NCBI GenBank assembly: GCA_031082205.1
Contig: JAVHLJ010000005.1
Location: forward strand, 10,269 to 74,268
Direction of reading: 5' to 3'
Length of the DNA stretch: 64,000 nt
From: Elusimicrobiales bacterium
Lineage (GTDB): Bacteria > Elusimicrobiota > Elusimicrobia > Elusimicrobiales > UBA9959
Positions 1-64,000 of this stretch are shown here, one piece after another. The notes under the pieces were generated by a model. The model saw only the letters and a program-made list of their open reading frames with translations. It was not told the DNA's origin and did not search any database. The position numbers and the translations under genes were made by a program. Numbering within the stretch: the first letter of the stretch is position 1; every line of letters begins with the position of its first letter.

Positions 1-21
1 CGGCGGGCGCCGCGCCCGCCG
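1..21. terminator. Perfect GC hairpin at the window edge, possibly the terminator of a truncated upstream gene
   Basis: cggcgggcg-ccg-cgcccgccg, a 9-bp inverted repeat with a 3-nt loop, read directly. No clear T-tract, and the upstream gene is not visible. Confidence 0.25.
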
Positions 22-34
22 TACGGTCATCGTA

Positions 35-60
35 GTATTATAATCAAAATATATAATAAA
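35..60 (+). promoter_or_regulatory. AT-rich island with two TATAAT hexamers upstream of lptF
   Basis: TATAAT at 39-44 and 52-57 in otherwise GC-rich DNA, immediately 5' of the ATG at 61. No Shine-Dalgarno sequence is visible. Confidence 0.4.
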
Positions 61-1182
61 ATGAAAACGATGAGGATAACTGTCGCGCAGCGCTACGTGC
101 TCGGGGTCTTCGGCGGTTTTTTCCTGCTTTCCGTCTTCATCTTCTCCGCTCTCATCGTGATGGTCAATTTCCTGCAGATACTGCACGAGGGCGTGCTGCA
201 GGGCTTCTCTTTCCCGCTCATGTCGCGCACTCTGCTGTACCTGCTGCCCAACGTGCTGGCGCTGGTGGTGCCGATAGCTTTCCTGATGGCGCTGCTGATG
301 AGCCTGGGACAGCTTTCCCGCGACGGCGAGGTCATGGCGCTGCGCGCCGCGGGCTTCTCCTTCGGGCGCATACTCTCGCCGCTGATCTGGGCGGCGGCGG
401 CCGCGGCGCTGCTGACGGCCGCGCTGGGCAACTGGGCCGGGCCGAGGGGGCTCAAGCGCTCCAACGATTACGTCGAGGCGATGGTTTCGCGCATAACGCA
501 CATAGAACTGCGCCCACGCACCTTCCGCAGGATAGCGGACTGGACTTTCTACGCCGACGAGGCCGACCCGGCGACGGGGCGGCTGGCCGGCGTCAAGCTG
601 ACGCGCCGCGTGCAGCGGGCCGGGGCGGAGCCGCAGCTGATGAGGATAAGCGCCGCCGAGGGGCGCTACGGCGTGGCTCCTTCGCTGGGGATAAAGATAG
701 AGCTGGCCGACGGGACGCTGAGCCAGTCCGCCTTCGCCGCCAGGACCAGGCTCATGCACGGCGGTTTCTCTTCCTACCGCACGCTGATCCCTTTCTTCTC
801 GGGCGACGCCGAGGCCAGGCAGCTGCGCCCGCGGGAGCTGACCACGCCGTCGCTGCTTGGAAGGCTCTCGGCCGGCGTGGAGGACCCCGGTCTGGACCTG
901 CGCTACAGGATGGAGATAGTGAGCCGTATCTCGGTGGCCCTGGCGCCGCTGGTGTTCTTCCTGCTCGGCGCCCCGCTGGGACTGGTCCTCGACTCCAAGG
1001 CCCGCTCTTCGGGCTTCGCGGCCAGCCTGCTGGTCATATTCCTCTATTACGGCCTGACCGTGGGGGGCATGGTCCTGAGCCGCAAGGACCCCGCTTTCTT
1101 CCCCTGGGCCATGATGGCCCCGACCGCGGCCGGCGCGCTGGCGGGGGCCTGGCTGTGGCGGAGGAAGCTGAGCTTCCGATGA
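61..1182 (+). CDS. lptF: LPS export ABC transporter permease, LptF/LptG (YjgP/YjgQ) family
   Basis: 373-aa ORF with N- and C-terminal TM clusters flanking a soluble loop domain. It shows family-level resemblance and is paired with a paralog through an ATGA overlap. Confidence 0.8.
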   Translation: MKTMRITVAQRYVLGVFGGFFLLSVFIFSALIVMVNFLQILHEGVLQGFSFPLMSRTLLYLLPNVLALVVPIAFLMALLMSLGQLSRDGEVMALRAAGFSFGRILSPLIWAAAAAALLTAALGNWAGPRGLKRSNDYVEAMVSRITHIELRPRTFRRIADWTFYADEADPATGRLAGVKLTRRVQRAGAEPQLMRISAAEGRYGVAPSLGIKIELADGTLSQSAFAARTRLMHGGFSSYRTLIPFFSGDAEARQLRPRELTTPSLLGRLSAGVEDPGLDLRYRMEIVSRISVALAPLVFFLLGAPLGLVLDSKARSSGFAASLLVIFLYYGLTVGGMVLSRKDPAFFPWAMMAPTAAGALAGAWLWRRKLSFR

Positions 1183-2264
1183 AAAAGGTCTTCTTCAGGT
1201 ACGTCGCTTCGCTTTTCTGGGGCCCTTTCGCCTTCGGGCTGGGCGTATTCCTGGCGCTGATCATGTTCGGCACGGCTTTCGACAAGCTGGCCGTCTTCAG
1301 CCGCAACGACGCCGGGGCCGGTCTCTTTCTCTCGTACATAGCGCTGCATTCGCCTTACTTCGCCGCCAGGGTTATACCCATGGCCACCCTCATGGCCGCG
1401 CTTTTCGCGCTGGGGGACCTGATGTCGAGGGGAGAGTGGAAGGCCGGGCTGGCCGGCGGCTACCGGCCGGCGCAGATGCTGGCGCCGCTGCTGGCCTGCT
1501 CGCTGGGCGCCGCCGCCATCCATTTCGCCGTGCAGGAACTGCTGGTGCCTCCCTCCTACATGAAGGCGCAGGAACTGTATTACGAGGACCTGCGCGGCAG
1601 CAGCGACTGGCGCAGGCTGGTGCAGCAGGACGTCTCTTTTTCCGTGGGCGGCGGCGTTTTTCTCACCGCCCGGGTCTTCGACGGAGGGGCGGGCAGGATG
1701 GAGAAGGTCTCCGCCGATTTTTACAGGGACGGGGAGCTCGTCGGAGAGATATCGGCGGAATCGGCGGTATGGGACCCGGGCCGGCTGCGCTGGGTATTCA
1801 AAGGCGCCTCCGTGACCGAATATCTGCCTTCGGGACCGGCCGTGTCCAGCCGGGCGGAGCATCTCTCGGAGATATCACTGCCGCCCGGGAGCATGGTGAT
1901 AGACAAGCTGGTGCCCGAGGGCGTTTCCATGCGCGGGCTCCTGCTGCGGATGAGCAGGCTGCGCTTCATCGGGGCCCCGGCGGCAGGGGAGGCGACCGTT
2001 TTCTGGGGAAAGCTCGCCGCGCCGCTGGCCAATCCGGTCATGGCGCTGCTGGGCGCGGCCGTCGTCCTGCTGCTGGGCAGCCACGGCAAGCTGTTCAATC
2101 TGGGGATCGCGATAGGTTCGGGCTTCCTGCTCTGGGCCGCCATGATGTTCGGCCAGTCGGCCGGACAGGCGGAGATAGTGGGGCCCCTGACGGCGGCCTT
2201 CGGGCCGCTTCTGGTATTCCTCGTCCTGGGGATATGGGGACTGCGGCGGGCGCGGGCCCTCTAG
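1179..2264 (+). CDS. lptG: LPS export ABC transporter permease, LptF/LptG family (second paralog)
   Basis: Start moved to the ATG at 1179 (MKKVFFRYV), which overlaps the lptF stop (ATGA). It has the same TM / periplasmic domain / TM architecture. Confidence 0.8.
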   Translation: MKKVFFRYVASLFWGPFAFGLGVFLALIMFGTAFDKLAVFSRNDAGAGLFLSYIALHSPYFAARVIPMATLMAALFALGDLMSRGEWKAGLAGGYRPAQMLAPLLACSLGAAAIHFAVQELLVPPSYMKAQELYYEDLRGSSDWRRLVQQDVSFSVGGGVFLTARVFDGGAGRMEKVSADFYRDGELVGEISAESAVWDPGRLRWVFKGASVTEYLPSGPAVSSRAEHLSEISLPPGSMVIDKLVPEGVSMRGLLLRMSRLRFIGAPAAGEATVFWGKLAAPLANPVMALLGAAVVLLLGSHGKLFNLGIAIGSGFLLWAAMMFGQSAGQAEIVGPLTAAFGPLLVFLVLGIWGLRRARAL

Positions 2265-2270
2265 TGACTC

Positions 2271-2885
2271 TCAGAACCGGATGATCGTTCTTTTCAGTCC
2301 CCGGGGGGCGGCCCGGAGCAGGGCGTTTTCCGGCAGGCCGGCCCCGGGCGCGGCTCCGCTTTTTACGGCGCCGCCCGCGTCGAGAAAGAAGAGCGCCTCG
2401 CGGCATAACGACAGCGAACCCGAAGTAAGGGAGGCTCCTCCCGGCACGGCCCTCGTGCCGGGAGGACCCGGCGGCAGGCTGTCGGCCGCGTCGAGAACGG
2501 CGATGCCGAAGCCTCCGGCGCGCGACGCTTCGGCCAGCTGTTCGGAGTAGAGCCGGGCGGCGGCGCGAGGGGTCAGCGGCGGGAAGTTGACCACGGACGA
2601 GCCGGGCACTCCGGCCGGCGAGAAGAACAGCTCCGCGGCCCGGGCGAGGGCCGGCAGCGGCGACGGTCCCCCGGTGCGGTCCGAAACGAAGTAAAAACGG
2701 GACCTGCCCCAGTCGAAGGCCCGCGAAGCGGCGAGCTCGCGCAGGAAAGGTCCGGCCGCGGGCCCGGCGGAAAGCAGCACCCTGAAGAGCCCGTCGGAGC
2801 GGCGCTCGGCGGCCTTGAAGACGCGCAGCGCCTCCCGGGCCGCCCGCGCGCCCGGGCCAGGACCGTCCGTACCTATCCGCTTCAT
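2271..2885 (-). CDS. Divergent 6-phosphogluconolactonase / NagB-fold-like protein
   Basis: 204-aa ORF that exactly fills the lptG-tkt gap, 20 nt downstream of tkt. There is weak resemblance to the 6PGL layout (LLSAGP... W..v.FyFvSDR), but the canonical motifs are degenerate. Confidence 0.4.
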   Translation of the reverse strand: MKRIGTDGPGPGARAAREALRVFKAAERRSDGLFRVLLSAGPAAGPFLRELAASRAFDWGRSRFYFVSDRTGGPSPLPALARAAELFFSPAGVPGSSVVNFPPLTPRAAARLYSEQLAEASRAGGFGIAVLDAADSLPPGPPGTRAVPGGASLTSGSLSLCREALFFLDAGGAVKSGAAPGAGLPENALLRAAPRGLKRTIIRF

Positions 2886-2905
2886 CCCGCTCGCTCCCGC
2901 GCGCC

Positions 2906-4885
2906 TCAGGCCTTGGGCCTTATCTTCGCCAGCGCGGCCGCTTCCCCGGCCACTTTCTGCGCCGTCAGGCCGGCGTCGGCGTAAACCTGGGCGGCCGGGG
3001 CCGACTTCCCGAAAGTTTCCACTCCCATCGCGGAAGTTTCCGTCCCGGCCAGGTCCTTCCAGCCCGCCGTCCGGCCCGCCTCTATCGCCAGCTTGGGCGT
3101 GCCGGGGGACAGCACTTTTTCGCGGTAGGCCGCCGGCTGCTCCCTGAAAAGCTCGAACGACGGCATGGAGACGACGCGCGCCGCTATCCCCCTGGCGTCC
3201 AGCAGCCCCGCGGCCTCAAGGGCCAGCGACACCTCGGAGCCGGTGGCGATCAGCTCCACGTCGGGCGTCTCCACCGCCTCCTTGAGTATGTAGCCGCCGC
3301 GCCCGACTCCCTCGGCCGCCTTCGCCCTGAACTGGGTGAGCAGCGGCAGCTTCTGGCGCGAGAGGGCCAGGCAGGCCGGCCGGCGGGTCCTGACGGCCGC
3401 CTCCCAGGCGTAGAGCGTCTCCCAGGCGTCGGCCGGACGCAGCACGAGCAGGCCCGGGATCAGGCGCAGGCTCATCAGGTGCTCGACGGGCTGGTGGGTG
3501 GGGCCGTCCTCGCCGACGCCGATGCCGTCGTGGGTGAAGACGAACACCGCCGGCGCCTGCATCAGGGCGGCCAGCCGCAGGGCCGGGCGCATGTAATCGG
3601 AGAAGACCAGGAAGGTGGCGCCGAAGGGGATCAGCCCGCCGTGCAGCGCCATGCCGTTCAGTATGGAGCCCATGGCGTGCTCGCGTATGCCGAAATGCAG
3701 CGTGCGCCCCGGTTCCTTGATGAAGTCCGTCTTGGTGGAAGGCCCGAGGTCGGCCGAGCCGCCGGTGAGGCCCGGCAGCCTGTCGGCCATGAGGTTGATG
3801 ACCTTTCCCCCGGCCTCGCGCGTGGCGACCGGTTTGTCGAAGAAGGTCTCGGGGACCTTGAAGAGGTCCCCGGGTATCTCGCCGCCCAGCATGGACTTGG
3901 CCAGGGCGGCCTTGTCGGGATGGGCCTCGCTGTACTTCTTCCAGAGCTTGAGCCATTTCTTCCTGCCGCGTTCGCCGGCGGCGGCCGTCTCCGCGAAGCG
4001 GGCGCGGGCCTCTTCAGGCATGCAGAAGGGTTCGTCGGGGGGGCAGCCCAGGGTCCGCTTGGTGGCCGCTATTTCCTCGGGCTTGAGCGGCTCGCCGTGC
4101 ACGCTGCTTTTGCCCTGCTTGGGGCTGCCGAAGCCGATGTGGGTGCGCGCGATTATGAGCGACGGCTTCTCCGTCTCGCGCTTCGCCTTGCGTATGGCGG
4201 AGTCGAGCTCCGCCAGGCTGTTGCCGTCGGCCACCTCTATGACCTGCCATTCCTGCGCCTGGAAACGCTTCTTCACGTCCTCGGTGAAGGCCAGGTCCGT
4301 GGAGCCCTCGATGGTGATGCCGTTGGAGTCGTAGAGGCAGATGAGCTTGCCCAGCTTCATCGTGCCGGCCAGCGAGGCCGCCTCGTAGCTGAGTCCCTCC
4401 ATCAGGTCGCCGTCGCCGGCCAGCACGTAGGTGTGATGGTCGACCGGGCTGAACTCCGGCGTGTTGAGCTTCTCCGCCAGGATCTTTTCGGCCAGGGCCA
4501 TGCCGACGGCGTTGGCGAAGCCCTGTCCCAGCGGTCCGGTGGTGGTCTCCACGCCCGGGGTGTGGCCGTACTCGGGATGGCCCGGCGTGCGGCTGTTAAG
4601 CTGGCGGAAGTTCCGGAGGTCCTCCATCTCCAGGCCGAAGCCGTATACGTGGAGCATGGAGTAGAGCAGCGAAGAGCCGTGACCGGCGGACAGGACGAAG
4701 CGGTCCCGGTCGGCCCAGAGCGGGTCGGCCGGGGAGAACTTCAGATGGCCGGCCCAGACGGCGTAGGCCAGGGGGGCGGCGCCCAGCGGCAGTCCGGGAT
4801 GCCCCGAGTCGGCCTTGCCGACCATGTCGATGGAGAGGGTCCTGAGCGTGTTGACGCAAAGTTCGTCGTTGTTGTCGAATTTCAT
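2906..4885 (-). CDS. tkt: Transketolase
   Basis: 659 aa. The N-terminus has SGHPGLPLGAAP and the ThDP motif is AGDGDLMEG. Full-length family resemblance. Confidence 0.95.
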   Translation of the reverse strand: MKFDNNDELCVNTLRTLSIDMVGKADSGHPGLPLGAAPLAYAVWAGHLKFSPADPLWADRDRFVLSAGHGSSLLYSMLHVYGFGLEMEDLRNFRQLNSRTPGHPEYGHTPGVETTTGPLGQGFANAVGMALAEKILAEKLNTPEFSPVDHHTYVLAGDGDLMEGLSYEAASLAGTMKLGKLICLYDSNGITIEGSTDLAFTEDVKKRFQAQEWQVIEVADGNSLAELDSAIRKAKRETEKPSLIIARTHIGFGSPKQGKSSVHGEPLKPEEIAATKRTLGCPPDEPFCMPEEARARFAETAAAGERGRKKWLKLWKKYSEAHPDKAALAKSMLGGEIPGDLFKVPETFFDKPVATREAGGKVINLMADRLPGLTGGSADLGPSTKTDFIKEPGRTLHFGIREHAMGSILNGMALHGGLIPFGATFLVFSDYMRPALRLAALMQAPAVFVFTHDGIGVGEDGPTHQPVEHLMSLRLIPGLLVLRPADAWETLYAWEAAVRTRRPACLALSRQKLPLLTQFRAKAAEGVGRGGYILKEAVETPDVELIATGSEVSLALEAAGLLDARGIAARVVSMPSFELFREQPAAYREKVLSPGTPKLAIEAGRTAGWKDLAGTETSAMGVETFGKSAPAAQVYADAGLTAQKVAGEAAALAKIRPKA

Positions 4886-5469
4886 CGGTTTTCAAGCTCC
4901 TTTATCTTCCACGCCTGCAGCGCGATCACGGTCTTGGCGTCCTTTATGCGGCCGCTCCGGACCAATGCCCAGGCTTTTTCGAAAGTCAGTATTTCGGCGT
5001 CCACGAATTCGTCCTCGTCGGGACAGGGCGCGCCTTTTTTCAGCCCCGCGGCCAGGTAGATATGGAGTATCTCGGTCGAGAAGGCCGTGCTCGGCCAGAA
5101 AGAGAGGAGGCGTGCCAGGCGGGAGGCCGTGAAGCCCGTCTCTTCCTTCAGTTCGGCCCTGGCCCGCGCGGCCGGATCGTCGCCCGGACCGTTAAGCTTG
5201 CCGGCGGGGATCTCCAGCGTGTCCTGCCCCACGGGATACCGGTGCTGGCGTACGAACACTACGCGGCCGTCGTCCAGCACTGGCAGTACCGCCACCGCGC
5301 CTATGTGTTCCATGTAGCCGCGCAGGGCCTTCCTGCCGTTGGGCAGGCGCACCTCGTCCACGCGGAAGGAGACCGCCTTGCCGGGCACCCTTTCGAGCGT
5401 CCTGGTCCTGGTCTCCCGCAGGCCGGCCCGGCCGCGGCGGCCGGTCTTCGGTATTCTTTTGTGGCTCAC
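4882..5469 (-). CDS. NUDIX hydrolase (ADP-ribose pyrophosphatase-like)
   Basis: Nudix box GKL..G..x..ARAELKEETGF. The stop overlaps the tkt start (ATGA). The start is a GTG at 5469, so the N-terminus is uncertain. Confidence 0.8.
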   Translation of the reverse strand: MSHKRIPKTGRRGRAGLRETRTRTLERVPGKAVSFRVDEVRLPNGRKALRGYMEHIGAVAVLPVLDDGRVVFVRQHRYPVGQDTLEIPAGKLNGPGDDPAARARAELKEETGFTASRLARLLSFWPSTAFSTEILHIYLAAGLKKGAPCPDEDEFVDAEILTFEKAWALVRSGRIKDAKTVIALQAWKIKELENR

Positions 5470-5502
5470 GTTTATAAATTATATAATTATCGCCGTCCCA
5501 AC
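5470..5502. promoter_or_regulatory. Divergent AT-rich promoter island (NUDIX/tkt leftward, dnaE rightward)
   Basis: tttataaattatataattat. TATAAT lies on the + strand at 5482-5487 and on the - strand at 5478-5483. Confidence 0.4.
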
Positions 5503-8500
5503 ATGAAATCCGCCGGCTTCATACATCTTCATAATCATTCCGAGTACTCGATGCTCGACGGGATGCTGCGCGTCACGGACGGGCACGGCAAGCCGTCGGC
5601 CTTCCTGAAAGAGCTCTCCGACAGGCGCGTCCCGGCGATGGCGCTCACCGACCACGGCAACATGTACGGGGCCCTGGAATTCTACAATACCGCCTCGGCC
5701 GCGGGCATAAAGCCGATAATAGGCTGCGAGGTCTACGTGGCCAAGGGCTCGCGCCTGGACAAGGACAAGGCCACTTCCAGCCGCCGCGACAGCGGGCACC
5801 TTACCCTGCTGGCGGAGAACAACGAGGGTTACCAGAACCTGCTGGAGCTGGTCTCGCGGGCCTTCCTCGAGGGATTCTACCACGACCCGCGCATAGACCT
5901 GGAACTGCTGGAAAAATATCGCGGCGGGCTGATCGCCATGTCCGGCTGCCTCAAGTCGCACGTCGCCCGCGCCTGCGCCTCCGGCGACATGGCCGAGGCC
6001 GAGAAGCGCGCGGCCGAGTACGCGGCGATAATGGGAAAGGGGAATTTTTACCTCGAGCTGATGGACCACGGCATTCCCGAGGAGCGGGCCGCCATGAAGG
6101 GGCTGCTGGAGCTCTCGAAGAAGATGGGGCTGCCCGTGGTCGCCACCAACGACTGCCATTACCCGAAGCGCGAGGACTGGGAGGCCCACGACGCCCAGCT
6201 CTGCATCTCCACCGGCCGCCTTATACAGGACGAGGACCGGATGCGCATGAGCACCCACGAGTTCTATTACAAGAGCCCGGAGGAGATGATAGAGCTCTTC
6301 TCCCACACGCCCGAGGCGGTGAAGAGCACCCTCGACATCGCCTCGCGCTGCAACGTCAAGATAAACACCGGCGACTTCGTCTTCCCCATCTTCAACCCTC
6401 CCGCGAAGTACAAGTCCGGCACGGAGGGCCAGTTCGACTACCTGCGCGACCTCTGCCTGGAGGGGCTCAACGTAAAAGTGGGCAAGGTGCCCTCCAATTA
6501 CCTGGAGCGGCTGGAATACGAGCTCGGCGTCATAAAGAGGATGGGCTTCGCCGGCTACTTCCTGATAGTCATGGATTTCATCGCCCACGCGCGCTCGGTG
6601 GGCATCCCCGTCGGCCCCGGCCGCGGCTCGGGCGCCGGCTCGCTGGTAGCCTACGCCCTGGACATCACGCGCGTCGACCCGATGGTGCACGGCCTGCTCT
6701 TCGAGCGGTTCCTCAACCCGGACCGCAAGAGCATGCCCGACCTCGACATAGACTTCTCCGACAAGGGCCGCGACGAGGTCATAGAGTACGTTCGCGCCCG
6801 CTACGGCCGCGACAACGTGGCCAATATCATCACCTACAACTCCATCAAGGCCAAGAGCGCGCTCAAGGACATGGGGCGCGTCATGGACGTGCCTCTGGCC
6901 GACGTCAACGCCCTCTGCAAGCTCATCCCCAACAACGAGCCGCTGGCCAAGGCGGTGGCCGAGGTGCAGGAACTGCGCGACGCGCAGAAGGACCCCAAGA
7001 TCAAGAAGCTCTTCGAGATGGCCTTCAAGGTGGAGGGCCTCAAGCGCCAGCCCGGCGTGCACGCTGCCGGCGTCCTGATAACCCGCGAGGCGGTCACCAG
7101 ATACGTGCCGCTCTCCAACAAGAACAACAAGAACGTCGTCACCACCCAGTACGACGGCAACCAGCTGGGCAACCTGGGCCTGCTCAAGATGGACTTCCTG
7201 GGCCTGCGCACGCTGACCGTCATCGAGTCCGCCGCCGCGATGATACGAGCCGCCGGCGACAAGGATTTCGACATCTACAGGATACCGCTCGACGACAAGC
7301 GGACCTTCGACCTGCTCTCCGCCGGCCGCACGACCGGCGTGTTCCAGCTCGAATCGGACGGCATGAAGAAGCTGGTCAAGAGCCTCAAGCCGTCGGTTTT
7401 CAGCGACATCTCGGCGCTCGTCGCGCTCTACCGCCCGGGCCCCATACAGAGCGGCATGCTCGAGATGTTCGTGGACCGCAAGCACGGCCGCAAGAAGGTG
7501 GTATACGACCACCAGCTCATGGAGGACGCGCTGCGGGACACCTACGGCACCATGGTGTACCAGGAACAGGTCATGGAGATCTCCAAGCGGCTGGCCGGCT
7601 TCACGCCCGGCGAGGCGGACGGCCTGCGCAAGGCCATGGGCAAGAAGAACGCCGAGGCGATGGAGAAGATGCGCCTGATGTTCGTCGAGGGATGCAAAAA
7701 GAAGGACATCCCCGCCAAGCTCGCCGCCAAGATCTACGACGACATGGCCAAGTTCGCCGGCTACGGCTTCAACAAGTCGCATTCCGTGGCCTACGCGCTG
7801 GTCGCCTACCAGACGGCCTGGCTCAAGGCCAACCACCCGGCCGAATTCATGGCCTCGCTGCTGACCAGCGAGATAGGCCACAGCCCGGTCGACGAGGAGG
7901 GGGGCAAGGAGAACAAGATCGTCACCTACGTCGAGGAGGCCCAGGATATGGGCCTCGAGGTGCTGGGCCCCGACGTCAACGCCTCCGGCCCGGTATTCTC
8001 GCTGGAGAAAAAGGACGGCAAGACCGCGCTGCGCTTCGCCATGACCGCGATAAAGAACGTCGGCGAGGGCGTGGCGCAGGAGATAGCGGCCGAGCGGGAG
8101 AAGAACGGCCCGTTCAGGAACGTCTCCGACCTGGTCTGCCGCATGGAGGGCCGCCAGCTCAACAAGCGCGTGCTGGAATCGGCCGCCAAGGCGGGGGCCT
8201 TCGATTCTTTCTTCAGGGACGCGAAAACCGAGGAGCGCAGGGCCAGGGCCCTGGCCGCGGCCGAGAAGGCCTCGGGCTCGCTGTCCAAGCCGAAAAAGGC
8301 CTGCGACGAATCCCAGGACATGCTGTTCGGCGCCGACAGCCTGGCGCAGAAGGACACTTCCGCCGACGGTCCGGCCCCCGCTCTCAGCGAGCACGACCTG
8401 CTCAAGAACGAGAAGGAAGTGCTGGGCTTCTACCTCTCCGGCCACCCGCTGACCAGCCTGCGCCGCCAGATGGCCATGCTGACCACGGCCAGCGTGGAGA

Positions 8501-9042
8501 AGGTCTCGGCCGGCGGCTACAAGAAGGGCAGCGCGGTCCGCCTGGGCGGCATGATACTGCAGGTCAAGAACATCACGACCAAGAAGGGCGACCCGATGGC
8601 CCGCTTCGAGCTGGAGGACCTCTCCGGCAGCATAAGCGCCACGATGTTCCCGCGGCAGTACGCGCTCTATTCCAAGTACCTGGTCCCCAACCAGATAGTC
8701 CTGGTCCAGGGCCAGGTCAACGAATCCAATTTCGGCGAGGGAGGCTTCGAGATCCTGGCCGACGAGGTCTCGGCCATGGGCGAGGCCTTCGGCAAGTGGG
8801 GGAAGAACCTGGTGGTCTTCCTCTCCGACGCCAACCTGCTCGACGACAGGCAGCTCGCTGCCCTCAAGTCCGCGCTGGGCAGGCATCCCGGCGGCGCGCC
8901 GGTGTACCTGCGCCTTAACACGCGCGGCAGCGGCAACTACGTGGTGGAGATGAGCGAGCGCGTGGCGCTCGGCGAGGCCCTTTTCAAGGACATAGAAGCG
9001 GTACTGGGAGAGAAGACATGGCAGGTGGAAAGCGCATCCTGA
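5503..9042 (+). CDS. dnaE: DNA polymerase III alpha subunit
   Basis: Start trimmed to the ATG at 5503 (MKSAGFIHLHNHSEYSMLDG, PHP domain). 1179 aa with full-length DnaE resemblance. The 147-codon 5' extension in the ORF track overlaps the NUDIX gene antisense. Confidence 0.96.
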   Translation: MKSAGFIHLHNHSEYSMLDGMLRVTDGHGKPSAFLKELSDRRVPAMALTDHGNMYGALEFYNTASAAGIKPIIGCEVYVAKGSRLDKDKATSSRRDSGHLTLLAENNEGYQNLLELVSRAFLEGFYHDPRIDLELLEKYRGGLIAMSGCLKSHVARACASGDMAEAEKRAAEYAAIMGKGNFYLELMDHGIPEERAAMKGLLELSKKMGLPVVATNDCHYPKREDWEAHDAQLCISTGRLIQDEDRMRMSTHEFYYKSPEEMIELFSHTPEAVKSTLDIASRCNVKINTGDFVFPIFNPPAKYKSGTEGQFDYLRDLCLEGLNVKVGKVPSNYLERLEYELGVIKRMGFAGYFLIVMDFIAHARSVGIPVGPGRGSGAGSLVAYALDITRVDPMVHGLLFERFLNPDRKSMPDLDIDFSDKGRDEVIEYVRARYGRDNVANIITYNSIKAKSALKDMGRVMDVPLADVNALCKLIPNNEPLAKAVAEVQELRDAQKDPKIKKLFEMAFKVEGLKRQPGVHAAGVLITREAVTRYVPLSNKNNKNVVTTQYDGNQLGNLGLLKMDFLGLRTLTVIESAAAMIRAAGDKDFDIYRIPLDDKRTFDLLSAGRTTGVFQLESDGMKKLVKSLKPSVFSDISALVALYRPGPIQSGMLEMFVDRKHGRKKVVYDHQLMEDALRDTYGTMVYQEQVMEISKRLAGFTPGEADGLRKAMGKKNAEAMEKMRLMFVEGCKKKDIPAKLAAKIYDDMAKFAGYGFNKSHSVAYALVAYQTAWLKANHPAEFMASLLTSEIGHSPVDEEGGKENKIVTYVEEAQDMGLEVLGPDVNASGPVFSLEKKDGKTALRFAMTAIKNVGEGVAQEIAAEREKNGPFRNVSDLVCRMEGRQLNKRVLESAAKAGAFDSFFRDAKTEERRARALAAAEKASGSLSKPKKACDESQDMLFGADSLAQKDTSADGPAPALSEHDLLKNEKEVLGFYLSGHPLTSLRRQMAMLTTASVEKVSAGGYKKGSAVRLGGMILQVKNITTKKGDPMARFELEDLSGSISATMFPRQYALYSKYLVPNQIVLVQGQVNESNFGEGGFEILADEVSAMGEAFGKWGKNLVVFLSDANLLDDRQLAALKSALGRHPGGAPVYLRLNTRGSGNYVVEMSERVALGEALFKDIEAVLGEKTWQVESAS

Positions 9043-9401
9043 TAGCGGACGACGACCCGGACCTGGCGGACCTGCTCGAGTCGTATTTCGGCGGCCAGGG
9101 CTACCAGGTGGAAGTGGTGACCAACGGCAAGGACGCCGTGCAGCGGCTGCAGGAGGAGAAGTTCGACCTCGCGCTGCTCGACGTCATGATGCCCTACATG
9201 GACGGCTACCACGTGGCCAACGAGGTCACCGGGCGCCTGGGCCAGTCCGCGCCCAAGATCATAATCATGACCTCGCGCGACATCGCCAGCGAGAAGGGCA
9301 TAGCTTTCCTCAGCGGCGCCAGCGACACGGTGCAGAAACCCTTCGCCCTGGAGGAGATGGACAACAAGGTCAAGGCGCTGCTGGCGGCGCGGCCGGAGTG
9401 A
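9018..9401 (+). CDS. Single-domain response regulator (CheY-like receiver)
   Basis: DDD acidic pocket, phospho-acceptor context LALLDVMMP, T in IIIMTSRD, K in VQKPF. Overlaps the dnaE 3' end by 25 nt. Confidence 0.85.
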   Translation: MAGGKRILIADDDPDLADLLESYFGGQGYQVEVVTNGKDAVQRLQEEKFDLALLDVMMPYMDGYHVANEVTGRLGQSAPKIIIMTSRDIASEKGIAFLSGASDTVQKPFALEEMDNKVKALLAARPE

Positions 9402-9447
9402 AATTTTCTAGAATATCGGTGAAAACACGGAGTACCGGAGAAGAACG

Positions 9448-10215
9448 ATGAAAAAAACCCTGGCAGCGCTGTTCGCAGTTTCCTTCGCCGTCCTGTCGGC
9501 GGCCCCCCTGGCCGCCCAGAAAGGCGCGGACCGGGAGGAGAAGCCGGAGGGCGTGATACTGCCCGAGACGGGTCTTATAGACGTCCCGACGGCCGGCATA
9601 CTGGATTACTACGGCTTCCTGATAAAGACCCGCTTCTACAGCGGCGGCGGCGTGCTCGGCTCGCTGAACTTCGGCGTGCTGGAGAGGCTGAACCTCGGCG
9701 CTTCGATGGCGGTGGACAAGCTGGTCGGCTCCGACTCCCCCGTGAGGATGGTTCGCCCCGAGATACAGGTGCGCTACCGCTTCCACGACGGCGATTATTA
9801 TATCCCGGCGCTGGCGCTGGGCTTCGACGGCCAGGGCTATTTCTACCGCAAGGCCCTGAAAAAATACATGCAGAAGGGGCGGGGCCTCTACGTGGTCGGC
9901 TCCAAGGAGTACCTGCTCCCGGGGCTCATGTTCCACGGCGGCCTCAATATCCCCGATTTCGACGACGGCTATATCTTCGGGTTCCTGGCCGCCAGCTACA
10001 CCCTGGGCGACAAGGTCGCTTTCATGGCGGAGTACGACAATGTGTTCCATTCGGACGTCCCCAAGAGGATAAACCTCGGCACCAGGTTCTTCATCACCCC
10101 GTATTTCCACCTGGACGTGGCGATCCGGGATATCGGCGCCAGCGAGGACTTCTCAGACGGCTCCGAGCGCAATCCCGAGCGCGTCGTGCAGATGCGCTAC
10201 ACCACCAGTTTCTGA
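9448..10215 (+). CDS. Secreted putative outer-membrane beta-barrel protein of unknown function
   Basis: Signal peptide MKKTLAALFAVSFAVLSAAPLAAQ, alternating amphipathic strands and a C-terminal ...RYTTSF aromatic terminus typical of OMPs. Confidence 0.55.
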   Translation: MKKTLAALFAVSFAVLSAAPLAAQKGADREEKPEGVILPETGLIDVPTAGILDYYGFLIKTRFYSGGGVLGSLNFGVLERLNLGASMAVDKLVGSDSPVRMVRPEIQVRYRFHDGDYYIPALALGFDGQGYFYRKALKKYMQKGRGLYVVGSKEYLLPGLMFHGGLNIPDFDDGYIFGFLAASYTLGDKVAFMAEYDNVFHSDVPKRINLGTRFFITPYFHLDVAIRDIGASEDFSDGSERNPERVVQMRYTTSF

Positions 10216-10242
10216 GCACATTAAGGCAAGGAGAGATTCACC

Positions 10243-11277
10243 ATGGCTAAAAAGATCGCTATCCTGACCGGCGGCGGGGACTGCCCCGGCCTCAATCCCG
10301 CCATAAAAGGCTGCGTCTGGGCGGCGGAGAAGTTCGGCTTCGAATGCGTCGGCCTGACCGACGGCTGGAAGGGCCTGGTCGAGGGGCTGACCACGCCTCT
10401 GAACAGGGAGATAACGGAGTACATCATCATGAAGGGCGGCACGATGCTGGGCACCTCCCGCACCAACCCGTTCAAGAAGGAAGAGAACGTGAAGAAGTGC
10501 CTGGAGACGTTCAAAAAACTCGACCTGCACGCGCTGGTAGCGATGGGCGGCGAGGACACGCTGGGCGTGGCCACGAAGTTCTACAGGGAGCACAAGCTCA
10601 ACGTGGTGGGCGTTCCCAAGACCATGGACAACGACCTCGACGCCACCGACTACACTTTCGGCTTCGACACTTCCGTTACCAAGGCCATGGAGGCCGCCGA
10701 GTCCCTCATGGACACCGGCCGCAGCCACCGCCGCGTCATGGTGCTCGAGGTGATGGGCCGCCACGCCGGCTGGGTGGCGCTGTTCACCGCCATAGCCTCG
10801 GCCGCCGACTTCGTCTGCATCCCCGAGAAGACGATCGACACCGGAGCCATGCTCAAGAAGATAAAGGAGTCCTACGCGAAGAAGAAGTTCGCGCTGGTGG
10901 TCACCAGCGAAGCCTCGGAACTGCCGGCGGTAGGCGAGGGCGAGCAGAAGCGCGAGCTCGACCAGTTCGGCCACGTGATACTCAAGGACCGCGGCATGGG
11001 CGAGCGCATCGCCGCGTTCATAGAGAAGAACACCGGCTTCGAGACCCGGTCGGCCGTCATAGGCCACATGCAGCGCGGCGGCGCGCCCACCCTGTTCGAC
11101 CGCATGCTGGGCGTGCGCGTCGGGGTCAAGGCCGCGGAGCTGGTGCGCGACGGGCAGTTCGGCCAGATGTCGGCCCTGGTCGGCAACGAGATAATCGGAG
11201 TCCCGCTCGAGAAGGCCACGGGGCGGCTCAAGACCGTCTCGAAGGACTGGGACGGGCTGATGGAAGTTCTCTTTTAA
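10243..11277 (+). CDS. pfp: 6-phosphofructokinase, predicted pyrophosphate-dependent
   Basis: GGGDCPGLN, MGGEDT (Asp at the E. coli Gly104 position) and PKTMDND (Lys at the Gly124 position). AGGAGAG RBS upstream. Confidence 0.85.
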   Translation: MAKKIAILTGGGDCPGLNPAIKGCVWAAEKFGFECVGLTDGWKGLVEGLTTPLNREITEYIIMKGGTMLGTSRTNPFKKEENVKKCLETFKKLDLHALVAMGGEDTLGVATKFYREHKLNVVGVPKTMDNDLDATDYTFGFDTSVTKAMEAAESLMDTGRSHRRVMVLEVMGRHAGWVALFTAIASAADFVCIPEKTIDTGAMLKKIKESYAKKKFALVVTSEASELPAVGEGEQKRELDQFGHVILKDRGMGERIAAFIEKNTGFETRSAVIGHMQRGGAPTLFDRMLGVRVGVKAAELVRDGQFGQMSALVGNEIIGVPLEKATGRLKTVSKDWDGLMEVLF

Positions 11278-11289
11278 GGGGGAGACACT

Positions 11290-11868
11290 ATGGCGGACAA
11301 AGCACAGGCGGCGGCCAAGCCGGCCTTCCAGCGCAAGACGATACTGATAAAAAAAGGCCTGCAGTACCGCTACATGGCGCTCATAACCATGAGCGTCCTG
11401 GTGGCCTTCCTGATAGTCGGCCTGGACCTGATCTGGACTATCTCCAAACTGGTCAACGAGCGGCCTATGATGCAGCCGATGCTGGAGGAGATGGCCTCGA
11501 TGGGGCCGCTGTTCCTGATCAAGATGATCATGTACATGGTGATCGTCCTGATAATGTCGGCCGTCGTTTCCCACCGCATGGCCGGCCCTATCTTCAAGTT
11601 CGAGAAGAGCTGCGCCACGCTGGCCGAGGGCGACCTGACCTACCGGGTCTGGCTGCGCAAGGGCGACCACCTGGAGGACCTCCAGGAACAGTTCAACAAC
11701 ATGGCCGGGGCCCTGCAGCAGTCCGTGAAGGACGGCAAGGCCTCCGTAGCCGGGGTCAAGGCCCGGCTGGAGGCCGCCGCCGCCAGGCCGGAGGCCGGCC
11801 CGCTCAAGGCCGAGCTGGAAGCCGCCGCCGCCGAACTCGGGGGGGTCTTGACCGGTCTCAAGACATGA
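11290..11868 (+). CDS. Membrane protein with a HAMP domain and no output domain
   Basis: Two TM helices followed by a HAMP-like segment (HRMAGPIFKFEKSCATLAEGDLTYRV...LQEQFNNMAGAL) and a short Ala-rich coiled tail. Confidence 0.6.
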   Translation: MADKAQAAAKPAFQRKTILIKKGLQYRYMALITMSVLVAFLIVGLDLIWTISKLVNERPMMQPMLEEMASMGPLFLIKMIMYMVIVLIMSAVVSHRMAGPIFKFEKSCATLAEGDLTYRVWLRKGDHLEDLQEQFNNMAGALQQSVKDGKASVAGVKARLEAAAARPEAGPLKAELEAAAAELGGVLTGLKT

Positions 11869-11871
11869 CGG

Positions 11872-13140
11872 ATGCGTCACACAATCCTCCTTCCCATAGC
11901 CGTACTGCTCGCGGCGGCTCCCGCCGCGGCCGCGCCCCTGGGCGTTGAGCGCTTCGTAGATCTCGCCGTAAAGAACGACACTTCCCTGCTTTCCGCCGAG
12001 CAGGACATCATAATATCCCGGCAGCGCCTGCGCGAGGCCAGGTCGCTCCTTCTTCCGCAGATCTCCTTCTCGGGCTCGCTGTCGCGGCTGAGCCTGGAAT
12101 ACCCCATGGTCACTCCGCCCGAACTGGGCGGGCGTTTCCTGGACGGGGCTTACGGCGACAATACCTACGCGCTGCGCGCCCACGTGGTGCAGCCGGTATA
12201 TACCGGGGGCCGCAACCGCAACGCGGCGCGCATGGCGCGCAACGCCTGGAGCCAGTCGCGGCTGCTGCTGGAGACCGAGCGCCTGGCCGCGGCCCGCAAA
12301 GCCCGGGAGGCCTTCTGCGGAGCGCTTTACAGGAGGGAACTGCTGTCCGCGGCGTCCTCCTATCATCTCAGGTCCCTCGCGCTGGCCGGCCGCGCGGCCG
12401 GCGGCTGGGACGCTCTCGAGGCCGGCGCCGCCGAGGACTGGTTCTCGAGGGAACGGGACAGGGCGGCGCACGCCTACGCCGCCAGCCTGGCGTCCATGTC
12501 GGCGCTCATCAGGAACGAGAACGGCGTCCTGGAGATAGACGGCGAGCTGGCGGCGGAGCCGCCCTCGGGCACGCTGCAGAAAACGATCATCGCCGCCATG
12601 GAGCGGCGTCCGGAGCTGCGCGGCGAGATCTACCGCGCCCAGATGGACGAGATCGCGCTCAACATGGCCGCGCTGCGGCGCTACCCTAACGTCTATATCG
12701 GCGCCGTCTACGACATGGTCGCCTACGACGCGGACTCCTTCTCGAGCATGGAGCGCACGGGCAGCTGGGCGGCCTCCGTCGCCATACATTTCCCGCTCTC
12801 CTACGACTGGTGGACGCAGATAGTGCAGCGCCGGGCCCAGCAGCGCCAGGGCTCGCTCAAGCGCGTAGAGCTGGAGGAGAGCCTGCGCGGCGAACTCCGC
12901 TCGGCCTGGGATGAAGCCTCGTTCCGGCTCAGGGAGGCCGAAGAGGCCCGCGCCGCGCTGGCGGCGGCCGCCGCCGGCTACGACCGCGCGCGGCGCTCCG
13001 CCCCGGCCGAGGCCGGACGCGCCGCCGCCGGCCTGCGGACGCTCTACGATAAGGAACTGGCCCTGCTCGAAAGCCTTTACCTGCAGAAGATGGCCGCCAT
13101 CCGCCTGGCCTGGGCCCAGGGAAAAGGACTGCCAGAGTGA
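11872..13140 (+). CDS. TolC-family outer membrane efflux protein
   Basis: Signal peptide, 422 aa, two-repeat OEP-like helical/beta pattern. Starts 3 nt after the HAMP gene stop. Confidence 0.7.
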   Translation: MRHTILLPIAVLLAAAPAAAAPLGVERFVDLAVKNDTSLLSAEQDIIISRQRLREARSLLLPQISFSGSLSRLSLEYPMVTPPELGGRFLDGAYGDNTYALRAHVVQPVYTGGRNRNAARMARNAWSQSRLLLETERLAAARKAREAFCGALYRRELLSAASSYHLRSLALAGRAAGGWDALEAGAAEDWFSRERDRAAHAYAASLASMSALIRNENGVLEIDGELAAEPPSGTLQKTIIAAMERRPELRGEIYRAQMDEIALNMAALRRYPNVYIGAVYDMVAYDADSFSSMERTGSWAASVAIHFPLSYDWWTQIVQRRAQQRQGSLKRVELEESLRGELRSAWDEASFRLREAEEARAALAAAAAGYDRARRSAPAEAGRAAAGLRTLYDKELALLESLYLQKMAAIRLAWAQGKGLPE

Positions 13141-14111
13141 AGCTCTTCCCGCGCGCCGCGGCCTGCCTGTCCCTGCTGCTCGCCGGGACGCCGTGCTGCG
13201 CCGCGCCGCCCGGCGCCGCCCGGGCCTCGGCGACGCGCGAGGGGTTCGTCCGGGACATGCTCTGGGAGAAGCTCGTCGCCATGCCCGAGGGCGAGAGGCC
13301 GCCGGTAGGGGTGGCTCTCTCCGGCGGCGGCGCCCGCGGCTTCGCCCATACCGGGGTGCTGGAGGCGCTCAATTACGCCGGTTTCCCGATAGACCGCATC
13401 TCCGGCACTTCGATGGGATCGGTCATCGGGGGCTTCTACGCCTCCGGCATGACGATAGACCGGATATGGGACTTCGGGCGGCGCACTTCCGAACTTAAAC
13501 TGGACCGGGACTTCGGCGGGTTCAGCCTCCTCAAGCTGCTGCTCACCGAGCAGCTCATCTCCCCAAAGTACATAACCCAGGTGATAGAGGATAATCTCGG
13601 CGGCAGGGATTTCTCCGGCCTCAAAACCCCTTTCGCCTGCGTGGCGATGGATTTCCGGACGGGCGAGAAGATCGTTTTCTACGAAGGCCCGCTGGCCATA
13701 GCCGTGCGCGCCAGCGTCAACCTTCCAGGGATCTTCGCCCCGGTGGAATACCGCCATCGCTACCTGGTCGACGGCGGCGTCGTGGATTTCATCCCCATAG
13801 ACGCCGCCCGCTCGATCGGAGCGGAGTGGGTGCTGGCCAGCGTCACCGAGAACAGCGTGGACGAGATGCCGTCCAACGTCCTGCTCTCTCTGCTGCAGGT
13901 CATAGACATAAGGGGCTCCATACTGGCGGAGGGGCAGGAGAAAGGGGCCGATTTCGTGGTGAAGCCCCGGGCCGGCGGAATAAAGGTGGCCGACTTCGAG
14001 CGCTGCGCGGAAGCCGGAGAGCTGGGCCGCGCCGCCGCGCGCGAGTCGATGGACGCGGCCAGGAACGCCTACATACTGCGCTCGGCCGGGGCCCTGCTGG
14101 AGAGGATATGA
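13137..14111 (+). CDS. Secreted patatin-like phospholipase
   Basis: SGGGARG oxyanion motif, GTSMG nucleophile elbow and VDGG catalytic Asp motif, with an N-terminal signal peptide. The GTG start overlaps the TolC stop (GTGA). Confidence 0.85.
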   Translation: MKLFPRAAACLSLLLAGTPCCAAPPGAARASATREGFVRDMLWEKLVAMPEGERPPVGVALSGGGARGFAHTGVLEALNYAGFPIDRISGTSMGSVIGGFYASGMTIDRIWDFGRRTSELKLDRDFGGFSLLKLLLTEQLISPKYITQVIEDNLGGRDFSGLKTPFACVAMDFRTGEKIVFYEGPLAIAVRASVNLPGIFAPVEYRHRYLVDGGVVDFIPIDAARSIGAEWVLASVTENSVDEMPSNVLLSLLQVIDIRGSILAEGQEKGADFVVKPRAGGIKVADFERCAEAGELGRAAARESMDAARNAYILRSAGALLERI

Positions 14112-15061
14112 CGGCACGTACCGCGCTCCTCCTGCTGCTACTGGCGGCCTCCCCTTCGGAAGCGTTCTTCTGGAGGAAAAAGGCCGATCCGGCCCATGAG
14201 AAGCTCATGAAGGCGGCCGTCGCGCGGCTTGACGACGGCGACTGCGCGGGGGCCGTGGATTCGATAAATTCCCTGCTGGCCATGGACCCCTCCCGGGAAA
14301 TAAAGGAGAGGGCTTATTACTGCCTGGGCAAATGCCACGAGGCGCTGGGCGCCCCCGACAGGGCCATAAACACCTACCGCCTGGCCGCCGCGCTCTATCC
14401 GGATAACCCGCTTTTTCCGAAGGCGCTCGCCGAACTTTACCTGGCCAACGGCTTTTACGACAAGGCCGCGGATATATACGGGCCCCTGGCCGGGAAAGAC
14501 CCTTCTTCGCAGCAGCTTAACGTCGGCCTGGCCCGCAGTTACGCGGGGCTGGGCGCGTTCAGGGAAGCGGCGGCCTCCTACGCCGCCGCGCGCGCCGCCG
14601 GCGCCGCGGGAGGCGCTTTCCTGGCCGAGTACGCGCGCTGCCTGGAGTCCATGCGGGACTTCAAAGGCGCCGCCGCCCTCCTCAGGGAGGCGCGCGCAGC
14701 GGCTCCTTCGGACGCCGGCCTCGCCAGGGAGATGGCGAGACTGGCGTCCAAGTCCGGCGACCACTACGCCGCGGCCGTCCTGGCGGACGAGGCCTGCGGG
14801 CCCGACTGTCGGGACGGGGAGATCCTTTTCGAGAAAGGAATATACCTGCTGCTGGCGGGCGAAAGGTCCGGCGCGCTGGCCGCGCTGGACGCCGCCGCCG
14901 CGCTGCTGCCCGGTGGGGACCAGGCGCTGGCCCTGGTCCGCGGCCTGGCGCTGAGGGGCCTCGGCCGCCCGGCGGAATCCGCCGCGGCGCTGGAGGCGGC
15001 TTCGGCGGGGGACAGCCCCTTCCTGGCCGGCCTTGCGTCTGCCGCCCGGGGGAAGAAATGA
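14108..15061 (+). CDS. Secreted TPR-repeat protein
   Basis: Start trimmed to the ATG at 14108 (MTARTALLLLLLAASPSEA signal peptide), which overlaps the patatin stop (ATGA). Ala/Leu-rich TPR-like repeats. Confidence 0.65.
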   Translation: MTARTALLLLLLAASPSEAFFWRKKADPAHEKLMKAAVARLDDGDCAGAVDSINSLLAMDPSREIKERAYYCLGKCHEALGAPDRAINTYRLAAALYPDNPLFPKALAELYLANGFYDKAADIYGPLAGKDPSSQQLNVGLARSYAGLGAFREAAASYAAARAAGAAGGAFLAEYARCLESMRDFKGAAALLREARAAAPSDAGLAREMARLASKSGDHYAAAVLADEACGPDCRDGEILFEKGIYLLLAGERSGALAALDAAAALLPGGDQALALVRGLALRGLGRPAESAAALEAASAGDSPFLAGLASAARGKK

Positions 15062-15849
15062 AATTCTGGAAGATGTCCGGCGCTGGCAATGATTTCGTCC
15101 TGCTGAAGGGGCCGCCGCGCGGCGCCGCCGCTCCGGGCCGCCTGGCCCGCCGCCTCTGCGACCGCCGTCTTTCGATAGGCGCCGACGGGCTGCTTTTAGT
15201 GCGCCGCGCCGGCCGCGGCCTGGTCTCCGTCCGCTACTTCAATTCCGACGGTTCCGAGGCTTTCTGCGGCAACGGCTCGCGATGCGCCGCGATGTGGGCC
15301 TTCATGAAAGGCCTCTCTCCCCGCCGGTTCAGGCTCGTGACCGTCCGCGGGGAGCTGCCGGCGGAGATCACCGGCAAAGAACGGGTGCGCATGAGAATGC
15401 CCGACGTGAAGAAAGTCAGCCTGCGGTTCAAGGGCCGCTGGCCGGCCGGCGTTAAAGAGGTCCATTTCCTCGACACCGGCGTGCCGCACGCCGTGGTCCC
15501 GGTGAAGAACATAGACCGGCTGGACGTGCGGGTCCTGGGGCGTTCTCTGCGCCGCCACCCGGCTTTCGGCCGGGCCGGCGCCAACGTGGATTTCGTCGAG
15601 AAGAAAGGCGGGCTGGTCCTGGTACGCACCTACGAGAGGGGCGTGGAGGACGAGACGCTGGCCTGCGGCACCGGCATCACCGCCGCGGCCGTCGCCCTGA
15701 CGCTCTCCGGCTCGTCCGCGCCGCCTGTGAGGCTGCGCTCCCGCGGCGGAGACGATTTTACGGTACGGCTGACGCCGTCCGGGAGAGGCGCCGCCGGAGT
15801 GTCCGTGGAAGGTCCGGCGCGCCTCGTGTTCGCAGGCGAGATAAAATAG
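15058..15849 (+). CDS. dapF: Diaminopimelate epimerase
   Basis: MSGAGNDFVLL, with catalytic Cys motifs FCGNG and ACGTG. ATGA overlap with the upstream gene. Confidence 0.9.
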   Translation: MKFWKMSGAGNDFVLLKGPPRGAAAPGRLARRLCDRRLSIGADGLLLVRRAGRGLVSVRYFNSDGSEAFCGNGSRCAAMWAFMKGLSPRRFRLVTVRGELPAEITGKERVRMRMPDVKKVSLRFKGRWPAGVKEVHFLDTGVPHAVVPVKNIDRLDVRVLGRSLRRHPAFGRAGANVDFVEKKGGLVLVRTYERGVEDETLACGTGITAAAVALTLSGSSAPPVRLRSRGGDDFTVRLTPSGRGAAGVSVEGPARLVFAGEIK

Positions 15850-15857
15850 GAGGAGCC

Positions 15858-16748
15858 ATGCTCAAGCTCGAAGGCTGCTTTACCGCCATAATCACCCCTT
15901 TCAAGGGGGACAGGCCCGACCTGGACGCCCTCAGGCGCGTGGTCCGCTTCCAGATAAAGAACGGCGCCGACGGCCTGGTCCCCTGCGGTTCCACCGGCGA
16001 GGCCGCCACGCTCTCGCCCGAGGAATACCTCGAGGTCATAAAGGCCGTCGTCGAGGAGGCCAAGGGCAGGCTCCCGGTGATGCCCGGGGCGGGAACGAAC
16101 TCCACGGCGAAGTCGGTGGAGATGGTTAAAAAGGTGTCCGCGCTCGGCGTGGACGGACTGCTGGCGATCGTGCCCTACTACAATAAGCCGACCCAGGAAG
16201 GGATGAAGGCCCATTTCGGCGAAATGGCGCGGGCCACGAGGCTGCCGCTGGTCCTCTACAATATCCCCGGGCGTACGGGCGTCAACATGCTGCCGGCCAC
16301 GGCGCTCGCGCTGGCCGGGGAGTTCTCGAATATAGTAGGTATAAAAGAAGCTTCGGGGAACCTGGACCAGGTCAGCGAGATCGTCAACGGCGCGCCCAAG
16401 GGGTTCGCGGTGATGAGCGGCGACGATTCCCTGACGCTGCCGATGATGTCGGTGGGGGCGAAGGGAGCGATCTCGGTGGTGTCGAACATAGCGCCGGCGC
16501 AGGTTTCGCGCATGTGCGGGCTTTTCAGGGAGGGGCGGGCCGATGAGGCCGCGGAGATGCATCACCGTCTTTTCCCGCTGGTGAAGAACCTTTTCGTGGA
16601 GACCAATCCCATACCGGTGAAGTACGCGGTCTCGCTGCTGGGGCTGTGCGGTCCCGAACCCCGGCTGCCGCTGACCCCTTTCCCTCAGAAACTGCGGTCC
16701 GGCCTCAGGGCGGCGATGGTTAAGGCCGGCATAAAGCTTCCGTCCTGA
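15858..16748 (+). CDS. dapA: 4-hydroxy-tetrahydrodipicolinate synthase
   Basis: PCGSTGE, YNIPGRTG and the Schiff-base Lys context GIKEASG. 296 aa. Confidence 0.92.
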   Translation: MLKLEGCFTAIITPFKGDRPDLDALRRVVRFQIKNGADGLVPCGSTGEAATLSPEEYLEVIKAVVEEAKGRLPVMPGAGTNSTAKSVEMVKKVSALGVDGLLAIVPYYNKPTQEGMKAHFGEMARATRLPLVLYNIPGRTGVNMLPATALALAGEFSNIVGIKEASGNLDQVSEIVNGAPKGFAVMSGDDSLTLPMMSVGAKGAISVVSNIAPAQVSRMCGLFREGRADEAAEMHHRLFPLVKNLFVETNPIPVKYAVSLLGLCGPEPRLPLTPFPQKLRSGLRAAMVKAGIKLPS

Positions 16749-16764
16749 CGGTGCGGGGGCGCGC

Positions 16765-18069
16765 TCAGCGGCCGGAGAGGATCTCCCTGCCGGCCTCCAG
16801 GCCTTCCCTTACGCTCTCCTCCATGAAGGAGTATTTCCAGGCCCCGTAGCGGCCGATGGAGCGCGCCCGGCGCTCTTTCAGCCAGCCGGCTATGACCGGC
16901 AGGGCCCTGGCCCTGTCCGCGTCGTATATCACGTAGGCGCAGGGGATCTTCAGCCACATCTTTTCCGTGACCTGCCGGGAGTCCCTTATCAGGCCGCAGG
17001 CGGCCAGGCCTTTGACGCAGGCGCGCTCCGCGGACTCCAGGTCCAGCGGACGGCCGTCGGTGGCTATCTCTATGTAGAACGAGGCCTGCCCGTCCGGGGC
17101 GAGGCGCCGCGAGAAATTGCTGGCTATGCCGGCGCGGTAGAAAGGGAAGGCGGCGCCGGGGAAATAACCCCAGTGCATGTCCGACCTGACGCCCCGGGCC
17201 CCGAGGTTAAGCACGTAGACGGAGTTGCGGCGAAGGCGGGCCGCCGCGCGGCGCACCTCCGCCGGGGCGTCGGCGCACATGGCGACGAATTCGTCGAGCG
17301 GGGCGGTGTTGATCAGCCGCCTGAAGCTTATCTCGCCGAAATGCCTCACCCGCGCCCTGCGCGCGCGCAGGTCCACCCGCTCCACCTCTATGCCGAGATG
17401 CGTTCCGCCGGCCTTCAGCGCCAGCGCCGAGGCCAGCGCGCCGATGCCGCCCCTTCGCGGGTAATGGAAGACGGCGTTATAGCCAATGGAGCTGGCCCCG
17501 GGGCCGTAGGCGCCTTTTATTATGTCCCCGGGCGACGGTACGGGGACGAAGGGCGCGCACCATTCGGTCGTGAGGCGGTCCAGCGGGTACTGCCAGAGCT
17601 TGGCGTTGTACGGGAGCATGAAATGCCGGGAGATCCCGGCGCCGAAGACGCGCCGGCTCCAGTCATCGAAAGTTTCGGAGCCGTCGCCGGGCGCGCCGCC
17701 GCCCGCGGCCAGGGCGCGCAGGAACCCGGCGACGCACTCCGACCTGACGGCCGGAGGCATGGCTGCCAGGTTGGCCTGGAAAGGGTACGGAGTCCACCGC
17801 CCGTGCGCGAAAACGCGGGCGTCGCGCCTCAGCGTCCGGACATTGGCGCCCAGCGCGCCCATTATCAGGCGCGTAGTTTCCGGCCAGCGCAGGTGCAGCA
17901 GGTGGCCGGAATAGTCGAAATGGAAGCCGCCTTTTCGTATGGTCGCGGCCAGGCCGCCGTAGCGCACCTCCCTCTCGGCCAGGAAGGTCTTCTTACGGCC
18001 TTTGAGCGCCATGGCGGCCGAAAGCCCTGCCAGGCCACCGCCTATGATGAGCGCGTCGGTCCTTATCAT
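16765..18069 (-). CDS. FAD-dependent oxidoreductase, UDP-galactopyranose-mutase-like (long, eukaryote-type family resemblance)
   Basis: N-terminal IIGGGLAGL dinucleotide fold. GRWTPYPFQ, TFDDW, LPYNAKLW and YPRRGGIG resemble motifs I recall from long-form UGMs. Function is not proven. Confidence 0.5.
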   Translation of the reverse strand: MIRTDALIIGGGLAGLSAAMALKGRKKTFLAEREVRYGGLAATIRKGGFHFDYSGHLLHLRWPETTRLIMGALGANVRTLRRDARVFAHGRWTPYPFQANLAAMPPAVRSECVAGFLRALAAGGGAPGDGSETFDDWSRRVFGAGISRHFMLPYNAKLWQYPLDRLTTEWCAPFVPVPSPGDIIKGAYGPGASSIGYNAVFHYPRRGGIGALASALALKAGGTHLGIEVERVDLRARRARVRHFGEISFRRLINTAPLDEFVAMCADAPAEVRRAAARLRRNSVYVLNLGARGVRSDMHWGYFPGAAFPFYRAGIASNFSRRLAPDGQASFYIEIATDGRPLDLESAERACVKGLAACGLIRDSRQVTEKMWLKIPCAYVIYDADRARALPVIAGWLKERRARSIGRYGAWKYSFMEESVREGLEAGREILSGR

Positions 18070-18121
18070 CGGAGGGATATTATAGCAACTATCATTTTCA
18101 GGGAGGGCGGCGCCGTATCTT

Positions 18122-18985
18122 TCAGCGCGAGGGCCGCAGTACGGCCGTCATCTCGCCCATGGTCAGGAAAAAATTACCGGACCTCATGCCGCTGGGGAGC
18201 ATCCCCGCCAGCAGGGCGCTGGCCGGGGTGAGGAGGGGGTGCGGATAGGCCGCGAACTGGGTGCGCAGGTACTCCAGATTCATCGCTTTTTTCGCCGCGG
18301 CGAAGTGCACCGCCTCGAAGCCGCATTTTTCCGCGAGAAGCGAGAGGGAGCGCCTGTTGAAATAGAAAAGATGCTCCGGCTTGTAATGCGTCCACCTGCG
18401 CCCCATGATCCTGGCCGTCAGCGAGTCCGTGTCCGGCGTCATTATCATTATCGCGCCGTCGTTCCTGAGCAGCCTGCGCGCGGCGGACAGCGCGCGCAGC
18501 GGGTCGCGCACGTGTTCCAGCAGGTCGGACATCGCGATGACGTCGAAATGACCGTCCGGGAAAGGGCAGTCCTCGATGACGCCGTGGTGAACCCTCTCCC
18601 CGCCGAACTTCTCCCGGGCGGCGGCGCTGGAATAATCGGATATCTCCACGCCGTAGGCGCGGAAGCCCCTCTTTTCGGCGGCCTCCATGAAAAAGCCCGT
18701 GGCGCAGCCCACGTCAAGTATATTGCCGCCCGCCCTGTAGCGGGAGATGAGGTCCAGCCGCAATCCGAAGGTGGCGGTCTTCATGGCCTTCAGCGCTTCA
18801 TGTTCCCGGCCTCCGGCCAGGCCCCAGGAGCCGTAATAGCCCTCGCCGTAGATGTCCTTCAGTTCCGCGTCCGTCGGTTGCGGGCTGATGAAGCGCGCGG
18901 TGCAGGATTGGCAGGCGTGCAGGGCGCCGGAGCCCAGCGGCCGGCCCTTCTTCAGCGGTCCGGATCCGCAGACCGGGCAGTTCAC
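18122..18985 (-). CDS. Class I SAM-dependent methyltransferase with an N-terminal zinc-ribbon
   Basis: Start set to the GTG at 18985, which overlaps the upstream stop (GTGA). CPVCGS...CQSC ribbon and SAM motif I ILDVGCATG. The 101 codons upstream in the track overlap the GT-C gene out of frame. Confidence 0.75.
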   Translation of the reverse strand: MNCPVCGSGPLKKGRPLGSGALHACQSCTARFISPQPTDAELKDIYGEGYYGSWGLAGGREHEALKAMKTATFGLRLDLISRYRAGGNILDVGCATGFFMEAAEKRGFRAYGVEISDYSSAAAREKFGGERVHHGVIEDCPFPDGHFDVIAMSDLLEHVRDPLRALSAARRLLRNDGAIMIMTPDTDSLTARIMGRRWTHYKPEHLFYFNRRSLSLLAEKCGFEAVHFAAAKKAMNLEYLRTQFAAYPHPLLTPASALLAGMLPSGMRSGNFFLTMGEMTAVLRPSR

Positions 18986-20193
18986 CTGGAGGCTCCCTTG
19001 ATCTTCCCGGCGGCGCCATGGAGGAAGACCAGGCCGGCGGCGCAGAACATGAGCATGAAATGGTCGTAGGGCAGGCGGTACCTGGGGGTGCCGAGTATCA
19101 CGCTGTGCATCAGGGATACGTAAGCCAGGTATAGCAGCGCGGGCAGTAGGGGGACGATATTCGACCTCGTGATCATGAAAAAGCCGCAGACGGCCGCGGC
19201 GAGCAGGAGGTAATGCGCTGACTGGTAAAGCGCGCCGTAGAGCGGGGAGATATCGGAGATCATCACTTTCCCTATCGGGAGGGTCCATAGGCGCCAGAAG
19301 TTCCTGGCCAGCTTGAGCGAGTAATCGAAGGGATTAGTGAGCGCGTACTTCATCACCTTCCTTCCGACTATGCTTTCCATCTCGTGGCGGGGCAGCTCCG
19401 CCAGCTCCGGGTATTCCCGCAGCGGGCTTAGTTCTCTTATCCTGTCGCCGTCCCAGGCGTCGTCCTGTATGGCGTACCACATCAGCCAGCCGCTGCCGGT
19501 GTTGACCGCCAGGAAGCCGCCGTGGGCGTAATAGTTGCGCACCGTCCAGACGGATATCAGGGCGGTGCTTATCGCGGCGTAAAGGACGAACCCCTTCAGC
19601 AGGCCGCGGAAGCGTCTGAAGAGCATGACCGGCAGCAGGAAGAGGGGGAAAAGCAGCGTGGGGGCCCGGACGAGGACGGCGACGCCGTGCAGTATCCCGG
19701 CCAGGGCGAACTTCCGGTTGTCGCCCTCCTTGAAGGCCCTGGTAAGCAGCAGGCATTCCCAGAGGAAAAGGAACATGAAAAGGCATTCGGTCAGCCGCAC
19801 GTTGCTGTAAAGTATGAAGGGCGGGTAGGCCGCCGCCAGGAGGCCCGCAGCCAGGGCGGCGGACGGCGGGAATATGAGCCCGGTTATGGTCATGAGCAGC
19901 ACGGCGCTGCCCGAGTCTATGAAGCACTGGAGCAGCCTGACGGCGAATTCGCTGTGGCCCGTGACCGAATATACCGCGGCCAGGAAGAGCGGGTAGACGG
20001 GAGGGCGGCCGTCGGTCGGCCGGCCCGGCGCCTCGATGAACCCGTTGCCCTGCATCAGGTTCACCGCCACGGCCTCGTAGGCCTTGGCGTCGAAGCGTTC
20101 GTAGGCTTCGGGAATGGACGGCGCGCCGAACAGGAGCCCGAGGCGCAGGGCCAGTGCCGCGAGGAATACGTAAAGCCCGGCCTTCGATCTCAT
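18982..20193 (-). CDS. GT-C fold membrane glycosyltransferase (ArnT/PMT-like, GT39/GT83)
   Basis: 403 aa with about 10 TM helices. The first loop carries an acidic/aromatic motif (ERFDAKAYE). PMT_2-like layout. Confidence 0.7.
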   Translation of the reverse strand: MRSKAGLYVFLAALALRLGLLFGAPSIPEAYERFDAKAYEAVAVNLMQGNGFIEAPGRPTDGRPPVYPLFLAAVYSVTGHSEFAVRLLQCFIDSGSAVLLMTITGLIFPPSAALAAGLLAAAYPPFILYSNVRLTECLFMFLFLWECLLLTRAFKEGDNRKFALAGILHGVAVLVRAPTLLFPLFLLPVMLFRRFRGLLKGFVLYAAISTALISVWTVRNYYAHGGFLAVNTGSGWLMWYAIQDDAWDGDRIRELSPLREYPELAELPRHEMESIVGRKVMKYALTNPFDYSLKLARNFWRLWTLPIGKVMISDISPLYGALYQSAHYLLLAAAVCGFFMITRSNIVPLLPALLYLAYVSLMHSVILGTPRYRLPYDHFMLMFCAAGLVFLHGAAGKIKGASR

Positions 20194-20194
20194 T

Positions 20195-21592
20195 TCATTT
20201 CTCCCCGAACCAGGTATTGGCCGCCAGCGCGGCGGCCTGCTTGACCTGGCGCGTCAGGTCGTAGAGGGACCTGATCCGGGCCAGGCGCCTGATGATATAG
20301 CGGGGGTTGAAGTAGAAGGCCGATACGGCTCGCCTGCGGTATGCCGCTATCTCCGCGCGGGAAAGCGTCCTGCTGGCCATGGCCACCTCCGCGCCGGACT
20401 GGTCCATGACGGCGAAATCCCCGTCGACGAGGCCGTGGGAGATGGCCTCCTCCCTGAGGGGGGTCCCCATGCGCGGTACCGCGACGTTGATGGAGGCGTA
20501 GTCGAGCTTTATGGTGCGGAGAAGGTCCAGCGTCCGTTCCATCGTCTCGCGGGTCTCCTCGGGCAGGCCCAGGATGAATGTCCCGACCGTTTCTATGCCT
20601 ATGGCGGCGCAGTGGTCGATGGCGGATACTATCTGCGCGCGCGTGTAGCCCTTGCCGTATTTTTTAAGTATCTCGTCGGAGCCGGACTCGACCCCGAAGA
20701 TGACGGTATGGCAGCCGGCCTCCCGCATCAGCGAGAGCAGTTCCGGGTCGGCGACGTCGACCCGGGAGAAGCAGGTCCAGCCTATGCCCAGGCCCGCGCT
20801 TATCATGCGTCGGCACAGTTCCCTGGCCTCTTCCTTGCGCGCGCCGAAGGTCTGGGTGTGGAAAAGGACCTCGGTGATCCCGAGACTTTTGATATGCCCC
20901 AGCTCGGCCATCACTGAATCCGGCGTGCGGGACTTGAACCCGAGGGTGCCCATCACGCAGAAGCTGCAGTGGAAAGGGCAGCCGTAATCCGTCAGGACCG
21001 TCGCGAAACGCCTGCTCCTGACGAAGGGGTGGCGGTATCCGCGGCCGGAGAAGATCTCGTGCCGGGGCACCGGTATCTCGAAACGCGGGGCGGGCTTGCC
21101 CGGCGCGGGCCGCAGCACTTCGTCCCCCGAGCGTATCAGCATGCCGGCGGCCGAAGCCAGGTCGCCCTTCAGGTATGAGAGGATGCCGGGGGTGGTGAAA
21201 TCGAGGAGCAGGGCGTCGAGGGGGGATCCCGGGGCCAGGTACCTGTCGCCGCCCTCCCGGAAAGCGTCGCCTATCCCCACCAGCCTGGCTCCCGGGCAGG
21301 CCGACCTGACCCTGGCGGCGAAGGCCAGGTCCTCCGGCAGGCTGACCGAGCCGAACAGGGAGATCACGGCGAAAGGTCCGAAGTCCCGTATCCGCTCGAG
21401 CGTCCTTTCGGGGGAAAGTTTCTCCGCCATGGCGTCGACGAGCCCGATCTCGTACTCGCCCGCCAGTATGCCGCTCAGGACGACGAAGTCCACCGGGTGG
21501 GTCAGGTAGTCGGCCTGCGAGACCTTGCTGCAGAAATAATCGCGTATGTAGAGGCGCTCGCCGGGGGGATTGAGCAGCAGTACTTTTTTCAT
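20195..21592 (-). CDS. B12-binding-domain radical SAM enzyme (paralog A)
   Basis: Start trimmed to the ATG at 21592 (MKKVLLLNPP), an ATGA overlap with GT9. N-terminal Rossmann-like B12 domain, CPFHCSFC (CxxxCxxC) cluster motif and GVESGS. Confidence 0.85.
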   Translation of the reverse strand: MKKVLLLNPPGERLYIRDYFCSKVSQADYLTHPVDFVVLSGILAGEYEIGLVDAMAEKLSPERTLERIRDFGPFAVISLFGSVSLPEDLAFAARVRSACPGARLVGIGDAFREGGDRYLAPGSPLDALLLDFTTPGILSYLKGDLASAAGMLIRSGDEVLRPAPGKPAPRFEIPVPRHEIFSGRGYRHPFVRSRRFATVLTDYGCPFHCSFCVMGTLGFKSRTPDSVMAELGHIKSLGITEVLFHTQTFGARKEEARELCRRMISAGLGIGWTCFSRVDVADPELLSLMREAGCHTVIFGVESGSDEILKKYGKGYTRAQIVSAIDHCAAIGIETVGTFILGLPEETRETMERTLDLLRTIKLDYASINVAVPRMGTPLREEAISHGLVDGDFAVMDQSGAEVAMASRTLSRAEIAAYRRRAVSAFYFNPRYIIRRLARIRSLYDLTRQVKQAAALAANTWFGEK

Positions 21593-22758
21593 CTGGCCAG
21601 TTTCTTTTCGACCTCTTTCAGCACTTCTTCCGGGTCTATGGCCTGCATGCACCTGGCCTCGGTCCAGTAGCAGCGGACGGATTTGCGGTCATGGACGTTG
21701 ATGCAGGGACTGCATTCTATGTTCTTGAAGAACACCGAATGCCCCTCCCCGAGCGGGCCGTAGATGACGGGAGTTTCGGGGCCGAAGAACGAGACGGTGC
21801 GCGTGCCCATGGCGGCGGCCAGGTGCAGCGGGCCGCCGTCGTTGGAGATCACGAGCTTCGCGCCTTCCAGGAGAGCGGCCAGCTGCGTGACGGAAAGCCT
21901 GCCGGAAAAGTCCAGAGCGCGGGGGCTGTTCAGCCGGCGGTGCATCTCCCGGACATAGGGGGTCTCTTTCCCCGACCCGGTGAGGACGACATGGGGCCCT
22001 CCGCGTTCGATAAGTCCTCCCAGGAGTCGGGCGAAACTGTCGGCCGGCCAGCGGCGTTCAACGCTCAGGTCGCCCGCGCTGACATAGGCGCAGACGTATC
22101 CGCCGGAGGCCCCGCCCGCCTCCAGCATCCCTTTCACCGCGTCCCGGTCCGCCTGGCTTATTAAAGGCCTGACCGGTTCCAGCTTCTCCTTTTTCACCAG
22201 GCCGATGTGGGTGCCGAGGGCGTAAAAGCTGTCGCTTATGTGCCAGTACCTGTTGAAGGGGACCCTTATGGTGTGTATGTTTCCCCGCCAGGTCTCCCAG
22301 GCGTGATAACCCACCTTGACCCTGGCGAAAGTGAAGAAGGAGACTATCGCCGAAAAACGGGTGAAGAATTCGAAGTCCAGGACCAGGTCGAAGCGTTCCT
22401 TCCAGAGATAGCGCATGACCGACGCGAAGGACCCCGCGAAAGCGGCCCAGCCCCCGTCGATGTCCAGGGTCACGATATCGTCGAAAAGACCCAGCGCCCG
22501 GCTTATCTCGCGGTTCCTGCCCAGGGTAAGGAAGACGAGCCTGGAGCCGGGATAGGTCTTCCTGAACTCGGCCAGGGTCGGGGCGAGCAGGAGTATGCTG
22601 CCCATGCCGAAGAACTTCATGGCCAGGGTCCTGCGTATCTCCTCGCCGCGCAGGGCGGGGGCCTCCCGCCGGAAGAGGCGGGTCAGGACCGTGAGCAGCA
22701 GGCAAAGCGGCAGGCCGGCGTACTTGTCCAGGAATTTAAGGAGATTTATGTTCATCAT
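21589..22758 (-). CDS. Glycosyltransferase family 9 (heptosyltransferase-like)
   Basis: C-terminal GT9 signature ...LVISNDGGPLHLAAAMGTRTVSFFGPETP. 389 aa. Confidence 0.8.
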   Translation of the reverse strand: MMNINLLKFLDKYAGLPLCLLLTVLTRLFRREAPALRGEEIRRTLAMKFFGMGSILLLAPTLAEFRKTYPGSRLVFLTLGRNREISRALGLFDDIVTLDIDGGWAAFAGSFASVMRYLWKERFDLVLDFEFFTRFSAIVSFFTFARVKVGYHAWETWRGNIHTIRVPFNRYWHISDSFYALGTHIGLVKKEKLEPVRPLISQADRDAVKGMLEAGGASGGYVCAYVSAGDLSVERRWPADSFARLLGGLIERGGPHVVLTGSGKETPYVREMHRRLNSPRALDFSGRLSVTQLAALLEGAKLVISNDGGPLHLAAAMGTRTVSFFGPETPVIYGPLGEGHSVFFKNIECSPCINVHDRKSVRCYWTEARCMQAIDPEEVLKEVEKKLAR

Positions 22759-22782
22759 TTCCGGGTCCGGGCCTTTCGCCGG

Positions 22783-24204
22783 CTATTTTTTCAGGAGGTG
22801 ACCGTAGTTCTTGAGCGCGAAGACGCAGGTCCTGAAAAAACTCCTTTTCTCGCTCTTTAGGAATATATAAAAATACACGGCGCCGAACCATAGCTTGAAC
22901 AGCGGGTTGGGCGGCAGTTTTATCAGCAGCTTCACCAGGGGCAGGGTCCAGGGCCAGAGGACGGCGGTCTGGAAGAACTTGTGCAGGTTCTCTATCCTGC
23001 GTATGCCGGGCATCCTGAGCTGGGAGTCTATGAAGAAGGAACCGGAGATGGAGTCGGGGCTGAAGTCCTTGTCCAGGTAGCCCCGCTCCTGGGCGTAGAC
23101 GGTGAGGGCGGTGCGGGGGTAAGGGGAGAAAATGGAGCACCAGGGATAGTCGGCCTTGATACGCACGTTCATGCGTATGGTCCCGAACGCGTCCTCGAGC
23201 GTCTCGTCCGGGAGACCGACAATGTTGTAAGTCCTGAAAGGCAGGCCCGCCTCGTGGAGCATGGCCGCGGCCTTGTATATGTCGGCGTCCTTTATCCCTT
23301 TTTTGAGGACCTTGTTGCGGAGAGCCTCCGAGCCGGTCTCTATGCCGAAGAAGACGCTCCTGCAGCCGGCGTCCCTGAGCCGCCGGGCGTAGTCGGGGCT
23401 GGCGCTCATTATGTCCGCCCGCGCCAGGCACAGGAAGTCGAGCCCTATCTCCCGCCTGTATTCCTCGAGGAAGCCGTAAAGCCAGCGCTTGTCCAGCCCG
23501 AAGACGTCGTCACAGAAATAGACGGTCTTCACCTCTCCCTGTTTTTTCAATTCGCGCAGTTCCTCTATGACTTTGGCCGCGCTGCGCACCCTTACGTGGC
23601 GCCCCTTGTCCCGGTAAAGGTCCCTTATGCTGTCCTCGAAGCAGAAAGTGCAGTGGAAGGGGCAGCCCCGCGAGGTTATGACGTTCCTGACGCTGCGGTC
23701 CGCGCCGGCCCCCAGCGCGCGGTAGAGCGTGCGGTCCGGGAAGGGGTACTCGTCGAGGTCGGCGCGCAGCGTCCGCACCGGGTTCCTCGTTATGACGCCG
23801 CCGGTCTTCACGTGAAGGTTGGCGATGCCGGAGATGTCGCCGCCGGCGTCCAGCGCGTCCAGCAGGTCCAGGACGGCGTCCTCGCCTTCGCCCCTGCAGA
23901 TGACGTCCACGCCTTCCTCCTCGATGAATTCGGGGAAGAAGGTGGGATGCGCGCCGCCGAAAAGCGACAGCGCCCGGTACCGCGCTTTCAGGGCTTTCGC
24001 CGTCTCCCTGGCCCAGCGGTGGGACCCGGTCATGATGGAGAAGGCTATCACGTCCGGCCTGAACGAATCCATGACGCCGTAAAAATCCTCCGGCCGGCCG
24101 CCCAGCGCCAGCTCGCAGGCGTGCCTCCCCTTCACGGCCGCGGATATGTACATCGGCCCGAGGAACTCGTACTCGATGTTCTGCAGGAAAAGGAGTTTGG
24201 CCAT
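22783..24204 (-). CDS. B12-binding-domain radical SAM enzyme (paralog B) with a hydrophobic C-terminal tail
   Basis: Start trimmed to the ATG at 24204 (MAKLLFLQN), a TAATG overlap with paralog C. SRGCPFHCTFC motif. The last ~60 aa are rich in W/F/L/Y. Confidence 0.85.
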   Translation of the reverse strand: MAKLLFLQNIEYEFLGPMYISAAVKGRHACELALGGRPEDFYGVMDSFRPDVIAFSIMTGSHRWARETAKALKARYRALSLFGGAHPTFFPEFIEEEGVDVICRGEGEDAVLDLLDALDAGGDISGIANLHVKTGGVITRNPVRTLRADLDEYPFPDRTLYRALGAGADRSVRNVITSRGCPFHCTFCFEDSIRDLYRDKGRHVRVRSAAKVIEELRELKKQGEVKTVYFCDDVFGLDKRWLYGFLEEYRREIGLDFLCLARADIMSASPDYARRLRDAGCRSVFFGIETGSEALRNKVLKKGIKDADIYKAAAMLHEAGLPFRTYNIVGLPDETLEDAFGTIRMNVRIKADYPWCSIFSPYPRTALTVYAQERGYLDKDFSPDSISGSFFIDSQLRMPGIRRIENLHKFFQTAVLWPWTLPLVKLLIKLPPNPLFKLWFGAVYFYIFLKSEKRSFFRTCVFALKNYGHLLKK

Positions 24205-25658
24205 TAGTCCCGCGCCCCGCCCCCGCCCTGGCGCCTGCTCTTGAGCAGCCACTCCATGAGCGCCATGAACCCCCTGAAATAGATGGCGGCGTGCCTGAGG
24301 CTGCGTATCCTGAGGAGGTAGGACAGGATTATCCTCGGGCGGAAGTAGAAGCCGCGGAAGGCCCGCTTGGAAGCGGCCTCGAGCCCGGCGGCCGTCAGCC
24401 CGTGCGGCACGAAGACGGGCAGCCAGCCGTTGAGCCGGCTCCAGTCCCTGTCGAAGGTCCCGTATTCCTCCGCGTGATCGTAGAGCCAGGAGCCCGGGAA
24501 CGGGGTCGTGAACGAGAAATGCGCCTCGTCCAGGGGCAGTTCCCTGGAAAAGCGTATGGTCCGTTCCAGCGTGGCCGGCGTTTCGCCGGGATGTCCCAGC
24601 ATGAAGAAGCCGCAGGGGCTTATCCCCGCGTCGCGGGTCATGCGCACGGCGTCGCGGACCTGGCGCGTGGTGGTGTTCTTCATTATCCGCGCCAGTATCT
24701 CGTCCGAGCCGCTCTCCACCCCGTACCAGATCTGCCAGCAGCCGGCCTCTTTCATGGCCTTGAGCAGCTCCGGGTTCACCATGTCCACCCTGCCCGCGCA
24801 GGTCCAGACCAGGTCCAGCCGGGCCTCCTTGAGCAGCGCGCAAAGCTCCAGCGTGCGGCTGCGGTAGGCCGTGAAATTGTCGTCGCGGAGCTGTATCTCG
24901 CGCACGCCGTGCCTGTGGTAGAGCTCCTTTATCATCCCGAAAGTGTACCGCGCGCTGTAGGCCCGCAGCACATTGCCGAACACGCTGCGGTCGCAGAAAG
25001 TGCATTTGCCCGGGCAGCCGCGCGAAGCCACCAGCAGGGCGGCGGGTATACGCTTGAGAGTATGCACCGGCGGGCAGTAATACCGTGTCAGGTCCGGCAG
25101 CAGTTCCCAGGCGGGCATGGGCAGTTCGTCCATTTTCCCGACGCGCTCCCTCGGCGCGGTCCTGGCCGTTCCGGCCGGCGTGCGCAGTATGAGGCCTTTT
25201 ACCCCGGAGAGGTCCCGGCCGGAATCCAGGGCCTCGAGCAGTTCCACTATGGTGTGGTCCGCCTCGCCTATGACCCCGAGGTCGAACTGGGGGTATCTTT
25301 CCATGGTCTCGGAGGGCAGGGCCGTCAGATGGGGGCCTCCTATCATGACCACCAGGTCCGGGTCGGCCTTTTTCAGCCGGGCGGCCAGCTCGGCCGCGTG
25401 GCCTATGGAGATGGTGACGGCCGTTATGCCCACGTAGCCGGGGGACCGTTCCAGTATCGAGGCGACGGTTTCCGGGTATCCCAGCCCCAGCGCGGCCGCG
25501 TCCAGTATGGACGTATCGAAGCCGCGGGCCCGCGTCATCGTGGCCAGGCACAGCAGGCCCAGGGGCGGGGTCTGGCCCCCGCTCTGTGACTTTACCCCGT
25601 AGCGGTCCTCGATGGAAAGTGGAGGATTTACGAAAATTATTTTTTTACTGCGGCCCAT
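24204..25658 (-). CDS. B12-binding-domain radical SAM enzyme (paralog C)
   Basis: MGRSKKIIFVNPP N-terminus, SRGCPGKCTFC motif, YGVESGSDEIL and a C-terminal FYFRPRIILSYLLRIRSL segment shared with paralogs A and E. Confidence 0.87.
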   Translation of the reverse strand: MGRSKKIIFVNPPLSIEDRYGVKSQSGGQTPPLGLLCLATMTRARGFDTSILDAAALGLGYPETVASILERSPGYVGITAVTISIGHAAELAARLKKADPDLVVMIGGPHLTALPSETMERYPQFDLGVIGEADHTIVELLEALDSGRDLSGVKGLILRTPAGTARTAPRERVGKMDELPMPAWELLPDLTRYYCPPVHTLKRIPAALLVASRGCPGKCTFCDRSVFGNVLRAYSARYTFGMIKELYHRHGVREIQLRDDNFTAYRSRTLELCALLKEARLDLVWTCAGRVDMVNPELLKAMKEAGCWQIWYGVESGSDEILARIMKNTTTRQVRDAVRMTRDAGISPCGFFMLGHPGETPATLERTIRFSRELPLDEAHFSFTTPFPGSWLYDHAEEYGTFDRDWSRLNGWLPVFVPHGLTAAGLEAASKRAFRGFYFRPRIILSYLLRIRSLRHAAIYFRGFMALMEWLLKSRRQGGGGARD

Positions 25659-25781
25659 GTCAGAGTCCGTTAGCGTTCCGGCGATGTCGCGGATATACGG
25701 GGATCTCCCGGCGGAAAAGCCCCTCCCCGGACAACAGATTGTATCAAATAGGCGCGAAGCGGAGGGGGGCCGGCGCGGCGG
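25659..25781 (-). promoter_or_regulatory. Largest intergenic spacer inside the glycan locus; possible internal promoter
   Basis: 123 bp. The minus strand reads ...TTTGATACAATCTG... (TACAAT -10-like) followed by imperfect GC stems. No clear SD precedes the paralog C ATG. Confidence 0.25.
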
Positions 25782-27455
25782 TCAGACCCTCCGGAAGATC
25801 CTTATCTCCCCGGGGGTATAGAGTATGGGCGTCGGGACCGCGGGCAGCGGCCAGGCCGCCGCGCGCGAGAAGGCGCTGGAGAAGGAGGCCGCCTCCGAGT
25901 AGCCGGCCTCGAGTATCTCCCGGAACGCGCCTGGACGGCCTATGACCTTCGCCTCCAGGTCCGATATGAGAACGAAGTCGGGCCTTTTTTCCTTCAGGAG
26001 GGCGATGTCCCCGAAAGAGACCCAGTCGCTGGACGAGACGGACACGATCGCGGCGCCGTTGAGCAGACCGTGGTCCGGATGGCGGTAATGCCGCTCGACC
26101 AGGCCCGGGTTGAACCAGGAAGGCTCGCGCGCCATGCCGATGGAACTGCCCGGCGGGACGTTCCTTTCCAGCCATCCGGAGGCCAGGTCCCTTATATCCG
26201 GCGCCCCGCGCAGCCGCAGGTATTCCGCGTTGAAGACGGCGGCGTGGGCCAGTATGACCGCCAGGGCCAGCCAGGCCGCGACGGGCCGCCTGCCCAGAGC
26301 GGCCGCCAGGAACCTGCCGCCCAGCAGGGCCGCCATCGGCATCAGCGGGAGAATGCGCCCGGCGGTGGACTCCCTGCCGGCCTTGGCGAATATAAGAGAC
26401 ATCAGCAGCACCCAGGCCATGACGAACCAGTCGGCGCGCGTGCGGGCTTTTACAGCGAGCGCCGCGCCGGCGAGACAGGCCAGCAGTGCCGGGACGCCGA
26501 ACCCCTCGGCGGCGCTCAGAGAGACGGCGAATAACTTTTCCAGCGGACCGTCCGCGTGGCGGAGCCCGGCGGCCGTGGTCTTTATCAGTTCTATCCCCTT
26601 AGCGAAGCTCGGGTAATCGAGGATGGTGTAGGGGGAAGTGGCCAGGAAAAACAACGCCGCCGCCCCGGCCGCCGACAGCGCCTTGAGAGGGGACCTCTCC
26701 CCGGCCGGCCTCATCAGGAGGGCGACGGGGATCATCGCCAGCAGCGGGGCCGAAGAGAAGCGCGTGGCCGTGGCCAGCCCGGCGCAGGCCCCGCCCAGGA
26801 AGAAATCCCTGCCGCCCCCGGACTCGGCCGCCTTCCAGAGGAAATACAGCGAGAGAGCCGCCCAGAAAGTCTCCGGCACGTTCTTGACCAGGTAGGCCGA
26901 GTAGACTATGTGGGACGGCATCACCGCCAGCAGCATCGCGGCGAAGACCGCCGCCGTTTCGCCGTATGTCCGGCGGCCCAGCAGGTAGACCACCCAGATG
27001 GTCAGGAGTCCGAAAGCGGCGGACAGGCCCCGCCCCGCTATGTAGAAACGGCCCCACTCCTCCGGGTGCGAGTAGTAGAACTCCTTGTCGGGGACGAGTT
27101 TCAGCCAGCCGGACAGCGAGAGAGCCTTGAGCGCCGCGGCGTAGAGATAGGTGTGGAAGGTGCCGCCGGACAGGGCCAGCGGGTCCTTCTCGCTTACCGG
27201 GTTGAAATCGAGCCTGGACGGGTCCATCGCCTGTATCGAGACCAGGATGGTGTACTCGTCGCTGTTGTAGGTGTTGAGCTGCGTGGTCTCGCCGGGCAGC
27301 TTCCAGAATACGGCGGGAAGCCGCAGCGCCGCGGCGGCCAGGAGGACGACGGCTATCCAGACCAGGCCCCGGGCGCGGCGTCCTCCCGTACTCCCGCGGT
27401 CCGGGTCTCCGGCGGGAGAGGCTGTTTCCTCGCGGTCGGGGACGGGGCGTTTCAT
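25782..27455 (-). CDS. GT-C fold membrane glycosyltransferase (ArnT/PMT-like, GT39/GT83), second copy
   Basis: 557 aa. The first periplasmic loop has YNSDEY (DE motif), followed by >10 TM helices and a soluble C-terminal domain. ATGA overlap with the upstream GT2. Confidence 0.7.
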   Translation of the reverse strand: MKRPVPDREETASPAGDPDRGSTGGRRARGLVWIAVVLLAAAALRLPAVFWKLPGETTQLNTYNSDEYTILVSIQAMDPSRLDFNPVSEKDPLALSGGTFHTYLYAAALKALSLSGWLKLVPDKEFYYSHPEEWGRFYIAGRGLSAAFGLLTIWVVYLLGRRTYGETAAVFAAMLLAVMPSHIVYSAYLVKNVPETFWAALSLYFLWKAAESGGGRDFFLGGACAGLATATRFSSAPLLAMIPVALLMRPAGERSPLKALSAAGAAALFFLATSPYTILDYPSFAKGIELIKTTAAGLRHADGPLEKLFAVSLSAAEGFGVPALLACLAGAALAVKARTRADWFVMAWVLLMSLIFAKAGRESTAGRILPLMPMAALLGGRFLAAALGRRPVAAWLALAVILAHAAVFNAEYLRLRGAPDIRDLASGWLERNVPPGSSIGMAREPSWFNPGLVERHYRHPDHGLLNGAAIVSVSSSDWVSFGDIALLKEKRPDFVLISDLEAKVIGRPGAFREILEAGYSEAASFSSAFSRAAAWPLPAVPTPILYTPGEIRIFRRV

Positions 27456-28414
27456 TTTTTCAGAAGGATGAACCTGACCGTTCCGGCCGCGCAGCCGGCG
27501 GCCCAGCAGAATCCCCGCAGGTAGAGCAGCGGCAGCATCCAGAGCAGGCGCGCCCGCCCGGAAGCCCGCGCGGCGAAAAGGGCCGGCGGCAGGTTGATCA
27601 GGAAAGCCGCCAGGTTAAGCGCGAGCCAGTGAGGCATCCAGCCGAAGGCGGCGCAGAAGGGAAGCGAGACGGCCGAGAGGGCGAAGAGCGGCGGCTGCAC
27701 GGCGTCGCGAATGCCGCTGTAATCGTCGTTGCCGAGGCGCCCGGGGTGCTTGGCGGCCAGCTTCATGATCCAGTAGCCGCGCCAGAACTGCTGGACCAGG
27801 AACCGGCGGGCGTTCTCCGGGAAAAAATGGCCGGTGCGGGCCTCGCGCGTGAAGAGCAGCCGGCGGCCCGAGCCGGCTATGCGGTAGGTGAGGTCGGAGT
27901 CCTCCCCGCAGGCGATGCGGAACGACTCGTCGAAACCGCCCAGGGATTCGAGTACCTCGCGTGGCACGCCCAGGCTGAAGGAGCCGAGGTAGCGGACCTC
28001 GCGCGGCAGCCGGGCGTGGCGGTACTGTATCTCGTAATGGATGCAGGACGCCGTCAGGCTCTCCGGGTTGGCCAGCGTGTAGGTGCCGCCGGCGGCGCCG
28101 GCCCCCTCGTCGAGGAGGCGCACCAGAGCGCGGGCCCAGTCCCTGTCGGGCACGCAGTCCGAATCCGTGAACAGTACGTAGCGGCCGGAGGCGGCGCGCC
28201 AGCCGAGGTTGCGGGCGGCGGCGGCGCCGCGGTTCTCCTGGCGGAGGTATTTCACCCCGAAGCGCCCGGCCACGGCCGGGGTGGAGTCGGTCGAGCCGTC
28301 GTCCACCACTATTATCTCCAGGCCGGCCTGCGTCTGCGCCAGCAGCGCGTCCAGGGTCAGGCCTATCGTTCCGGCTCCGTTGTATACCGGGATCACCACC
28401 GAAACTTCAGGCAT
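27452..28414 (-). CDS. Membrane-anchored glycosyltransferase family 2
   Basis: VVIPVYNG...VVDDGSTD...FTDSDC (DxD), QQFWRGYW (QxxRW-like) and C-terminal TM helices. Confidence 0.8.
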   Translation of the reverse strand: MPEVSVVIPVYNGAGTIGLTLDALLAQTQAGLEIIVVDDGSTDSTPAVAGRFGVKYLRQENRGAAAARNLGWRAASGRYVLFTDSDCVPDRDWARALVRLLDEGAGAAGGTYTLANPESLTASCIHYEIQYRHARLPREVRYLGSFSLGVPREVLESLGGFDESFRIACGEDSDLTYRIAGSGRRLLFTREARTGHFFPENARRFLVQQFWRGYWIMKLAAKHPGRLGNDDYSGIRDAVQPPLFALSAVSLPFCAAFGWMPHWLALNLAAFLINLPPALFAARASGRARLLWMLPLLYLRGFCWAAGCAAGTVRFILLKK

Positions 28415-29525
28415 CGAGCTTCACCTCGCGCAGCCAGTCGCCGACCAGGCGTTCCCAGGACTGGTTCCCGGTGACCCAAACCCTGCCGCGCTCCGCCCTT
28501 GCCTTGGCCGAAGGCAGGTCGGCCGCGGCCTTGCTTATCAGGCCGGCCAGACCGCGGGGATCGCCGGCTATCTCCACGAAATCCCTGAACAGCTCCACGT
28601 CGCCGCCGGCGGTGGAGACCACCGGCAGCCCGAGCGCGAGATATTCCCTCAGTTTTATCTGCGACCGGTATTTCGCGCTCGGTTCGTCCCCGTCGAGGCA
28701 GTTGACGGCGATATCGCCGAGCCGCATGCAGGCCAGCGCGCGAGCGTGCGGCAGGTAGCCGGTGAAATGCGCCCTTCCCTCCAGTCCCCGTTCCGCCGCG
28801 GCCCGCCTGAAGGCTTCGAGCGCCGCTCCCCCGCCTATGACCAGCAGGCGGAAAGTCCCCGGAAGAGCGGACAGCGCGTCGAACACGGGTCCGAGGGCCG
28901 CCGCGGGCCCCAGGTGGGCTGCGTAGACCAGCGTGACGCCGCTCCCTTCCCAGCCGGCCGGGAGTTCCGCGGCGGGGGACCCGTCGGAGAGGTACTTGTC
29001 CGGGTCTATGCCCTGGCCCAGGAACGATATCCTGCCGGGTCCCACGCCGCGGTCCTCCAGGTAGGAACGGAGGGCCGGGTTGTGAACGCTGACCAGGTCC
29101 GCCCTTCGCAGCATGCGGAGCTGGGCAGCTTCCACCGCCAACCGGACAGGGCCGGCGGGGAAATAGCCGGAATCCAGATCGTCGAAGTCCATTATCACGC
29201 GGCAGCCGGACCTGGCGCGCTGCAGCAGGGCCGGCAGCGCCGTGTGAGGGAAGGGCTTCATCACCATGACCGCGTCGGGCCGCAGCGCCTTGAGCCTGCC
29301 GGCCGCGGCCAGGCCCGCCGGCAGCATCCAGCTCAGCGGACCTCCCGAGCCCGCGCGCAGAGGGACGTGAACGAAACCCGAGACGTCGCCCGCGTCCTCC
29401 CCGTCGGCGAGCGGTTCCAGGTAGTGGACTTCGTGGCCCAGCGCCGTCAGCGCGCGGCAGATCCCGCGATTGCGTATGGAACTGCCGCTCCGGGCCGTGA
29501 GCGAGGACAGTACGGAGAATTTCAT
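28407..29525 (-). CDS. GT-B fold glycosyltransferase (GT4-like)
   Basis: Start trimmed to the ATG at 29525 (MKFSVLSS), a TGATG overlap with radical SAM paralog D. C-terminal nucleotide-sugar-binding half ...KLREYLALGLPVVST. Confidence 0.75.
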   Translation of the reverse strand: MKFSVLSSLTARSGSSIRNRGICRALTALGHEVHYLEPLADGEDAGDVSGFVHVPLRAGSGGPLSWMLPAGLAAAGRLKALRPDAVMVMKPFPHTALPALLQRARSGCRVIMDFDDLDSGYFPAGPVRLAVEAAQLRMLRRADLVSVHNPALRSYLEDRGVGPGRISFLGQGIDPDKYLSDGSPAAELPAGWEGSGVTLVYAAHLGPAAALGPVFDALSALPGTFRLLVIGGGAALEAFRRAAAERGLEGRAHFTGYLPHARALACMRLGDIAVNCLDGDEPSAKYRSQIKLREYLALGLPVVSTAGGDVELFRDFVEIAGDPRGLAGLISKAAADLPSAKARAERGRVWVTGNQSWERLVGDWLREVKLDA

Positions 29526-30958
29526 CAGCGTACGTACTTCCTTGAAAGCAGCAGGCCGGCCAGCCGGTGCGCGTACAGGAAGAAGCCCTTGATGTTCCAC
29601 AGGAGGTCCAGCGGCTCTATTTTGGAAAGTATGAAAGAGGGGCGCAGCAGGAACTTGAGGTATCCCCGCCGCTTAAGCTCGGCCAGGCGTTCGGCGCTGA
29701 GCGTCCCGGTGTCGAAGACCGGCAGCACCTCCAGCGGGTTATAGCGGCGCCAGTCCCGGCTGCGTATAAGGCCGCGCTCGTCGTAATACCTGTAGACCTC
29801 CGTATTGGGAAAAGGCACCGCGACGGCGTACTGGCAGTAATAGGGGTCTATCTCGGAAATGAACCTGAACGTTTCCTCGACGGTCTCCTCGGTCTCTCCG
29901 GGCAGGCCCAGGATGACCGAGGCGATGGACTTCAGGCCGTGCTTCCTGCAGAGGGCGAAAGCCCGGCGTATCTGGTCGAGTTTTATGCCTTTCCCGGCCA
30001 GGTCCAGTATTTTCTGGGACCCGGATTCCACCCCGAAGCCTATTTCCACGCAGCCCGCCTCTTTGGCCGCGACCGCCATTTCTTCGTCGAGCAGGTCCAC
30101 CCTGGTGCAGATGCCGAACTTCAGGCCCGGGACCCTTTCCTTCATCAGGCGGAAGAGCTCCATCGTGCGGCCGCGCCCGAGCGAGATGGTGTCGTCGAAA
30201 AAAACGAAGTTCTTGAGGCCGAACTTCTCCCTGAGCCAGACAAGCTCGTCCACGACGTTCGCGGCTGAGCGTTCGCGGTATCTGGTCCCGCGGTAGGCGC
30301 AGAAAGAGCACCGGAAGGGACAGCCGCGGCTGGACAGCACCAGCGTGTAGACGGGGCCGAACAGGCTGGTCCTGTACGGGGTAAGCGTTTCCAGCAGGTC
30401 ATAGGCGGGGAACGGCAGCTCGTCGAGGCGGGCCGGCGGTTCCGCTCCGGCCGCTCCCTGCGTCACCCGGCCGTTCTCCAGCCAGACCGAGGCCGGCGGC
30501 CTGTCCCCGGAAGCCAGGGCCCCGCAGACGGCGGCGACGACGGACTCAGGCTCCATGGTCAGGAAATAGTCTATGTGCGGGTGCCGCGCCAGGAAGGCGT
30601 CGCGCAGTTCCGGTACGTCGGAAAGTATCTTGTTGCGCGTCAGGAGTTTCGCGCCGGGGGCGGCCGCCTTTATCCCGGCCAGCGCCTCCGCGTCGGCGTC
30701 CTGCGCGTCGAAAGCCACCCTGGCCAGTATAACGTCCGGCCCGAAAGCGGCGGCGCGGCGTTCCACCTCCGCCGCGGACAGGTCCAGGGCGTTAGCGTCC
30801 ACCAGTGACACCTCGTGGCCGACCCGGCGCAGGACGGCGGCGCAGTAGAGCAGGCCGAGCGGCGGCTGCACCATCTCGAAATCCTTGTGCTCGAACCGCT
30901 CCTCCCTTACCACGGGGAAGCCGTCCACTCTGGGCAGGTTTATCAGCAGTATTTTCAT
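29525..30958 (-). CDS. B12-binding-domain radical SAM enzyme (paralog D)
   Basis: MKILLINLP N-terminus, SRGCPFRCSFC motif, FGVESGSQKIL. 477 aa. Confidence 0.87.
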   Translation of the reverse strand: MKILLINLPRVDGFPVVREERFEHKDFEMVQPPLGLLYCAAVLRRVGHEVSLVDANALDLSAAEVERRAAAFGPDVILARVAFDAQDADAEALAGIKAAAPGAKLLTRNKILSDVPELRDAFLARHPHIDYFLTMEPESVVAAVCGALASGDRPPASVWLENGRVTQGAAGAEPPARLDELPFPAYDLLETLTPYRTSLFGPVYTLVLSSRGCPFRCSFCAYRGTRYRERSAANVVDELVWLREKFGLKNFVFFDDTISLGRGRTMELFRLMKERVPGLKFGICTRVDLLDEEMAVAAKEAGCVEIGFGVESGSQKILDLAGKGIKLDQIRRAFALCRKHGLKSIASVILGLPGETEETVEETFRFISEIDPYYCQYAVAVPFPNTEVYRYYDERGLIRSRDWRRYNPLEVLPVFDTGTLSAERLAELKRRGYLKFLLRPSFILSKIEPLDLLWNIKGFFLYAHRLAGLLLSRKYVR

Positions 30959-30998
30959 GATCGCGGCGCCCGCAACCGCCCGCCGGCGGGGCGCGCTC

Positions 30999-32423
30999 CT
31001 ACTTTTTGCCGGACGAAAGGTACTGAGAGAAACTCCTGAGACCGTGCAGTTTCCGCAGAACGTCCCCCAGGGACCTGATGTTCTTCAGCATTCTGAGCAT
31101 CTGCGCGGGCCGCAGGTAGAATTCCTTGAGACCGGTGTCGATCAGTTCGTCGATCTCTTCCTTGGTGAGCCCGGGATAGCTCAACAGGGTCGCCTGCTCC
31201 TTCTCCGGGCTGACCCACTCTCTCCAGTCCCTGGGCACGAGGTAGCCGTTGCTCTTCGCCCAGTCGTAAAGTTCCGTTCCGGGATAGACGCAGATGCCCG
31301 AGAACTGCACCGTGTCCAGCGGCAGGCTTTTGGCGAAAGCTATGGTGGCCAGGGCGGAGGCTTTAGTTTCGCCGGGAGCCCCTATCATGAAGCAGCCGTG
31401 CAGAGTGAACCCCAGCCTGGAGGCTTCGGCCGCGAAGCGGCGCGATTGTTCCAGCGTGACGCCTTTCTTCACGGCGTCGAGCGCCGCCTGGGTGCCGAAT
31501 TCGAAACCCACCATGAGCATGCGGCAGCCCGCCCGGCGCATGAGCGGCAGCAGGCCCAGGTCCATGTCCACGCGGGTATTGCAGCTCCAGGTGATCTTAA
31601 GCCCGCGGCGGAGCATCTCCCCGCAGAGTTCCCGGACATGGCCGGGGTTCGCCGTCATGGTGTCGGTCTCGAACATGATCTCCCGTATGCCGGGGAAAAG
31701 GCGGAGATCGTATTCCATCTCGTCTACTATGGCCGCGGGGGAGCGCAGGCGCACTTTCCTGCCGCACATGGCTTCGGACGTGTCGCGGCAGAAGGTGCAG
31801 CGGCCGGGGCAGCCGCGGCCGGATATAAGGGTCAGGAAAGGCAGCCGTTTGCCGATATCCTTGTACCAGGAGGGGTCTATGTGGCGCCAGGCCGGGAAAG
31901 GAAGGGAATCCACGTCGACGGGCTCCCCGGGAGGATTGTTGACGGTCCCGCCGACGGCCTGCCGGCTCAGTCCCGGTATGGAGGCCGGGTCACGCCCGTC
32001 GGCCAGGTCCAGGAGCTGGTAGTCGTATTCGCCCCTGGCTATAAAGTCTGCGGCCCCTTTGGCCAGCGCGAAGGTCTCGGCGGGCAGGGCCGTGACATGC
32101 GGCCCCACCAGCACGGTCCGGCAGGAAAAAGCGGCTTTAAGGGCGGCGGCGTGCTCTATGTCCGAATAAATGGAGGGGGTGGTGGTATGGACCACGGCGA
32201 GTTCCGGCGCGAAAGTTCCGGCTTCGGCCAGTACCTCCGGCAGGTCCATGTTCCGGGCGGCGGCGTCGATGAATTTGACGGTATGGCCGCCGCGCTCCAG
32301 GACGCCGACGGCGATAAGGAGCCAGTCGGGATGGCGCTGTACCCGCCCGCGGGAGCGGGCCGCCCACCTGGCCGACCTGCAGAAATCCCTGCCGTATGAA
32401 GGATTGAGCACCAGTATTTTCAT
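30999..32423 (-). CDS. B12-binding-domain radical SAM enzyme (paralog E)
   Basis: MKILVLNPSYG N-terminus, GRGCPGRCTFC motif and a C-terminal EFYLRPAQMLRMLKNIRSL segment. 474 aa. Confidence 0.87.
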   Translation of the reverse strand: MKILVLNPSYGRDFCRSARWAARSRGRVQRHPDWLLIAVGVLERGGHTVKFIDAAARNMDLPEVLAEAGTFAPELAVVHTTTPSIYSDIEHAAALKAAFSCRTVLVGPHVTALPAETFALAKGAADFIARGEYDYQLLDLADGRDPASIPGLSRQAVGGTVNNPPGEPVDVDSLPFPAWRHIDPSWYKDIGKRLPFLTLISGRGCPGRCTFCRDTSEAMCGRKVRLRSPAAIVDEMEYDLRLFPGIREIMFETDTMTANPGHVRELCGEMLRRGLKITWSCNTRVDMDLGLLPLMRRAGCRMLMVGFEFGTQAALDAVKKGVTLEQSRRFAAEASRLGFTLHGCFMIGAPGETKASALATIAFAKSLPLDTVQFSGICVYPGTELYDWAKSNGYLVPRDWREWVSPEKEQATLLSYPGLTKEEIDELIDTGLKEFYLRPAQMLRMLKNIRSLGDVLRKLHGLRSFSQYLSSGKK

Positions 32424-32427
32424 CGTT

Positions 32428-33111
32428 TTAAGGCGCCAGCCTGAGCCTTATTATGTTCCAGACGGCCATGAAGCCGTCCTTCCAGTTGATCTTCTTGCCC
32501 TCGCCGTAGGTGCGGGGGGTGTAGCTTATGGGTATCTCTTTTATCCTGACCCCGCGCCTGATAAGGCTGACGGCCAGCTCGGTGTCGAAATCGAAGCCGT
32601 TGCAGGTGAACTTCATCCCTTCCAGGGTCTTGAGCCTGAAGACCTTGTAGCAGGTGAGCACGTCGGTCATGCTGGAGCCGTAAAGCGCGTTGGTCAGGCC
32701 TATGATCACCCGGTTGGCTATCAGGCTGGCTGTCCTGAACCTGGCCCCGCCCAGGAAGCGGGAGCCGAAGACCACGTCGCTCTCGCCCTCCAGTATGGGC
32801 CGCAGGAGGGCGGGGTATTCCTCGGGGCTGACCTCCAGGTCGGCGTCCTGTATGATGGCTATGTCGCCCGTGGCGGCGTCGAGGCCCTTGCGCACGGCGC
32901 AGCCCTTGCCGCCGCGGCGCTCCTCGTATATGACGCGCGTGCCCGGGATATTCTCCTCGGCGCGCAGGACCTCCCTGGTGCCGTCGGAAGATGCCCCGTC
33001 CACGACTATTATCTCCTTCTCCATGCCGACGGGCACGCTGCGGACCCGGGAGATTATCTCCCGCACGGTCGCGGCCTCGTTATAGGAAGGGATTATTACG
33101 GAGAGTTTCAT
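32428..33111 (-). CDS. Soluble GT2, polyprenyl-phosphate glycosyltransferase-like (DPM1/ArnC/GtrB type)
   Basis: VIIPSYNE...VVDGASSDGT...IQDADLE, 227 aa, no TM tail. Clear paralog of 36072-36788. Confidence 0.75.
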   Translation of the reverse strand: MKLSVIIPSYNEAATVREIISRVRSVPVGMEKEIIVVDGASSDGTREVLRAEENIPGTRVIYEERRGGKGCAVRKGLDAATGDIAIIQDADLEVSPEEYPALLRPILEGESDVVFGSRFLGGARFRTASLIANRVIIGLTNALYGSSMTDVLTCYKVFRLKTLEGMKFTCNGFDFDTELAVSLIRRGVRIKEIPISYTPRTYGEGKKINWKDGFMAVWNIIRLRLAP

Positions 33112-33807
33112 TCAGGGGCAGGAGCGCAGGCGGCGCGCTTCCTGGGTCGCTTCCTCCAGCTGGGACGCCTTCTCTATGCCCAGCCAGTAATCGGAGAATT
33201 CGTATATGCCGACGTGCCTGCCGGCGGCCAGGAGCGAATTGACCAGTTCCGGCATCGTGAAAGCGCCTGCGCGGGGGATCCTGCGCAGGGCGCAGGGGGA
33301 GACGGCGTAGATGCCGGCCGATACCAGGTGTTCCGTCACCGGCTTTTCCGTTATCCCGGTGACCCTGCCGCCGGAGGCCGAGACCGTGCCGAAAGGCAGC
33401 CGGTCGAAGTACTTGCGCGCGGCGATGGTCAGCTCAGCGCCAGAGCGCCGGTGGGCGGCCATGAACTTCCTGAAGTCCAGCCGGGTGAGTATGTCGCCGT
33501 TCATGACCAGGAAGGGCTCGCGCAGTCCCTTTATGAGGCGCAGCGGGCCGGCGGTGCCGAGCGGGCGGCGCTCCCTGGTGTAGCATATGCGGACGCCGAA
33601 CTTCTCGCCGCCGCCGAAATAGGCCTCTATCAGCTCCGCGCCGTAGCCGAGCGTAAGGGTTATGTCCTTTATGCCCAGCGCCTTGAGCCGCCTGACCATG
33701 TGCTCGAGGATCGGCTTCTCGTCCACCGGCAGCAGCGGCTTGGGGATGGAGAAAGTGAAAGGGCGGAGCCTTGTGCCGCAGCCGCCGGCTATGATGACCG
33801 CTTTCAT
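33112..33807 (-). CDS. Sugar-1-phosphate nucleotidyltransferase
   Basis: MKAVIIAGGCGTRLRPFT...PKPLLPV (GxGTRL P-loop-like motif). 231 aa. Abuts the downstream GT2 with a 0-nt gap. Confidence 0.8.
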   Translation of the reverse strand: MKAVIIAGGCGTRLRPFTFSIPKPLLPVDEKPILEHMVRRLKALGIKDITLTLGYGAELIEAYFGGGEKFGVRICYTRERRPLGTAGPLRLIKGLREPFLVMNGDILTRLDFRKFMAAHRRSGAELTIAARKYFDRLPFGTVSASGGRVTGITEKPVTEHLVSAGIYAVSPCALRRIPRAGAFTMPELVNSLLAAGRHVGIYEFSDYWLGIEKASQLEEATQEARRLRSCP

Positions 33808-33829
33808 CGTAATCTCCGCTCCCCCTGCT

Positions 33830-34819
33830 TCAGATATTGTACTTGTCCGGGCTGTAGCCCTCGGAGTGCGACTTTATCCAGTCGATGGTCTGCTTCAGCC
33901 CGCTTTCGAGCGTGGTGCGCGGCTTCCAGCCGATCAGTTCCGCGGCCAGGGAGTTGTCGCAGAGCAGCTGCATAACCTCGCTGCCCTTCGGGCGCTTCCT
34001 GGCGCTCGTCGTCTCTATTTTTACCTTGCGGCCCATTAGCCGCAGTATCTCGGCCGCCAGTTCCCCGACGGAGATGTCGCGGCCGGTGCCGATGTTTATC
34101 ACCCGGCCCACCGAGCGGGGCGATTCCGCCGTCAGTATGAAGCCTTCCACGGTGTCGGCCACGTAGTTGAGGTCCCTGCGCGGGGCGAGGGCGCCCAGCT
34201 TGACCGTCCGCTTCGTGAGGGCCTGGGCTATTATGGTGGGGATGATCGCCCTGTCGGACTGGCGCGGCCCGTAGGTGTTGAAAGGCCGTATGACCGCCAC
34301 CGGCAGCCCGTAGGTGCGGTTGAAGGACTCCGCTATCTTGTCGGCCGCGATCTTGCTGGCGGAGTAGGGGGACTGGGCCTGCAGCGGGTGTTTCTCGTCT
34401 ATCGGGGTGTAGAGGGCCGTGCCGTAGACCTCGGAGGTGGAGGTGGTTACCACCTTGCTGGCCCCGGCGTCCCGGGCGGCCAGCAGGACGTTGAGCGTGC
34501 CCAGGGCGTTGACCTCGAACACCTCGCGCGGGTTCACGTAGGAGTACGGTATTCCCACGAGCGCTCCGAGGTGAAAAACGACGTCCTTCTTCTTCAGGAG
34601 CTTTTTCACCATTTCGGGGTCGCGCAGGTCGCCCGGCACGAACTCGATCTGCGAGAGGACCTGCCGCGGAGCGTGCTTGAGCGCGCCGAGGTCGTTGTAA
34701 GGCGTGTATTCCAGCAGGGCCGTCACCCTGGCCCCCAGGCGGACCAGGCGCTCGGCGAGGTGGCTCCCTATGAAGCCGCTTCCTCCCGTTATAAGGACCT
34801 TTCGGCCGCGCCAGTTCAT
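33830..34819 (-). CDS. NAD-dependent epimerase/dehydratase (extended SDR, UXS/ArnA-C-terminal/RmlB-like)
   Basis: Start trimmed to the ATG at 34819 (MNWRGRKVLITGGSGFIGSHL). STSEVYG and the YSASK catalytic motif. Confidence 0.82.
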   Translation of the reverse strand: MNWRGRKVLITGGSGFIGSHLAERLVRLGARVTALLEYTPYNDLGALKHAPRQVLSQIEFVPGDLRDPEMVKKLLKKKDVVFHLGALVGIPYSYVNPREVFEVNALGTLNVLLAARDAGASKVVTTSTSEVYGTALYTPIDEKHPLQAQSPYSASKIAADKIAESFNRTYGLPVAVIRPFNTYGPRQSDRAIIPTIIAQALTKRTVKLGALAPRRDLNYVADTVEGFILTAESPRSVGRVINIGTGRDISVGELAAEILRLMGRKVKIETTSARKRPKGSEVMQLLCDNSLAAELIGWKPRTTLESGLKQTIDWIKSHSEGYSPDKYNI

Positions 34820-34830
34820 CGGCCGGGCCT

Positions 34831-35961
34831 TCAGACCGCGGCCTTGAGGGATTCTTTCACCGCGTCGGTCACGGTCTTTATCTGCTCGTCCGTGAGTTCG
34901 GGGTACATCGGCAGGGAGAACACCGTGTCCATCACCGCGTCGCAGACCGGCAGGTCTCCGCGCTTGCCGCCGAGGTGTTTGTAGGCCTCCTGCAGGTGCA
35001 GGGCTATCGGGTAGTAGATCTGGTTGGCTATGCCCTTCTCCGTCAGGTGCTTCTGGGCGTTGTCGCGCTTGGCCTTGCTGTCGAAGCGTATCGTGTAGTA
35101 GTTGAACGAGTGGCGGCCGTTGGCCGGCACGACGGGGGTCACGCAGACGCCTTCGAGGGCTTTCGCGTACTTGGCGGCCACCTGGTTGCGCATCTCGGTC
35201 CACTTCTCGACGTGCCTGAGGCGTATGGAGAGGATGGCGGCCTGCACGGTGTCGAGGCGGCTGTTGAAGCCCTCCATCTCGTGATGGTAGCGCACCTTGC
35301 TGCCGTGGTTGCGCAGCTGTATCAGCGTCTCGTAGATCTTCTGGTCGTTGGTCGTGACCGCGCCGCCGTCGCCGAATGCGCCGAGGTTCTTGGCCGGGAA
35401 GAAGCTGAAGGTGCCGCAGTGGCCGATATTGCCCAGGTATTTCCAGTCCCCGCCGGCCGGCTTGTACTTGCCGGTGAAGGCCTGGGCGGTGTCCTCGATG
35501 ACGATGAGGCCGTGCTTCTTCGCCAGGGTCATGAAGGCGTCCATGTCGCAGGGATAGCCGTAGAGGTGCACCGGCACGATGGCCCTGGTCTTCTTCGTTA
35601 TCTTCTTCTCGACCGACTTCGGGTCGAGGTTGAAGGTGACGGGATCGATGTCGGCGAACACCGGCACCGCGCCGACCTGGGTGATGGTCTCGGAGGTGGC
35701 GATGAAAGTGAAGGGGGAGGTTATGACCTCGTCGCCGGGCTTTACGCCGCTGGCGATATAGGCCATGCGCAGGGCGTCGGTGCCGTTGGCCACGCCGACG
35801 CAGTACTTCGCGCCGTTATGGGCGGCGAATTCGGCCTCGAACTTCTTTACCTCTTCGCCGAGTATGAAATTGGCCTTGTTGAAAATGTTCTTTACGGCGG
35901 CCTCCACCTCGTCCTTTATGGGGGGATAGCCTGCCAGCATGTCTACCATGGGAACTTTCAT
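34831..35961 (-). CDS. DegT/DnrJ/EryC1/StrS-family sugar aminotransferase
   Basis: Start trimmed to the ATG at 35961, preceded by a GGAGG RBS. PLP-Lys context FSFFPAKNLGAFGDGG. 376 aa. Confidence 0.88.
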   Translation of the reverse strand: MKVPMVDMLAGYPPIKDEVEAAVKNIFNKANFILGEEVKKFEAEFAAHNGAKYCVGVANGTDALRMAYIASGVKPGDEVITSPFTFIATSETITQVGAVPVFADIDPVTFNLDPKSVEKKITKKTRAIVPVHLYGYPCDMDAFMTLAKKHGLIVIEDTAQAFTGKYKPAGGDWKYLGNIGHCGTFSFFPAKNLGAFGDGGAVTTNDQKIYETLIQLRNHGSKVRYHHEMEGFNSRLDTVQAAILSIRLRHVEKWTEMRNQVAAKYAKALEGVCVTPVVPANGRHSFNYYTIRFDSKAKRDNAQKHLTEKGIANQIYYPIALHLQEAYKHLGGKRGDLPVCDAVMDTVFSLPMYPELTDEQIKTVTDAVKESLKAAV

Positions 35962-36071
35962 CGGTTTTAGCCTCCGTGGGGCGGCTTCGGGCCGCCAATG
36001 AGGCAATTATATAAAAAAGTGTCTTTAATTGTATAATTGAGTCTCCCGCGGGGCCGACGGGACCTCTTACA
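35962..36071. promoter_or_regulatory. Divergent promoter region of the glycan locus
   Basis: AT-rich island. Extended -10 TGTATAAT on + at 36030-37 and TATAAT on - at 36006-11. A 6-bp GC hairpin at 35980-35996 lies in the leftward 5' UTR ahead of the GGAGG RBS. Confidence 0.5.
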
Positions 36072-36788
36072 ATGAAAGTTTCCATAGTCATACCTTCCTA
36101 TAACGAGATGCGCACTCTGCCGGCCGTCCTTGAAAGGCTGGGGGAGGTGCCGCTCGACAAGGAGGTGCTGGTTGTAGACGACGGCTCTTCCGACGGCTCC
36201 CGGGAATGGCTGGAGCGGGCCATAGACGAAAAACGTTTCCCTTTCGAGCTGCGCCTGATAAAACACCCGGAGAACCGGGGCAAGGGGGGGGCCCTTATCA
36301 CCGGCTTCAACGCGGCCGCGGGCGCAGCAGTCATAGTACAGGACGCGGACCTGGAGTACGACCCGGTACAGATCCCGGAAGTGGTCCGGCCCATAGCCGA
36401 GGGCCGGGCCGACGCCGTTTTCGGCTCCAGGATGCTTTCAGGAAAAGCCGCCACTTACAGCCTTCTCTACCTGGCCGGCAACAAGTTCCTCTCTTTCCTG
36501 GTGTCGCTGCTCTTCGGCGTGCGGATGACGGATTCCTACACCTGCTATAAGGCTTTCCGCGCCGCGGAGCTGCGCCGCCTGGCCCTCTCCTCGCGCGGTT
36601 TCGAGATAGAAGCGGAGCTCTCCTGCAAGACGGCCTTCCTCGGCCTGCGCTTCATGGAGGTCCCGATAGCCTACTCCCCGCGTTCCAGGAAGGAAGGGAA
36701 GAAAATAAATTTCCGGGACGCGGTCAAGGGAGTGCTGAAAATACTGGGCCTGCGGCTGAGCCTGCGCCGAAGGGATCTCGGGGGATAG
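36072..36788 (+). CDS. Soluble GT2, polyprenyl-phosphate glycosyltransferase-like (second copy)
   Basis: VIPSYNE...VVDDGSSDGS...VQDADLE, 238 aa. Collinear similarity with 32428-33111 along the full length. Confidence 0.78.
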   Translation: MKVSIVIPSYNEMRTLPAVLERLGEVPLDKEVLVVDDGSSDGSREWLERAIDEKRFPFELRLIKHPENRGKGGALITGFNAAAGAAVIVQDADLEYDPVQIPEVVRPIAEGRADAVFGSRMLSGKAATYSLLYLAGNKFLSFLVSLLFGVRMTDSYTCYKAFRAAELRRLALSSRGFEIEAELSCKTAFLGLRFMEVPIAYSPRSRKEGKKINFRDAVKGVLKILGLRLSLRRRDLGG

Positions 36789-36806
36789 GCCCGGGGGCCG
36801 GCCGCG

Positions 36807-37847
36807 ATGGAGATCCTGATACATAATTTCGGCCTTTACCTGGCCTGTTTCGCCGGGGCCCTGGCCGTTTCCCTGGCGCTGACCCCCGCCCTGCGCTCGC
36901 TGGCGGTCCGGTTAGGCCATCTGGACGCCCCCACCACCCACGTCAAGACCCATAAGGTCGCGACCCCGCTGCTGGGCGGCGTGGCCGTGGCCGCGGCCTT
37001 CGCCGTTTCGCTGATAGCCACGCGCTTCCTTACCGATTTCCCGACCGGCACGCTGCGCGACCTGCGCGTGCTGCTTGCCGGGGGGGCCGTCATGCTTCTG
37101 CTGGGCCTGGCCGACGACCTGCGCAAGCCGGACGGCCTGGGCGTGAAGACCAAGTTCGCGGTCCAGTTCGCGGTGGCCTTCTTTACCGTCTTTTACGGGA
37201 TAAAGATAGACTTCATACAGCCTTCCTACCTGGCCGGGGCGCTGAGCGTTCTATGGATAGTCGGGGTCTCCAACGCTTTCAACATCATCGACATAATGGA
37301 CGGGCTCTCCGCCAGCCAGGCGGCGCTGGCCGCGGCCGGCTTCCTTCTTATAGCCCTGCCTTCGGAATCCATCTACGTCAATTTCGCTTCGGCCGCCCTG
37401 TGCGGGGCGGCGCTGGGGTTCCTGCCTTACAATTTCTCGCGGCGGTTCAAGATATTCATGGGAGATTCCGGCAGCCTCTTCTGCGGCTACACGCTGGCCG
37501 TGATAGCCATGGGGACCAGTTACACCAATATGAACCCGCTGGGCGTATACGCCCCGCTTTTCATACTCGCCCTGCCCATCTACGACACGCTTTTCGTCTC
37601 GGTCATGAGGCTGAAGCGCGGGCACTCGCCGTTCATAGGCAGCAAGGACCATTACGCGCTGCGGCTGGAGGCGCTGGGATTCTCCCGCCGGCGGGTGGTC
37701 TTCATCTCCGCCATGACGGCCGTGGCCCTTTCGGCCGCGGCGTTCCTGGTGACGCAGGTCCCGCTGGAATGGGGCGCGCTGATCTATTTCGTGGTCGGCG
37801 GGGAGTTCGTCCTGGTCAGCCTGGCCATCGCCAAGATAAAAGTCTAA
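36807..37847 (+). CDS. Polyprenyl-phosphate hexose/HexNAc-1-phosphate transferase (MraY/WecA family)
   Basis: About 10 TM helices and the VSNAFNIIDIMDGL signature (NxxNxxDGxDGL). 346 aa. Confidence 0.82.
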   Translation: MEILIHNFGLYLACFAGALAVSLALTPALRSLAVRLGHLDAPTTHVKTHKVATPLLGGVAVAAAFAVSLIATRFLTDFPTGTLRDLRVLLAGGAVMLLLGLADDLRKPDGLGVKTKFAVQFAVAFFTVFYGIKIDFIQPSYLAGALSVLWIVGVSNAFNIIDIMDGLSASQAALAAAGFLLIALPSESIYVNFASAALCGAALGFLPYNFSRRFKIFMGDSGSLFCGYTLAVIAMGTSYTNMNPLGVYAPLFILALPIYDTLFVSVMRLKRGHSPFIGSKDHYALRLEALGFSRRRVVFISAMTAVALSAAAFLVTQVPLEWGALIYFVVGGEFVLVSLAIAKIKV

Positions 37848-38236
37848 TCCGCGGTTATCTCGAATTCCGGCGGGCTGTGCAGCGTGCGCTTCACCAGGCA
37901 CTGCTCGGCGGCCTTGATCACGGCGCCCTTGTATTTCTCCGGGAAACCCGGCGGCAGGACTACCCGGAACGAGATCTTCCGCATCCGGTGCTCTGCCGGG
38001 TCCCAGTCCATCGACTGCACTATCTTCAGCCCCTCCGTGGAGAGGCCGCGGCTCTGTATGAAGCCAAGCACGAATATCCCCGCGCAGGTGCCCAGCGAGG
38101 CCAGGAAAAGGTCGAAAGGGGACGGGGCCGAGCCCTCTCCTCCGGCCGAAGCCGGCTGGTCCGTCATTATCGTGAAACCGTGCCAGTCGGCGGCCACCTT
38201 CTTTCCGCCGGGAAAAGTTATTTCCATCTCGCTCAT
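37844..38236 (-). CDS. OsmC-family protein
   Basis: 130 aa. SPFDLFLASLGTCAG, typical of OsmC/Ohr-fold proteins. GGAGGA RBS. Overlaps the convergent WecA-like gene by 4 nt. Confidence 0.75.
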   Translation of the reverse strand: MSEMEITFPGGKKVAADWHGFTIMTDQPASAGGEGSAPSPFDLFLASLGTCAGIFVLGFIQSRGLSTEGLKIVQSMDWDPAEHRMRKISFRVVLPPGFPEKYKGAVIKAAEQCLVKRTLHSPPEFEITAD

Positions 38237-38299
38237 CGCATCCTCCTGTCCCGCCTGACTTCCGGGCGCTTTCTGCGCCTCTCTGCCATTAGATGAAGA

Positions 38300-38342
38300 A
38301 ACCCTTGAAAAGTTTCAGCCCCGCCGGGACGCGGCGGGGCTG
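38300..38342 (-). terminator. Intrinsic terminator downstream of the GAF/HD-GYP gene
   Basis: 10-bp perfect stem (38316-25 with 38333-42) and a 7-nt loop. On the minus strand it is followed by AAACUUUUCAAGGGUUUCUUC, 22 nt after the stop. Confidence 0.55.
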
Positions 38343-38364
38343 AAGCGCCGGGGACGGACCGCTC

Positions 38365-39525
38365 TCAGTAGTTGTGGCGGTTTATCTCCCGGGTGATGCC
38401 AGGGATGACGGTGGTCTTGGCGTCGGAAAGGGAATAGATCTTGAGCACCTGGTCGTAGACCCGTTCGAAGGCGTCGACCACCATGGGGTCGAAGGCCTTG
38501 CCGCTCTCGCCCTTTATGTACTCCAGGGCCCGCCCCGGCTCCCATTTGGGCTTGTAGACGCGCGGCATGCAGAGGGCGTCGAAGACGTCCACCACCGAGA
38601 CTATGCGGGCGTAGATCGGGATCTGCTCGCCGCGCAGCCTGGCCGGGTAGCCGGTGCCGTCGTACTTCTCGTGATGCGAGCCGGCTATCTTGCAGGCTAT
38701 CTGGAGCAGGGTGCTTTCGGCGTTGCAGAGTATCTTGGCGCCGTAGAGGGTGTGCTTCTTCATCTCCTCGAACTCGTCGGCGGTCAGCTTGCCGGGCTTG
38801 AGGAGTATGGCGTCGGCTATGCCCACCTTGCCGATGTCGTGCAGCGGGCTGGCGTAGCGGATGTTCTCTATCTCCTTCTGCGGCAGGCCGACGCTCTCGG
38901 CCAGCAGGGCGGAGTATTCGCTGATGTGGCGCAGGTGTATGGCCGTGTCCTGCTGGTCCCGGTACTCGGCGGTGACGGCCAGGCGGTAGATGGTCTCGAG
39001 CTGGGACTTGGAGAGGCTCTCGTAGAGCTGGGCGTTCTCGATGGCCGAGGAGGCGATGGAGCCCAGCAGCTGCAGTATCCCCTCGTCGTCCTTGTTGAAG
39101 GCGCCGGCGAGCTTGTTTATGACCTCGAAGACGCCGATGATGCGGCCGTTTATGTTGCGCAGCGGCACGGCCAGTATGGTCTGGGTGCGGTAGCCGGTCA
39201 GGCGGTCGGTGTCCTGGTTGAAATGAGCGTCGCCGTAGGCGTCGGTGATGTTCATCACCTGGCCCGTGGCGGCCACGTGTCCCGCTATGCCGCGGCCGTA
39301 GGGAATGCGGATCTCGGTGTGCTGCATGCCCTGGGCCACCTGGGACCAGAGCTCGTTGGTGTGGCGGTCGATGACGAAGACCGTGCAGCGGTCGCAGGCG
39401 AGTATCGTCTTCACCTGGTCGGCGATGAGCTCGATCAGCTTGTGGATGTGGGTCTCGGTGGAGATGCTGCCGCCGAACTTGACCAGCAGCTCGAGCCGTT
39501 TTTCCAGGTCTTCAGCCCGCGTCAT
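38365..39525 (-). CDS. GAF-domain HD-GYP phosphodiesterase (c-di-GMP signalling family)
   Basis: N-terminal GAF-like domain, then HD (SPLHDIGK) and HHEKYDGTGYP (HD-GYP) motifs. Confidence 0.85.
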   Translation of the reverse strand: MTRAEDLEKRLELLVKFGGSISTETHIHKLIELIADQVKTILACDRCTVFVIDRHTNELWSQVAQGMQHTEIRIPYGRGIAGHVAATGQVMNITDAYGDAHFNQDTDRLTGYRTQTILAVPLRNINGRIIGVFEVINKLAGAFNKDDEGILQLLGSIASSAIENAQLYESLSKSQLETIYRLAVTAEYRDQQDTAIHLRHISEYSALLAESVGLPQKEIENIRYASPLHDIGKVGIADAILLKPGKLTADEFEEMKKHTLYGAKILCNAESTLLQIACKIAGSHHEKYDGTGYPARLRGEQIPIYARIVSVVDVFDALCMPRVYKPKWEPGRALEYIKGESGKAFDPMVVDAFERVYDQVLKIYSLSDAKTTVIPGITREINRHNY

Positions 39526-39550
39526 AGGTATATTGTAGCATGCGGGGGCG

Positions 39551-40924
39551 CTACTTGGCAGGGGGGCGGGTGAGCTTTTCCGCCAGCTGCGCGTAATGAA
39601 CGGCCTTGGCCGACGGGTAATCCCGCTTCAGGCCGGCGTTTATCTGCAGCAGGCAGGAGGTGCCGCCCACGGCCACGGTATCGGCCCGGACCGAGGCGAT
39701 ATTGGCGGTCTTGCGCCTGAGTATCCTGTCCGACATCTCCGGCTGGGTGAAAGAATAGGCGCCGGCCCCGCCGCAGCACCAGTCGCTCTCCGGCAACTCG
39801 GTGAAGCGCTTGCCGGCCAGGGTCCTGAGGGCCTCGCGGGGTTCTTTGCGTATGCCCTGGCCGTGGCAGGCCCGGCAGGAATCGTGATAGGTTATCCTGC
39901 CGGCCTCCGCCAGGGCCTCTTTGGACGCGTGGGTCATGGCGGAAGGGGGGACGGCCTCCAGTGCGTCGCGCACGGCGGCGGCGAAGGCGGCGGCCCGGGG
40001 CCGCCATTCCGGCTCGGCGGTGAAGAGCTGCTCGTAGGTCTTCATGAAGGCCGTGCAGGAGGAACAGTCTCCCACTATCTTCACGTCGCCGAGGCGCTCC
40101 CTGAGCGCCTCGTATTTCTCTATGTTGCGGCGGGCGAAGTCCCGCGCGTGGCGTATGTCGCCGTAATTGTAGGCCAGCAGGCCGCAGCAGGAATTATGGA
40201 AGAACACGCCTTTGCCGAGGAAGCGTTTCAGGAGGGCCACGGTGGCTTCGCCTACGCCGGTGAAGAGGTAGTTGGGGCCGCAGGGGGCGAAATAGGCCCA
40301 GGCCCGCGGTTCGTCGCCGGCCCCGGCCTCCAGTTCCGGGTCGGCGGCGAGCTTCTCCGACAGGAAGGTCAGCGGCATGGCCGGGGCTTCCCGCTCGGCC
40401 TTCTCCAGCGGCCCGAGCCCCAGCAGCCTGAAAAGGCCAAGCTTCCCGGCCAGGCGGGGCAGGCCCGCGCGGCGCGCCAGAGCGCCCAGCTTCAGCAGGA
40501 AGCCGAAAAGGCCTGGCCGCTCCAGCATGAGCCTGGAGAGAAGCGCGGGTATCAGGCGCGGAGCGGGGCCCAGGGCGGAGCGCCGGCCCTCCAGGACTAT
40601 GTCGGCCGTGGGGACCTTGGCGAAGCAGGCCTCGGAGCAGGCGCCGCAGAGCAGGCAGGTGTCGAGCGACTCGGCCGCGGCTCCGGCGCCGCCGGCCTTG
40701 CCCTCCATGATCATGCGGGTCAGCTGGTTCCGCCCGCGGGCCGAGATGGGCTCGCGGCCGGTAAGCATGTAGGTCGGGCAGACGGTCTCGCAGTAGCCGC
40801 AGCGGCTGCACTGGCTTACCGCGTCGTACAAGGACCTTTCGCCCAGGTGCGTGAGCAGCGAGGGCAGGTGGAGCTCTCCCTCCGCGTGCCGGTCGTACAT
40901 CTCGTTGACGTCGTATTTGCTCAT
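39551..40924 (-). CDS. glcF: Fe-S subunit of a glycolate-oxidase-like dehydrogenase (GlcF family)
   Basis: Two ferredoxin-type motifs, CSRCGYCETVCP and CLLCGACSEAC, followed by Cys-rich CCG-type repeats. 457 aa. Confidence 0.75.
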   Translation of the reverse strand: MSKYDVNEMYDRHAEGELHLPSLLTHLGERSLYDAVSQCSRCGYCETVCPTYMLTGREPISARGRNQLTRMIMEGKAGGAGAAAESLDTCLLCGACSEACFAKVPTADIVLEGRRSALGPAPRLIPALLSRLMLERPGLFGFLLKLGALARRAGLPRLAGKLGLFRLLGLGPLEKAEREAPAMPLTFLSEKLAADPELEAGAGDEPRAWAYFAPCGPNYLFTGVGEATVALLKRFLGKGVFFHNSCCGLLAYNYGDIRHARDFARRNIEKYEALRERLGDVKIVGDCSSCTAFMKTYEQLFTAEPEWRPRAAAFAAAVRDALEAVPPSAMTHASKEALAEAGRITYHDSCRACHGQGIRKEPREALRTLAGKRFTELPESDWCCGGAGAYSFTQPEMSDRILRRKTANIASVRADTVAVGGTSCLLQINAGLKRDYPSAKAVHYAQLAEKLTRPPAK

Positions 40925-40925
40925 G

Positions 40926-42950
40926 TTATCCGTATATCCAGGGGTTCAGCAGGTTGTCCGGGTCGAAAGCCCGCTTGAGGCGGCGGTGAACGTCGGACGG
41001 GACGAATCCCGCCGCGCGGGGCTCCGTGTGGTGAAAGCGGGGGGCCTTGCCCGCCGGGCAGAGCCGTATGGTCGCGGACAGTATCACGCCGTAGGCGCCC
41101 AGAGAGCCGCAGAGCAGGCGCGTCAGGTCGTAGCCCGCCACGTTCTTGACCGATTTGCCGCCGAGACGGCAGACCGTGCCGTCGGGCAGGGCCAGTTCCA
41201 GCCCCAGCAGCAGATCGCGTATGCCGGGCCAGGCCTTCGTCGCGATGAGGCCGCCGAGCGTGCCGTCCAGCTTGGGCATCGGGGCTTCCAGGCCGCCGGA
41301 CTTTAGTTCCGAGCGCAGCGTGCGCAGCGGTATTCCCGCCTCGAAGGTCGCGGTCAGGTTGTCGTCGTATATTTCCAGGACGGACCTCAGGCCGGAGACG
41401 TCCAGGTCCCGCCCCGCGGCTTCTCCCTCCGGGGAGGACAGGCGCGTCCCCAGGCCTTTCACGCGGGACTTTATCCCGTGGGCCGCGCGGTACTTCAGCT
41501 CGCTTACGAGGGCCGAAAGCGCGGAGGAGCGCGCCGCGGGCGCCGCGTCCTTGCGGCGGGCGTGGCGGTCGGAGACGGGCACTATCTTATCGGGATTGGC
41601 CAGGTCTTTCGGGTCCAGCGCTTCTTTCACGCGCGAGAAAAGGTCAAGCTCGGCCCGGTCGTAGAGCCAGTTCATCGCCAGGCGCTTCTCGACGCCGACG
41701 CCGTGCTCGCCGGAGATGGTGCCGCCCAGGTCTATGCAGGCGCGCAGTATCTCGTGCCCCGCCTTTCTCACGCGCCTCGTTTCCTCCAGGTCCCGCTCGT
41801 CGTAGATGACGTTGGGATGGAGATTGCCGTCCCCCGCGTGGAAGAGCAGCCCGGCCGTCAGCTTGTAGTCGGCGAGTATCCGCCTGACCTCGGCGGCTGC
41901 CTGCGGCAGCCTCGGCCTGGGGACGGCGCCGTCCTCGACCATGACGTTAGGGGCCAGCCTGGCCAGGGCGGGGTAGGCGCCCTTGCGGGCCGCCCAGAGC
42001 GCCTCCCGCGCGGCGTTGTCCGCCGCTTCCCGGAAATCGAGCGAGCCCGCCGCCGCGGCGAAAGACCGTATCTCCGCCATCTCCCTGTCCAGGTCCCTGC
42101 GGGAATTGCCGTCGAGCTCTATTATCAGGACCGCTTCCGTCCTGTCGGAAAGCTTCAGTCCGCCGCCGCCGGCGGCGTCCAGCGAGACCCGGTCCATCGC
42201 CTCCAGCGCGCGCGGCACTATGCCGGCCGCTATCGTGGCCGCCACGGCCTTCATGGCGTCGTCGACCGAGGGGAAAGAGCAGACGGCGGTCATTATATGT
42301 TTCGGCAGCGGCAGTATCTTAAGCCGGGCGTATATGGCTATGCCGAGCGTGCCCTCCGAGCCGATAAAAAGCCCCGGCAGGTCGGGCCCCGCGTCTTGCG
42401 TGGATATTTCCAGCGTCTCTCCCTGCGGAGTGACGACGGTCAGGCCAAGGACATTGTCCGCGGTGACGCCGTACTTGAGGCAGAGCGGCCCTCCGGCGTT
42501 CTCGCCGATATTCCCGCCTATCGTGCAGACCCGCTGGCTGGCCGGGTCCGGCGGGTAGAAGAAGCCGGCCCTGGCCAGTTCCTCCTGGAGCTTCAGGTTG
42601 ACCACGCCGGGCTCCACCACGGCGACGCCCGCCGCGGTGTCTATGGAGCGGATCTTATTCAGGGGGGAGAGGTTGAGTATCACGCCGCCTTTCAGTGGTA
42701 TGGTCCCGCCCGAGAGGTTGGTGCCGGCCAGGCGCGGCAGGAAAGGAACGCCGGCGCCGTGCAGCAGCCTCACCAGCGGCGCCACCTTCTCCGCGGCGTC
42801 GACCCGCACGACGGCGTCGGGCCTGGCGCGGGCCGAGCCCGCGTCGTAGGAGTACGCCAGTATGTCGGCCTCGCCGGTGAAGACATTGTCCTCCCCGGCT
42901 ATTCTTTTGAGTTCTTCCAGCGTGCCGCCGAGTCGGTCTTTCCTGAACAT
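40926..42950 (-). CDS. FAD-linked oxidase, GlcD-like with a fused GlcE-like C-terminal module
   Basis: Start trimmed to the ATG at 42950 (MFRKDRLGG). FAD-binding PCMH domain (AGTNLSGG) and GlcD-like core ...GEHGVGVEKR... About 200 extra aa resemble a second, shorter FAD-oxidase unit ending in FDPDNLLNP. Confidence 0.75.
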   Translation of the reverse strand: MFRKDRLGGTLEELKRIAGEDNVFTGEADILAYSYDAGSARARPDAVVRVDAAEKVAPLVRLLHGAGVPFLPRLAGTNLSGGTIPLKGGVILNLSPLNKIRSIDTAAGVAVVEPGVVNLKLQEELARAGFFYPPDPASQRVCTIGGNIGENAGGPLCLKYGVTADNVLGLTVVTPQGETLEISTQDAGPDLPGLFIGSEGTLGIAIYARLKILPLPKHIMTAVCSFPSVDDAMKAVAATIAAGIVPRALEAMDRVSLDAAGGGGLKLSDRTEAVLIIELDGNSRRDLDREMAEIRSFAAAAGSLDFREAADNAAREALWAARKGAYPALARLAPNVMVEDGAVPRPRLPQAAAEVRRILADYKLTAGLLFHAGDGNLHPNVIYDERDLEETRRVRKAGHEILRACIDLGGTISGEHGVGVEKRLAMNWLYDRAELDLFSRVKEALDPKDLANPDKIVPVSDRHARRKDAAPAARSSALSALVSELKYRAAHGIKSRVKGLGTRLSSPEGEAAGRDLDVSGLRSVLEIYDDNLTATFEAGIPLRTLRSELKSGGLEAPMPKLDGTLGGLIATKAWPGIRDLLLGLELALPDGTVCRLGGKSVKNVAGYDLTRLLCGSLGAYGVILSATIRLCPAGKAPRFHHTEPRAAGFVPSDVHRRLKRAFDPDNLLNPWIYG

Positions 42951-42958
42951 CCGTTCCT

Positions 42959-44341
42959 TTACAGCGGGCGCAGCTTGGCAGTGAAATGCGGCAGTATGGG
43001 CGAGACTTCCAGGGCCTCGAGCCCGCGTATCTTCTTTTTGTCCTTCGCCAGCGAGCCGCAGACCTCTATGACGTAATCGATGTGGCTCTGGGTGTAGACC
43101 CGGCGCGGCATGGCCAGCCGCACCAGTTCCATGGGCGCCGCTATGAAATTGCCCTTGGCGTCCCTGCGGCCGAACATCAGCGTCCCTATCTCGACGCCGC
43201 GTATGCCTCCCTCCAGGTAGAGGGCGCAGGCCAGCGCCTGGGCCGGGAAATTCTGCGGCTTTATGTGGGGCAGGAACTTCTTGGCGTTTATGTAGACGCC
43301 GTGGCCGCCGGGAGGGTTGACTATCGGCACGCCTTTCTTTATAAGTCCCTCGCCGAGATAGGCCGAGGAGCGTATGCGGTAATGGAGGTAGTTCTCGTCG
43401 AGCACCTCGCGCAGGCCTATCGCCAGGGCCTCCAGGTCCCGGCCGGCCAGGCCGCCGTAGGTGTTGAAGCCCTCGGTCAGTATCAGCAGCTGCCGGCATT
43501 TCTGGGCCCACTCGGCGTTGTTCATCGCCAGGAAGCCGCCTATGTTTACGAGCGCGTCCTTCTTGGAGCTCATCCAGCAGCCGTCGGCCAGCTCGAACAT
43601 CTCCTCGGCTATCTCCTTGACCGGGCGCTGGTTGTAGCCCTTCTCGCGCAGCTTTATGAAGTAGGCGTTCTCGGCGAAGCGGGCGCAGTCGAGGAACAGC
43701 GGTATGCCGTAACGGCGGCAGAGCTCCTGCACCTTCTTGAGGTTGGCCATGGAGACCGGCTGGCCGCCGAGGGAGTTGTTGGTGACCGTCATCACGCAGA
43801 GGGGGATGTTCTCCGCGCCCTTGTCCTTTATGAAGCGCTCCATCGCGGCGACGTCGGCGTCGCCCTTGAAGGGAGCCGTCTTGTCGAAGTCCAGCGCCCC
43901 CTTGGCGGGGAAGTCCATCGCCTGCGCGCCGGAGTATTCGACGTTGGCGCGGGTCGTGTCGAAATGGGAGTTGGAGATGATGTACCGGCCCTTGCCGCCT
44001 ATTACGGAGAAGAGTATCTTCTCGGCGGCGCGGCCCTGGTGCACGGGGATTATCTCCCTGAGGCCGGTAAGTTCGCGCACCTGCTCCTCGAAGTTGTAGT
44101 AGCTGCGCGCGCCGGCGTAGGATTCGTCGCCGCGCATGATGCCGCCCCACTGGTCCGCGCTCATCGCTCCGGTGCCGCTGTCGGTCAGCATGTCGATGAG
44201 GACCTTCTCGGCCCTTATGTTGAAAAGGTTGTAATGGGCCTGCTCCAGCAGCCGGACGCGCTCCTCGCGGGTGGTGAAGCCCAGCGGCTCCACGGTCTTT
44301 ATCTTGAAAGGTTCGATGATGGTCTTCCATTTCCATTCCAT
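42959..44341 (-). CDS. Beta-eliminating lyase (tryptophanase / tyrosine phenol-lyase family)
   Basis: Start trimmed to the ATG at 44341 with an AGGAGG RBS. IIEPFKIK N-terminus and PLP-Lys motif SSKKDALVNIGGF. 460 aa. Confidence 0.88.
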   Translation of the reverse strand: MEWKWKTIIEPFKIKTVEPLGFTTREERVRLLEQAHYNLFNIRAEKVLIDMLTDSGTGAMSADQWGGIMRGDESYAGARSYYNFEEQVRELTGLREIIPVHQGRAAEKILFSVIGGKGRYIISNSHFDTTRANVEYSGAQAMDFPAKGALDFDKTAPFKGDADVAAMERFIKDKGAENIPLCVMTVTNNSLGGQPVSMANLKKVQELCRRYGIPLFLDCARFAENAYFIKLREKGYNQRPVKEIAEEMFELADGCWMSSKKDALVNIGGFLAMNNAEWAQKCRQLLILTEGFNTYGGLAGRDLEALAIGLREVLDENYLHYRIRSSAYLGEGLIKKGVPIVNPPGGHGVYINAKKFLPHIKPQNFPAQALACALYLEGGIRGVEIGTLMFGRRDAKGNFIAAPMELVRLAMPRRVYTQSHIDYVIEVCGSLAKDKKKIRGLEALEVSPILPHFTAKLRPL

Positions 44342-44426
44342 AAGCGGGCCTCCTGCGTTTAAGCGGCACACGTATTCTAATATTTATTATGCCGGGGACA
44401 CCATCGGGCGCGGCGCCCCGGGCGGG

Positions 44427-46244
44427 TCAATCCGGCAGGTAGTAGAGGACCAGGTAGCCGAGGAGGAAGAGGATCGCCCACATCGCGGTGTTGCCGACGG
44501 GCCTGTAGGAGTAGGCGTCCCCGGGGTAATCCTTCAGGGCCGCCTCCAGCCTCGCCCGCAGCCCGGGCTCCGCCGCGGCGGTGCTGAAATAGAGGCGCGC
44601 TCCGAGCGCCGCTATGCCCAGGAAGGCGCGCGGATTTTCCGCGGCGCGGGCCACGCCCGCCGGCAGGCGGCCGAAAAAGAAGCGGCGCGCGGCTTCCGCG
44701 CGGCGGGCGAAGGTTCCGCGGAGAAAGCGCATAAGGGCGTCCGCGCCGCGGCGGTAGAACCAGTCCGTGTCCAGGCTGAGGGAGGGCGAGGGGGACAGGC
44801 GCGGCAGGAATATCGCGAAGCCCAGCGCGGTGAATCCCAGCGTTCCCAGCGCCGCCACTACATGCGCGGCGGTATAGGGCTGATAGCCGGAGGGGAAAGG
44901 AAGAACGGAGTAGAGGACGCCCGGGAAGAGCCCCGGCAGCAGGCAGAGCGCGGCGGCCAGAGCCATGGCGGCGAGCATGTTGGCCGGGGGTTCCTTGGCC
45001 TTCGGCGCGGCGGCGGAGCCGCGGAAGAACATATTGTAGGGCAGCTTGAGTCCTACGCTCAGGAAAGTGCCGGCCGCGGCCAGCGTCAGCATCAGGTAGG
45101 GCAGCGCCGCGCCCGCCTCGCCTGCCGCGGAGACGGTCATCGCCTTGCTGACGAAGCCGCTGAAGAGAGGGAAGGAGGAGATGGCCGCCGCGCCGGCGAG
45201 GTACAGGGCTGCCGTCGCCGGCATTTTCCGCCAGAGCGGGACTTCGGCCCCCTTCCCGTCCGAAAGTTCGCTGAGACGGCTTTTTCCGGTGACGTGCAGC
45301 ACGGCTCCGGCGGCCATGAACAGGAGGCCTTTGTAGAGTATGTGGGCCGCGGCGTGGGCCGAGGCGCCGTTGAGGGCCAGCTGCGTGCCTATGCCGGCGC
45401 CGCAGACCATGTAGCCCACCTGGCTGATGATGTGATAGGAGAGCAGCCGCCGCGCGTCGTTCTCCAGCATCGCGTAGATCACGCCGTAGACGGTCATGAC
45501 GGCGCCCAGCCAGATCAGCGGCTCCGCGCCCGGGAAGCCGCGTATCAGCGCGTAGACGGCGGACTTGGTGGTGTAGGCCGTCATCAGTATGGCCCCGGTG
45601 ACCGAGGCGCGAGGGTAGGCGTCGGGCAGCCAGGCGCCCAGCGGCGGGGCGGCCGCGTTGAGCAGGAAGCCGGCCATGATCAGCCAGGCGGCGGGCGAGC
45701 CCAGGTCCGCCGTCATGGGCCCGAAGGCCAGCGAGCCGGTCTGCGCGGCGCGCAGCAGTATGCCCGAGAGCAGCAGCACGCCGCCGAAGAGGTGCATCAT
45801 GAGGTAGCGCATGCCGGCGCCGGCGGAGCCGGGCCTGCCGCCTATGAAGACGATGGCCGCGGCCGCCAGGGCCATCAGCTCCCAGAAGACGAAAAGGGTC
45901 AGCAGGTCGCCGGCCAGCGTCACGCCGAGCGCGCCGCCGAGGTAGACGAGGCCCGCCGACTGCTCCGCCGGCCGGTCCTCGTGCAGCGCGTAAACGGCTC
46001 CTATCGAGCCTATCAGCGCGAAGACGCAGGCGAAAAGCGCGCTTAGCCCGTCGTTGCGCCAGGGGGAGAGTTCATGGCCGAAGAATTCGAAGCCCCCGCG
46101 CGTGCCGTGCGGTCCCGCGGCGCAGAGCGCCAGCGCCGCCAGCGGTACCGCCACCGTCAGGGCCTTTCGCGCGCCTGAGGGCAGAGCTGGCAGCAGGGCC
46201 GCCGCGGCGAGCGGCAGCAGGGCGGGGTGGAGCCACTCAATCAT
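44427..46244 (-). CDS. MrpD/NuoN-like antiporter subunit (paralog 3) with a C-terminal extension
   Basis: 605 aa. LFVFWELMAL antiporter-type motif, then a ~100-aa Arg-rich amphipathic tail and a final TM helix. Confidence 0.8.
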   Translation of the reverse strand: MIEWLHPALLPLAAAALLPALPSGARKALTVAVPLAALALCAAGPHGTRGGFEFFGHELSPWRNDGLSALFACVFALIGSIGAVYALHEDRPAEQSAGLVYLGGALGVTLAGDLLTLFVFWELMALAAAAIVFIGGRPGSAGAGMRYLMMHLFGGVLLLSGILLRAAQTGSLAFGPMTADLGSPAAWLIMAGFLLNAAAPPLGAWLPDAYPRASVTGAILMTAYTTKSAVYALIRGFPGAEPLIWLGAVMTVYGVIYAMLENDARRLLSYHIISQVGYMVCGAGIGTQLALNGASAHAAAHILYKGLLFMAAGAVLHVTGKSRLSELSDGKGAEVPLWRKMPATAALYLAGAAAISSFPLFSGFVSKAMTVSAAGEAGAALPYLMLTLAAAGTFLSVGLKLPYNMFFRGSAAAPKAKEPPANMLAAMALAAALCLLPGLFPGVLYSVLPFPSGYQPYTAAHVVAALGTLGFTALGFAIFLPRLSPSPSLSLDTDWFYRRGADALMRFLRGTFARRAEAARRFFFGRLPAGVARAAENPRAFLGIAALGARLYFSTAAAEPGLRARLEAALKDYPGDAYSYRPVGNTAMWAILFLLGYLVLYYLPD

Positions 46245-46449
46245 AATAGTCCTCGGGCCTTGAGACGAAGCTCTTTCCCAGCCACTTCGAGAAGAGGATT
46301 ATCGCGACGCAGGAGAGGAGGCCGTAGAGGGACGAGAAGCCCGGGAGTTTCTCGAACCAGAAATAGGGATGCCCCAGGTGCAGGTAATGAACTACCGCGA
46401 CCTCGGCCAGTATTATGAAAAGAAGCGAGAGACGCAGCGCGGCGCGCAT
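46237..46449 (-). CDS. Small 2-TM membrane protein of unknown function inside the Mrp cluster
   Basis: 70 aa (MRAALRLSLLFIILAEV...). The ATG overlaps the upstream stop by 1 nt and its own stop overlaps the next start by 8 nt. Two hydrophobic helices. Confidence 0.5.
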   Translation of the reverse strand: MRAALRLSLLFIILAEVAVVHYLHLGHPYFWFEKLPGFSSLYGLLSCVAIILFSKWLGKSFVSRPEDYYD

Positions 46450-47939
46450 CAGCCCTCCACCGCCAGTTCCGCCAGTTTCAGCAGCGGACCGGGGAAGAAG
46501 AAAAGGGCCAGCGTGACGGCGGCCGTTATGACCAGCGGCACCACCATCGTCATGGCCAGCGAGCCCCTTTCCGGGCCGCGGGCGTGGCCGGCCCCGTGCT
46601 CCGCCGGAGGCTGGCCCCAGAAGGCGCGGTAGATTATGGGGAGGAAATAGGCGGCGTTGAGCAGAGCGCTGGCCCCTATTACCGCCAGGAAGACCGGCCG
46701 TCCGGCCTCTACGGCGCCCAGGCCTATATGCCATTTGCCTATGAAGCCCGCCAGCGGCGGCGCGCCCATCATCGAGAGCGCGCAGAGCGAGAAAGCCGTC
46801 ATGGTGAGCGGCATGCGGCGGCCGATGCCGTCGAGCTCGCTGACCTTGGTCCTGTGCTCCAGCGCGTAGACGGCGCCGGCCGCCAGGAACAGCGTTATCT
46901 TGGCGAAGCCGTGAGCCGCTATCTGCGCCACGGCGCCTTTGAGCGCCGAGGGGGAGAGCAGGGCGGCTCCCAGCACGACGTACGAGAGCTGGCTGACCGT
47001 GGAATAGGCCAGCCTGAGCTTGAGATTGTCCTGCGCCAGCGCCATCACGGAGGCGGCGATTATCGTGAAGGAGGCGATCCAGGCCAGCGGGTCGCCGAAG
47101 CCGAGCTCGCGCAGCGTCCCCGCGCCGAAGACGTGAAGCGTCACTTTCAGCACCAGGAAGACGCCGGCCTTGACCACGGCGACGGCGTGCAGCAGCGCGC
47201 TGACCGGGGCGGGCGCGACCATCGCCGCCGGCAGCCATGAGTGCAGCGGCATGATGGCCGCCTTTGCCGTGCCGGCGATGAAGAGGAAGAATACCGTTCC
47301 CAGAAGAACCTTGTTCCCGGCCGCCAGTCCGCCGAACACGCCGCCAGGGACGAAATCCAGCGTGCCGGCGGCGCTATAGGTGATCAGTATGGCGGCCAGC
47401 ATGAACGTGACCGAGGTTCCCAGCAGGTAGGCCAGGTATATCCTGCCGCTCTCAATGGCCTCTTTCGTCTGCTTATGCGCCACCAGCGGGTAGGTGGCCA
47501 GGGTTATAAGTTCGTAGAAAACGAAGGCGGTGAAGAGATTGGCGGAAAAAGCCAGGCCCGCCGCGGCCGAGAGAGTGAAGGCGAAGAAGGCGAAGAAGCG
47601 CGTGCGTTTCTGCTCGCCGGTCTTCTCCAGGTAACCGGCGGAATATACCGAGGCCAGTATCCAGAGGAAGGAGGACATGACGGCGAAGACCATGCCCAGC
47701 GCGTCGGCCTTCAGCCGCAGTTCCATGCCCGGGAACACCTGCAGTCCCGGCGTGGAGAAGGAGTGCCCGGCCAGGACGGCGGGCAGCATGGATATTATTA
47801 TCCCGAACATGGCGGCAGCGCCGGCAAGGGTGAAGGATTCGCGCAGCCAGGGCCGCCTTCCCGAGACGGAGACCAGCAGCCCCGCGGCCAGCGAGGCCAG
47901 CACGGCGTAAAGCGGCTTGAAGGAGAGGATCTCGCTCAT
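46449..47939 (-). CDS. MrpD/NuoN-like antiporter subunit (paralog 2)
   Basis: Start trimmed to the ATG at 47939 (MSEILSFKPLY), an ATGA overlap with paralog 1. AFVFYELITLATYPLV motif. 496 aa. Confidence 0.82.
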   Translation of the reverse strand: MSEILSFKPLYAVLASLAAGLLVSVSGRRPWLRESFTLAGAAAMFGIIISMLPAVLAGHSFSTPGLQVFPGMELRLKADALGMVFAVMSSFLWILASVYSAGYLEKTGEQKRTRFFAFFAFTLSAAAGLAFSANLFTAFVFYELITLATYPLVAHKQTKEAIESGRIYLAYLLGTSVTFMLAAILITYSAAGTLDFVPGGVFGGLAAGNKVLLGTVFFLFIAGTAKAAIMPLHSWLPAAMVAPAPVSALLHAVAVVKAGVFLVLKVTLHVFGAGTLRELGFGDPLAWIASFTIIAASVMALAQDNLKLRLAYSTVSQLSYVVLGAALLSPSALKGAVAQIAAHGFAKITLFLAAGAVYALEHRTKVSELDGIGRRMPLTMTAFSLCALSMMGAPPLAGFIGKWHIGLGAVEAGRPVFLAVIGASALLNAAYFLPIIYRAFWGQPPAEHGAGHARGPERGSLAMTMVVPLVITAAVTLALFFFPGPLLKLAELAVEG

Positions 47940-49435
47940 TTCAGCAGCAGCTCCCCCGCGGCCCGCGCCGCGCCGGCCGCCGGCGTCCAGGCCGCCAGGC
48001 CCAGCAGCAACCCGAGCCCGGCCAGCGCCGCCGCCGGAGCCGCCGCCCAGAACGGGGCGGGGGTGTCCGGCTTGTGTCCCTCGGCCGGGGCGGAGAAGTA
48101 GGCCGGTTCTATTACTTTCCAGAAGTAGACGGCGGTAAGCAGCGAGCCGGCCAGCACCACCGGTACTACCGCCCAGAGGCCGGCCTCCACCGCGCCGAGA
48201 GCGATATGCCATTTGCTCACGAAACCCAGCGTCGGCGGTATGCCGGTCATCGAGAGTGCCGCCGCGGTGAAAGCGGCCATCGTCAGGGGCATCCTGCGCG
48301 CGGCGCCTTTGAGGTCGGAGACCTTTTCCGCGCCCGTGGAGATCAGCATCAGGCCGGCGCACATGAAAAGGGAGGCTTTCATCAGCGCGTGGTTTATCAT
48401 GTGCAGCAGGCTGCCTGTGAGCGCGGACTCGGAAGCTATGGCGGCGCCGAGCACGATGTACCCTATCTGGCTTACGCTGGAATAGGCCAGCATGCGCTTT
48501 ATGTCCTTCTGGGCTATGGCCATGACGGCGCCGTAGACGACGGCCGCCGAGGAGAGGACCAGCAGTATCGTCTTCATCGGCACGACGGAGGCGTCGAACT
48601 CGGGCCTGAAGACGGTGTAGGTGACGCGCAGCATCGCGTAGACGCCCACCTTGGTCCCGGTCGAGGCCAGCAGGGCGCTCGCCGGCGACGGGGCGTAGGT
48701 ATAGGCGTCGGGCAGCCAGATATGCAGCGGGAAGAGGGCGGTCTTTATGCTGAAGCCGACCATAAGGAAGGCGAAGGCCGTCAGCACGGTCCGGGTGTGG
48801 TAGATGTGAGGCAGCCGTTCCCGGAGGTCGGCTATGTTCAGCGTGCCGGCGGCCATGTAGAGATAGCCGATGCCGAGCAGGATGAAAGTGGCCGCTATGG
48901 TGCCCAGTATCAGGTAGTTGAAGCCGGCGACCAGGGCGTCCCGCCGCCGGCCGGCGGCTATCAGCGCGTAGCCGGCCAGGGACGCTATCTCCAGGAAAAC
49001 GTAGAGGTTGAATACGTCGCCCGTTATTATCATGCCGGAGAGGCCGGAGACCAGCAGCAGGGCCGCGGAATGATAGTACGGGAGGCGCTCATGAGCCACT
49101 TCGGCGGAGGCGGCCGCCCCGGAATAGACGGAAGCGGCGAAGGAGACGAAGGCCACCAGCAGCAGCATTATCGCGGCCAGCGGGTCCACCGCGTACTCTA
49201 TGCCCCAGGGCGGGGCCCAGCCGCCGAAACGGTAGGTCACGCGGCCCAGCCTGAAGACCTCCAGGGCGAGGGCGGAGGCCAGGGCCAGCGCGGCGGCGTT
49301 GGCCAGGACGGCCACCGCCCCGCCGGCGCGCCTGAGCGGGGCGGGGGAGAAGGGGATGATCACCGAGGCCAGCAGCGGCACCAGCACCAGCAGGGCGGGG
49401 ATATGCTCCGCCAGCAGCGGGAAGGCCGCCGTCAC
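47936..49435 (-). CDS. MrpD/NuoN-like antiporter subunit (paralog 1)
   Basis: 499 aa. LYVFLEIASLAGYALIA motif. The GTG start overlaps the MnhC-like stop (GTGA). Confidence 0.82.
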   Translation of the reverse strand: MTAAFPLLAEHIPALLVLVPLLASVIIPFSPAPLRRAGGAVAVLANAAALALASALALEVFRLGRVTYRFGGWAPPWGIEYAVDPLAAIMLLLVAFVSFAASVYSGAAASAEVAHERLPYYHSAALLLVSGLSGMIITGDVFNLYVFLEIASLAGYALIAAGRRRDALVAGFNYLILGTIAATFILLGIGYLYMAAGTLNIADLRERLPHIYHTRTVLTAFAFLMVGFSIKTALFPLHIWLPDAYTYAPSPASALLASTGTKVGVYAMLRVTYTVFRPEFDASVVPMKTILLVLSSAAVVYGAVMAIAQKDIKRMLAYSSVSQIGYIVLGAAIASESALTGSLLHMINHALMKASLFMCAGLMLISTGAEKVSDLKGAARRMPLTMAAFTAAALSMTGIPPTLGFVSKWHIALGAVEAGLWAVVPVVLAGSLLTAVYFWKVIEPAYFSAPAEGHKPDTPAPFWAAAPAAALAGLGLLLGLAAWTPAAGAARAAGELLLK

Positions 49436-49794
49436 AGGTTCTCCCTCCTGCCGCGGAGTATTTGGTCCTCTTCGAGGGTCCCGTACTCCCTGTATATCCG
49501 GATGACCAGGGCCAGGGCCACGGCCGTTACGCTTACCGATACGACTATGGCCGTCAGTATCAGGACATGGGGCAGCGGATTGTCGTAGAGGACCGCCCTG
49601 TCCCAGTGTATGGGGGCGGTGCCGCCGTCCACCTTCGAGATGGAGATGTAGAAAAGGAAGACCGCCGTCTGGAAGATGTTTATCCCGATTATCTTCTTGA
49701 CCAGGTTGGGCTTGGCGATGATGGCGTAGAAGCCTATCATCATGAGGCTGATGTAGACCCAGTACTGGTACTTGGCCGCTATGAACTCAGTCAT
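49432..49794 (-). CDS. MrpC/MnhC (NuoK-like) subunit
   Basis: 120 aa with 3 TM helices. IGINIFQTAVFLFYI is typical of MnhC. Confidence 0.8.
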   Translation of the reverse strand: MTEFIAAKYQYWVYISLMMIGFYAIIAKPNLVKKIIGINIFQTAVFLFYISISKVDGGTAPIHWDRAVLYDNPLPHVLILTAIVVSVSVTAVALALVIRIYREYGTLEEDQILRGRRENL

Positions 49795-50221
49795 CGCGGC
49801 TCCCGGCTATCTTCATGAAAAGCAGCAGCATGGCGCCGGCAACGGCCAGGCCGACCCCCGTCTCTATGCCGTAAATGCCGAGGTGGTAGGCGGTCTTGGG
49901 GTCGGCGAAAGGCAGCGCCGGGTATTCCAGGAAGGACCCGCCCCGCGCCATGCAGAGCAACCCTATGCCCCCGTACAGCAGCACCCCGGCCGCGGCCAGC
50001 GAGCCTCCCAGGCTTTCATAGCGGCGCTCTTCCTCCGCGTCGAGGCCGAATACTATGGCCCTCAGTATCAGGCTCGCGGCGAAGATGGCGCCCCCCTGGA
50101 AGCCGCCGCCCGGGCCCAGGTCGCCGTGCGCTACCAGGTAAAGCGCGTAGAGCTGCATGAAAGGTATCAGCAGGGCGCTGACGGTTTCCGTGACGGGGTT
50201 GGAGGAGGGGCGTACTTTCAT
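49787..50221 (-). CDS. MrpB/MnhB-domain subunit (MbhF-like)
   Basis: GDLGPGGGFQGGAI motif characteristic of the MnhB domain. 144 aa. Confidence 0.8.
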   Translation of the reverse strand: MKVRPSSNPVTETVSALLIPFMQLYALYLVAHGDLGPGGGFQGGAIFAASLILRAIVFGLDAEEERRYESLGGSLAAAGVLLYGGIGLLCMARGGSFLEYPALPFADPKTAYHLGIYGIETGVGLAVAGAMLLLFMKIAGSRDD

Positions 50222-50763
50222 CGCCTGCGCCCCCTGCCCAGTATCAGCATGCCGCAGACGGCGGCGGCGAAGATCACCGTAGTCTCGCCGAAGGTGTCGT
50301 AGCCGCGGTAGGAGGCCAGTATGGCGGTCACGAAATTGACTATGCCGGTCTCGGGAACGGAGCCTGAGACGTAGCGTGAAGCCACATGGGCGTTTGTGGG
50401 GGCGGAGGGATCCCCGCAGTCGGGCATGTCCAGCGTGCCGTAGACCAGCACCGCGCCGGTGCAGAGCACGGCCAGAAGCGGCAGAGCATCAGCGGGGGAC
50501 GCCATGCGGCAAGGTGTCACGGCAGAACTCTCCTCCCGGCTGGCCGTGCGGCCCAGCGCGGCTATCAGCAGCACCGTGACTATGCCGGCGCCGACGGCGG
50601 CCTCGGTAAGCGCCACGTCGACGGCGTTGAAAAGGGTCCAGGTCAGGGCCATGACGAGGCTGTAGGCGCAGAGCAGCACGACCGAGGAGAGGAGGTCCCT
50701 GGCGCGCACCGCGGCGGCGGCGCAGACCACCAGCATGAAAAGGAAGACGAACTTAAGCGCCAT
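50218..50763 (-). CDS. MbhD/MbhE-like subunit (DUF4040 plus the N-terminal part of the MnhB domain; equivalent to the MrpA C-terminus)
   Basis: Start trimmed to the ATG at 50763. AVDVALTEAAVGAGI (DUF4040-like) and NFVTAILASYRGYDTFGETTVI motifs. Confidence 0.7.
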   Translation of the reverse strand: MALKFVFLFMLVVCAAAAVRARDLLSSVVLLCAYSLVMALTWTLFNAVDVALTEAAVGAGIVTVLLIAALGRTASREESSAVTPCRMASPADALPLLAVLCTGAVLVYGTLDMPDCGDPSAPTNAHVASRYVSGSVPETGIVNFVTAILASYRGYDTFGETTVIFAAAVCGMLILGRGRRR

Positions 50764-51085
50764 CTTCGCCCTTCCCCTTCTTCCAGTAGGGCACACCGTC
50801 CTGGTAGGCGGCCTTGGCCAGCGCGTGGGTGGCGGTCGGGGAGGCTATCAGCATGAATACGAGTATGATCAGCAGTTTCAGGCTCACCAGTGTGAAACCC
50901 TCCCATACCATGAGCCCGGCCAGGACGAAGGCTATCCCGAGGGTGTCGGATTTGCCGGCCGGGTGTATGCGCGAATAGAAGTCGGGGAAGCGCAGGATGC
51001 CCACGGAAGCCGATATCATCGCCAGGCAGCCCAGCGCCAGCAGCAGGGCCGTCGCGGCGGTCCTCAGGAGGCCCGGTTCCGTCAT
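50753..51085 (-). CDS. MrpG/MnhG subunit
   Basis: 110 aa. GILRFPDFYSRIHPAGKSDTLG signature of the MnhG/PhaG family. Confidence 0.82.
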   Translation of the reverse strand: MTEPGLLRTAATALLLALGCLAMISASVGILRFPDFYSRIHPAGKSDTLGIAFVLAGLMVWEGFTLVSLKLLIILVFMLIASPTATHALAKAAYQDGVPYWKKGKGEDGA

Positions 51086-51339
51086 ATGCGCAGGTCCCCG
51101 CGCTCCCTGTACCGCAGGAAGGCTATGGTGGCTATGAAATTTATCAGGGCGTAGGTTATCGCTATGTCCAGGAAATGCGGCCTTTCGTATACGAACCCTA
51201 TCAGTGCCAGCAGCGCGACGGTCTTGGTCCCCATGACGTTGACGGCCAGTATCCGGTCGTAGACGCCGGGTCCTTTCAGCGCTCGGACCAGCGTAAGGGC
51301 GGCGGCCAGTATCACGGCCAGGGCGGCGGCTTCAAACAC
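51082..51339 (-). CDS. MrpF/MnhF subunit
   Basis: 85 aa. LKGPGVYDRILAVNVMGTK is typical of MnhF. ATGA overlap with the downstream gene. Confidence 0.8.
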   Translation of the reverse strand: MFEAAALAVILAAALTLVRALKGPGVYDRILAVNVMGTKTVALLALIGFVYERPHFLDIAITYALINFIATIAFLRYRERGDLRI

Positions 51340-51799
51340 TGGCGTCCCCCTCGACGCCGAGCACGCGGCGCTGCATCTCGCCGGCCTGTAGCGAGGCGGC
51401 GGCCTCCGGGGAAACCGAATGCACCACTATCTCATCAGTCCCCGCTTCGAGCGTGACGGTGCCGGGGGTGAGGGTTATGGAATTGGCCAGCAGCGCGGTG
51501 CCCAGCGGCGTGCGGCAGGGGTTCTTTATCCTTATGACGCGGGGATCTATCGGCCGCGACGGGTGCAGGACGCGGTAGGCCACGTCCAGGCCGGATAGGA
51601 CGATCTGCCAGAAAAGCCAAGGGAGATAGGCCGCCAGCCGCAGCAGGAAGCCGGGGCCGGGCAGCGGCTCTCCGCCCCGTGCTAGTGCGGCGACCAGGAC
51701 GGCGGCGACGGCGCCGGAGCCCAGCAGCAGGCCCGTGAACTGGCCCGAAAGGGCGAGCCAGAACAGGAACATGACGGCGGACGCGTACAGGAATCTCAT
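51332..51799 (-). CDS. MrpE/MnhE subunit
   Basis: FWLALSGQF N-terminus and ANSITLTPGTV motif. I prefer the ATG at 51799; the track start at 51808 is a TTG. Confidence 0.8.
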   Translation of the reverse strand: MRFLYASAVMFLFWLALSGQFTGLLLGSGAVAAVLVAALARGGEPLPGPGFLLRLAAYLPWLFWQIVLSGLDVAYRVLHPSRPIDPRVIRIKNPCRTPLGTALLANSITLTPGTVTLEAGTDEIVVHSVSPEAAASLQAGEMQRRVLGVEGDASV

Positions 51800-51870
51800 T
51801 ATTCTCAATTGTGCTACAATTAGTCTCCGGGCACATATTCTATTTAATTTATCGGCGGGTGTAAAAAGCG
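51800..51870. promoter_or_regulatory. Divergent AT-rich promoter region (Mrp cluster leftward, patatin/TauE rightward)
   Basis: TACAAT on + at 51815-20. The minus strand reads AAATAGAATATG (TAGAAT). AT-rich in a GC-rich background. Confidence 0.4.
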
Positions 51871-52800
51871 ATGCTGAAACTCAAACGGCCGGTGGGCCTT
51901 TTTCTCTGCGGCGGCGGCGCGCTCGGCTCCTGGCAGTCCGGCGCCCTCTCGCGCCTGGCCGAGGCCGGGCTGGAGGCCGACGCCGTGGCCGGCTTCAGCG
52001 TCGGCGCGCTCAACGGCGCCGCCTACTGTTTCGGCCGCACCGACGAGCTGGAGGACATCTGGGCCGGCATGCGTCCCGAGATGATACTCAAGGTCAGGCC
52101 CTCCTACCGCCGCATGCCGCTGGACCTTCATTCCGGGATGTCCGCCGGCCCGCTGGCCCGGGCCGGCCAGCGGATGCAGGACCAGCTGGCCAAGTTCAGC
52201 CTTTTCTCGGGAGAGCCCCTTTACGCGCTGGTGGAGTCCTGGCTGGGGGGCAGGGACCTGCCTTTCGCCAGGAAGACCGTCTTCTACGTGATCAGCCACT
52301 GCGTGGAACGCAAGCTGCCCCAGATCTTCCGTTTCGACGGCAAGGCCGGCGGCTCGAGGATCGCCTTCAACGACGCGCTTATCTCCAGCTGCGCCATCCC
52401 TTCCGTGTTCCCGCCGGTGACCTGGTTCGACGAGGGCCGCAGGTACCACCTGGTCGACGGCGGCGTCATAGGCCTGGCCACCATAAACCTAAACGTTCTC
52501 GAAGGCTGCCGCACCGTCATCATGCTCAGCAATTCCCGCGAGGAGGAGATGAATTTCCGGGGCCGCGGCTGGATGAGCTTCTTCGAGAACAAGGCCCGGC
52601 GCATCCTGGCCGTGCATTCCCAGAAGATATACGAATCCAGGGTGCTGATACGTTCCAGTCCCGAGGTGCACCTGCTCAAGCCGCAGGAGGACCTCGGCAT
52701 GGGCATACTGGAACTGCAGGGGGCCAAGTGCCGCCGCGCCTTCGAGATCGGCGAGAAAGCCGCCATGGATTTCATCGCCGGGCTGGAGTCCCGGGGATGA
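51871..52800 (+). CDS. Patatin-like phospholipase (cytoplasmic type)
   Basis: CGGGALG, GFSVGA (GxSxG) and VDGGV motifs. No signal peptide. Confidence 0.8.
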   Translation: MLKLKRPVGLFLCGGGALGSWQSGALSRLAEAGLEADAVAGFSVGALNGAAYCFGRTDELEDIWAGMRPEMILKVRPSYRRMPLDLHSGMSAGPLARAGQRMQDQLAKFSLFSGEPLYALVESWLGGRDLPFARKTVFYVISHCVERKLPQIFRFDGKAGGSRIAFNDALISSCAIPSVFPPVTWFDEGRRYHLVDGGVIGLATINLNVLEGCRTVIMLSNSREEEMNFRGRGWMSFFENKARRILAVHSQKIYESRVLIRSSPEVHLLKPQEDLGMGILELQGAKCRRAFEIGEKAAMDFIAGLESRG

Positions 52801-53639
52801 TCGAACTTCATTCCGTACAGGGCTCGCTCGTGCTCGGGGGTTTCGGGGTTTTTATCGGCGTTCTGGGTTCCGCGCTCGGCATAGGAGGCGGCGTATTCAC
52901 GGTACCGCTGCTCACGCTGGCCTTCGGGCTGCCCATCCACCAGGCCATCGGGGCCTCGCTCGTCGCCATCGCCGCCGCCTCCAGCGCGGTCGCCTCCGTG
53001 AACGTGGAGCGCGGACTGACCAACCTCCGCCTCGGCATAGTCTTCGAGACGACCATGGCGCTGGGCTCGCTTTTCTCGGCTCTCATCGCCAGCCGGATGC
53101 CCGGCGGCGTCCTGCAGACGGCCTTCGCTCTGGCGCTGCTGCCGATATCTTTTTCCATGTTCCTCCGCGGGAGCAGGGCGCTGCGGGCCGGGCCGCCGCC
53201 GGACCTGCTGCCGGCCGGGCCGGCTTCCTCCTTCGATTCGGAGTTCTTCGACCATTCCTCCAACGGGCGAAGGAGTTACTCGGTCAGGAACGTCATCCCG
53301 GCCTCGTTCCTCTCGTTCTTCGGCGGGGGCCTGAGCGGCCTGCTGGGGCTGGGCGGCGGCGTGGTGCAGGTCCCCGTGATGACCATGCTCTGCGGCGTGC
53401 CCATGAAGGCCGCGGCAGCCACCAGCAACTTCATGATAGGAGTCTCGGCGGCGGCCAGCGCCTTCATCTATTACCGCAAGGGACACATCCCCGTGGAGAT
53501 CTGCGGCGTCATCGTCCTGGGGGTGCTGATCGGTTCCTTCGCCGGCATGAGCCTTCTCTACAAGGCCAGGTCCGAGAGGCTGCAGATGGTGTTCGCGGCC
53601 GCGATGCTGGCGATCGCGGTCAAGATGCTGATATGGTGA
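52797..53639 (+). CDS. TauE/SafE-family anion exporter (sulfite exporter family)
   Basis: Start trimmed to the ATG at 52797 (ATGA overlap). Two repeats with GIGGG / GLGGG motifs and about 8 TM helices. Confidence 0.78.
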   Translation: MIELHSVQGSLVLGGFGVFIGVLGSALGIGGGVFTVPLLTLAFGLPIHQAIGASLVAIAAASSAVASVNVERGLTNLRLGIVFETTMALGSLFSALIASRMPGGVLQTAFALALLPISFSMFLRGSRALRAGPPPDLLPAGPASSFDSEFFDHSSNGRRSYSVRNVIPASFLSFFGGGLSGLLGLGGGVVQVPVMTMLCGVPMKAAAATSNFMIGVSAAASAFIYYRKGHIPVEICGVIVLGVLIGSFAGMSLLYKARSERLQMVFAAAMLAIAVKMLIW

Positions 53640-53914
53640 AAGAGACTTACTCCGAGAAGGACCTGGCGAAGCTGATACAGCGAGTCCTGCAGGCCGGCGT
53701 GCTGCTCAGCGCGCTTTGCTTCCTGCTCGGCGCCGCCTGGCGCGGCGGCGCGGCCGGCGACGTTCTTTCGCGGGCGGGCGTGATCGTCCTTCTGGTCACG
53801 CCGGCCGCCAGGGTCGCCGCGCTCTTTTACGGCTACGCGCGGGCCCGGCAGTACCTCTTCGCCCTTTCCGCCTTCGTCGTGCTGGCGCTCCTGGGCGCCG
53901 CCGCGCTGGTCTGA
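53633..53914 (+). CDS. DUF1634-like small membrane protein
   Basis: 93 aa with 2-3 TM helices. Overlaps the TauE stop by 7 nt. This pairing is commonly seen next to TauE-family genes. Confidence 0.55.
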   Translation: MVKETYSEKDLAKLIQRVLQAGVLLSALCFLLGAAWRGGAAGDVLSRAGVIVLLVTPAARVAALFYGYARARQYLFALSAFVVLALLGAAALV

Positions 53915-53924
53915 TTTTGATAAG

Positions 53925-55145
53925 ATGGACCGTGCCATGAAAATGATCCTGCCCCTGCTCCTGCTCGCCTCCGCCTGCGCCGCCCCCGCGCGCGCGGCGG
54001 AGCCCGGCAACGGCGGGGAGAACGGCCGGGCGGCTTTCACGCTGGGCGCGGAACTGGACGCCGCCTACGACAGGGGCATAGCCCTGATGTACAGGCTGGA
54101 GTTCGACGCCGCCGAGGAAGTGTTCCAGGATGTCATAGACGTTTCCAGCTCCCATCCCGCCGGCTATTTCGCCATGACCGCCCTCTACTGGTGGCGCGCC
54201 GCCCAGAACTTCGACGTGCAGTCCAGCTCCACGGATTACGAGGCGCAGTTCCTGCGCCACGCCGACGAGACCGTGAGGGTGGCCGAGCTGATGCTGAAGT
54301 CCGGGGACCGCCGGGACCACGCCCTCTTCTTCCTGGGCAGCGCCCACGGGCTGAAAGGCCGCTGGTTCGCCCTGCAGCGGCGCTGGTGGAAGTCCTATGT
54401 CAGCGGCAACAAGGGAAGGAAACTGCTCAGGGAATGCGTGGCGATAAACCCCGCGGTCTACGACGCCTACCTGGGACTGGGCATCTTCGACTACTACGCC
54501 GACACTCTGCCCGGCGCGCTGGGAGTGGCGGCCCTCCTTTTCGTGAGGGGGGACAGGGTCAAGGGTGTCGAGCAGGTGCGCCTGGCGATGGAGAAGGGAC
54601 GGTTCTTCCCGACGGAGGCCAGGATATTCCTGATCGACATACTTACCCGGCACGAGAAGGACCACAAGGCCGCGATGGAGGAATCCCGTCTGCTGAGGGA
54701 GAGCGATCCGGATAACGCCTTCTTCTGGCTTGGCGATATCCTTACCCTCATACACGCCCGGGAATGGGACCGGGCTTTCGACGAATGCATGAAGTTCCTG
54801 ACCGCGCATCTCGGAACGAAGCATCCCTGGCTCTCCCAGCAGCTTTCGCTGGTATATCTTTCCGCGGGCGACGCCAAACTGGCGCTCAACAAGCCCGGCG
54901 AGGCCGCGGCCTGGTTCACCCAGGGGATAGAGAACACCGCCTACCCGGCCAAGGGCTGGGTCACCTACTGCTACCTGCGGCGCGGGCAGGCCTTCGACCT
55001 GATGGGCAGGCGCCAGGACGCCTTGAAGGACTACCGGACCGTCCTGGCGCGCGACAATTTCTGGGATTCCAGGCTCCACGCCGGCAAAGCCCTTAAAGCG
55101 GCCCCGGGCTTTCCCGAAGTGTACCGGCAGATAACCGAAGAATAG
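53925..55145 (+). CDS. Secreted TPR-like/helical repeat protein
   Basis: Signal peptide (MKMILPLLLLASACAAPARA) and helical repeat content. The start could be 53925 or 53937. Confidence 0.55.
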   Translation: MDRAMKMILPLLLLASACAAPARAAEPGNGGENGRAAFTLGAELDAAYDRGIALMYRLEFDAAEEVFQDVIDVSSSHPAGYFAMTALYWWRAAQNFDVQSSSTDYEAQFLRHADETVRVAELMLKSGDRRDHALFFLGSAHGLKGRWFALQRRWWKSYVSGNKGRKLLRECVAINPAVYDAYLGLGIFDYYADTLPGALGVAALLFVRGDRVKGVEQVRLAMEKGRFFPTEARIFLIDILTRHEKDHKAAMEESRLLRESDPDNAFFWLGDILTLIHAREWDRAFDECMKFLTAHLGTKHPWLSQQLSLVYLSAGDAKLALNKPGEAAAWFTQGIENTAYPAKGWVTYCYLRRGQAFDLMGRRQDALKDYRTVLARDNFWDSRLHAGKALKAAPGFPEVYRQITEE

Positions 55146-55156
55146 GGGAGGTTCCA

Positions 55157-56164
55157 ATGAAGAAGAACGAATTCACCGCCGTTGTCCCCGTCGCAGGGGC
55201 CGGCACCAGGCTCCGCCCTCATACTTATACATATCCCAAGGTCCTCCTTACCGTCGGCGACAAGCCTATAATCGGCCACATACTCGACGACCTGGCGGCC
55301 GCCGGCATAAAGAAAGTCTGCATGGTGACCGGCTACCTTGGCGACAAGATAAAGTTCTACGTCTCCTCGGCTTACCCGGGGCTGGAGGTGGACTACGTGG
55401 AGCAGCCCGAGCCCAAGGGCCTCGGACACGCCATCTGGCTGACCCGCGGCAGGGTGACCGGCCCGGTGCTGGTGATGCTGGGGGATACCATCCTTTCCGC
55501 GGACCTTTCCAAGTTCCTGGGAGGGCGCGAGGACTGCATCGCGGTCAAGGAAGTCGCCGACCCCCGCCGCTTCGGCGTGGTGGAGGTCAGGAACGGCTAT
55601 ATCTCGGCCATGGTCGAGAAGCCGGAGAAGCCGCGCACCAACCTGGCCATAGTCGGCATCTATTCGTTCCGCAACTCGTCTCAGCTCTACGGCAGCCTGC
55701 AGAGGCTGGTGGATTCCGGGACCACCACCAGGGGCGAGATACAGTTCACCGACGCCATGGCCATGATGGTCCGGAGCGGACACCGCATAAAGCCGGTCCG
55801 TATAGAAGGCTGGTACGACTGCGGCAAGCCAGAGACGCTGCTGGAGACCAACCGCTACATACTCGGTCGCGGCTCTTTCAGGGCCAAGGCTCCCGGAACC
55901 CTGATAGTGCCCCCCGTCTACATATCTCCCGGCGCCGAAGTGCGCGATTCCATAATCGGCCCTCACGTCTCCGTCGGTCCCGGCTGCCGCATAGAACGGT
56001 CCATAATATCGGACACGATAATCAACGAGGGTGCGCAGGTTTCCGACATGAACCTGGCCGGCTCGCTGATAGGACCGAGCGCGGTGGCCTACGGCCGCCG
56101 CTACAAGCTCAACGTGGGGGAGAATTCGGAAGTCGTCTTCGAGGCCGGCGCGCAGCCTGAGTAG
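55157..56164 (+). CDS. Sugar-phosphate nucleotidyltransferase with a C-terminal left-handed beta-helix
   Basis: VPVAGAGTRLRP...PKVLL N-terminal motif and hexapeptide-repeat-like C-terminus. GGGGAGG RBS. Confidence 0.8.
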   Translation: MKKNEFTAVVPVAGAGTRLRPHTYTYPKVLLTVGDKPIIGHILDDLAAAGIKKVCMVTGYLGDKIKFYVSSAYPGLEVDYVEQPEPKGLGHAIWLTRGRVTGPVLVMLGDTILSADLSKFLGGREDCIAVKEVADPRRFGVVEVRNGYISAMVEKPEKPRTNLAIVGIYSFRNSSQLYGSLQRLVDSGTTTRGEIQFTDAMAMMVRSGHRIKPVRIEGWYDCGKPETLLETNRYILGRGSFRAKAPGTLIVPPVYISPGAEVRDSIIGPHVSVGPGCRIERSIISDTIINEGAQVSDMNLAGSLIGPSAVAYGRRYKLNVGENSEVVFEAGAQPE

Positions 56165-56194
56165 GAAGGCCGCGCCCGCGGCCGCCCGCGCTGC

Positions 56195-57376
56195 TCAGCC
56201 GCGCGGCCGGCGGACCCAGTCCAGCGCCGTTATGCGGCGCAGCGCCTCGTAGAGGCGGGAGTCGGGTTCCGTCAGCGAGAAGCGCACGTAGCCCTCGCCG
56301 CAACTGCCGAAGCCCGAGCCCGGGGCGGCCAGCACCGCGGCTTTTTCCAGCATAAGGCAGACCGAATCTATCGACTTCATGGCGGCCGGCGGGCGCGCCC
56401 AGACGAAGCAGCTGCCGGCGGGACGCCGCAGCTTCCAGCCCGCCTCTTCAAGGCCCGAGCAGAACCTGTCCGACCTGGCCGCGAATTTGGCGCGGACGGG
56501 GGGGGTTATCCGTTCGTGATTGTCCAGGCCCCAGGCCGCCGCGTTCTGTATGGCGTTGAACGGGCCCGAGTCGATGTTCTCTTTGAGGGAGTTGAGCGCC
56601 CGCACCAGTTCGCCGTTGCCTACGACCCAGCCTATCCGCCAGCCCGCCATGCAGTAGGTCTTGGAGACCGAGTAGAACTCCACGGCGACGTCGCGCGCTC
56701 CGGGGACCTGCAGTATGCTGGGGGCCGGCTCGCCGAAATAGAGGTCGCAGTAGGCGGCGTCCTGGGCTATGATAACCGAGTTCTTTTTCGCCCAGCGCAC
56801 CAGTTCCTTGTAGAAATCCAGCGAAGCGCCCGCGCCCGTAGGGTTGTTCGGGTAGTTGAGGAAGAAAAGTTTCGCCTTTTCCGCGGCGCGGCGGGGTATC
56901 CGGCCGAGGTCCGGCAGGAAGCCGTTCTTCTCCTCCAGCGGCACGTCGTGGACGCGGCCGCCGGCCAGGACGACCCCGGTGCGGTAGGTCGGGTAGGTGG
57001 GGTCCGGTATCAGGCAGAGGTCGCCCGGGTCCATCACCGCCAGCGGCAGGTGTGCTATGCCCTCCTTGGACCCTATCAGTATCGAAACTTCGTCCGAGGG
57101 ATGGAAAGAGAGGCCGTGGCGGCGCTTATGCCAGGCCGCGACGGCTTCGCGCAGGGTCGCGTTGCCCTTGGTGTTCGGGTAGCGGTGGTTGGGCGCTTTT
57201 TTTATCTCGCGCAGCGCCGCGGCGACTACGCCCTTGTCGGTCGGTATGTCGGGGTCGCCGACGGCGAGGCTGATGATGTCCCGCCCCTTGGCCCGCTCCG
57301 CTGCCGCCTGGCGGTAGAGCTCCTCGAACAGGAAAGGTTTGAAATTCCTGAAATTGCGGCTGAACTTTATTTTCAT
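56195..57376 (-). CDS. dapL: LL-diaminopimelate aminotransferase-like class I aminotransferase (DapL type)
   Basis: GDPDIPT, NHRYP, GSKEGIAH, NYPNNPTG and SVSKTYCMAGWRIG (PLP Lys). The pattern matches the direct DAP aminotransferase family as I recall it. Confidence 0.65.
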   Translation of the reverse strand: MKIKFSRNFRNFKPFLFEELYRQAAAERAKGRDIISLAVGDPDIPTDKGVVAAALREIKKAPNHRYPNTKGNATLREAVAAWHKRRHGLSFHPSDEVSILIGSKEGIAHLPLAVMDPGDLCLIPDPTYPTYRTGVVLAGGRVHDVPLEEKNGFLPDLGRIPRRAAEKAKLFFLNYPNNPTGAGASLDFYKELVRWAKKNSVIIAQDAAYCDLYFGEPAPSILQVPGARDVAVEFYSVSKTYCMAGWRIGWVVGNGELVRALNSLKENIDSGPFNAIQNAAAWGLDNHERITPPVRAKFAARSDRFCSGLEEAGWKLRRPAGSCFVWARPPAAMKSIDSVCLMLEKAAVLAAPGSGFGSCGEGYVRFSLTEPDSRLYEALRRITALDWVRRPRG

Positions 57377-57383
57377 GGATACC

Positions 57384-58355
57384 TCAGCAACAGGTGTCGC
57401 AGGACGAATCCTTGCGCAGTTCGCTCTCGACCTGGAACACGGAATGCCGGATCCCGAACTTTTCGGACGCCAGGCAGGAGGCCTCTTTGAGCGCGGGCTG
57501 CTGCCTGGCCGGGTCCTTCACTATCAGGTGAGCGGTCAGGGCGTTGAAGCCGGACGAGAGGCTCCAGGCGTGCAGCTCGTGCACGCCGCTGACGCCGTCT
57601 ATGTCCAGCAGCGCTTTTTCCACGGCCTTCATCGAAAGCCCGCGCGGGGTCCCTTCCATCAGTATGTGGAAGGCTTCCATCAGCAGCCGCGTGGAGCTGA
57701 AAAGTATGAGGGCTATGATCAGCACCGAGACTATGGTGTCGGCCGTGTACCAGCCGGTGAAATAGATGACGGCGCCGGCGACGATGGCGGCGACCGAGCC
57801 CGCCAGGTCGCTGAGCACGTGCAGGAAAGCTCCGCGGATATTGATGTTCTCGGCGCTGTGGCGGTGCAGGATCCAGGCGCAGGCCAGGTTGGCCAGCAGC
57901 CCGGCGAAAGCTATCGCCAGCATGGGGACGGATAGAACCGGTACCGGGTTATGGAAGCGCTCCCAGACCTCGCGCAGCATGAAGCCGCAGAGCAGCCAGA
58001 GCAGCGTGGCGTTGGCCAGCGCGGCGACCACTTCGGCCCGGCGGTAGCCGTAGGTGCGCTTGGAGTCGGGCTTCAGCGTGGCCAGCCTGGAGGCGATGAA
58101 GCTCATGCCCAGCGCGGCGGCGTCGGTGAGCATGTGCATGGCGTCGCTGAGCAGCGCCATGCTGCCGGTCAGCAGGCCGCCGGCGGCTTCCAGCACCATG
58201 AAACCGGAGGTTATGAAAAAGGCCCAGGTTATCGCCGTCCGGTGGGCGCCGGCGCCGTGATGATGGGAGTGCCCCGCGCCGCCGTGGTCATGGCCGTGGT
58301 CGTGGGAGTGGTCGTGCCCGCAGGAATGGCCGGCGTGGTCGTGGTGATGCCCCAT
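57384..58355 (-). CDS. Cation diffusion facilitator metal exporter (CzcD/ZitB family)
   Basis: His-rich N-terminus, six TM helices with HMLTD and HVLSD metal-site motifs, and a C-terminal cytoplasmic domain. Confidence 0.88.
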   Translation of the reverse strand: MGHHHDHAGHSCGHDHSHDHGHDHGGAGHSHHHGAGAHRTAITWAFFITSGFMVLEAAGGLLTGSMALLSDAMHMLTDAAALGMSFIASRLATLKPDSKRTYGYRRAEVVAALANATLLWLLCGFMLREVWERFHNPVPVLSVPMLAIAFAGLLANLACAWILHRHSAENINIRGAFLHVLSDLAGSVAAIVAGAVIYFTGWYTADTIVSVLIIALILFSSTRLLMEAFHILMEGTPRGLSMKAVEKALLDIDGVSGVHELHAWSLSSGFNALTAHLIVKDPARQQPALKEASCLASEKFGIRHSVFQVESELRKDSSCDTCC

Positions 58356-58359
58356 GGTC

Positions 58360-59619
58360 TTATTTCGCCCCTATCATGCTCAGTCCGGGGAAGTAGGTCA
58401 CTATGGCCAGCACGGCCAGCAGCAGCAACAGGAAAGGCACTATCGACCCGTAGAGCTCGGGGAGCTTGCGGTTGAAGCGCGAACTGGAGAGGAAGAGGTT
58501 GAGCCCCAGCGGCGGCAGCATATAGCCTATCTCGAGGTTGAGTATGAAGATGACCCCGAGGTGTATCGGGTCCACGCCGTACTGCAGCGCCACCGGCACG
58601 ATTATGGGTACGACGATGATTATCGCCGAGAAGATCTCGATCATGTTTATGATCAGCAGGAAGATGTTGAGCAGGACGAGGAAGAGGAACTTGCTCTGCA
58701 CGAAAGAGTGCATCCAGGCGAAGATCGCGTCGGGGATCTGCGCGTCGATGAGGTAGTTGGTCAGCCCCAGCGCCGTGCCGAGCACGATGAAGATTGAGCC
58801 GACCAGGATCATGCTCTTGACCGCTATCTTGGCTATGTCGCGACGCAGGCAGAGGTCCTTGTATATGAAGACCTCCACTATCACTACGTAGAAGGACATG
58901 ATCGAGGCCGCCTCGCCGGCCGTGAACACGCCCTTGTAGATGCCGCCGATTATCAGGAAGGGCAGCGGTATCTCCCAGGCCGCGGCGCGCACCGCCGACA
59001 GTATCTTGGCGGGCTCGAAGGCGAGCCTCTGCACTCCCGAGCGGCGGGCTACGAAATACGCGTATACCGACAGCACCAGCAGAAGGAAGAGGCCAGGCGG
59101 CAGCGCCGCCTTGAAAAGCAGGTCCAGGTTGAGCTTGCCGACTATGGCGTAGAGGATTATCGGCAGGCTGGGGGGGAAGAGGAGGCCCAGGCTGCCCGTG
59201 GTGGTCAGCAGCCCCAGCGTGAACTTCTCGGGGTAGCCCTGCTTCTTGAGCATCGGGTAGAGCAGGCCGCCCAGCGCGATTATCGTGACGCCCGACGCCC
59301 CCGTGAAGGCGGTGAAGACGGCCGTGGCGAAGAGGGCCACTATGGCGAGCCCTCCGGGCAGGAAGCCGAACATCGCCTCGGCCAGGGCCAGCAGGCGGCG
59401 GGGAGCGCCGCTCTCGGCCAGCACATATCCCGCGAAGGTGAAAAGCGGTATGGCGATGAGGGCCGGCAGCGAGGCCAGCCGGAGCATCTCGACGATCACG
59501 GCGGAGGAATCGATCCCCTCCGCGCCGAAGAGGTATATAGCGCCGCCGCCGATGAGCGTGAAGACCGGCGCGCCCAGGAAGGCGAGCAGCAGTATGCCGA
59601 GGGCTATGAGTATCCCCAT
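58360..59619 (-). CDS. dctM: TRAP transporter large permease subunit (DctM family)
   Basis: 419 aa, polytopic, with family-level resemblance. Shares 1 nt between its start and the stop of the small subunit gene. Confidence 0.88.
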   Translation of the reverse strand: MGILIALGILLLAFLGAPVFTLIGGGAIYLFGAEGIDSSAVIVEMLRLASLPALIAIPLFTFAGYVLAESGAPRRLLALAEAMFGFLPGGLAIVALFATAVFTAFTGASGVTIIALGGLLYPMLKKQGYPEKFTLGLLTTTGSLGLLFPPSLPIILYAIVGKLNLDLLFKAALPPGLFLLLVLSVYAYFVARRSGVQRLAFEPAKILSAVRAAAWEIPLPFLIIGGIYKGVFTAGEAASIMSFYVVIVEVFIYKDLCLRRDIAKIAVKSMILVGSIFIVLGTALGLTNYLIDAQIPDAIFAWMHSFVQSKFLFLVLLNIFLLIINMIEIFSAIIIVVPIIVPVALQYGVDPIHLGVIFILNLEIGYMLPPLGLNLFLSSSRFNRKLPELYGSIVPFLLLLLAVLAIVTYFPGLSMIGAK

Positions 59620-60125
59620 CAGAACCTGAACTCCTCACCCGGGTCGACGACCCGGAACAGGTTCATGACGGTGTGGAAGATTATGAGCACGAAAACGGCC
59701 GGGATTATCATGTGGGCCCAGCCGGACGGCACCGCGAAATGGCCTATGTAAAAGGAGGTGGAGGCGGAGGCGAAGTCGTCCCTGACGAACTTCCAGGCCG
59801 CCCAGAAAAGGAGCCCGGAGACCGCGACGGTGAAAGAACCGGCGAAGATGGCCAGCGGGCGGTGGACTTTTTCGGGAGCGAACTTGACCAGCGCCTCGAG
59901 GGCGAACTGGCGCGAATAGCGCGAGGCCAGGGCGGTGCCCAGCAGGCCGGACCAGAGCACCATGTGGCGCAGCACCGGGTCGAGCCAGACTATGCCGGAG
60001 TGAAAGAAGACCCTCAGCAATACCTGCAGGAAGGAGAGGGCGATCATCAGCGCCACGAAGAGCACTATCAGGGCCTTTTCTCCCTTGACGGTCCATTCCT
60101 CGAAGCGGAACAGGAATCGCATCAT
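59619..60125 (-). CDS. dctQ: TRAP transporter small permease subunit (DctQ family)
   Basis: Start trimmed to the ATG at 60125 (MMRFLFRFEEW). The longer track ORF would run into the 60148-60190 hairpin. Four TM helices. Confidence 0.8.
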   Translation of the reverse strand: MMRFLFRFEEWTVKGEKALIVLFVALMIALSFLQVLLRVFFHSGIVWLDPVLRHMVLWSGLLGTALASRYSRQFALEALVKFAPEKVHRPLAIFAGSFTVAVSGLLFWAAWKFVRDDFASASTSFYIGHFAVPSGWAHMIIPAVFVLIIFHTVMNLFRVVDPGEEFRF

Positions 60126-60147
60126 AATATTATTATCCAATAATGGC

Positions 60148-60190
60148 GCCGGCCCCCGCAACCCCCGGACTGGGGGCGGCGGGGGCCGGC
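60148..60190 (-). promoter_or_regulatory. Intercistronic GC stem-loop between dctP and dctQ
   Basis: 12-bp perfect stem gccggcccccgc / gcgggggccggc with an inner ccccc/ggggg stem, 10 nt after the dctP stop. No U-tract follows. Confidence 0.5.
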
Positions 60191-60200
60191 GTTACGCCTG

Positions 60201-61214
60201 TTATTGCGCTTTCTTGGGCTTGCGGAACTCGGACAGGGCTTTCTCTATGCGGCCGAGCAGTTCGCCGGAGTAGAGCTTGCCGGTAAGCGATTCGCGGGCC
60301 GCCTTCCCGGTCTTCTCGAACTCGGAGGCGACCGTTCTGCCGGCCGGGTCGGTGAAGTTTATGCCGGCTTTCTTCAGCAGGTCGATCGATTTGAGGTTGT
60401 CGGCGCGGCTGACGCGGGTGAGTTCCCGGAAATGTTTGTCGCCGGCCGCGAGCAGCGCGGCCTGGTCCTCCTTAGAGAGGGAGCCGAAGGCTTTCTTGGA
60501 AATGAGCACGGCGCCGGAGGCGTTGGCCATGGGCAGCGAGAGGGCGTACTTCATGCGCGTGTGCCACTGCAGCGCCAGCACCGCCAGCGGCGAGCCGTAA
60601 AGGCCGTCTATCATCCCGGTCTGCAGCGAGGTCATCACGTCGGTGATGGACAGCGGGATGGGCTTCACTCCGAGGGCGGCGAACGAGGCCTCGGCTATCG
60701 GATCGCCTTCCCAGATCCACATCTTTACCGCCTTCAGGTCCTCCGGTTTCTTGACCGGCGAATTGGAAAGTATGATGACGTCTCCGACCTCGGCCCAGCC
60801 CAGCAGGACATAACCGGCCGCGTCGAACATCTTCCTGAACTCGGCGTCCATGGCCCCGTAAACATGGTCTATCTCGGCGGGGCTCTTGAAGAGGAACGGG
60901 GTGTCCAGCACGCGGGCGGCCGGGGCTATCTCGCCTATCCCGACGCCGGTGAAGCCGCCGGCCTGGAGCTGGCCTATGCGTATCTTGCGGACCACGTCCT
61001 TCTCGTCGCCCTGCACTCCGCCGGGATACATGCGGAACCTGACGCGGCCGGCGGTCTTTTCTTTCACCTCGTCGGCGAAGGAGTTCATGACCTTCATCCA
61101 GGCGGAGCCTTCCGGGGCCAGCGTGGCGAACTTTATTGTGACCTGGGAGGCGGCGGCGGGCAGGGCCGCGGCCAGCGTTACCAGAAGGGAGAGCAGCAGC
61201 TTAGAAAAGTTCAT
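60201..61214 (-). CDS. dctP: TRAP transporter substrate-binding protein (DctP family)
   Basis: Signal peptide MNFSKLLLSLLVTLAAALPAAAS and DctP-like fold pattern. A GGAGGAAAAAG RBS is embedded in the end of the tatT-like gene. Confidence 0.88.
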   Translation of the reverse strand: MNFSKLLLSLLVTLAAALPAAASQVTIKFATLAPEGSAWMKVMNSFADEVKEKTAGRVRFRMYPGGVQGDEKDVVRKIRIGQLQAGGFTGVGIGEIAPAARVLDTPFLFKSPAEIDHVYGAMDAEFRKMFDAAGYVLLGWAEVGDVIILSNSPVKKPEDLKAVKMWIWEGDPIAEASFAALGVKPIPLSITDVMTSLQTGMIDGLYGSPLAVLALQWHTRMKYALSLPMANASGAVLISKKAFGSLSKEDQAALLAAGDKHFRELTRVSRADNLKSIDLLKKAGINFTDPAGRTVASEFEKTGKAARESLTGKLYSGELLGRIEKALSEFRKPKKAQ

Positions 61215-62007
61215 CTTTTTCCTCCAGCAGGGCTTTAGCTTTTATTTTCGCCACCTCGTTGGCCAGCCGGGTCTCGTCGTCCTTAAGTTCGGCTGACAGG
61301 ACGGCTTCCAGCGTCGACACGAAGAAATCCTCGTCGAGGGCGGCCGGCGCGTACATGCGCGCGGCCATGTAGCGGTTGAGCAGGAAGCCGGCGCCGGCAC
61401 CTTCCGCGGCGGCGGTGAAATAGGCCCGGGCCTTATCCGGGTCGCCGCCCAGCATGCGCGGGCGTATGGAATAGTAGGCGCCCATCATGCTGTGAGCCCC
61501 GTTGTAATAGTAGGAGGGTTCCAGCTCCAGCAGGCGCAGCGCCGCGGGTTCTATCGACGGTATCTCGGCTATGGCCTCGGGTTTGTCGCGGTTTATGTTG
61601 ACGTAGGAGGCCTTGCAGAAGGTGTGCCAGAAAAGCGCGGGCACGTCCCGCTTGCGGGCTTCGGCCGGGCCCCGGCCGCCCAGCGCCTTTTCGGCGTAAG
61701 CCTGGCCCTTTAGGTAGAAACCGGAGGCGCGTTCCGGCGTCCCGTCCTCGAGGAACATGAAGGCGTAGCCGCAGAAACCCTGGGCCGCGTTGACCAGCAG
61801 GCCCCTGTTCTCCGGGTCGTTGGCGATGAGTATCTCCATCAGCTGGAGATTGCCGGGCAGGGCCTCGCGGGCGTACTGCGGGTCGGACTGGGAGAAGACG
61901 GAGGGGAGTCCCCTGTCTATGACGCCGGAGGTGACCTTCGCCGCCGTGCGGTTTAGCGAGCAGCCGGCCAGCAGGGGGAAGGCGGCGGCGAGCAGCAGCT
62001 TTTTCAC
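61201..62007 (-). CDS. tatT: TatT-family TPR lipoprotein associated with TRAP transporters
   Basis: Canonical lipobox LLAGC and helical TPR-like body. Sits directly upstream of and overlapping dctP. The GTG start overlaps the malQ stop (GTGA). Confidence 0.65.
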   Translation of the reverse strand: MKKLLLAAAFPLLAGCSLNRTAAKVTSGVIDRGLPSVFSQSDPQYAREALPGNLQLMEILIANDPENRGLLVNAAQGFCGYAFMFLEDGTPERASGFYLKGQAYAEKALGGRGPAEARKRDVPALFWHTFCKASYVNINRDKPEAIAEIPSIEPAALRLLELEPSYYYNGAHSMMGAYYSIRPRMLGGDPDKARAYFTAAAEGAGAGFLLNRYMAARMYAPAALDEDFFVSTLEAVLSAELKDDETRLANEVAKIKAKALLEEKDELF

Positions 62008-63557
62008 CGGGCCTCCCTGATCCAGCGGGCCAGCTTCTCCAGGGTCGCGGCGTGCTTCTGGACGAACTTCTCCAGCGGCACGGGGGAGCGGAAAGACCAG
62101 TTATGCGGCCCCAGAGTATTCGGGGTGTTTATCCGGTCCTTGGTCCCGAAGATATCGGGGAAGGTCAGCAGCACCACGCGGGAGCCGGAACTTACGGCTT
62201 TCTCGGTTATCCGGTCCAGAGCTTTGGCGAAGGCCGGGGGGCGGTTCTCGCCGGCGACCATCTCCCAGAACTTCTTCTTCTCGGCGTAGGCGACGGAGGC
62301 CCACCACTCGGCCAGCGTCTCGGTGTCGTGGGTGGAGGTGGTGGCCAGCGAGACGGCCGGGTAATCGGCCGGGTCGATGTAGGTCCCGTCCTCTTTCGTT
62401 TCCCAGCGCATGACCTTGTAGCCGGGCACTCCCTGCTCGGCCAGCACCTTGCGCACGAAGGGGGGGATGAGGCCCAGGTCCTCGCCTATCGGCAGCATCG
62501 GCGACGAGGCGACCAGCGCCTTGAGGAAGCGGCGGCCCCTGTCCTCCTGGTTCTCCTCTCCCTCCACGTCGAAATGGGGTTTGAGCTTCTTGTCCTCGGG
62601 CACTATCCAGGTGCGGAAGAAGCCGACCATGTGGTCGATGCGGTAGATGTCGTAGAGGTCCTCGGAACTTTTGAGCTTGAGGCGCCACCACTCGAAGTTG
62701 TTCTTCTCCGTCTCCTCCCAGCGGTAGGCGGGCAGGCCCCATTTCTGGCCCTCGGGCGTGAAGGCGTCGGGCGGGGCGCCTATCGAGTTGCTGATGTCGA
62801 ACTCGTTCTGCCGGGACCAGACGTCGGCCGCCTCCTGGTTGACCATGAAAGGCAGGTCGCCGAAGAGCTTTATGCCCAGCTCGCCGGCGCGCCAGCGCAT
62901 CGGCGCCCACTGGCGGCGGATGAGCCACTGCAGGTACTTGAAATAGTTGATCTCGAGCGCGTTCTCCGCGCGCGCTTTTTCCAGGGCTTCGGGCCGCCTC
63001 TCGCCCAGCGCCTGGTCCCAGTGGGTCCACGAGATCCAGCGGTTGACGTCCTTGAGGCGCCGGAACAGGGCGTAGTCCTCGAGCCAGTAGGCGTTCTTCT
63101 CGCAGAAGGCGAGGAAATCCTTCCCTTCCTTCGTGCCCCGCTTTATATGGTTGCGGTCGAAGGCGGCGTAGATCTTCCAGAGCGTCTCGTGCTTGAGCCC
63201 GCGTATGTCGTCGTAGAGTATGGTCTTCGCCGAGCGGACATGGTGCAGGCGCTCCCTGAACTCCTTCGAGGCCAGGAATTCCAGGGCCTCGGGGGACTCT
63301 TTGAGCTCCTCGACGGCTTCCGGGTCTATGTATACCGGGTCTATGGCGAAGGCGCTCAGCGCCGTGTAGGGGCAGTTGACGCCCGGCGGCATCTCGTTTA
63401 TCGGCAGTATCTGCAGTATGTCCAGCTCGGCGGCCTTGAGCACCTCCAGCCAGCCGTGCATGGAAGTGATGTCGCCTATTCCCCAGTCGCGCTCGGAGCG
63501 CATCGAGAAGATGGGCAGCAGTATGCCTACGTGTTTGCGTTTGAGTATCTTGTGCAT
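62004..63557 (-). CDS. malQ: 4-alpha-glucanotransferase (amylomaltase, GH77)
   Basis: GILLPIFSMRS..DWGIGD N-terminus and full-length GH77 resemblance. 517 aa. Confidence 0.9.
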   Translation of the reverse strand: MHKILKRKHVGILLPIFSMRSERDWGIGDITSMHGWLEVLKAAELDILQILPINEMPPGVNCPYTALSAFAIDPVYIDPEAVEELKESPEALEFLASKEFRERLHHVRSAKTILYDDIRGLKHETLWKIYAAFDRNHIKRGTKEGKDFLAFCEKNAYWLEDYALFRRLKDVNRWISWTHWDQALGERRPEALEKARAENALEINYFKYLQWLIRRQWAPMRWRAGELGIKLFGDLPFMVNQEAADVWSRQNEFDISNSIGAPPDAFTPEGQKWGLPAYRWEETEKNNFEWWRLKLKSSEDLYDIYRIDHMVGFFRTWIVPEDKKLKPHFDVEGEENQEDRGRRFLKALVASSPMLPIGEDLGLIPPFVRKVLAEQGVPGYKVMRWETKEDGTYIDPADYPAVSLATTSTHDTETLAEWWASVAYAEKKKFWEMVAGENRPPAFAKALDRITEKAVSSGSRVVLLTFPDIFGTKDRINTPNTLGPHNWSFRSPVPLEKFVQKHAATLEKLARWIREAR

Positions 63558-63578
63558 GTGGACCCGCCGGGCGTATTT

Positions 63579-63956
63579 TTATTTTTCGGCTATGGCCTCT
63601 ATCTCGACCAGGGCGCCCTTGGGCAGCGCCTTGACCTCGACCGTGGCCCTGGCCGGGGGATGTTTCTGGAAATATTTGGCGTAGACCTCGTTCATGGCCT
63701 GGAACTGGCCGAGGTCGGTCATGTAGACCGTGGTCTTGATGATATTGTCGAGCGGCAGGCCCTTGGCCGCCATGATGCCGAGTATGTTCCTGAGCACGGC
63801 TTCGGTCTGCGCCTTGACGTCGGGCGGCGCCATCTGCCCCGTCCTGGCGTCCACGGGCAGCTGGCCGGATATGAAGATGAGGCTGCCGGTCTCCACGGCC
63901 TGGGAATACGGCCCTATGGCGGCCGGCGCCTTGTCGGTGACTATTATCTCTTTCAT
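63579..63956 (-). CDS. ridA: RidA/YjgF-family enamine/imine deaminase
   Basis: APAAIGPYSQA...GQLP...ARATVEV pattern. 125 aa. Confidence 0.9.
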   Translation of the reverse strand: MKEIIVTDKAPAAIGPYSQAVETGSLIFISGQLPVDARTGQMAPPDVKAQTEAVLRNILGIMAAKGLPLDNIIKTTVYMTDLGQFQAMNEVYAKYFQKHPPARATVEVKALPKGALVEIEAIAEK

Positions 63957-64000
63957 TTTCCCTCCTGTCTCAGCCCTTCCTGTCCCTTATGAAAGCGGCT

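Follow-up and report, generated by a model that had tools for sequence, protein, structure and literature searches.

Five radical SAM proteins in an Elusimicrobiales envelope glycan locus point to undescribed tailoring of lipid-linked sugars

HpnJ, a proposed ring-contracting enzyme acting on lipid-linked glucosamine, has never been reconstituted in vitro (PMC9092360). Together with PtmC and Cds, it has been proposed to rearrange a sugar once that sugar is attached to a lipid or an aglycone (PMC9092360, PMC13459092, PMC9204698). A second point of reference is AprD4, a sugar-modifying diol-dehydratase that binds no cobalamin. HpnJ is the closest characterised family, and AprD4 the closest solved structure, to five radical SAM (rSAM) proteins encoded in a single envelope sugar-assembly locus of an uncultured Elusimicrobiales bacterium. 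Both were absent from the characterised comparators listed in a first-pass annotation of this DNA.

The locus lies within the 64,000-nucleotide stretch analysed here (the window) and comprises 18 genes at 16765-37847, about 21 kb. We reproduced the gene model, which agrees with the genes called independently on near-identical, publicly available contigs. Sixteen co-directional genes run along the minus strand from 35961 to 16765, next to a divergent plus-strand pair (36072-36788 and 36807-37847). The first-pass annotation had described this GT2/WecA-like pair correctly but counted 17 minus-strand genes; given that intergenic gaps span just 4-123 nt, no seventeenth gene is hidden there. All of its tight junctions were recovered: GTGA at 18985, ATGA at 21592 and 27455, TAATG at 24204, TGATG at 29525, an 8-nt overlap at 28407-28414 and a zero gap at 33111/33112. 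The locus is bordered on the left by convergent dapF/dapA and on the right by OsmC, and an OEP gene within the window provides an outer-membrane context.

Gene content and family assignments were observed directly. Pfam searches returned the glycosyltransferase complement originally proposed (two GT-C enzymes, two DPM1/ArnC-like GT2s, a membrane GT2, a GT4, a GT9 and a WecA-like transferase), along with the SAM methyltransferase, nucleotidyltransferase and DegT aminotransferase. The polyprenyl-phosphate glycosyltransferases and GT-C enzymes on which it is built support the view, already taken in that annotation, that this is a real envelope glycan or glycolipid locus.

All five rSAMs, encoded on the minus strand, match Radical_SAM (PF04055) and carry the intact CxxxCxxC motifs first reported: R1 (20195-21592; CPFHCSFC), R2 (22783-24204; CPFHCTFC), R3 (24204-25658; CPGKCTFC), R4 (29525-30958; CPFRCSFC) and R5 (30999-32423; CPGRCTFC). 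A B12-type N-terminal domain, claimed for all five, was found in R2-R5, which match PF02310 (R5 exactly at the gathering score, 32.1 bits), but not in R1, whose degenerate N-terminal Rossmann-like domain gave no PF02310 match at E<=1e-3. 'B12-binding' is in any case a domain label and not evidence of cobalamin use. Nor are the five recent paralogues, as their earlier description as paralogs might imply: pairwise identity is 28-33%, and in a neighbour-joining tree without support values they fall into separate clades, each with orthologues from other phyla. They are members of five separate, mostly widespread families. None reached the curated NCBIfam cut-off of a characterised family, all scoring far below, so the set does not fall inside characterised clades. 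No family among the five contains a characterised rSAM, and chemistry and substrate are not assignable from sequence.

R5 has the clearest affinities. Its best model is HpnJ, matched over the full length at 331 bits (cut-off 578), and a bona fide HpnJ encoded beside hpnI/hpnK is 31% identical to it. The R5 family is very conserved and sister to HpnJ. An AF2 model of R5 (pLDDT 85) gave AprD4 bound to its aminosugar substrate as the best fold match (TM 0.71-0.76), and TsrM, TokK, CysS and MgmA were also matched.

The presence of these last four folds would suit C-methyltransferases of a conventional kind, cobalamin-dependent like GenK, MoeK5 or Fom3, placing C-methyl branches on an ordinary LPS core or O-chain-like glycan. 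PF02310 in four of the five and the predominance of methylases among characterised class B enzymes fit this reading, as does a published sequence-similarity network in which Fom3, MoeK5 and HpnJ co-localise when the threshold is stringent (PMC9204698); the GT9 gene and the outer-membrane context given by OEP fit LPS. However, the best model and the best structure are both non-methylases, R1 lacks a detectable B12 domain, no methylase family cut-off is approached, and class I methyltransferases are already present in these loci. Moreover, R3 orthologues occur in Patescibacteria, organisms without LPS. We consider this explanation unlikely.

We instead think it somewhat probable that the locus is a chromosomal assembly line for envelope glycoconjugates, concatenating three conserved modules, each combining glycosyltransferases with HpnJ/AprD4-like rSAMs, in which polyprenyl-phosphate-linked sugars are tailored in the cytoplasm before GT-C transfer. 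Module A would be DegT-SDR-NT-GT2a-R5-R4-GT4-GT2m, all minus strand. Its DegT/PseC/LegC-type sugar aminotransferase (34831-35961; PF01041, 394 bits) is the first gene of the operon and scores 249 bits against PseC and 229 bits against dTDP-4-amino-4,6-dideoxygalactose transaminase. The SDR (33830-34819) is a LegB-like NDP-hexose 4,6-dehydratase (TIGR04180, 406 bits, cut-off 475; GDP_Man_Dehyd, 233 bits); an ArnA-type decarboxylase assignment was rejected (65 bits against a cut-off of 777). The sugar-1-phosphate nucleotidyltransferase (33112-33807; PF00483, 115 bits) is nearest to mannose-1-P guanylyltransferase and archaeal GlmU models. The three components of the Arn-like aminosugar module suggested earlier are thus present, but the set resembles a Leg/Pse/viosamine-type 4-amino-4,6-dideoxyhexose route more closely than the Arn route.

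Together these three enzymes would supply an NDP-4-amino-4,6-dideoxyhexose, and GT2a may load a sugar onto polyprenyl phosphate. GT2a (32428-33111) is of the DPM1/AglJ/ArnC type (AglJ, 139 bits), with dolichyl-P hexose transferase, ArnC and PpgS as other near models and DPMS (5mlz), ArnC and GtrB as nearest PDB entries. R5 and R4 would then remodel the loaded sugar, with extension by GT2m and GT4. GT2m (27452-28414; PF00535, 114 bits) has a hydrophobic C-terminal membrane segment and is nearest to the MftF, EpsD and AglG models and to chondroitin synthase and GalT1 among PDB entries, while GT4 (28407-29525) is a GT-B fold enzyme matching Glyco_trans_4_4, Glyco_transf_4 and Glyco_trans_1_4. Among the closest relatives of the locus, L010-L012 retain module A together with GTCb and UGM; in these three R4 is 79-80% identical and lies beside GT4 (56-62%) and GT2m, the aminotransferase is 88-89% identical and GTCb 41-43%. 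The R4 family is otherwise narrow: of 1.84 billion representatives searched, just 10 or so clusters reach 41-45% identity, and the next matches are generic ones at about 33%.

R5 has more than 2000 relatives, which among the matches listed are 61-78% identical, plus one near-copy at 98%, and 303 R5 loci were found in GTDB species genomes. Of 81 clustered R5 loci, 29 carry GT2m, and 13 DUF2304, no more than 7 kb from R5. The grouping of R5 with GT2m and a DPM1-like GT2 recurs in Elusimicrobiota, Nitrospirota/Nitrospinota, Acidobacteriota, Desulfobacterota, Planctomycetota and DPANN archaea, and Brachyspira catarrhinii likewise pairs R5 with these glycosyltransferases. The linkage is not universal, since in Omnitrophota and many Planctomycetales the R5 orthologues are solitary, with housekeeping neighbours (aconitase and chorismate synthase, for example), and the orthologue of an Asgard archaeon is isolated.

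Module B would consist of GTCb and R3, probably with GT2b and WecA, as a DPM1-like GT2/rSAM/GT-C set. GTCb (25782-27455, minus strand) is a PMT_2/PMT-family GT-C enzyme (PF13231, 63 bits; PF02366, 33 bits) with weak matches to archaeal STT3 and Agl23. The plus-strand pair encodes GT2b (36072-36788), a second DPM1/AglJ-type polyprenyl-phosphate glycosyltransferase that is 43% identical to GT2a and shares its nearest models (AglJ, Dol-P hexose transferase, ArnC, PpgS) and structures (DPMS, ArnC, GtrB), and a WecA/MraY-family polyprenyl-phosphate sugar-phosphate transferase (36807-37847; PF00953, 102 bits; WecA model, 111 bits, cut-off 326). In this module, R3 may tailor a polyprenyl-P-monosaccharide that is then transferred by the GT-C outside the cytoplasm. 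R3 relatives are 50-87% identical across Elusimicrobiota, Nitrospirota, Planctomycetota and Patescibacteria. The order DPM1-like GT2, R3, PMT_2 GT-C is found in two patescibacterial lineages (L094 and L133) with overlapping or abutting genes, and one of these lineages encodes the GT-C and an rSAM/SPASM domain as a single fusion protein of 854 aa.

Given that the PMT family includes protein O-mannosyltransferases, the GT-Cs could instead glycosylate a protein or peptide, with rSAMs of the RiPP or side-chain-modifying type (ApyD, PoyB/C, MgmA). The best NCBIfam match of R3 is indeed the RiPP enzyme ApyD, and MgmA, among the fold matches above, is a protein glutamine methylase. The ApyD score of 189 bits is, however, a quarter of its cut-off (750) and equals the R3 score against HpnJ; a precursor peptide, a protease and a RiPP recognition element are all missing from the locus, where the gaps between genes are at most 123 nt, and the conserved neighbours are glycan genes. 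This leaves a protein or peptide as the rSAM target very improbable.

One R3 orthologue, from an anammox planctomycete, adjoins no GT-C but methyltransferases and a CDP-alcohol phosphatidyltransferase, so a lipid head-group role is possible for it. More broadly, the rSAMs might act on a lipid chain (polyprenyl, acyl or alkyl) or on the head group of a phospholipid by methylation, cross-linking or cyclisation (as Tes, Mss, GrsA and ladderane candidates), the glycosyltransferases merely decorating the lipid. The stand-alone Omnitrophota R5 genes suggest a general membrane substrate, and rSAMs account for many of the lipid-modifying enzymes characterised recently (PMC13459092). All five proteins also match the TIGR04072 'lipid biosynthesis B12-binding/radical SAM' model, but at 81-103 bits, which is far short of its cut-off (360); their HpnJ scores are higher. 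Genes that recur next to the rSAMs encode sugar-nucleotide enzymes and glycosyltransferases instead of lipid-synthesis functions, and HpnJ and AprD4, the nearest relatives whose substrates are known or proposed, act on sugar rings. We therefore regard a lipid target as quite unlikely.

Returning to sugar tailoring, module C (R2-GT9-R1-GTCa-MT-UGM, minus strand) would be centred on GT9 and would further comprise the two rSAMs, one GT-C enzyme, an O/N-methyltransferase and a pyranose-furanose mutase. GT9 (21589-22758; PF01075, 101 bits) belongs to the heptosyltransferase family and scores 79-87 bits against heptosyltransferase III/II models, under their cut-offs. GTCa (18982-20193) is a PMT_2-family GT-C (PF13231, 63 bits), and the class I SAM-dependent methyltransferase (18122-18985; Methyltransf_23, 104 bits) has a GTG start overlapping the upstream stop. 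The last gene (16765-18069; Amino_oxidase and NAD_binding_8) probably encodes the mutase; as first proposed, this FAD enzyme is related to UDP-galactopyranose mutase, with matches to the PDB entries 3ute (eukaryote-type) and 4dsg (E 4e-45). It is conserved at 70-82% in loci L010 and L096, the latter retaining modules B and C with GTCa 93% identical.

R1 orthologues about 44% identical lie beside GT9-like genes in metagenomes, and in Aquimarina algiphila an R1 relative (39%, E 1e-116) is fused end-to-start to GT9. R2 relatives, 55-79% identical, occur in Elusimicrobiota, Syntrophaceae, Planctomycetota, Calditrichota and cultured Flavobacteriia; R2 orthologues adjoin GT9 in four loci (L092, L093, L135 and L136), and methyltransferases like that of module C adjoin them in L093 and L136. 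R1 and R2 co-occur with GT9 in Syntrophaceae, Planctomycetes and the cultured Tenacibaculum and Aquimarina; the last two loci also contain ADP-heptose genes, and that of Aquimarina a PMT_2 gene.

This conserved synteny across phyla, like the gene fusion in Patescibacteria, is a direct observation and bears out the association of rSAMs with glycosyltransferases anticipated by the first-pass annotation. The five-rSAM arrangement is not unique to this genome, since multi-rSAM glycan loci recur, with up to six rSAM genes in one Elusimicrobiota locus. The pathway is incomplete as encoded here, since the locus yielded no flippase (GtrA, SMR and DUF2304 were looked for) and neither Wzx/Wzy nor an ABC exporter or a ligase.

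Radical SAM enzymes require SAM and a low-potential reductant. We infer from this that the rSAMs work at the cytoplasmic face, and thus that their substrates would be nucleotide- or lipid-linked sugars before flipping; lipid linkage, step order, reaction types and final acceptor are likewise inferred. Candidate reactions are rearrangement or ring contraction, deoxygenation, epimerisation and C-methylation, and candidate acceptors are LPS core, another glycolipid or protein. The first-pass annotation had suggested C-methylations or C-C/ether links as possible modifications. Together, rSAMs beside specific glycosyltransferases point to undescribed radical tailoring of lipid-linked sugars, a reading open to testing in cultured relatives. 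Literature searches found no described pathway matching the locus, and the first-pass annotation had likewise been unable to map it to one. A ring-contracted polyprenyl-P-sugar would lose its glycosyl-donor character, which excludes an HpnJ-type reaction for rSAMs upstream of a GT-C. In acting on lipid-linked sugars, the proposed enzymes would resemble HpnJ, proposed to act on hopanoid-linked glucosamine.

The locus at 16765-37847 comprises 18 genes in our gene model of the window, of which sixteen are co-directional on the minus strand rather than the seventeen counted in the first-pass annotation. In transcription order these encode a DegT aminotransferase (34831-35961), an SDR (33830-34819), a nucleotidyltransferase (33112-33807), a DPM1/AglJ-type GT2 (GT2a; 32428-33111), the radical SAM (rSAM) enzymes R5 (30999-32423) and R4 (29525-30958), a GT4 (28407-29525), a GT2 with a hydrophobic C-terminal segment (GT2m; 27452-28414), a PMT_2-type GT-C (GTCb; 25782-27455), R3 (24204-25658), R2 (22783-24204), a GT9 (21589-22758), R1 (20195-21592), a second GT-C (GTCa; 18982-20193), a methyltransferase (18122-18985) and an FAD enzyme (16765-18069). 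Divergent from the sixteen, on the plus strand, lie a second DPM1/AglJ-type GT2 (GT2b; 36072-36788) and a WecA/MraY-family transferase (36807-37847). The stop/start junctions reported previously were all correct on re-reading the sequence, and the gene calls of near-identical public contigs, MAG GCA_040752315.1 among them, agree with our model. The ~65% G+C content gives rise to long spurious reading frames (500-922 aa) that overlap real genes in a different frame or from the opposite strand (22783-25551 (-), 28209-29744 (+), 30885-32399 (+) and 32170-33975 (+)); the 922-aa ORF at 22783-25551 was rejected as an artefact in which the R2 frame continues through an out-of-frame part of R3.

The locus is flanked by housekeeping genes, with dapF and dapA converging from the left and OsmC from the right. 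The minus-strand genes downstream of OsmC (38365-44369) encode a GAF-HD signalling protein, a large FAD_binding_4 oxidase and a ferredoxin/CCG-domain protein. As a group they are reminiscent of the subunits of glycolate or lactate oxidase; near-identical contigs keep them beside the locus, to which they are probably unrelated. Also outside the locus, a second, longer NTP_transferase (335 aa; 55157-56164, plus strand) adjoins an aminotransferase class I/II (56195-57376, minus strand) and might supply sugar-nucleotide pools. The window phosphofructokinase is at least 90% identical to Elusimicrobiales MAG proteins, and the window also encodes an outer-membrane efflux protein, consistent with a diderm host.

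We matched the 18 proteins of the locus against every ORF in 130 fetched loci and grouped the genes around R5 into clusters. The locus is a concatenation of three modules, as each of them is conserved separately elsewhere: DegT-SDR-nucleotidyltransferase-GT2a-R5-R4-GT4-GT2m; GTCb-R3, probably with GT2b and WecA; and R2-GT9-R1-GTCa-methyltransferase-FAD enzyme. The closest Elusimicrobia loci (L010-L012) share WecA, GT2b, DegT, GT2a, R5, R4, GT4, GT2m and GTCb, with the SDR and nucleotidyltransferase matched in L010 and L011 and the FAD enzyme, which is UGM-like, in L010. The R3-R2-GT9-R1-GTCa-methyltransferase block is absent from all three in this ORF comparison; a further relative, L096, carries it at 88-93% identity over the block (gene products 82-93%).

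All five rSAM proteins match Radical_SAM (PF04055; 65-111 bits), and the CxxxCxxC motifs noted in the first-pass annotation are present and intact in each. The same annotation credited all five with a B12-type domain, for which Pfam gave PF02310 matches in R2, R3, R4 and R5 (59, 80, 35 and 32.1 bits, the last being exactly the gathering score and so borderline) and none in R1 at E<=1e-3. Placement among characterised families was by NCBIfam model scores and by PDB profile and fold searches. R1-R5 all score below every curated NCBIfam cut-off. HpnJ (TIGR03471; cut-off 577.6 bits) is the top model for R5 (331 bits, full-length alignment), R1 (158), R4 (156) and R2 (111), and is second for R3 (184) to ApyD (189); the next models after HpnJ are ApyD, BchE, PhpK and AprD4, and AprD4 is also the nearest solved structure by sequence. 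An origin as recent tandem paralogues was ruled out by pairwise identities of only 28-33% and by separate clades: in a rough neighbour-joining tree, which has no support values, each rSAM clusters with orthologues from other phyla and not with its locus neighbours. Judged by sequence, R1-R5 are members of five different families. Class B-type rSAMs rank among the largest groups of enzymes without an assigned function, and loci with several of them recur, with at least two such genes in 18 of 80 GTDB loci and six in one.

The R5 family is widespread. The search returned more than 2000 relatives, and the 120 listed are 61-78% identical save for one near-copy at 98%; among the matches listed are Elusimicrobiota, Nitrospirota, Nitrospinota, Desulfobacterota, Acidobacteriota, Planctomycetota, Latescibacterota and Bacteroidota, together with the archaeal Promethearchaeota and Altiarchaeota. 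Scanning a single genome of each GTDB species for the pattern confirmed 303 R5 loci, among them those of the cultured Brachyspira catarrhinii and of Nano-, Undin- and Methanobacteriota archaea. Of the 81 R5 loci that were clustered, 29 have GT2m no more than 7 kb from R5, usually with a DPM1-like GT2 too, and in 13 the GT2 is accompanied by a DUF2304 protein, the partner of PpgS in the Rv3631/Rv3632 system. The trio of R5, GT2m and a DPM1-like GT2 occurs in Nitrospinota (L008), Desulfobacterota (L007), Acidobacteriota and Planctomycetota, and also in DPANN archaea (L034, L039, L068); Brachyspira combines R5 with a GT2m-like GT2 and three class I methyltransferases. Mild counter-evidence to this linkage comes from Omnitrophota and many Planctomycetales, where R5 is solitary beside housekeeping genes; its neighbours there are lineage-specific (aconitase, chorismate synthase, TPR and VWA proteins) and give no functional clue. 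In the Promethearchaeota locus L009 (JBQSIE010000001.1), an R5 orthologue (10001-11437; 64% identical) sits isolated among an actin homologue, a BNR-repeat protein and an Arf/Ras-family GTPase, with no glycosyltransferase near it.

By score and identity, R5 stands apart from HpnJ itself. It is 31-35% identical to bona fide HpnJ, including 31% to that of a Burkholderia replicon in which hpnJ, hpnI and hpnK lie together (L091), and two further proteins of its family, P0082 and P0052, reach 322 and 347 bits where the HpnJ cut-off is 578. In the neighbour-joining tree without support values, the Burkholderia HpnJ branches just outside the R5 clade, as does an rSAM from plasmid 1 of Lawsonia intracellularis (37% identical to R5). 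The AlphaFold model of R5 (pLDDT 85) finds AprD4 as its best fold match (TM 0.71-0.76), followed by TsrM, MgmA, OxsB, CysS and TokK; it superposes on TsrM, OxsB and TokK, and most closely on AprD4, in which the corresponding domain does not bind cobalamin. After the first beta-strand of the Rossmann-like domain, residues 14-32 of R5 carry the motif FCRSARWAAKSRGRVQRHP, which is almost invariant in the family, archaeal members included, and which HpnJ keeps only partly (R19, A22, P32). Inside the model, pLDDT drops below 50 at just one place, residues 18-29 of this region, and the motif may be a cofactor- or substrate-binding loop.

The Lawsonia plasmid, from a pig pathogen, is a 27-kb replicon given over largely to a glycan locus (L090; NC_008012.1, record 5800-21900). 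Besides the HpnJ-like rSAM it encodes a second rSAM, GT2 enzymes, two DUF2304 proteins, an SIS-domain protein, five class I methyltransferases, an HAD hydrolase and a GHMP kinase, and its rSAM genes carry generic annotation only.

R3, R2 and R1 also have recurrent partners. Relatives of R3 are 50-87% identical and include Patescibacteria and anammox Planctomycetes. In the Terrybacteria locus L094, a DPM1-like GT2 (43% identical to GT2a), R3 (52%) and a PMT_2 GT-C follow one another with overlapping genes, and the same order is seen in the Patescibacteria locus L133. Two gene fusions lie in this single candidate-phyla-radiation glycan locus (contig Ga0265297_10000004, 7452-10016 and 1342-3501): a PMT_2 GT-C joined to an rSAM/SPASM domain (854 aa) and, neighbouring it, a B12-domain rSAM joined to a class I methyltransferase (719 aa). 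The anammox copy of R3 adjoins a CDP-alcohol phosphatidyltransferase, not a GT-C, a context that, with weak TIGR04072 matches, speaks for modification of a lipid chain or head group; we consider that explanation improbable.

Relatives of R2 (55-79% identical) span many phyla, cultured Flavobacteriia included. A Syntrophaceae locus pairs R2 with GT9 and a methyltransferase, and a planctomycete locus holds GT2, R2, methyltransferase, GT9 and PMT_2. The Tenacibaculum and Aquimarina loci contain HldE, GmhA, GT9, R2 at 57% and an rSAM resembling R1 (38-39% identical; E 1e-80 and 1e-116). Each also has GT-C genes, of the GT87 family in either genus, and Aquimarina shows a further, weak match to PMT_2. 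Orthologues of R1 itself, ~44% identical, come from a handful of metagenomes and usually have GT9-like neighbours. The first-pass annotation had proposed that rSAM/glycosyltransferase synteny be checked in other genomes, and the pairings R5-GT2m, R3-GT2/PMT_2 and R1/R2-GT9 are indeed conserved there. The R4 family is narrow, with about ten 50%-identity clusters at 41-45% identity followed by generic matches at ~33%, out of 30,608 such clusters matching at E<=1e-10. Several matches (P0371-P0376, P0387, P0413 and others) are giants of 900-2600 aa with two to five tandem R4-like matches, and from their sequences appear to be multi-domain rSAM proteins.

GT2a and GT2b match the AglJ, Dol-P hexose transferase, ArnC and PpgS models and the DPMS, ArnC and GtrB structures, which identifies them as predicted polyprenyl-phosphate glycosyltransferases at the family level, their scores being below the equivalog cut-offs. 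GT2m resembles elongating GT2s (MftF, EpsD, AglG and chondroitin synthase). GTCa and GTCb each match PMT_2 at 63 bits, and GTCb gave no PDB sequence match. The SDR is a LegB-like 4,6-dehydratase, the aminotransferase is PseC/LegC/WecE-like, and the FAD enzyme is related to the eukaryote-type UDP-galactopyranose mutase. The aminosugar genes had been described as Arn-like, an assignment we reject: ArnA (65 against 777 bits), ArnB (200 against 631) and ArnC (73 and 63 against 529) all score far below cut-off, the SDR is LegB-like instead, and the locus has no formyltransferase or deformylase. Among the 18 gene products there was no match to Wzx, Wzy, Wzz, Wzm/Wzt or WaaL; the locus has no GtrA or SMR-type ArnE/F, nor further genes, and tblastn with 13 DUF2304 proteins found no match in the window. 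Peptide or protein modification by the rSAMs, for which the locus offers neither a precursor nor RiPP features, we regard as very improbable indeed.

These assignments allow us to propose a mechanism. By family, the locus encodes NDP-4-amino-4,6-dideoxyhexose enzymes, probably furanose-sugar enzymes, two polyprenyl-phosphate glycosyltransferases, a phosphoglycosyl transferase, cytoplasmic GT2, GT4 and GT9 enzymes, and two GT-Cs, whose family uses polyprenyl-phosphate sugars outside the cytoplasm. The rSAMs are genetically coupled to transferases and, in one relative, physically fused. Since they need SAM and reducing equivalents, they would act on the cytoplasmic side. The recurrent GT2 - rSAM - GT-C order suggests that they edit a polyprenyl-P-monosaccharide after its synthesis and before its transfer. 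ArnD deformylates Und-P-Ara4FN between synthesis and transfer, and by analogy rSAM editing may be a comparable step. R5 is partnered by an elongating GT2 and not a GT-C, and an HpnJ-like rearrangement is plausible for it. Upstream of a GT-C, C-methylation, AprD4-like deoxygenation or epimerisation is more likely, because ring contraction would destroy the glycosyl donor. The GT9 and the diderm context point to the LPS core as acceptor, and the presence of modules in Patescibacteria means that LPS is not required in general.

The reproducible glycosyltransferase partners of the R5, R2 and R3 families, which are uncharacterised and highly conserved (50-79% identity across phyla and, for R5, across the two prokaryotic domains), lead to the hypothesis that their substrates are lipid-linked sugars. 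We tentatively suggest, as a possibility short of an even chance, that rSAM remodelling of polyprenyl-phosphate-linked sugars is a widespread and undescribed layer of prokaryotic glycobiology in which the R5, R3 and R1/R2 families each perform a distinct reaction. A lipid-linked monosaccharide would be converted to a carbasugar by ring contraction, or would undergo C-branching, deoxygenation or epimerisation, before a GT2 or GT-C hands the modified sugar on. The same idea would narrow to ordinary C-methylation if the rSAMs were cobalamin-dependent methylases of the glycan sugars; we think this version rather unlikely. Were the broader remodelling of lipid-linked sugars correct, radical chemistry would join the known ways of editing polyprenyl-carried sugars and explain rare C-branched, deoxy and carbocyclic envelope sugars. 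It would also provide the enzymes so far lacking for unusual sugars in the envelopes of bacteria, from Patescibacteria to Flavobacteriia, and of archaea of the DPANN and Asgard groups; the Elusimicrobiales locus, with five rSAM steps stacked, would stand at the extreme. For caryose and other carbocyclic LPS sugars, for example, the origin has been stated to be unknown (PMC9092360). If the proposal is wrong, the annotation itself remains sound, describing an elaborate locus for envelope glycans from an uncultured phylum. The locus is an experimentally reachable lead, testable in the cultured organisms Aquimarina algiphila, Tenacibaculum retecalamus, Brachyspira catarrhinii and, through its 27-kb plasmid 1, Lawsonia intracellularis; it is no categorically new system and not unique to its source genome.

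Several known systems resemble parts of the locus. We found neither these rSAM families nor any rSAM in GT-C or polyprenyl-P systems described in the open-access literature, an absence that is not proof. HpnJ, of bacteriohopanetetrol cyclitol ether synthesis with HpnI and HpnK, shares the class B-type layout, with a Rossmann-like domain at the N-terminus, an rSAM barrel bearing CxxxCxxC and a helical domain at the C-terminus, and is genetically paired with a GT2. It acts after this partner attaches an aminosugar to the lipid (PMC9092360, PMC13459092), its proposed substrate being glucosamine linked to a hopanoid (PMC9204698, PMC13459092, PMC9092360). Its own chemistry rests on knock-outs only, and PtmC (pactamycin) and Cds (calditol synthase) are related proposals. 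Unlike HpnJ loci, the window contains no hpnI, hpnK, shc or other hopanoid genes, and the carrier at the locus is most likely polyprenyl phosphate rather than a hopanoid. R5 and GT2m as an HpnJ/HpnI pair were also rejected at the family level: GT2m has no HpnI match, its nearest structures are of the chondroitin-synthase type and its best models are MftF, EpsD and AglG.

AprD4, the radical SAM 1,2-diol dehydratase of apramycin C3' deoxygenation (PDB 6fd2), is the best PDB match to R5 by both sequence and fold, has the same three-domain layout and acts directly on an aminosugar ring. Identity is only ~22%, and NF033070 scores are 55-125 bits against a cut-off of 500. AprD4 binds no cobalamin and uses a soluble pseudodisaccharide with the reductase AprD3, and no AprD3-like gene is evident at the locus. 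The haloarchaeal Agl pathway (AglJ, AglG, AglB) is echoed in AglJ scores of 139 bits for GT2a and 122 for GT2b, a GT2m-AglG score of 55 and weak STT3 and Agl23 similarity in GTCb. As sequence matches these fit a short glycan built on a monophosphate carrier, although the scores are far below cut-off, the host is bacterial, no match is of AglB/STT3 grade and Agl pathways lack rSAMs.

Three-component polyprenyl-phosphate glycosylation joins a GT2 polyprenyl-P-sugar synthase, a flippase and a GT-C (PMC11127046), as in ArnC/ArnE-F/ArnT, GtrB/GtrA/Gtr*, PpgS/Rv3632/Rv3779 and the pentofuranose systems of PMC11127046. Of these parts, the locus encodes a pair of DPM1/ArnC-like GT2s and a pair of GT-Cs; it differs in that its editing enzymes would be rSAMs and that it has no flippase or DUF2304 in cis, and it cannot be assigned to HpnJ, AprD4, Arn, Wzx/Wzy or ABC O-antigen systems. 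Together these comparisons suggest that the locus works like three-component polyprenyl-phosphate glycosylation combined with HpnJ/AprD4-like sugar-tailoring rSAMs.
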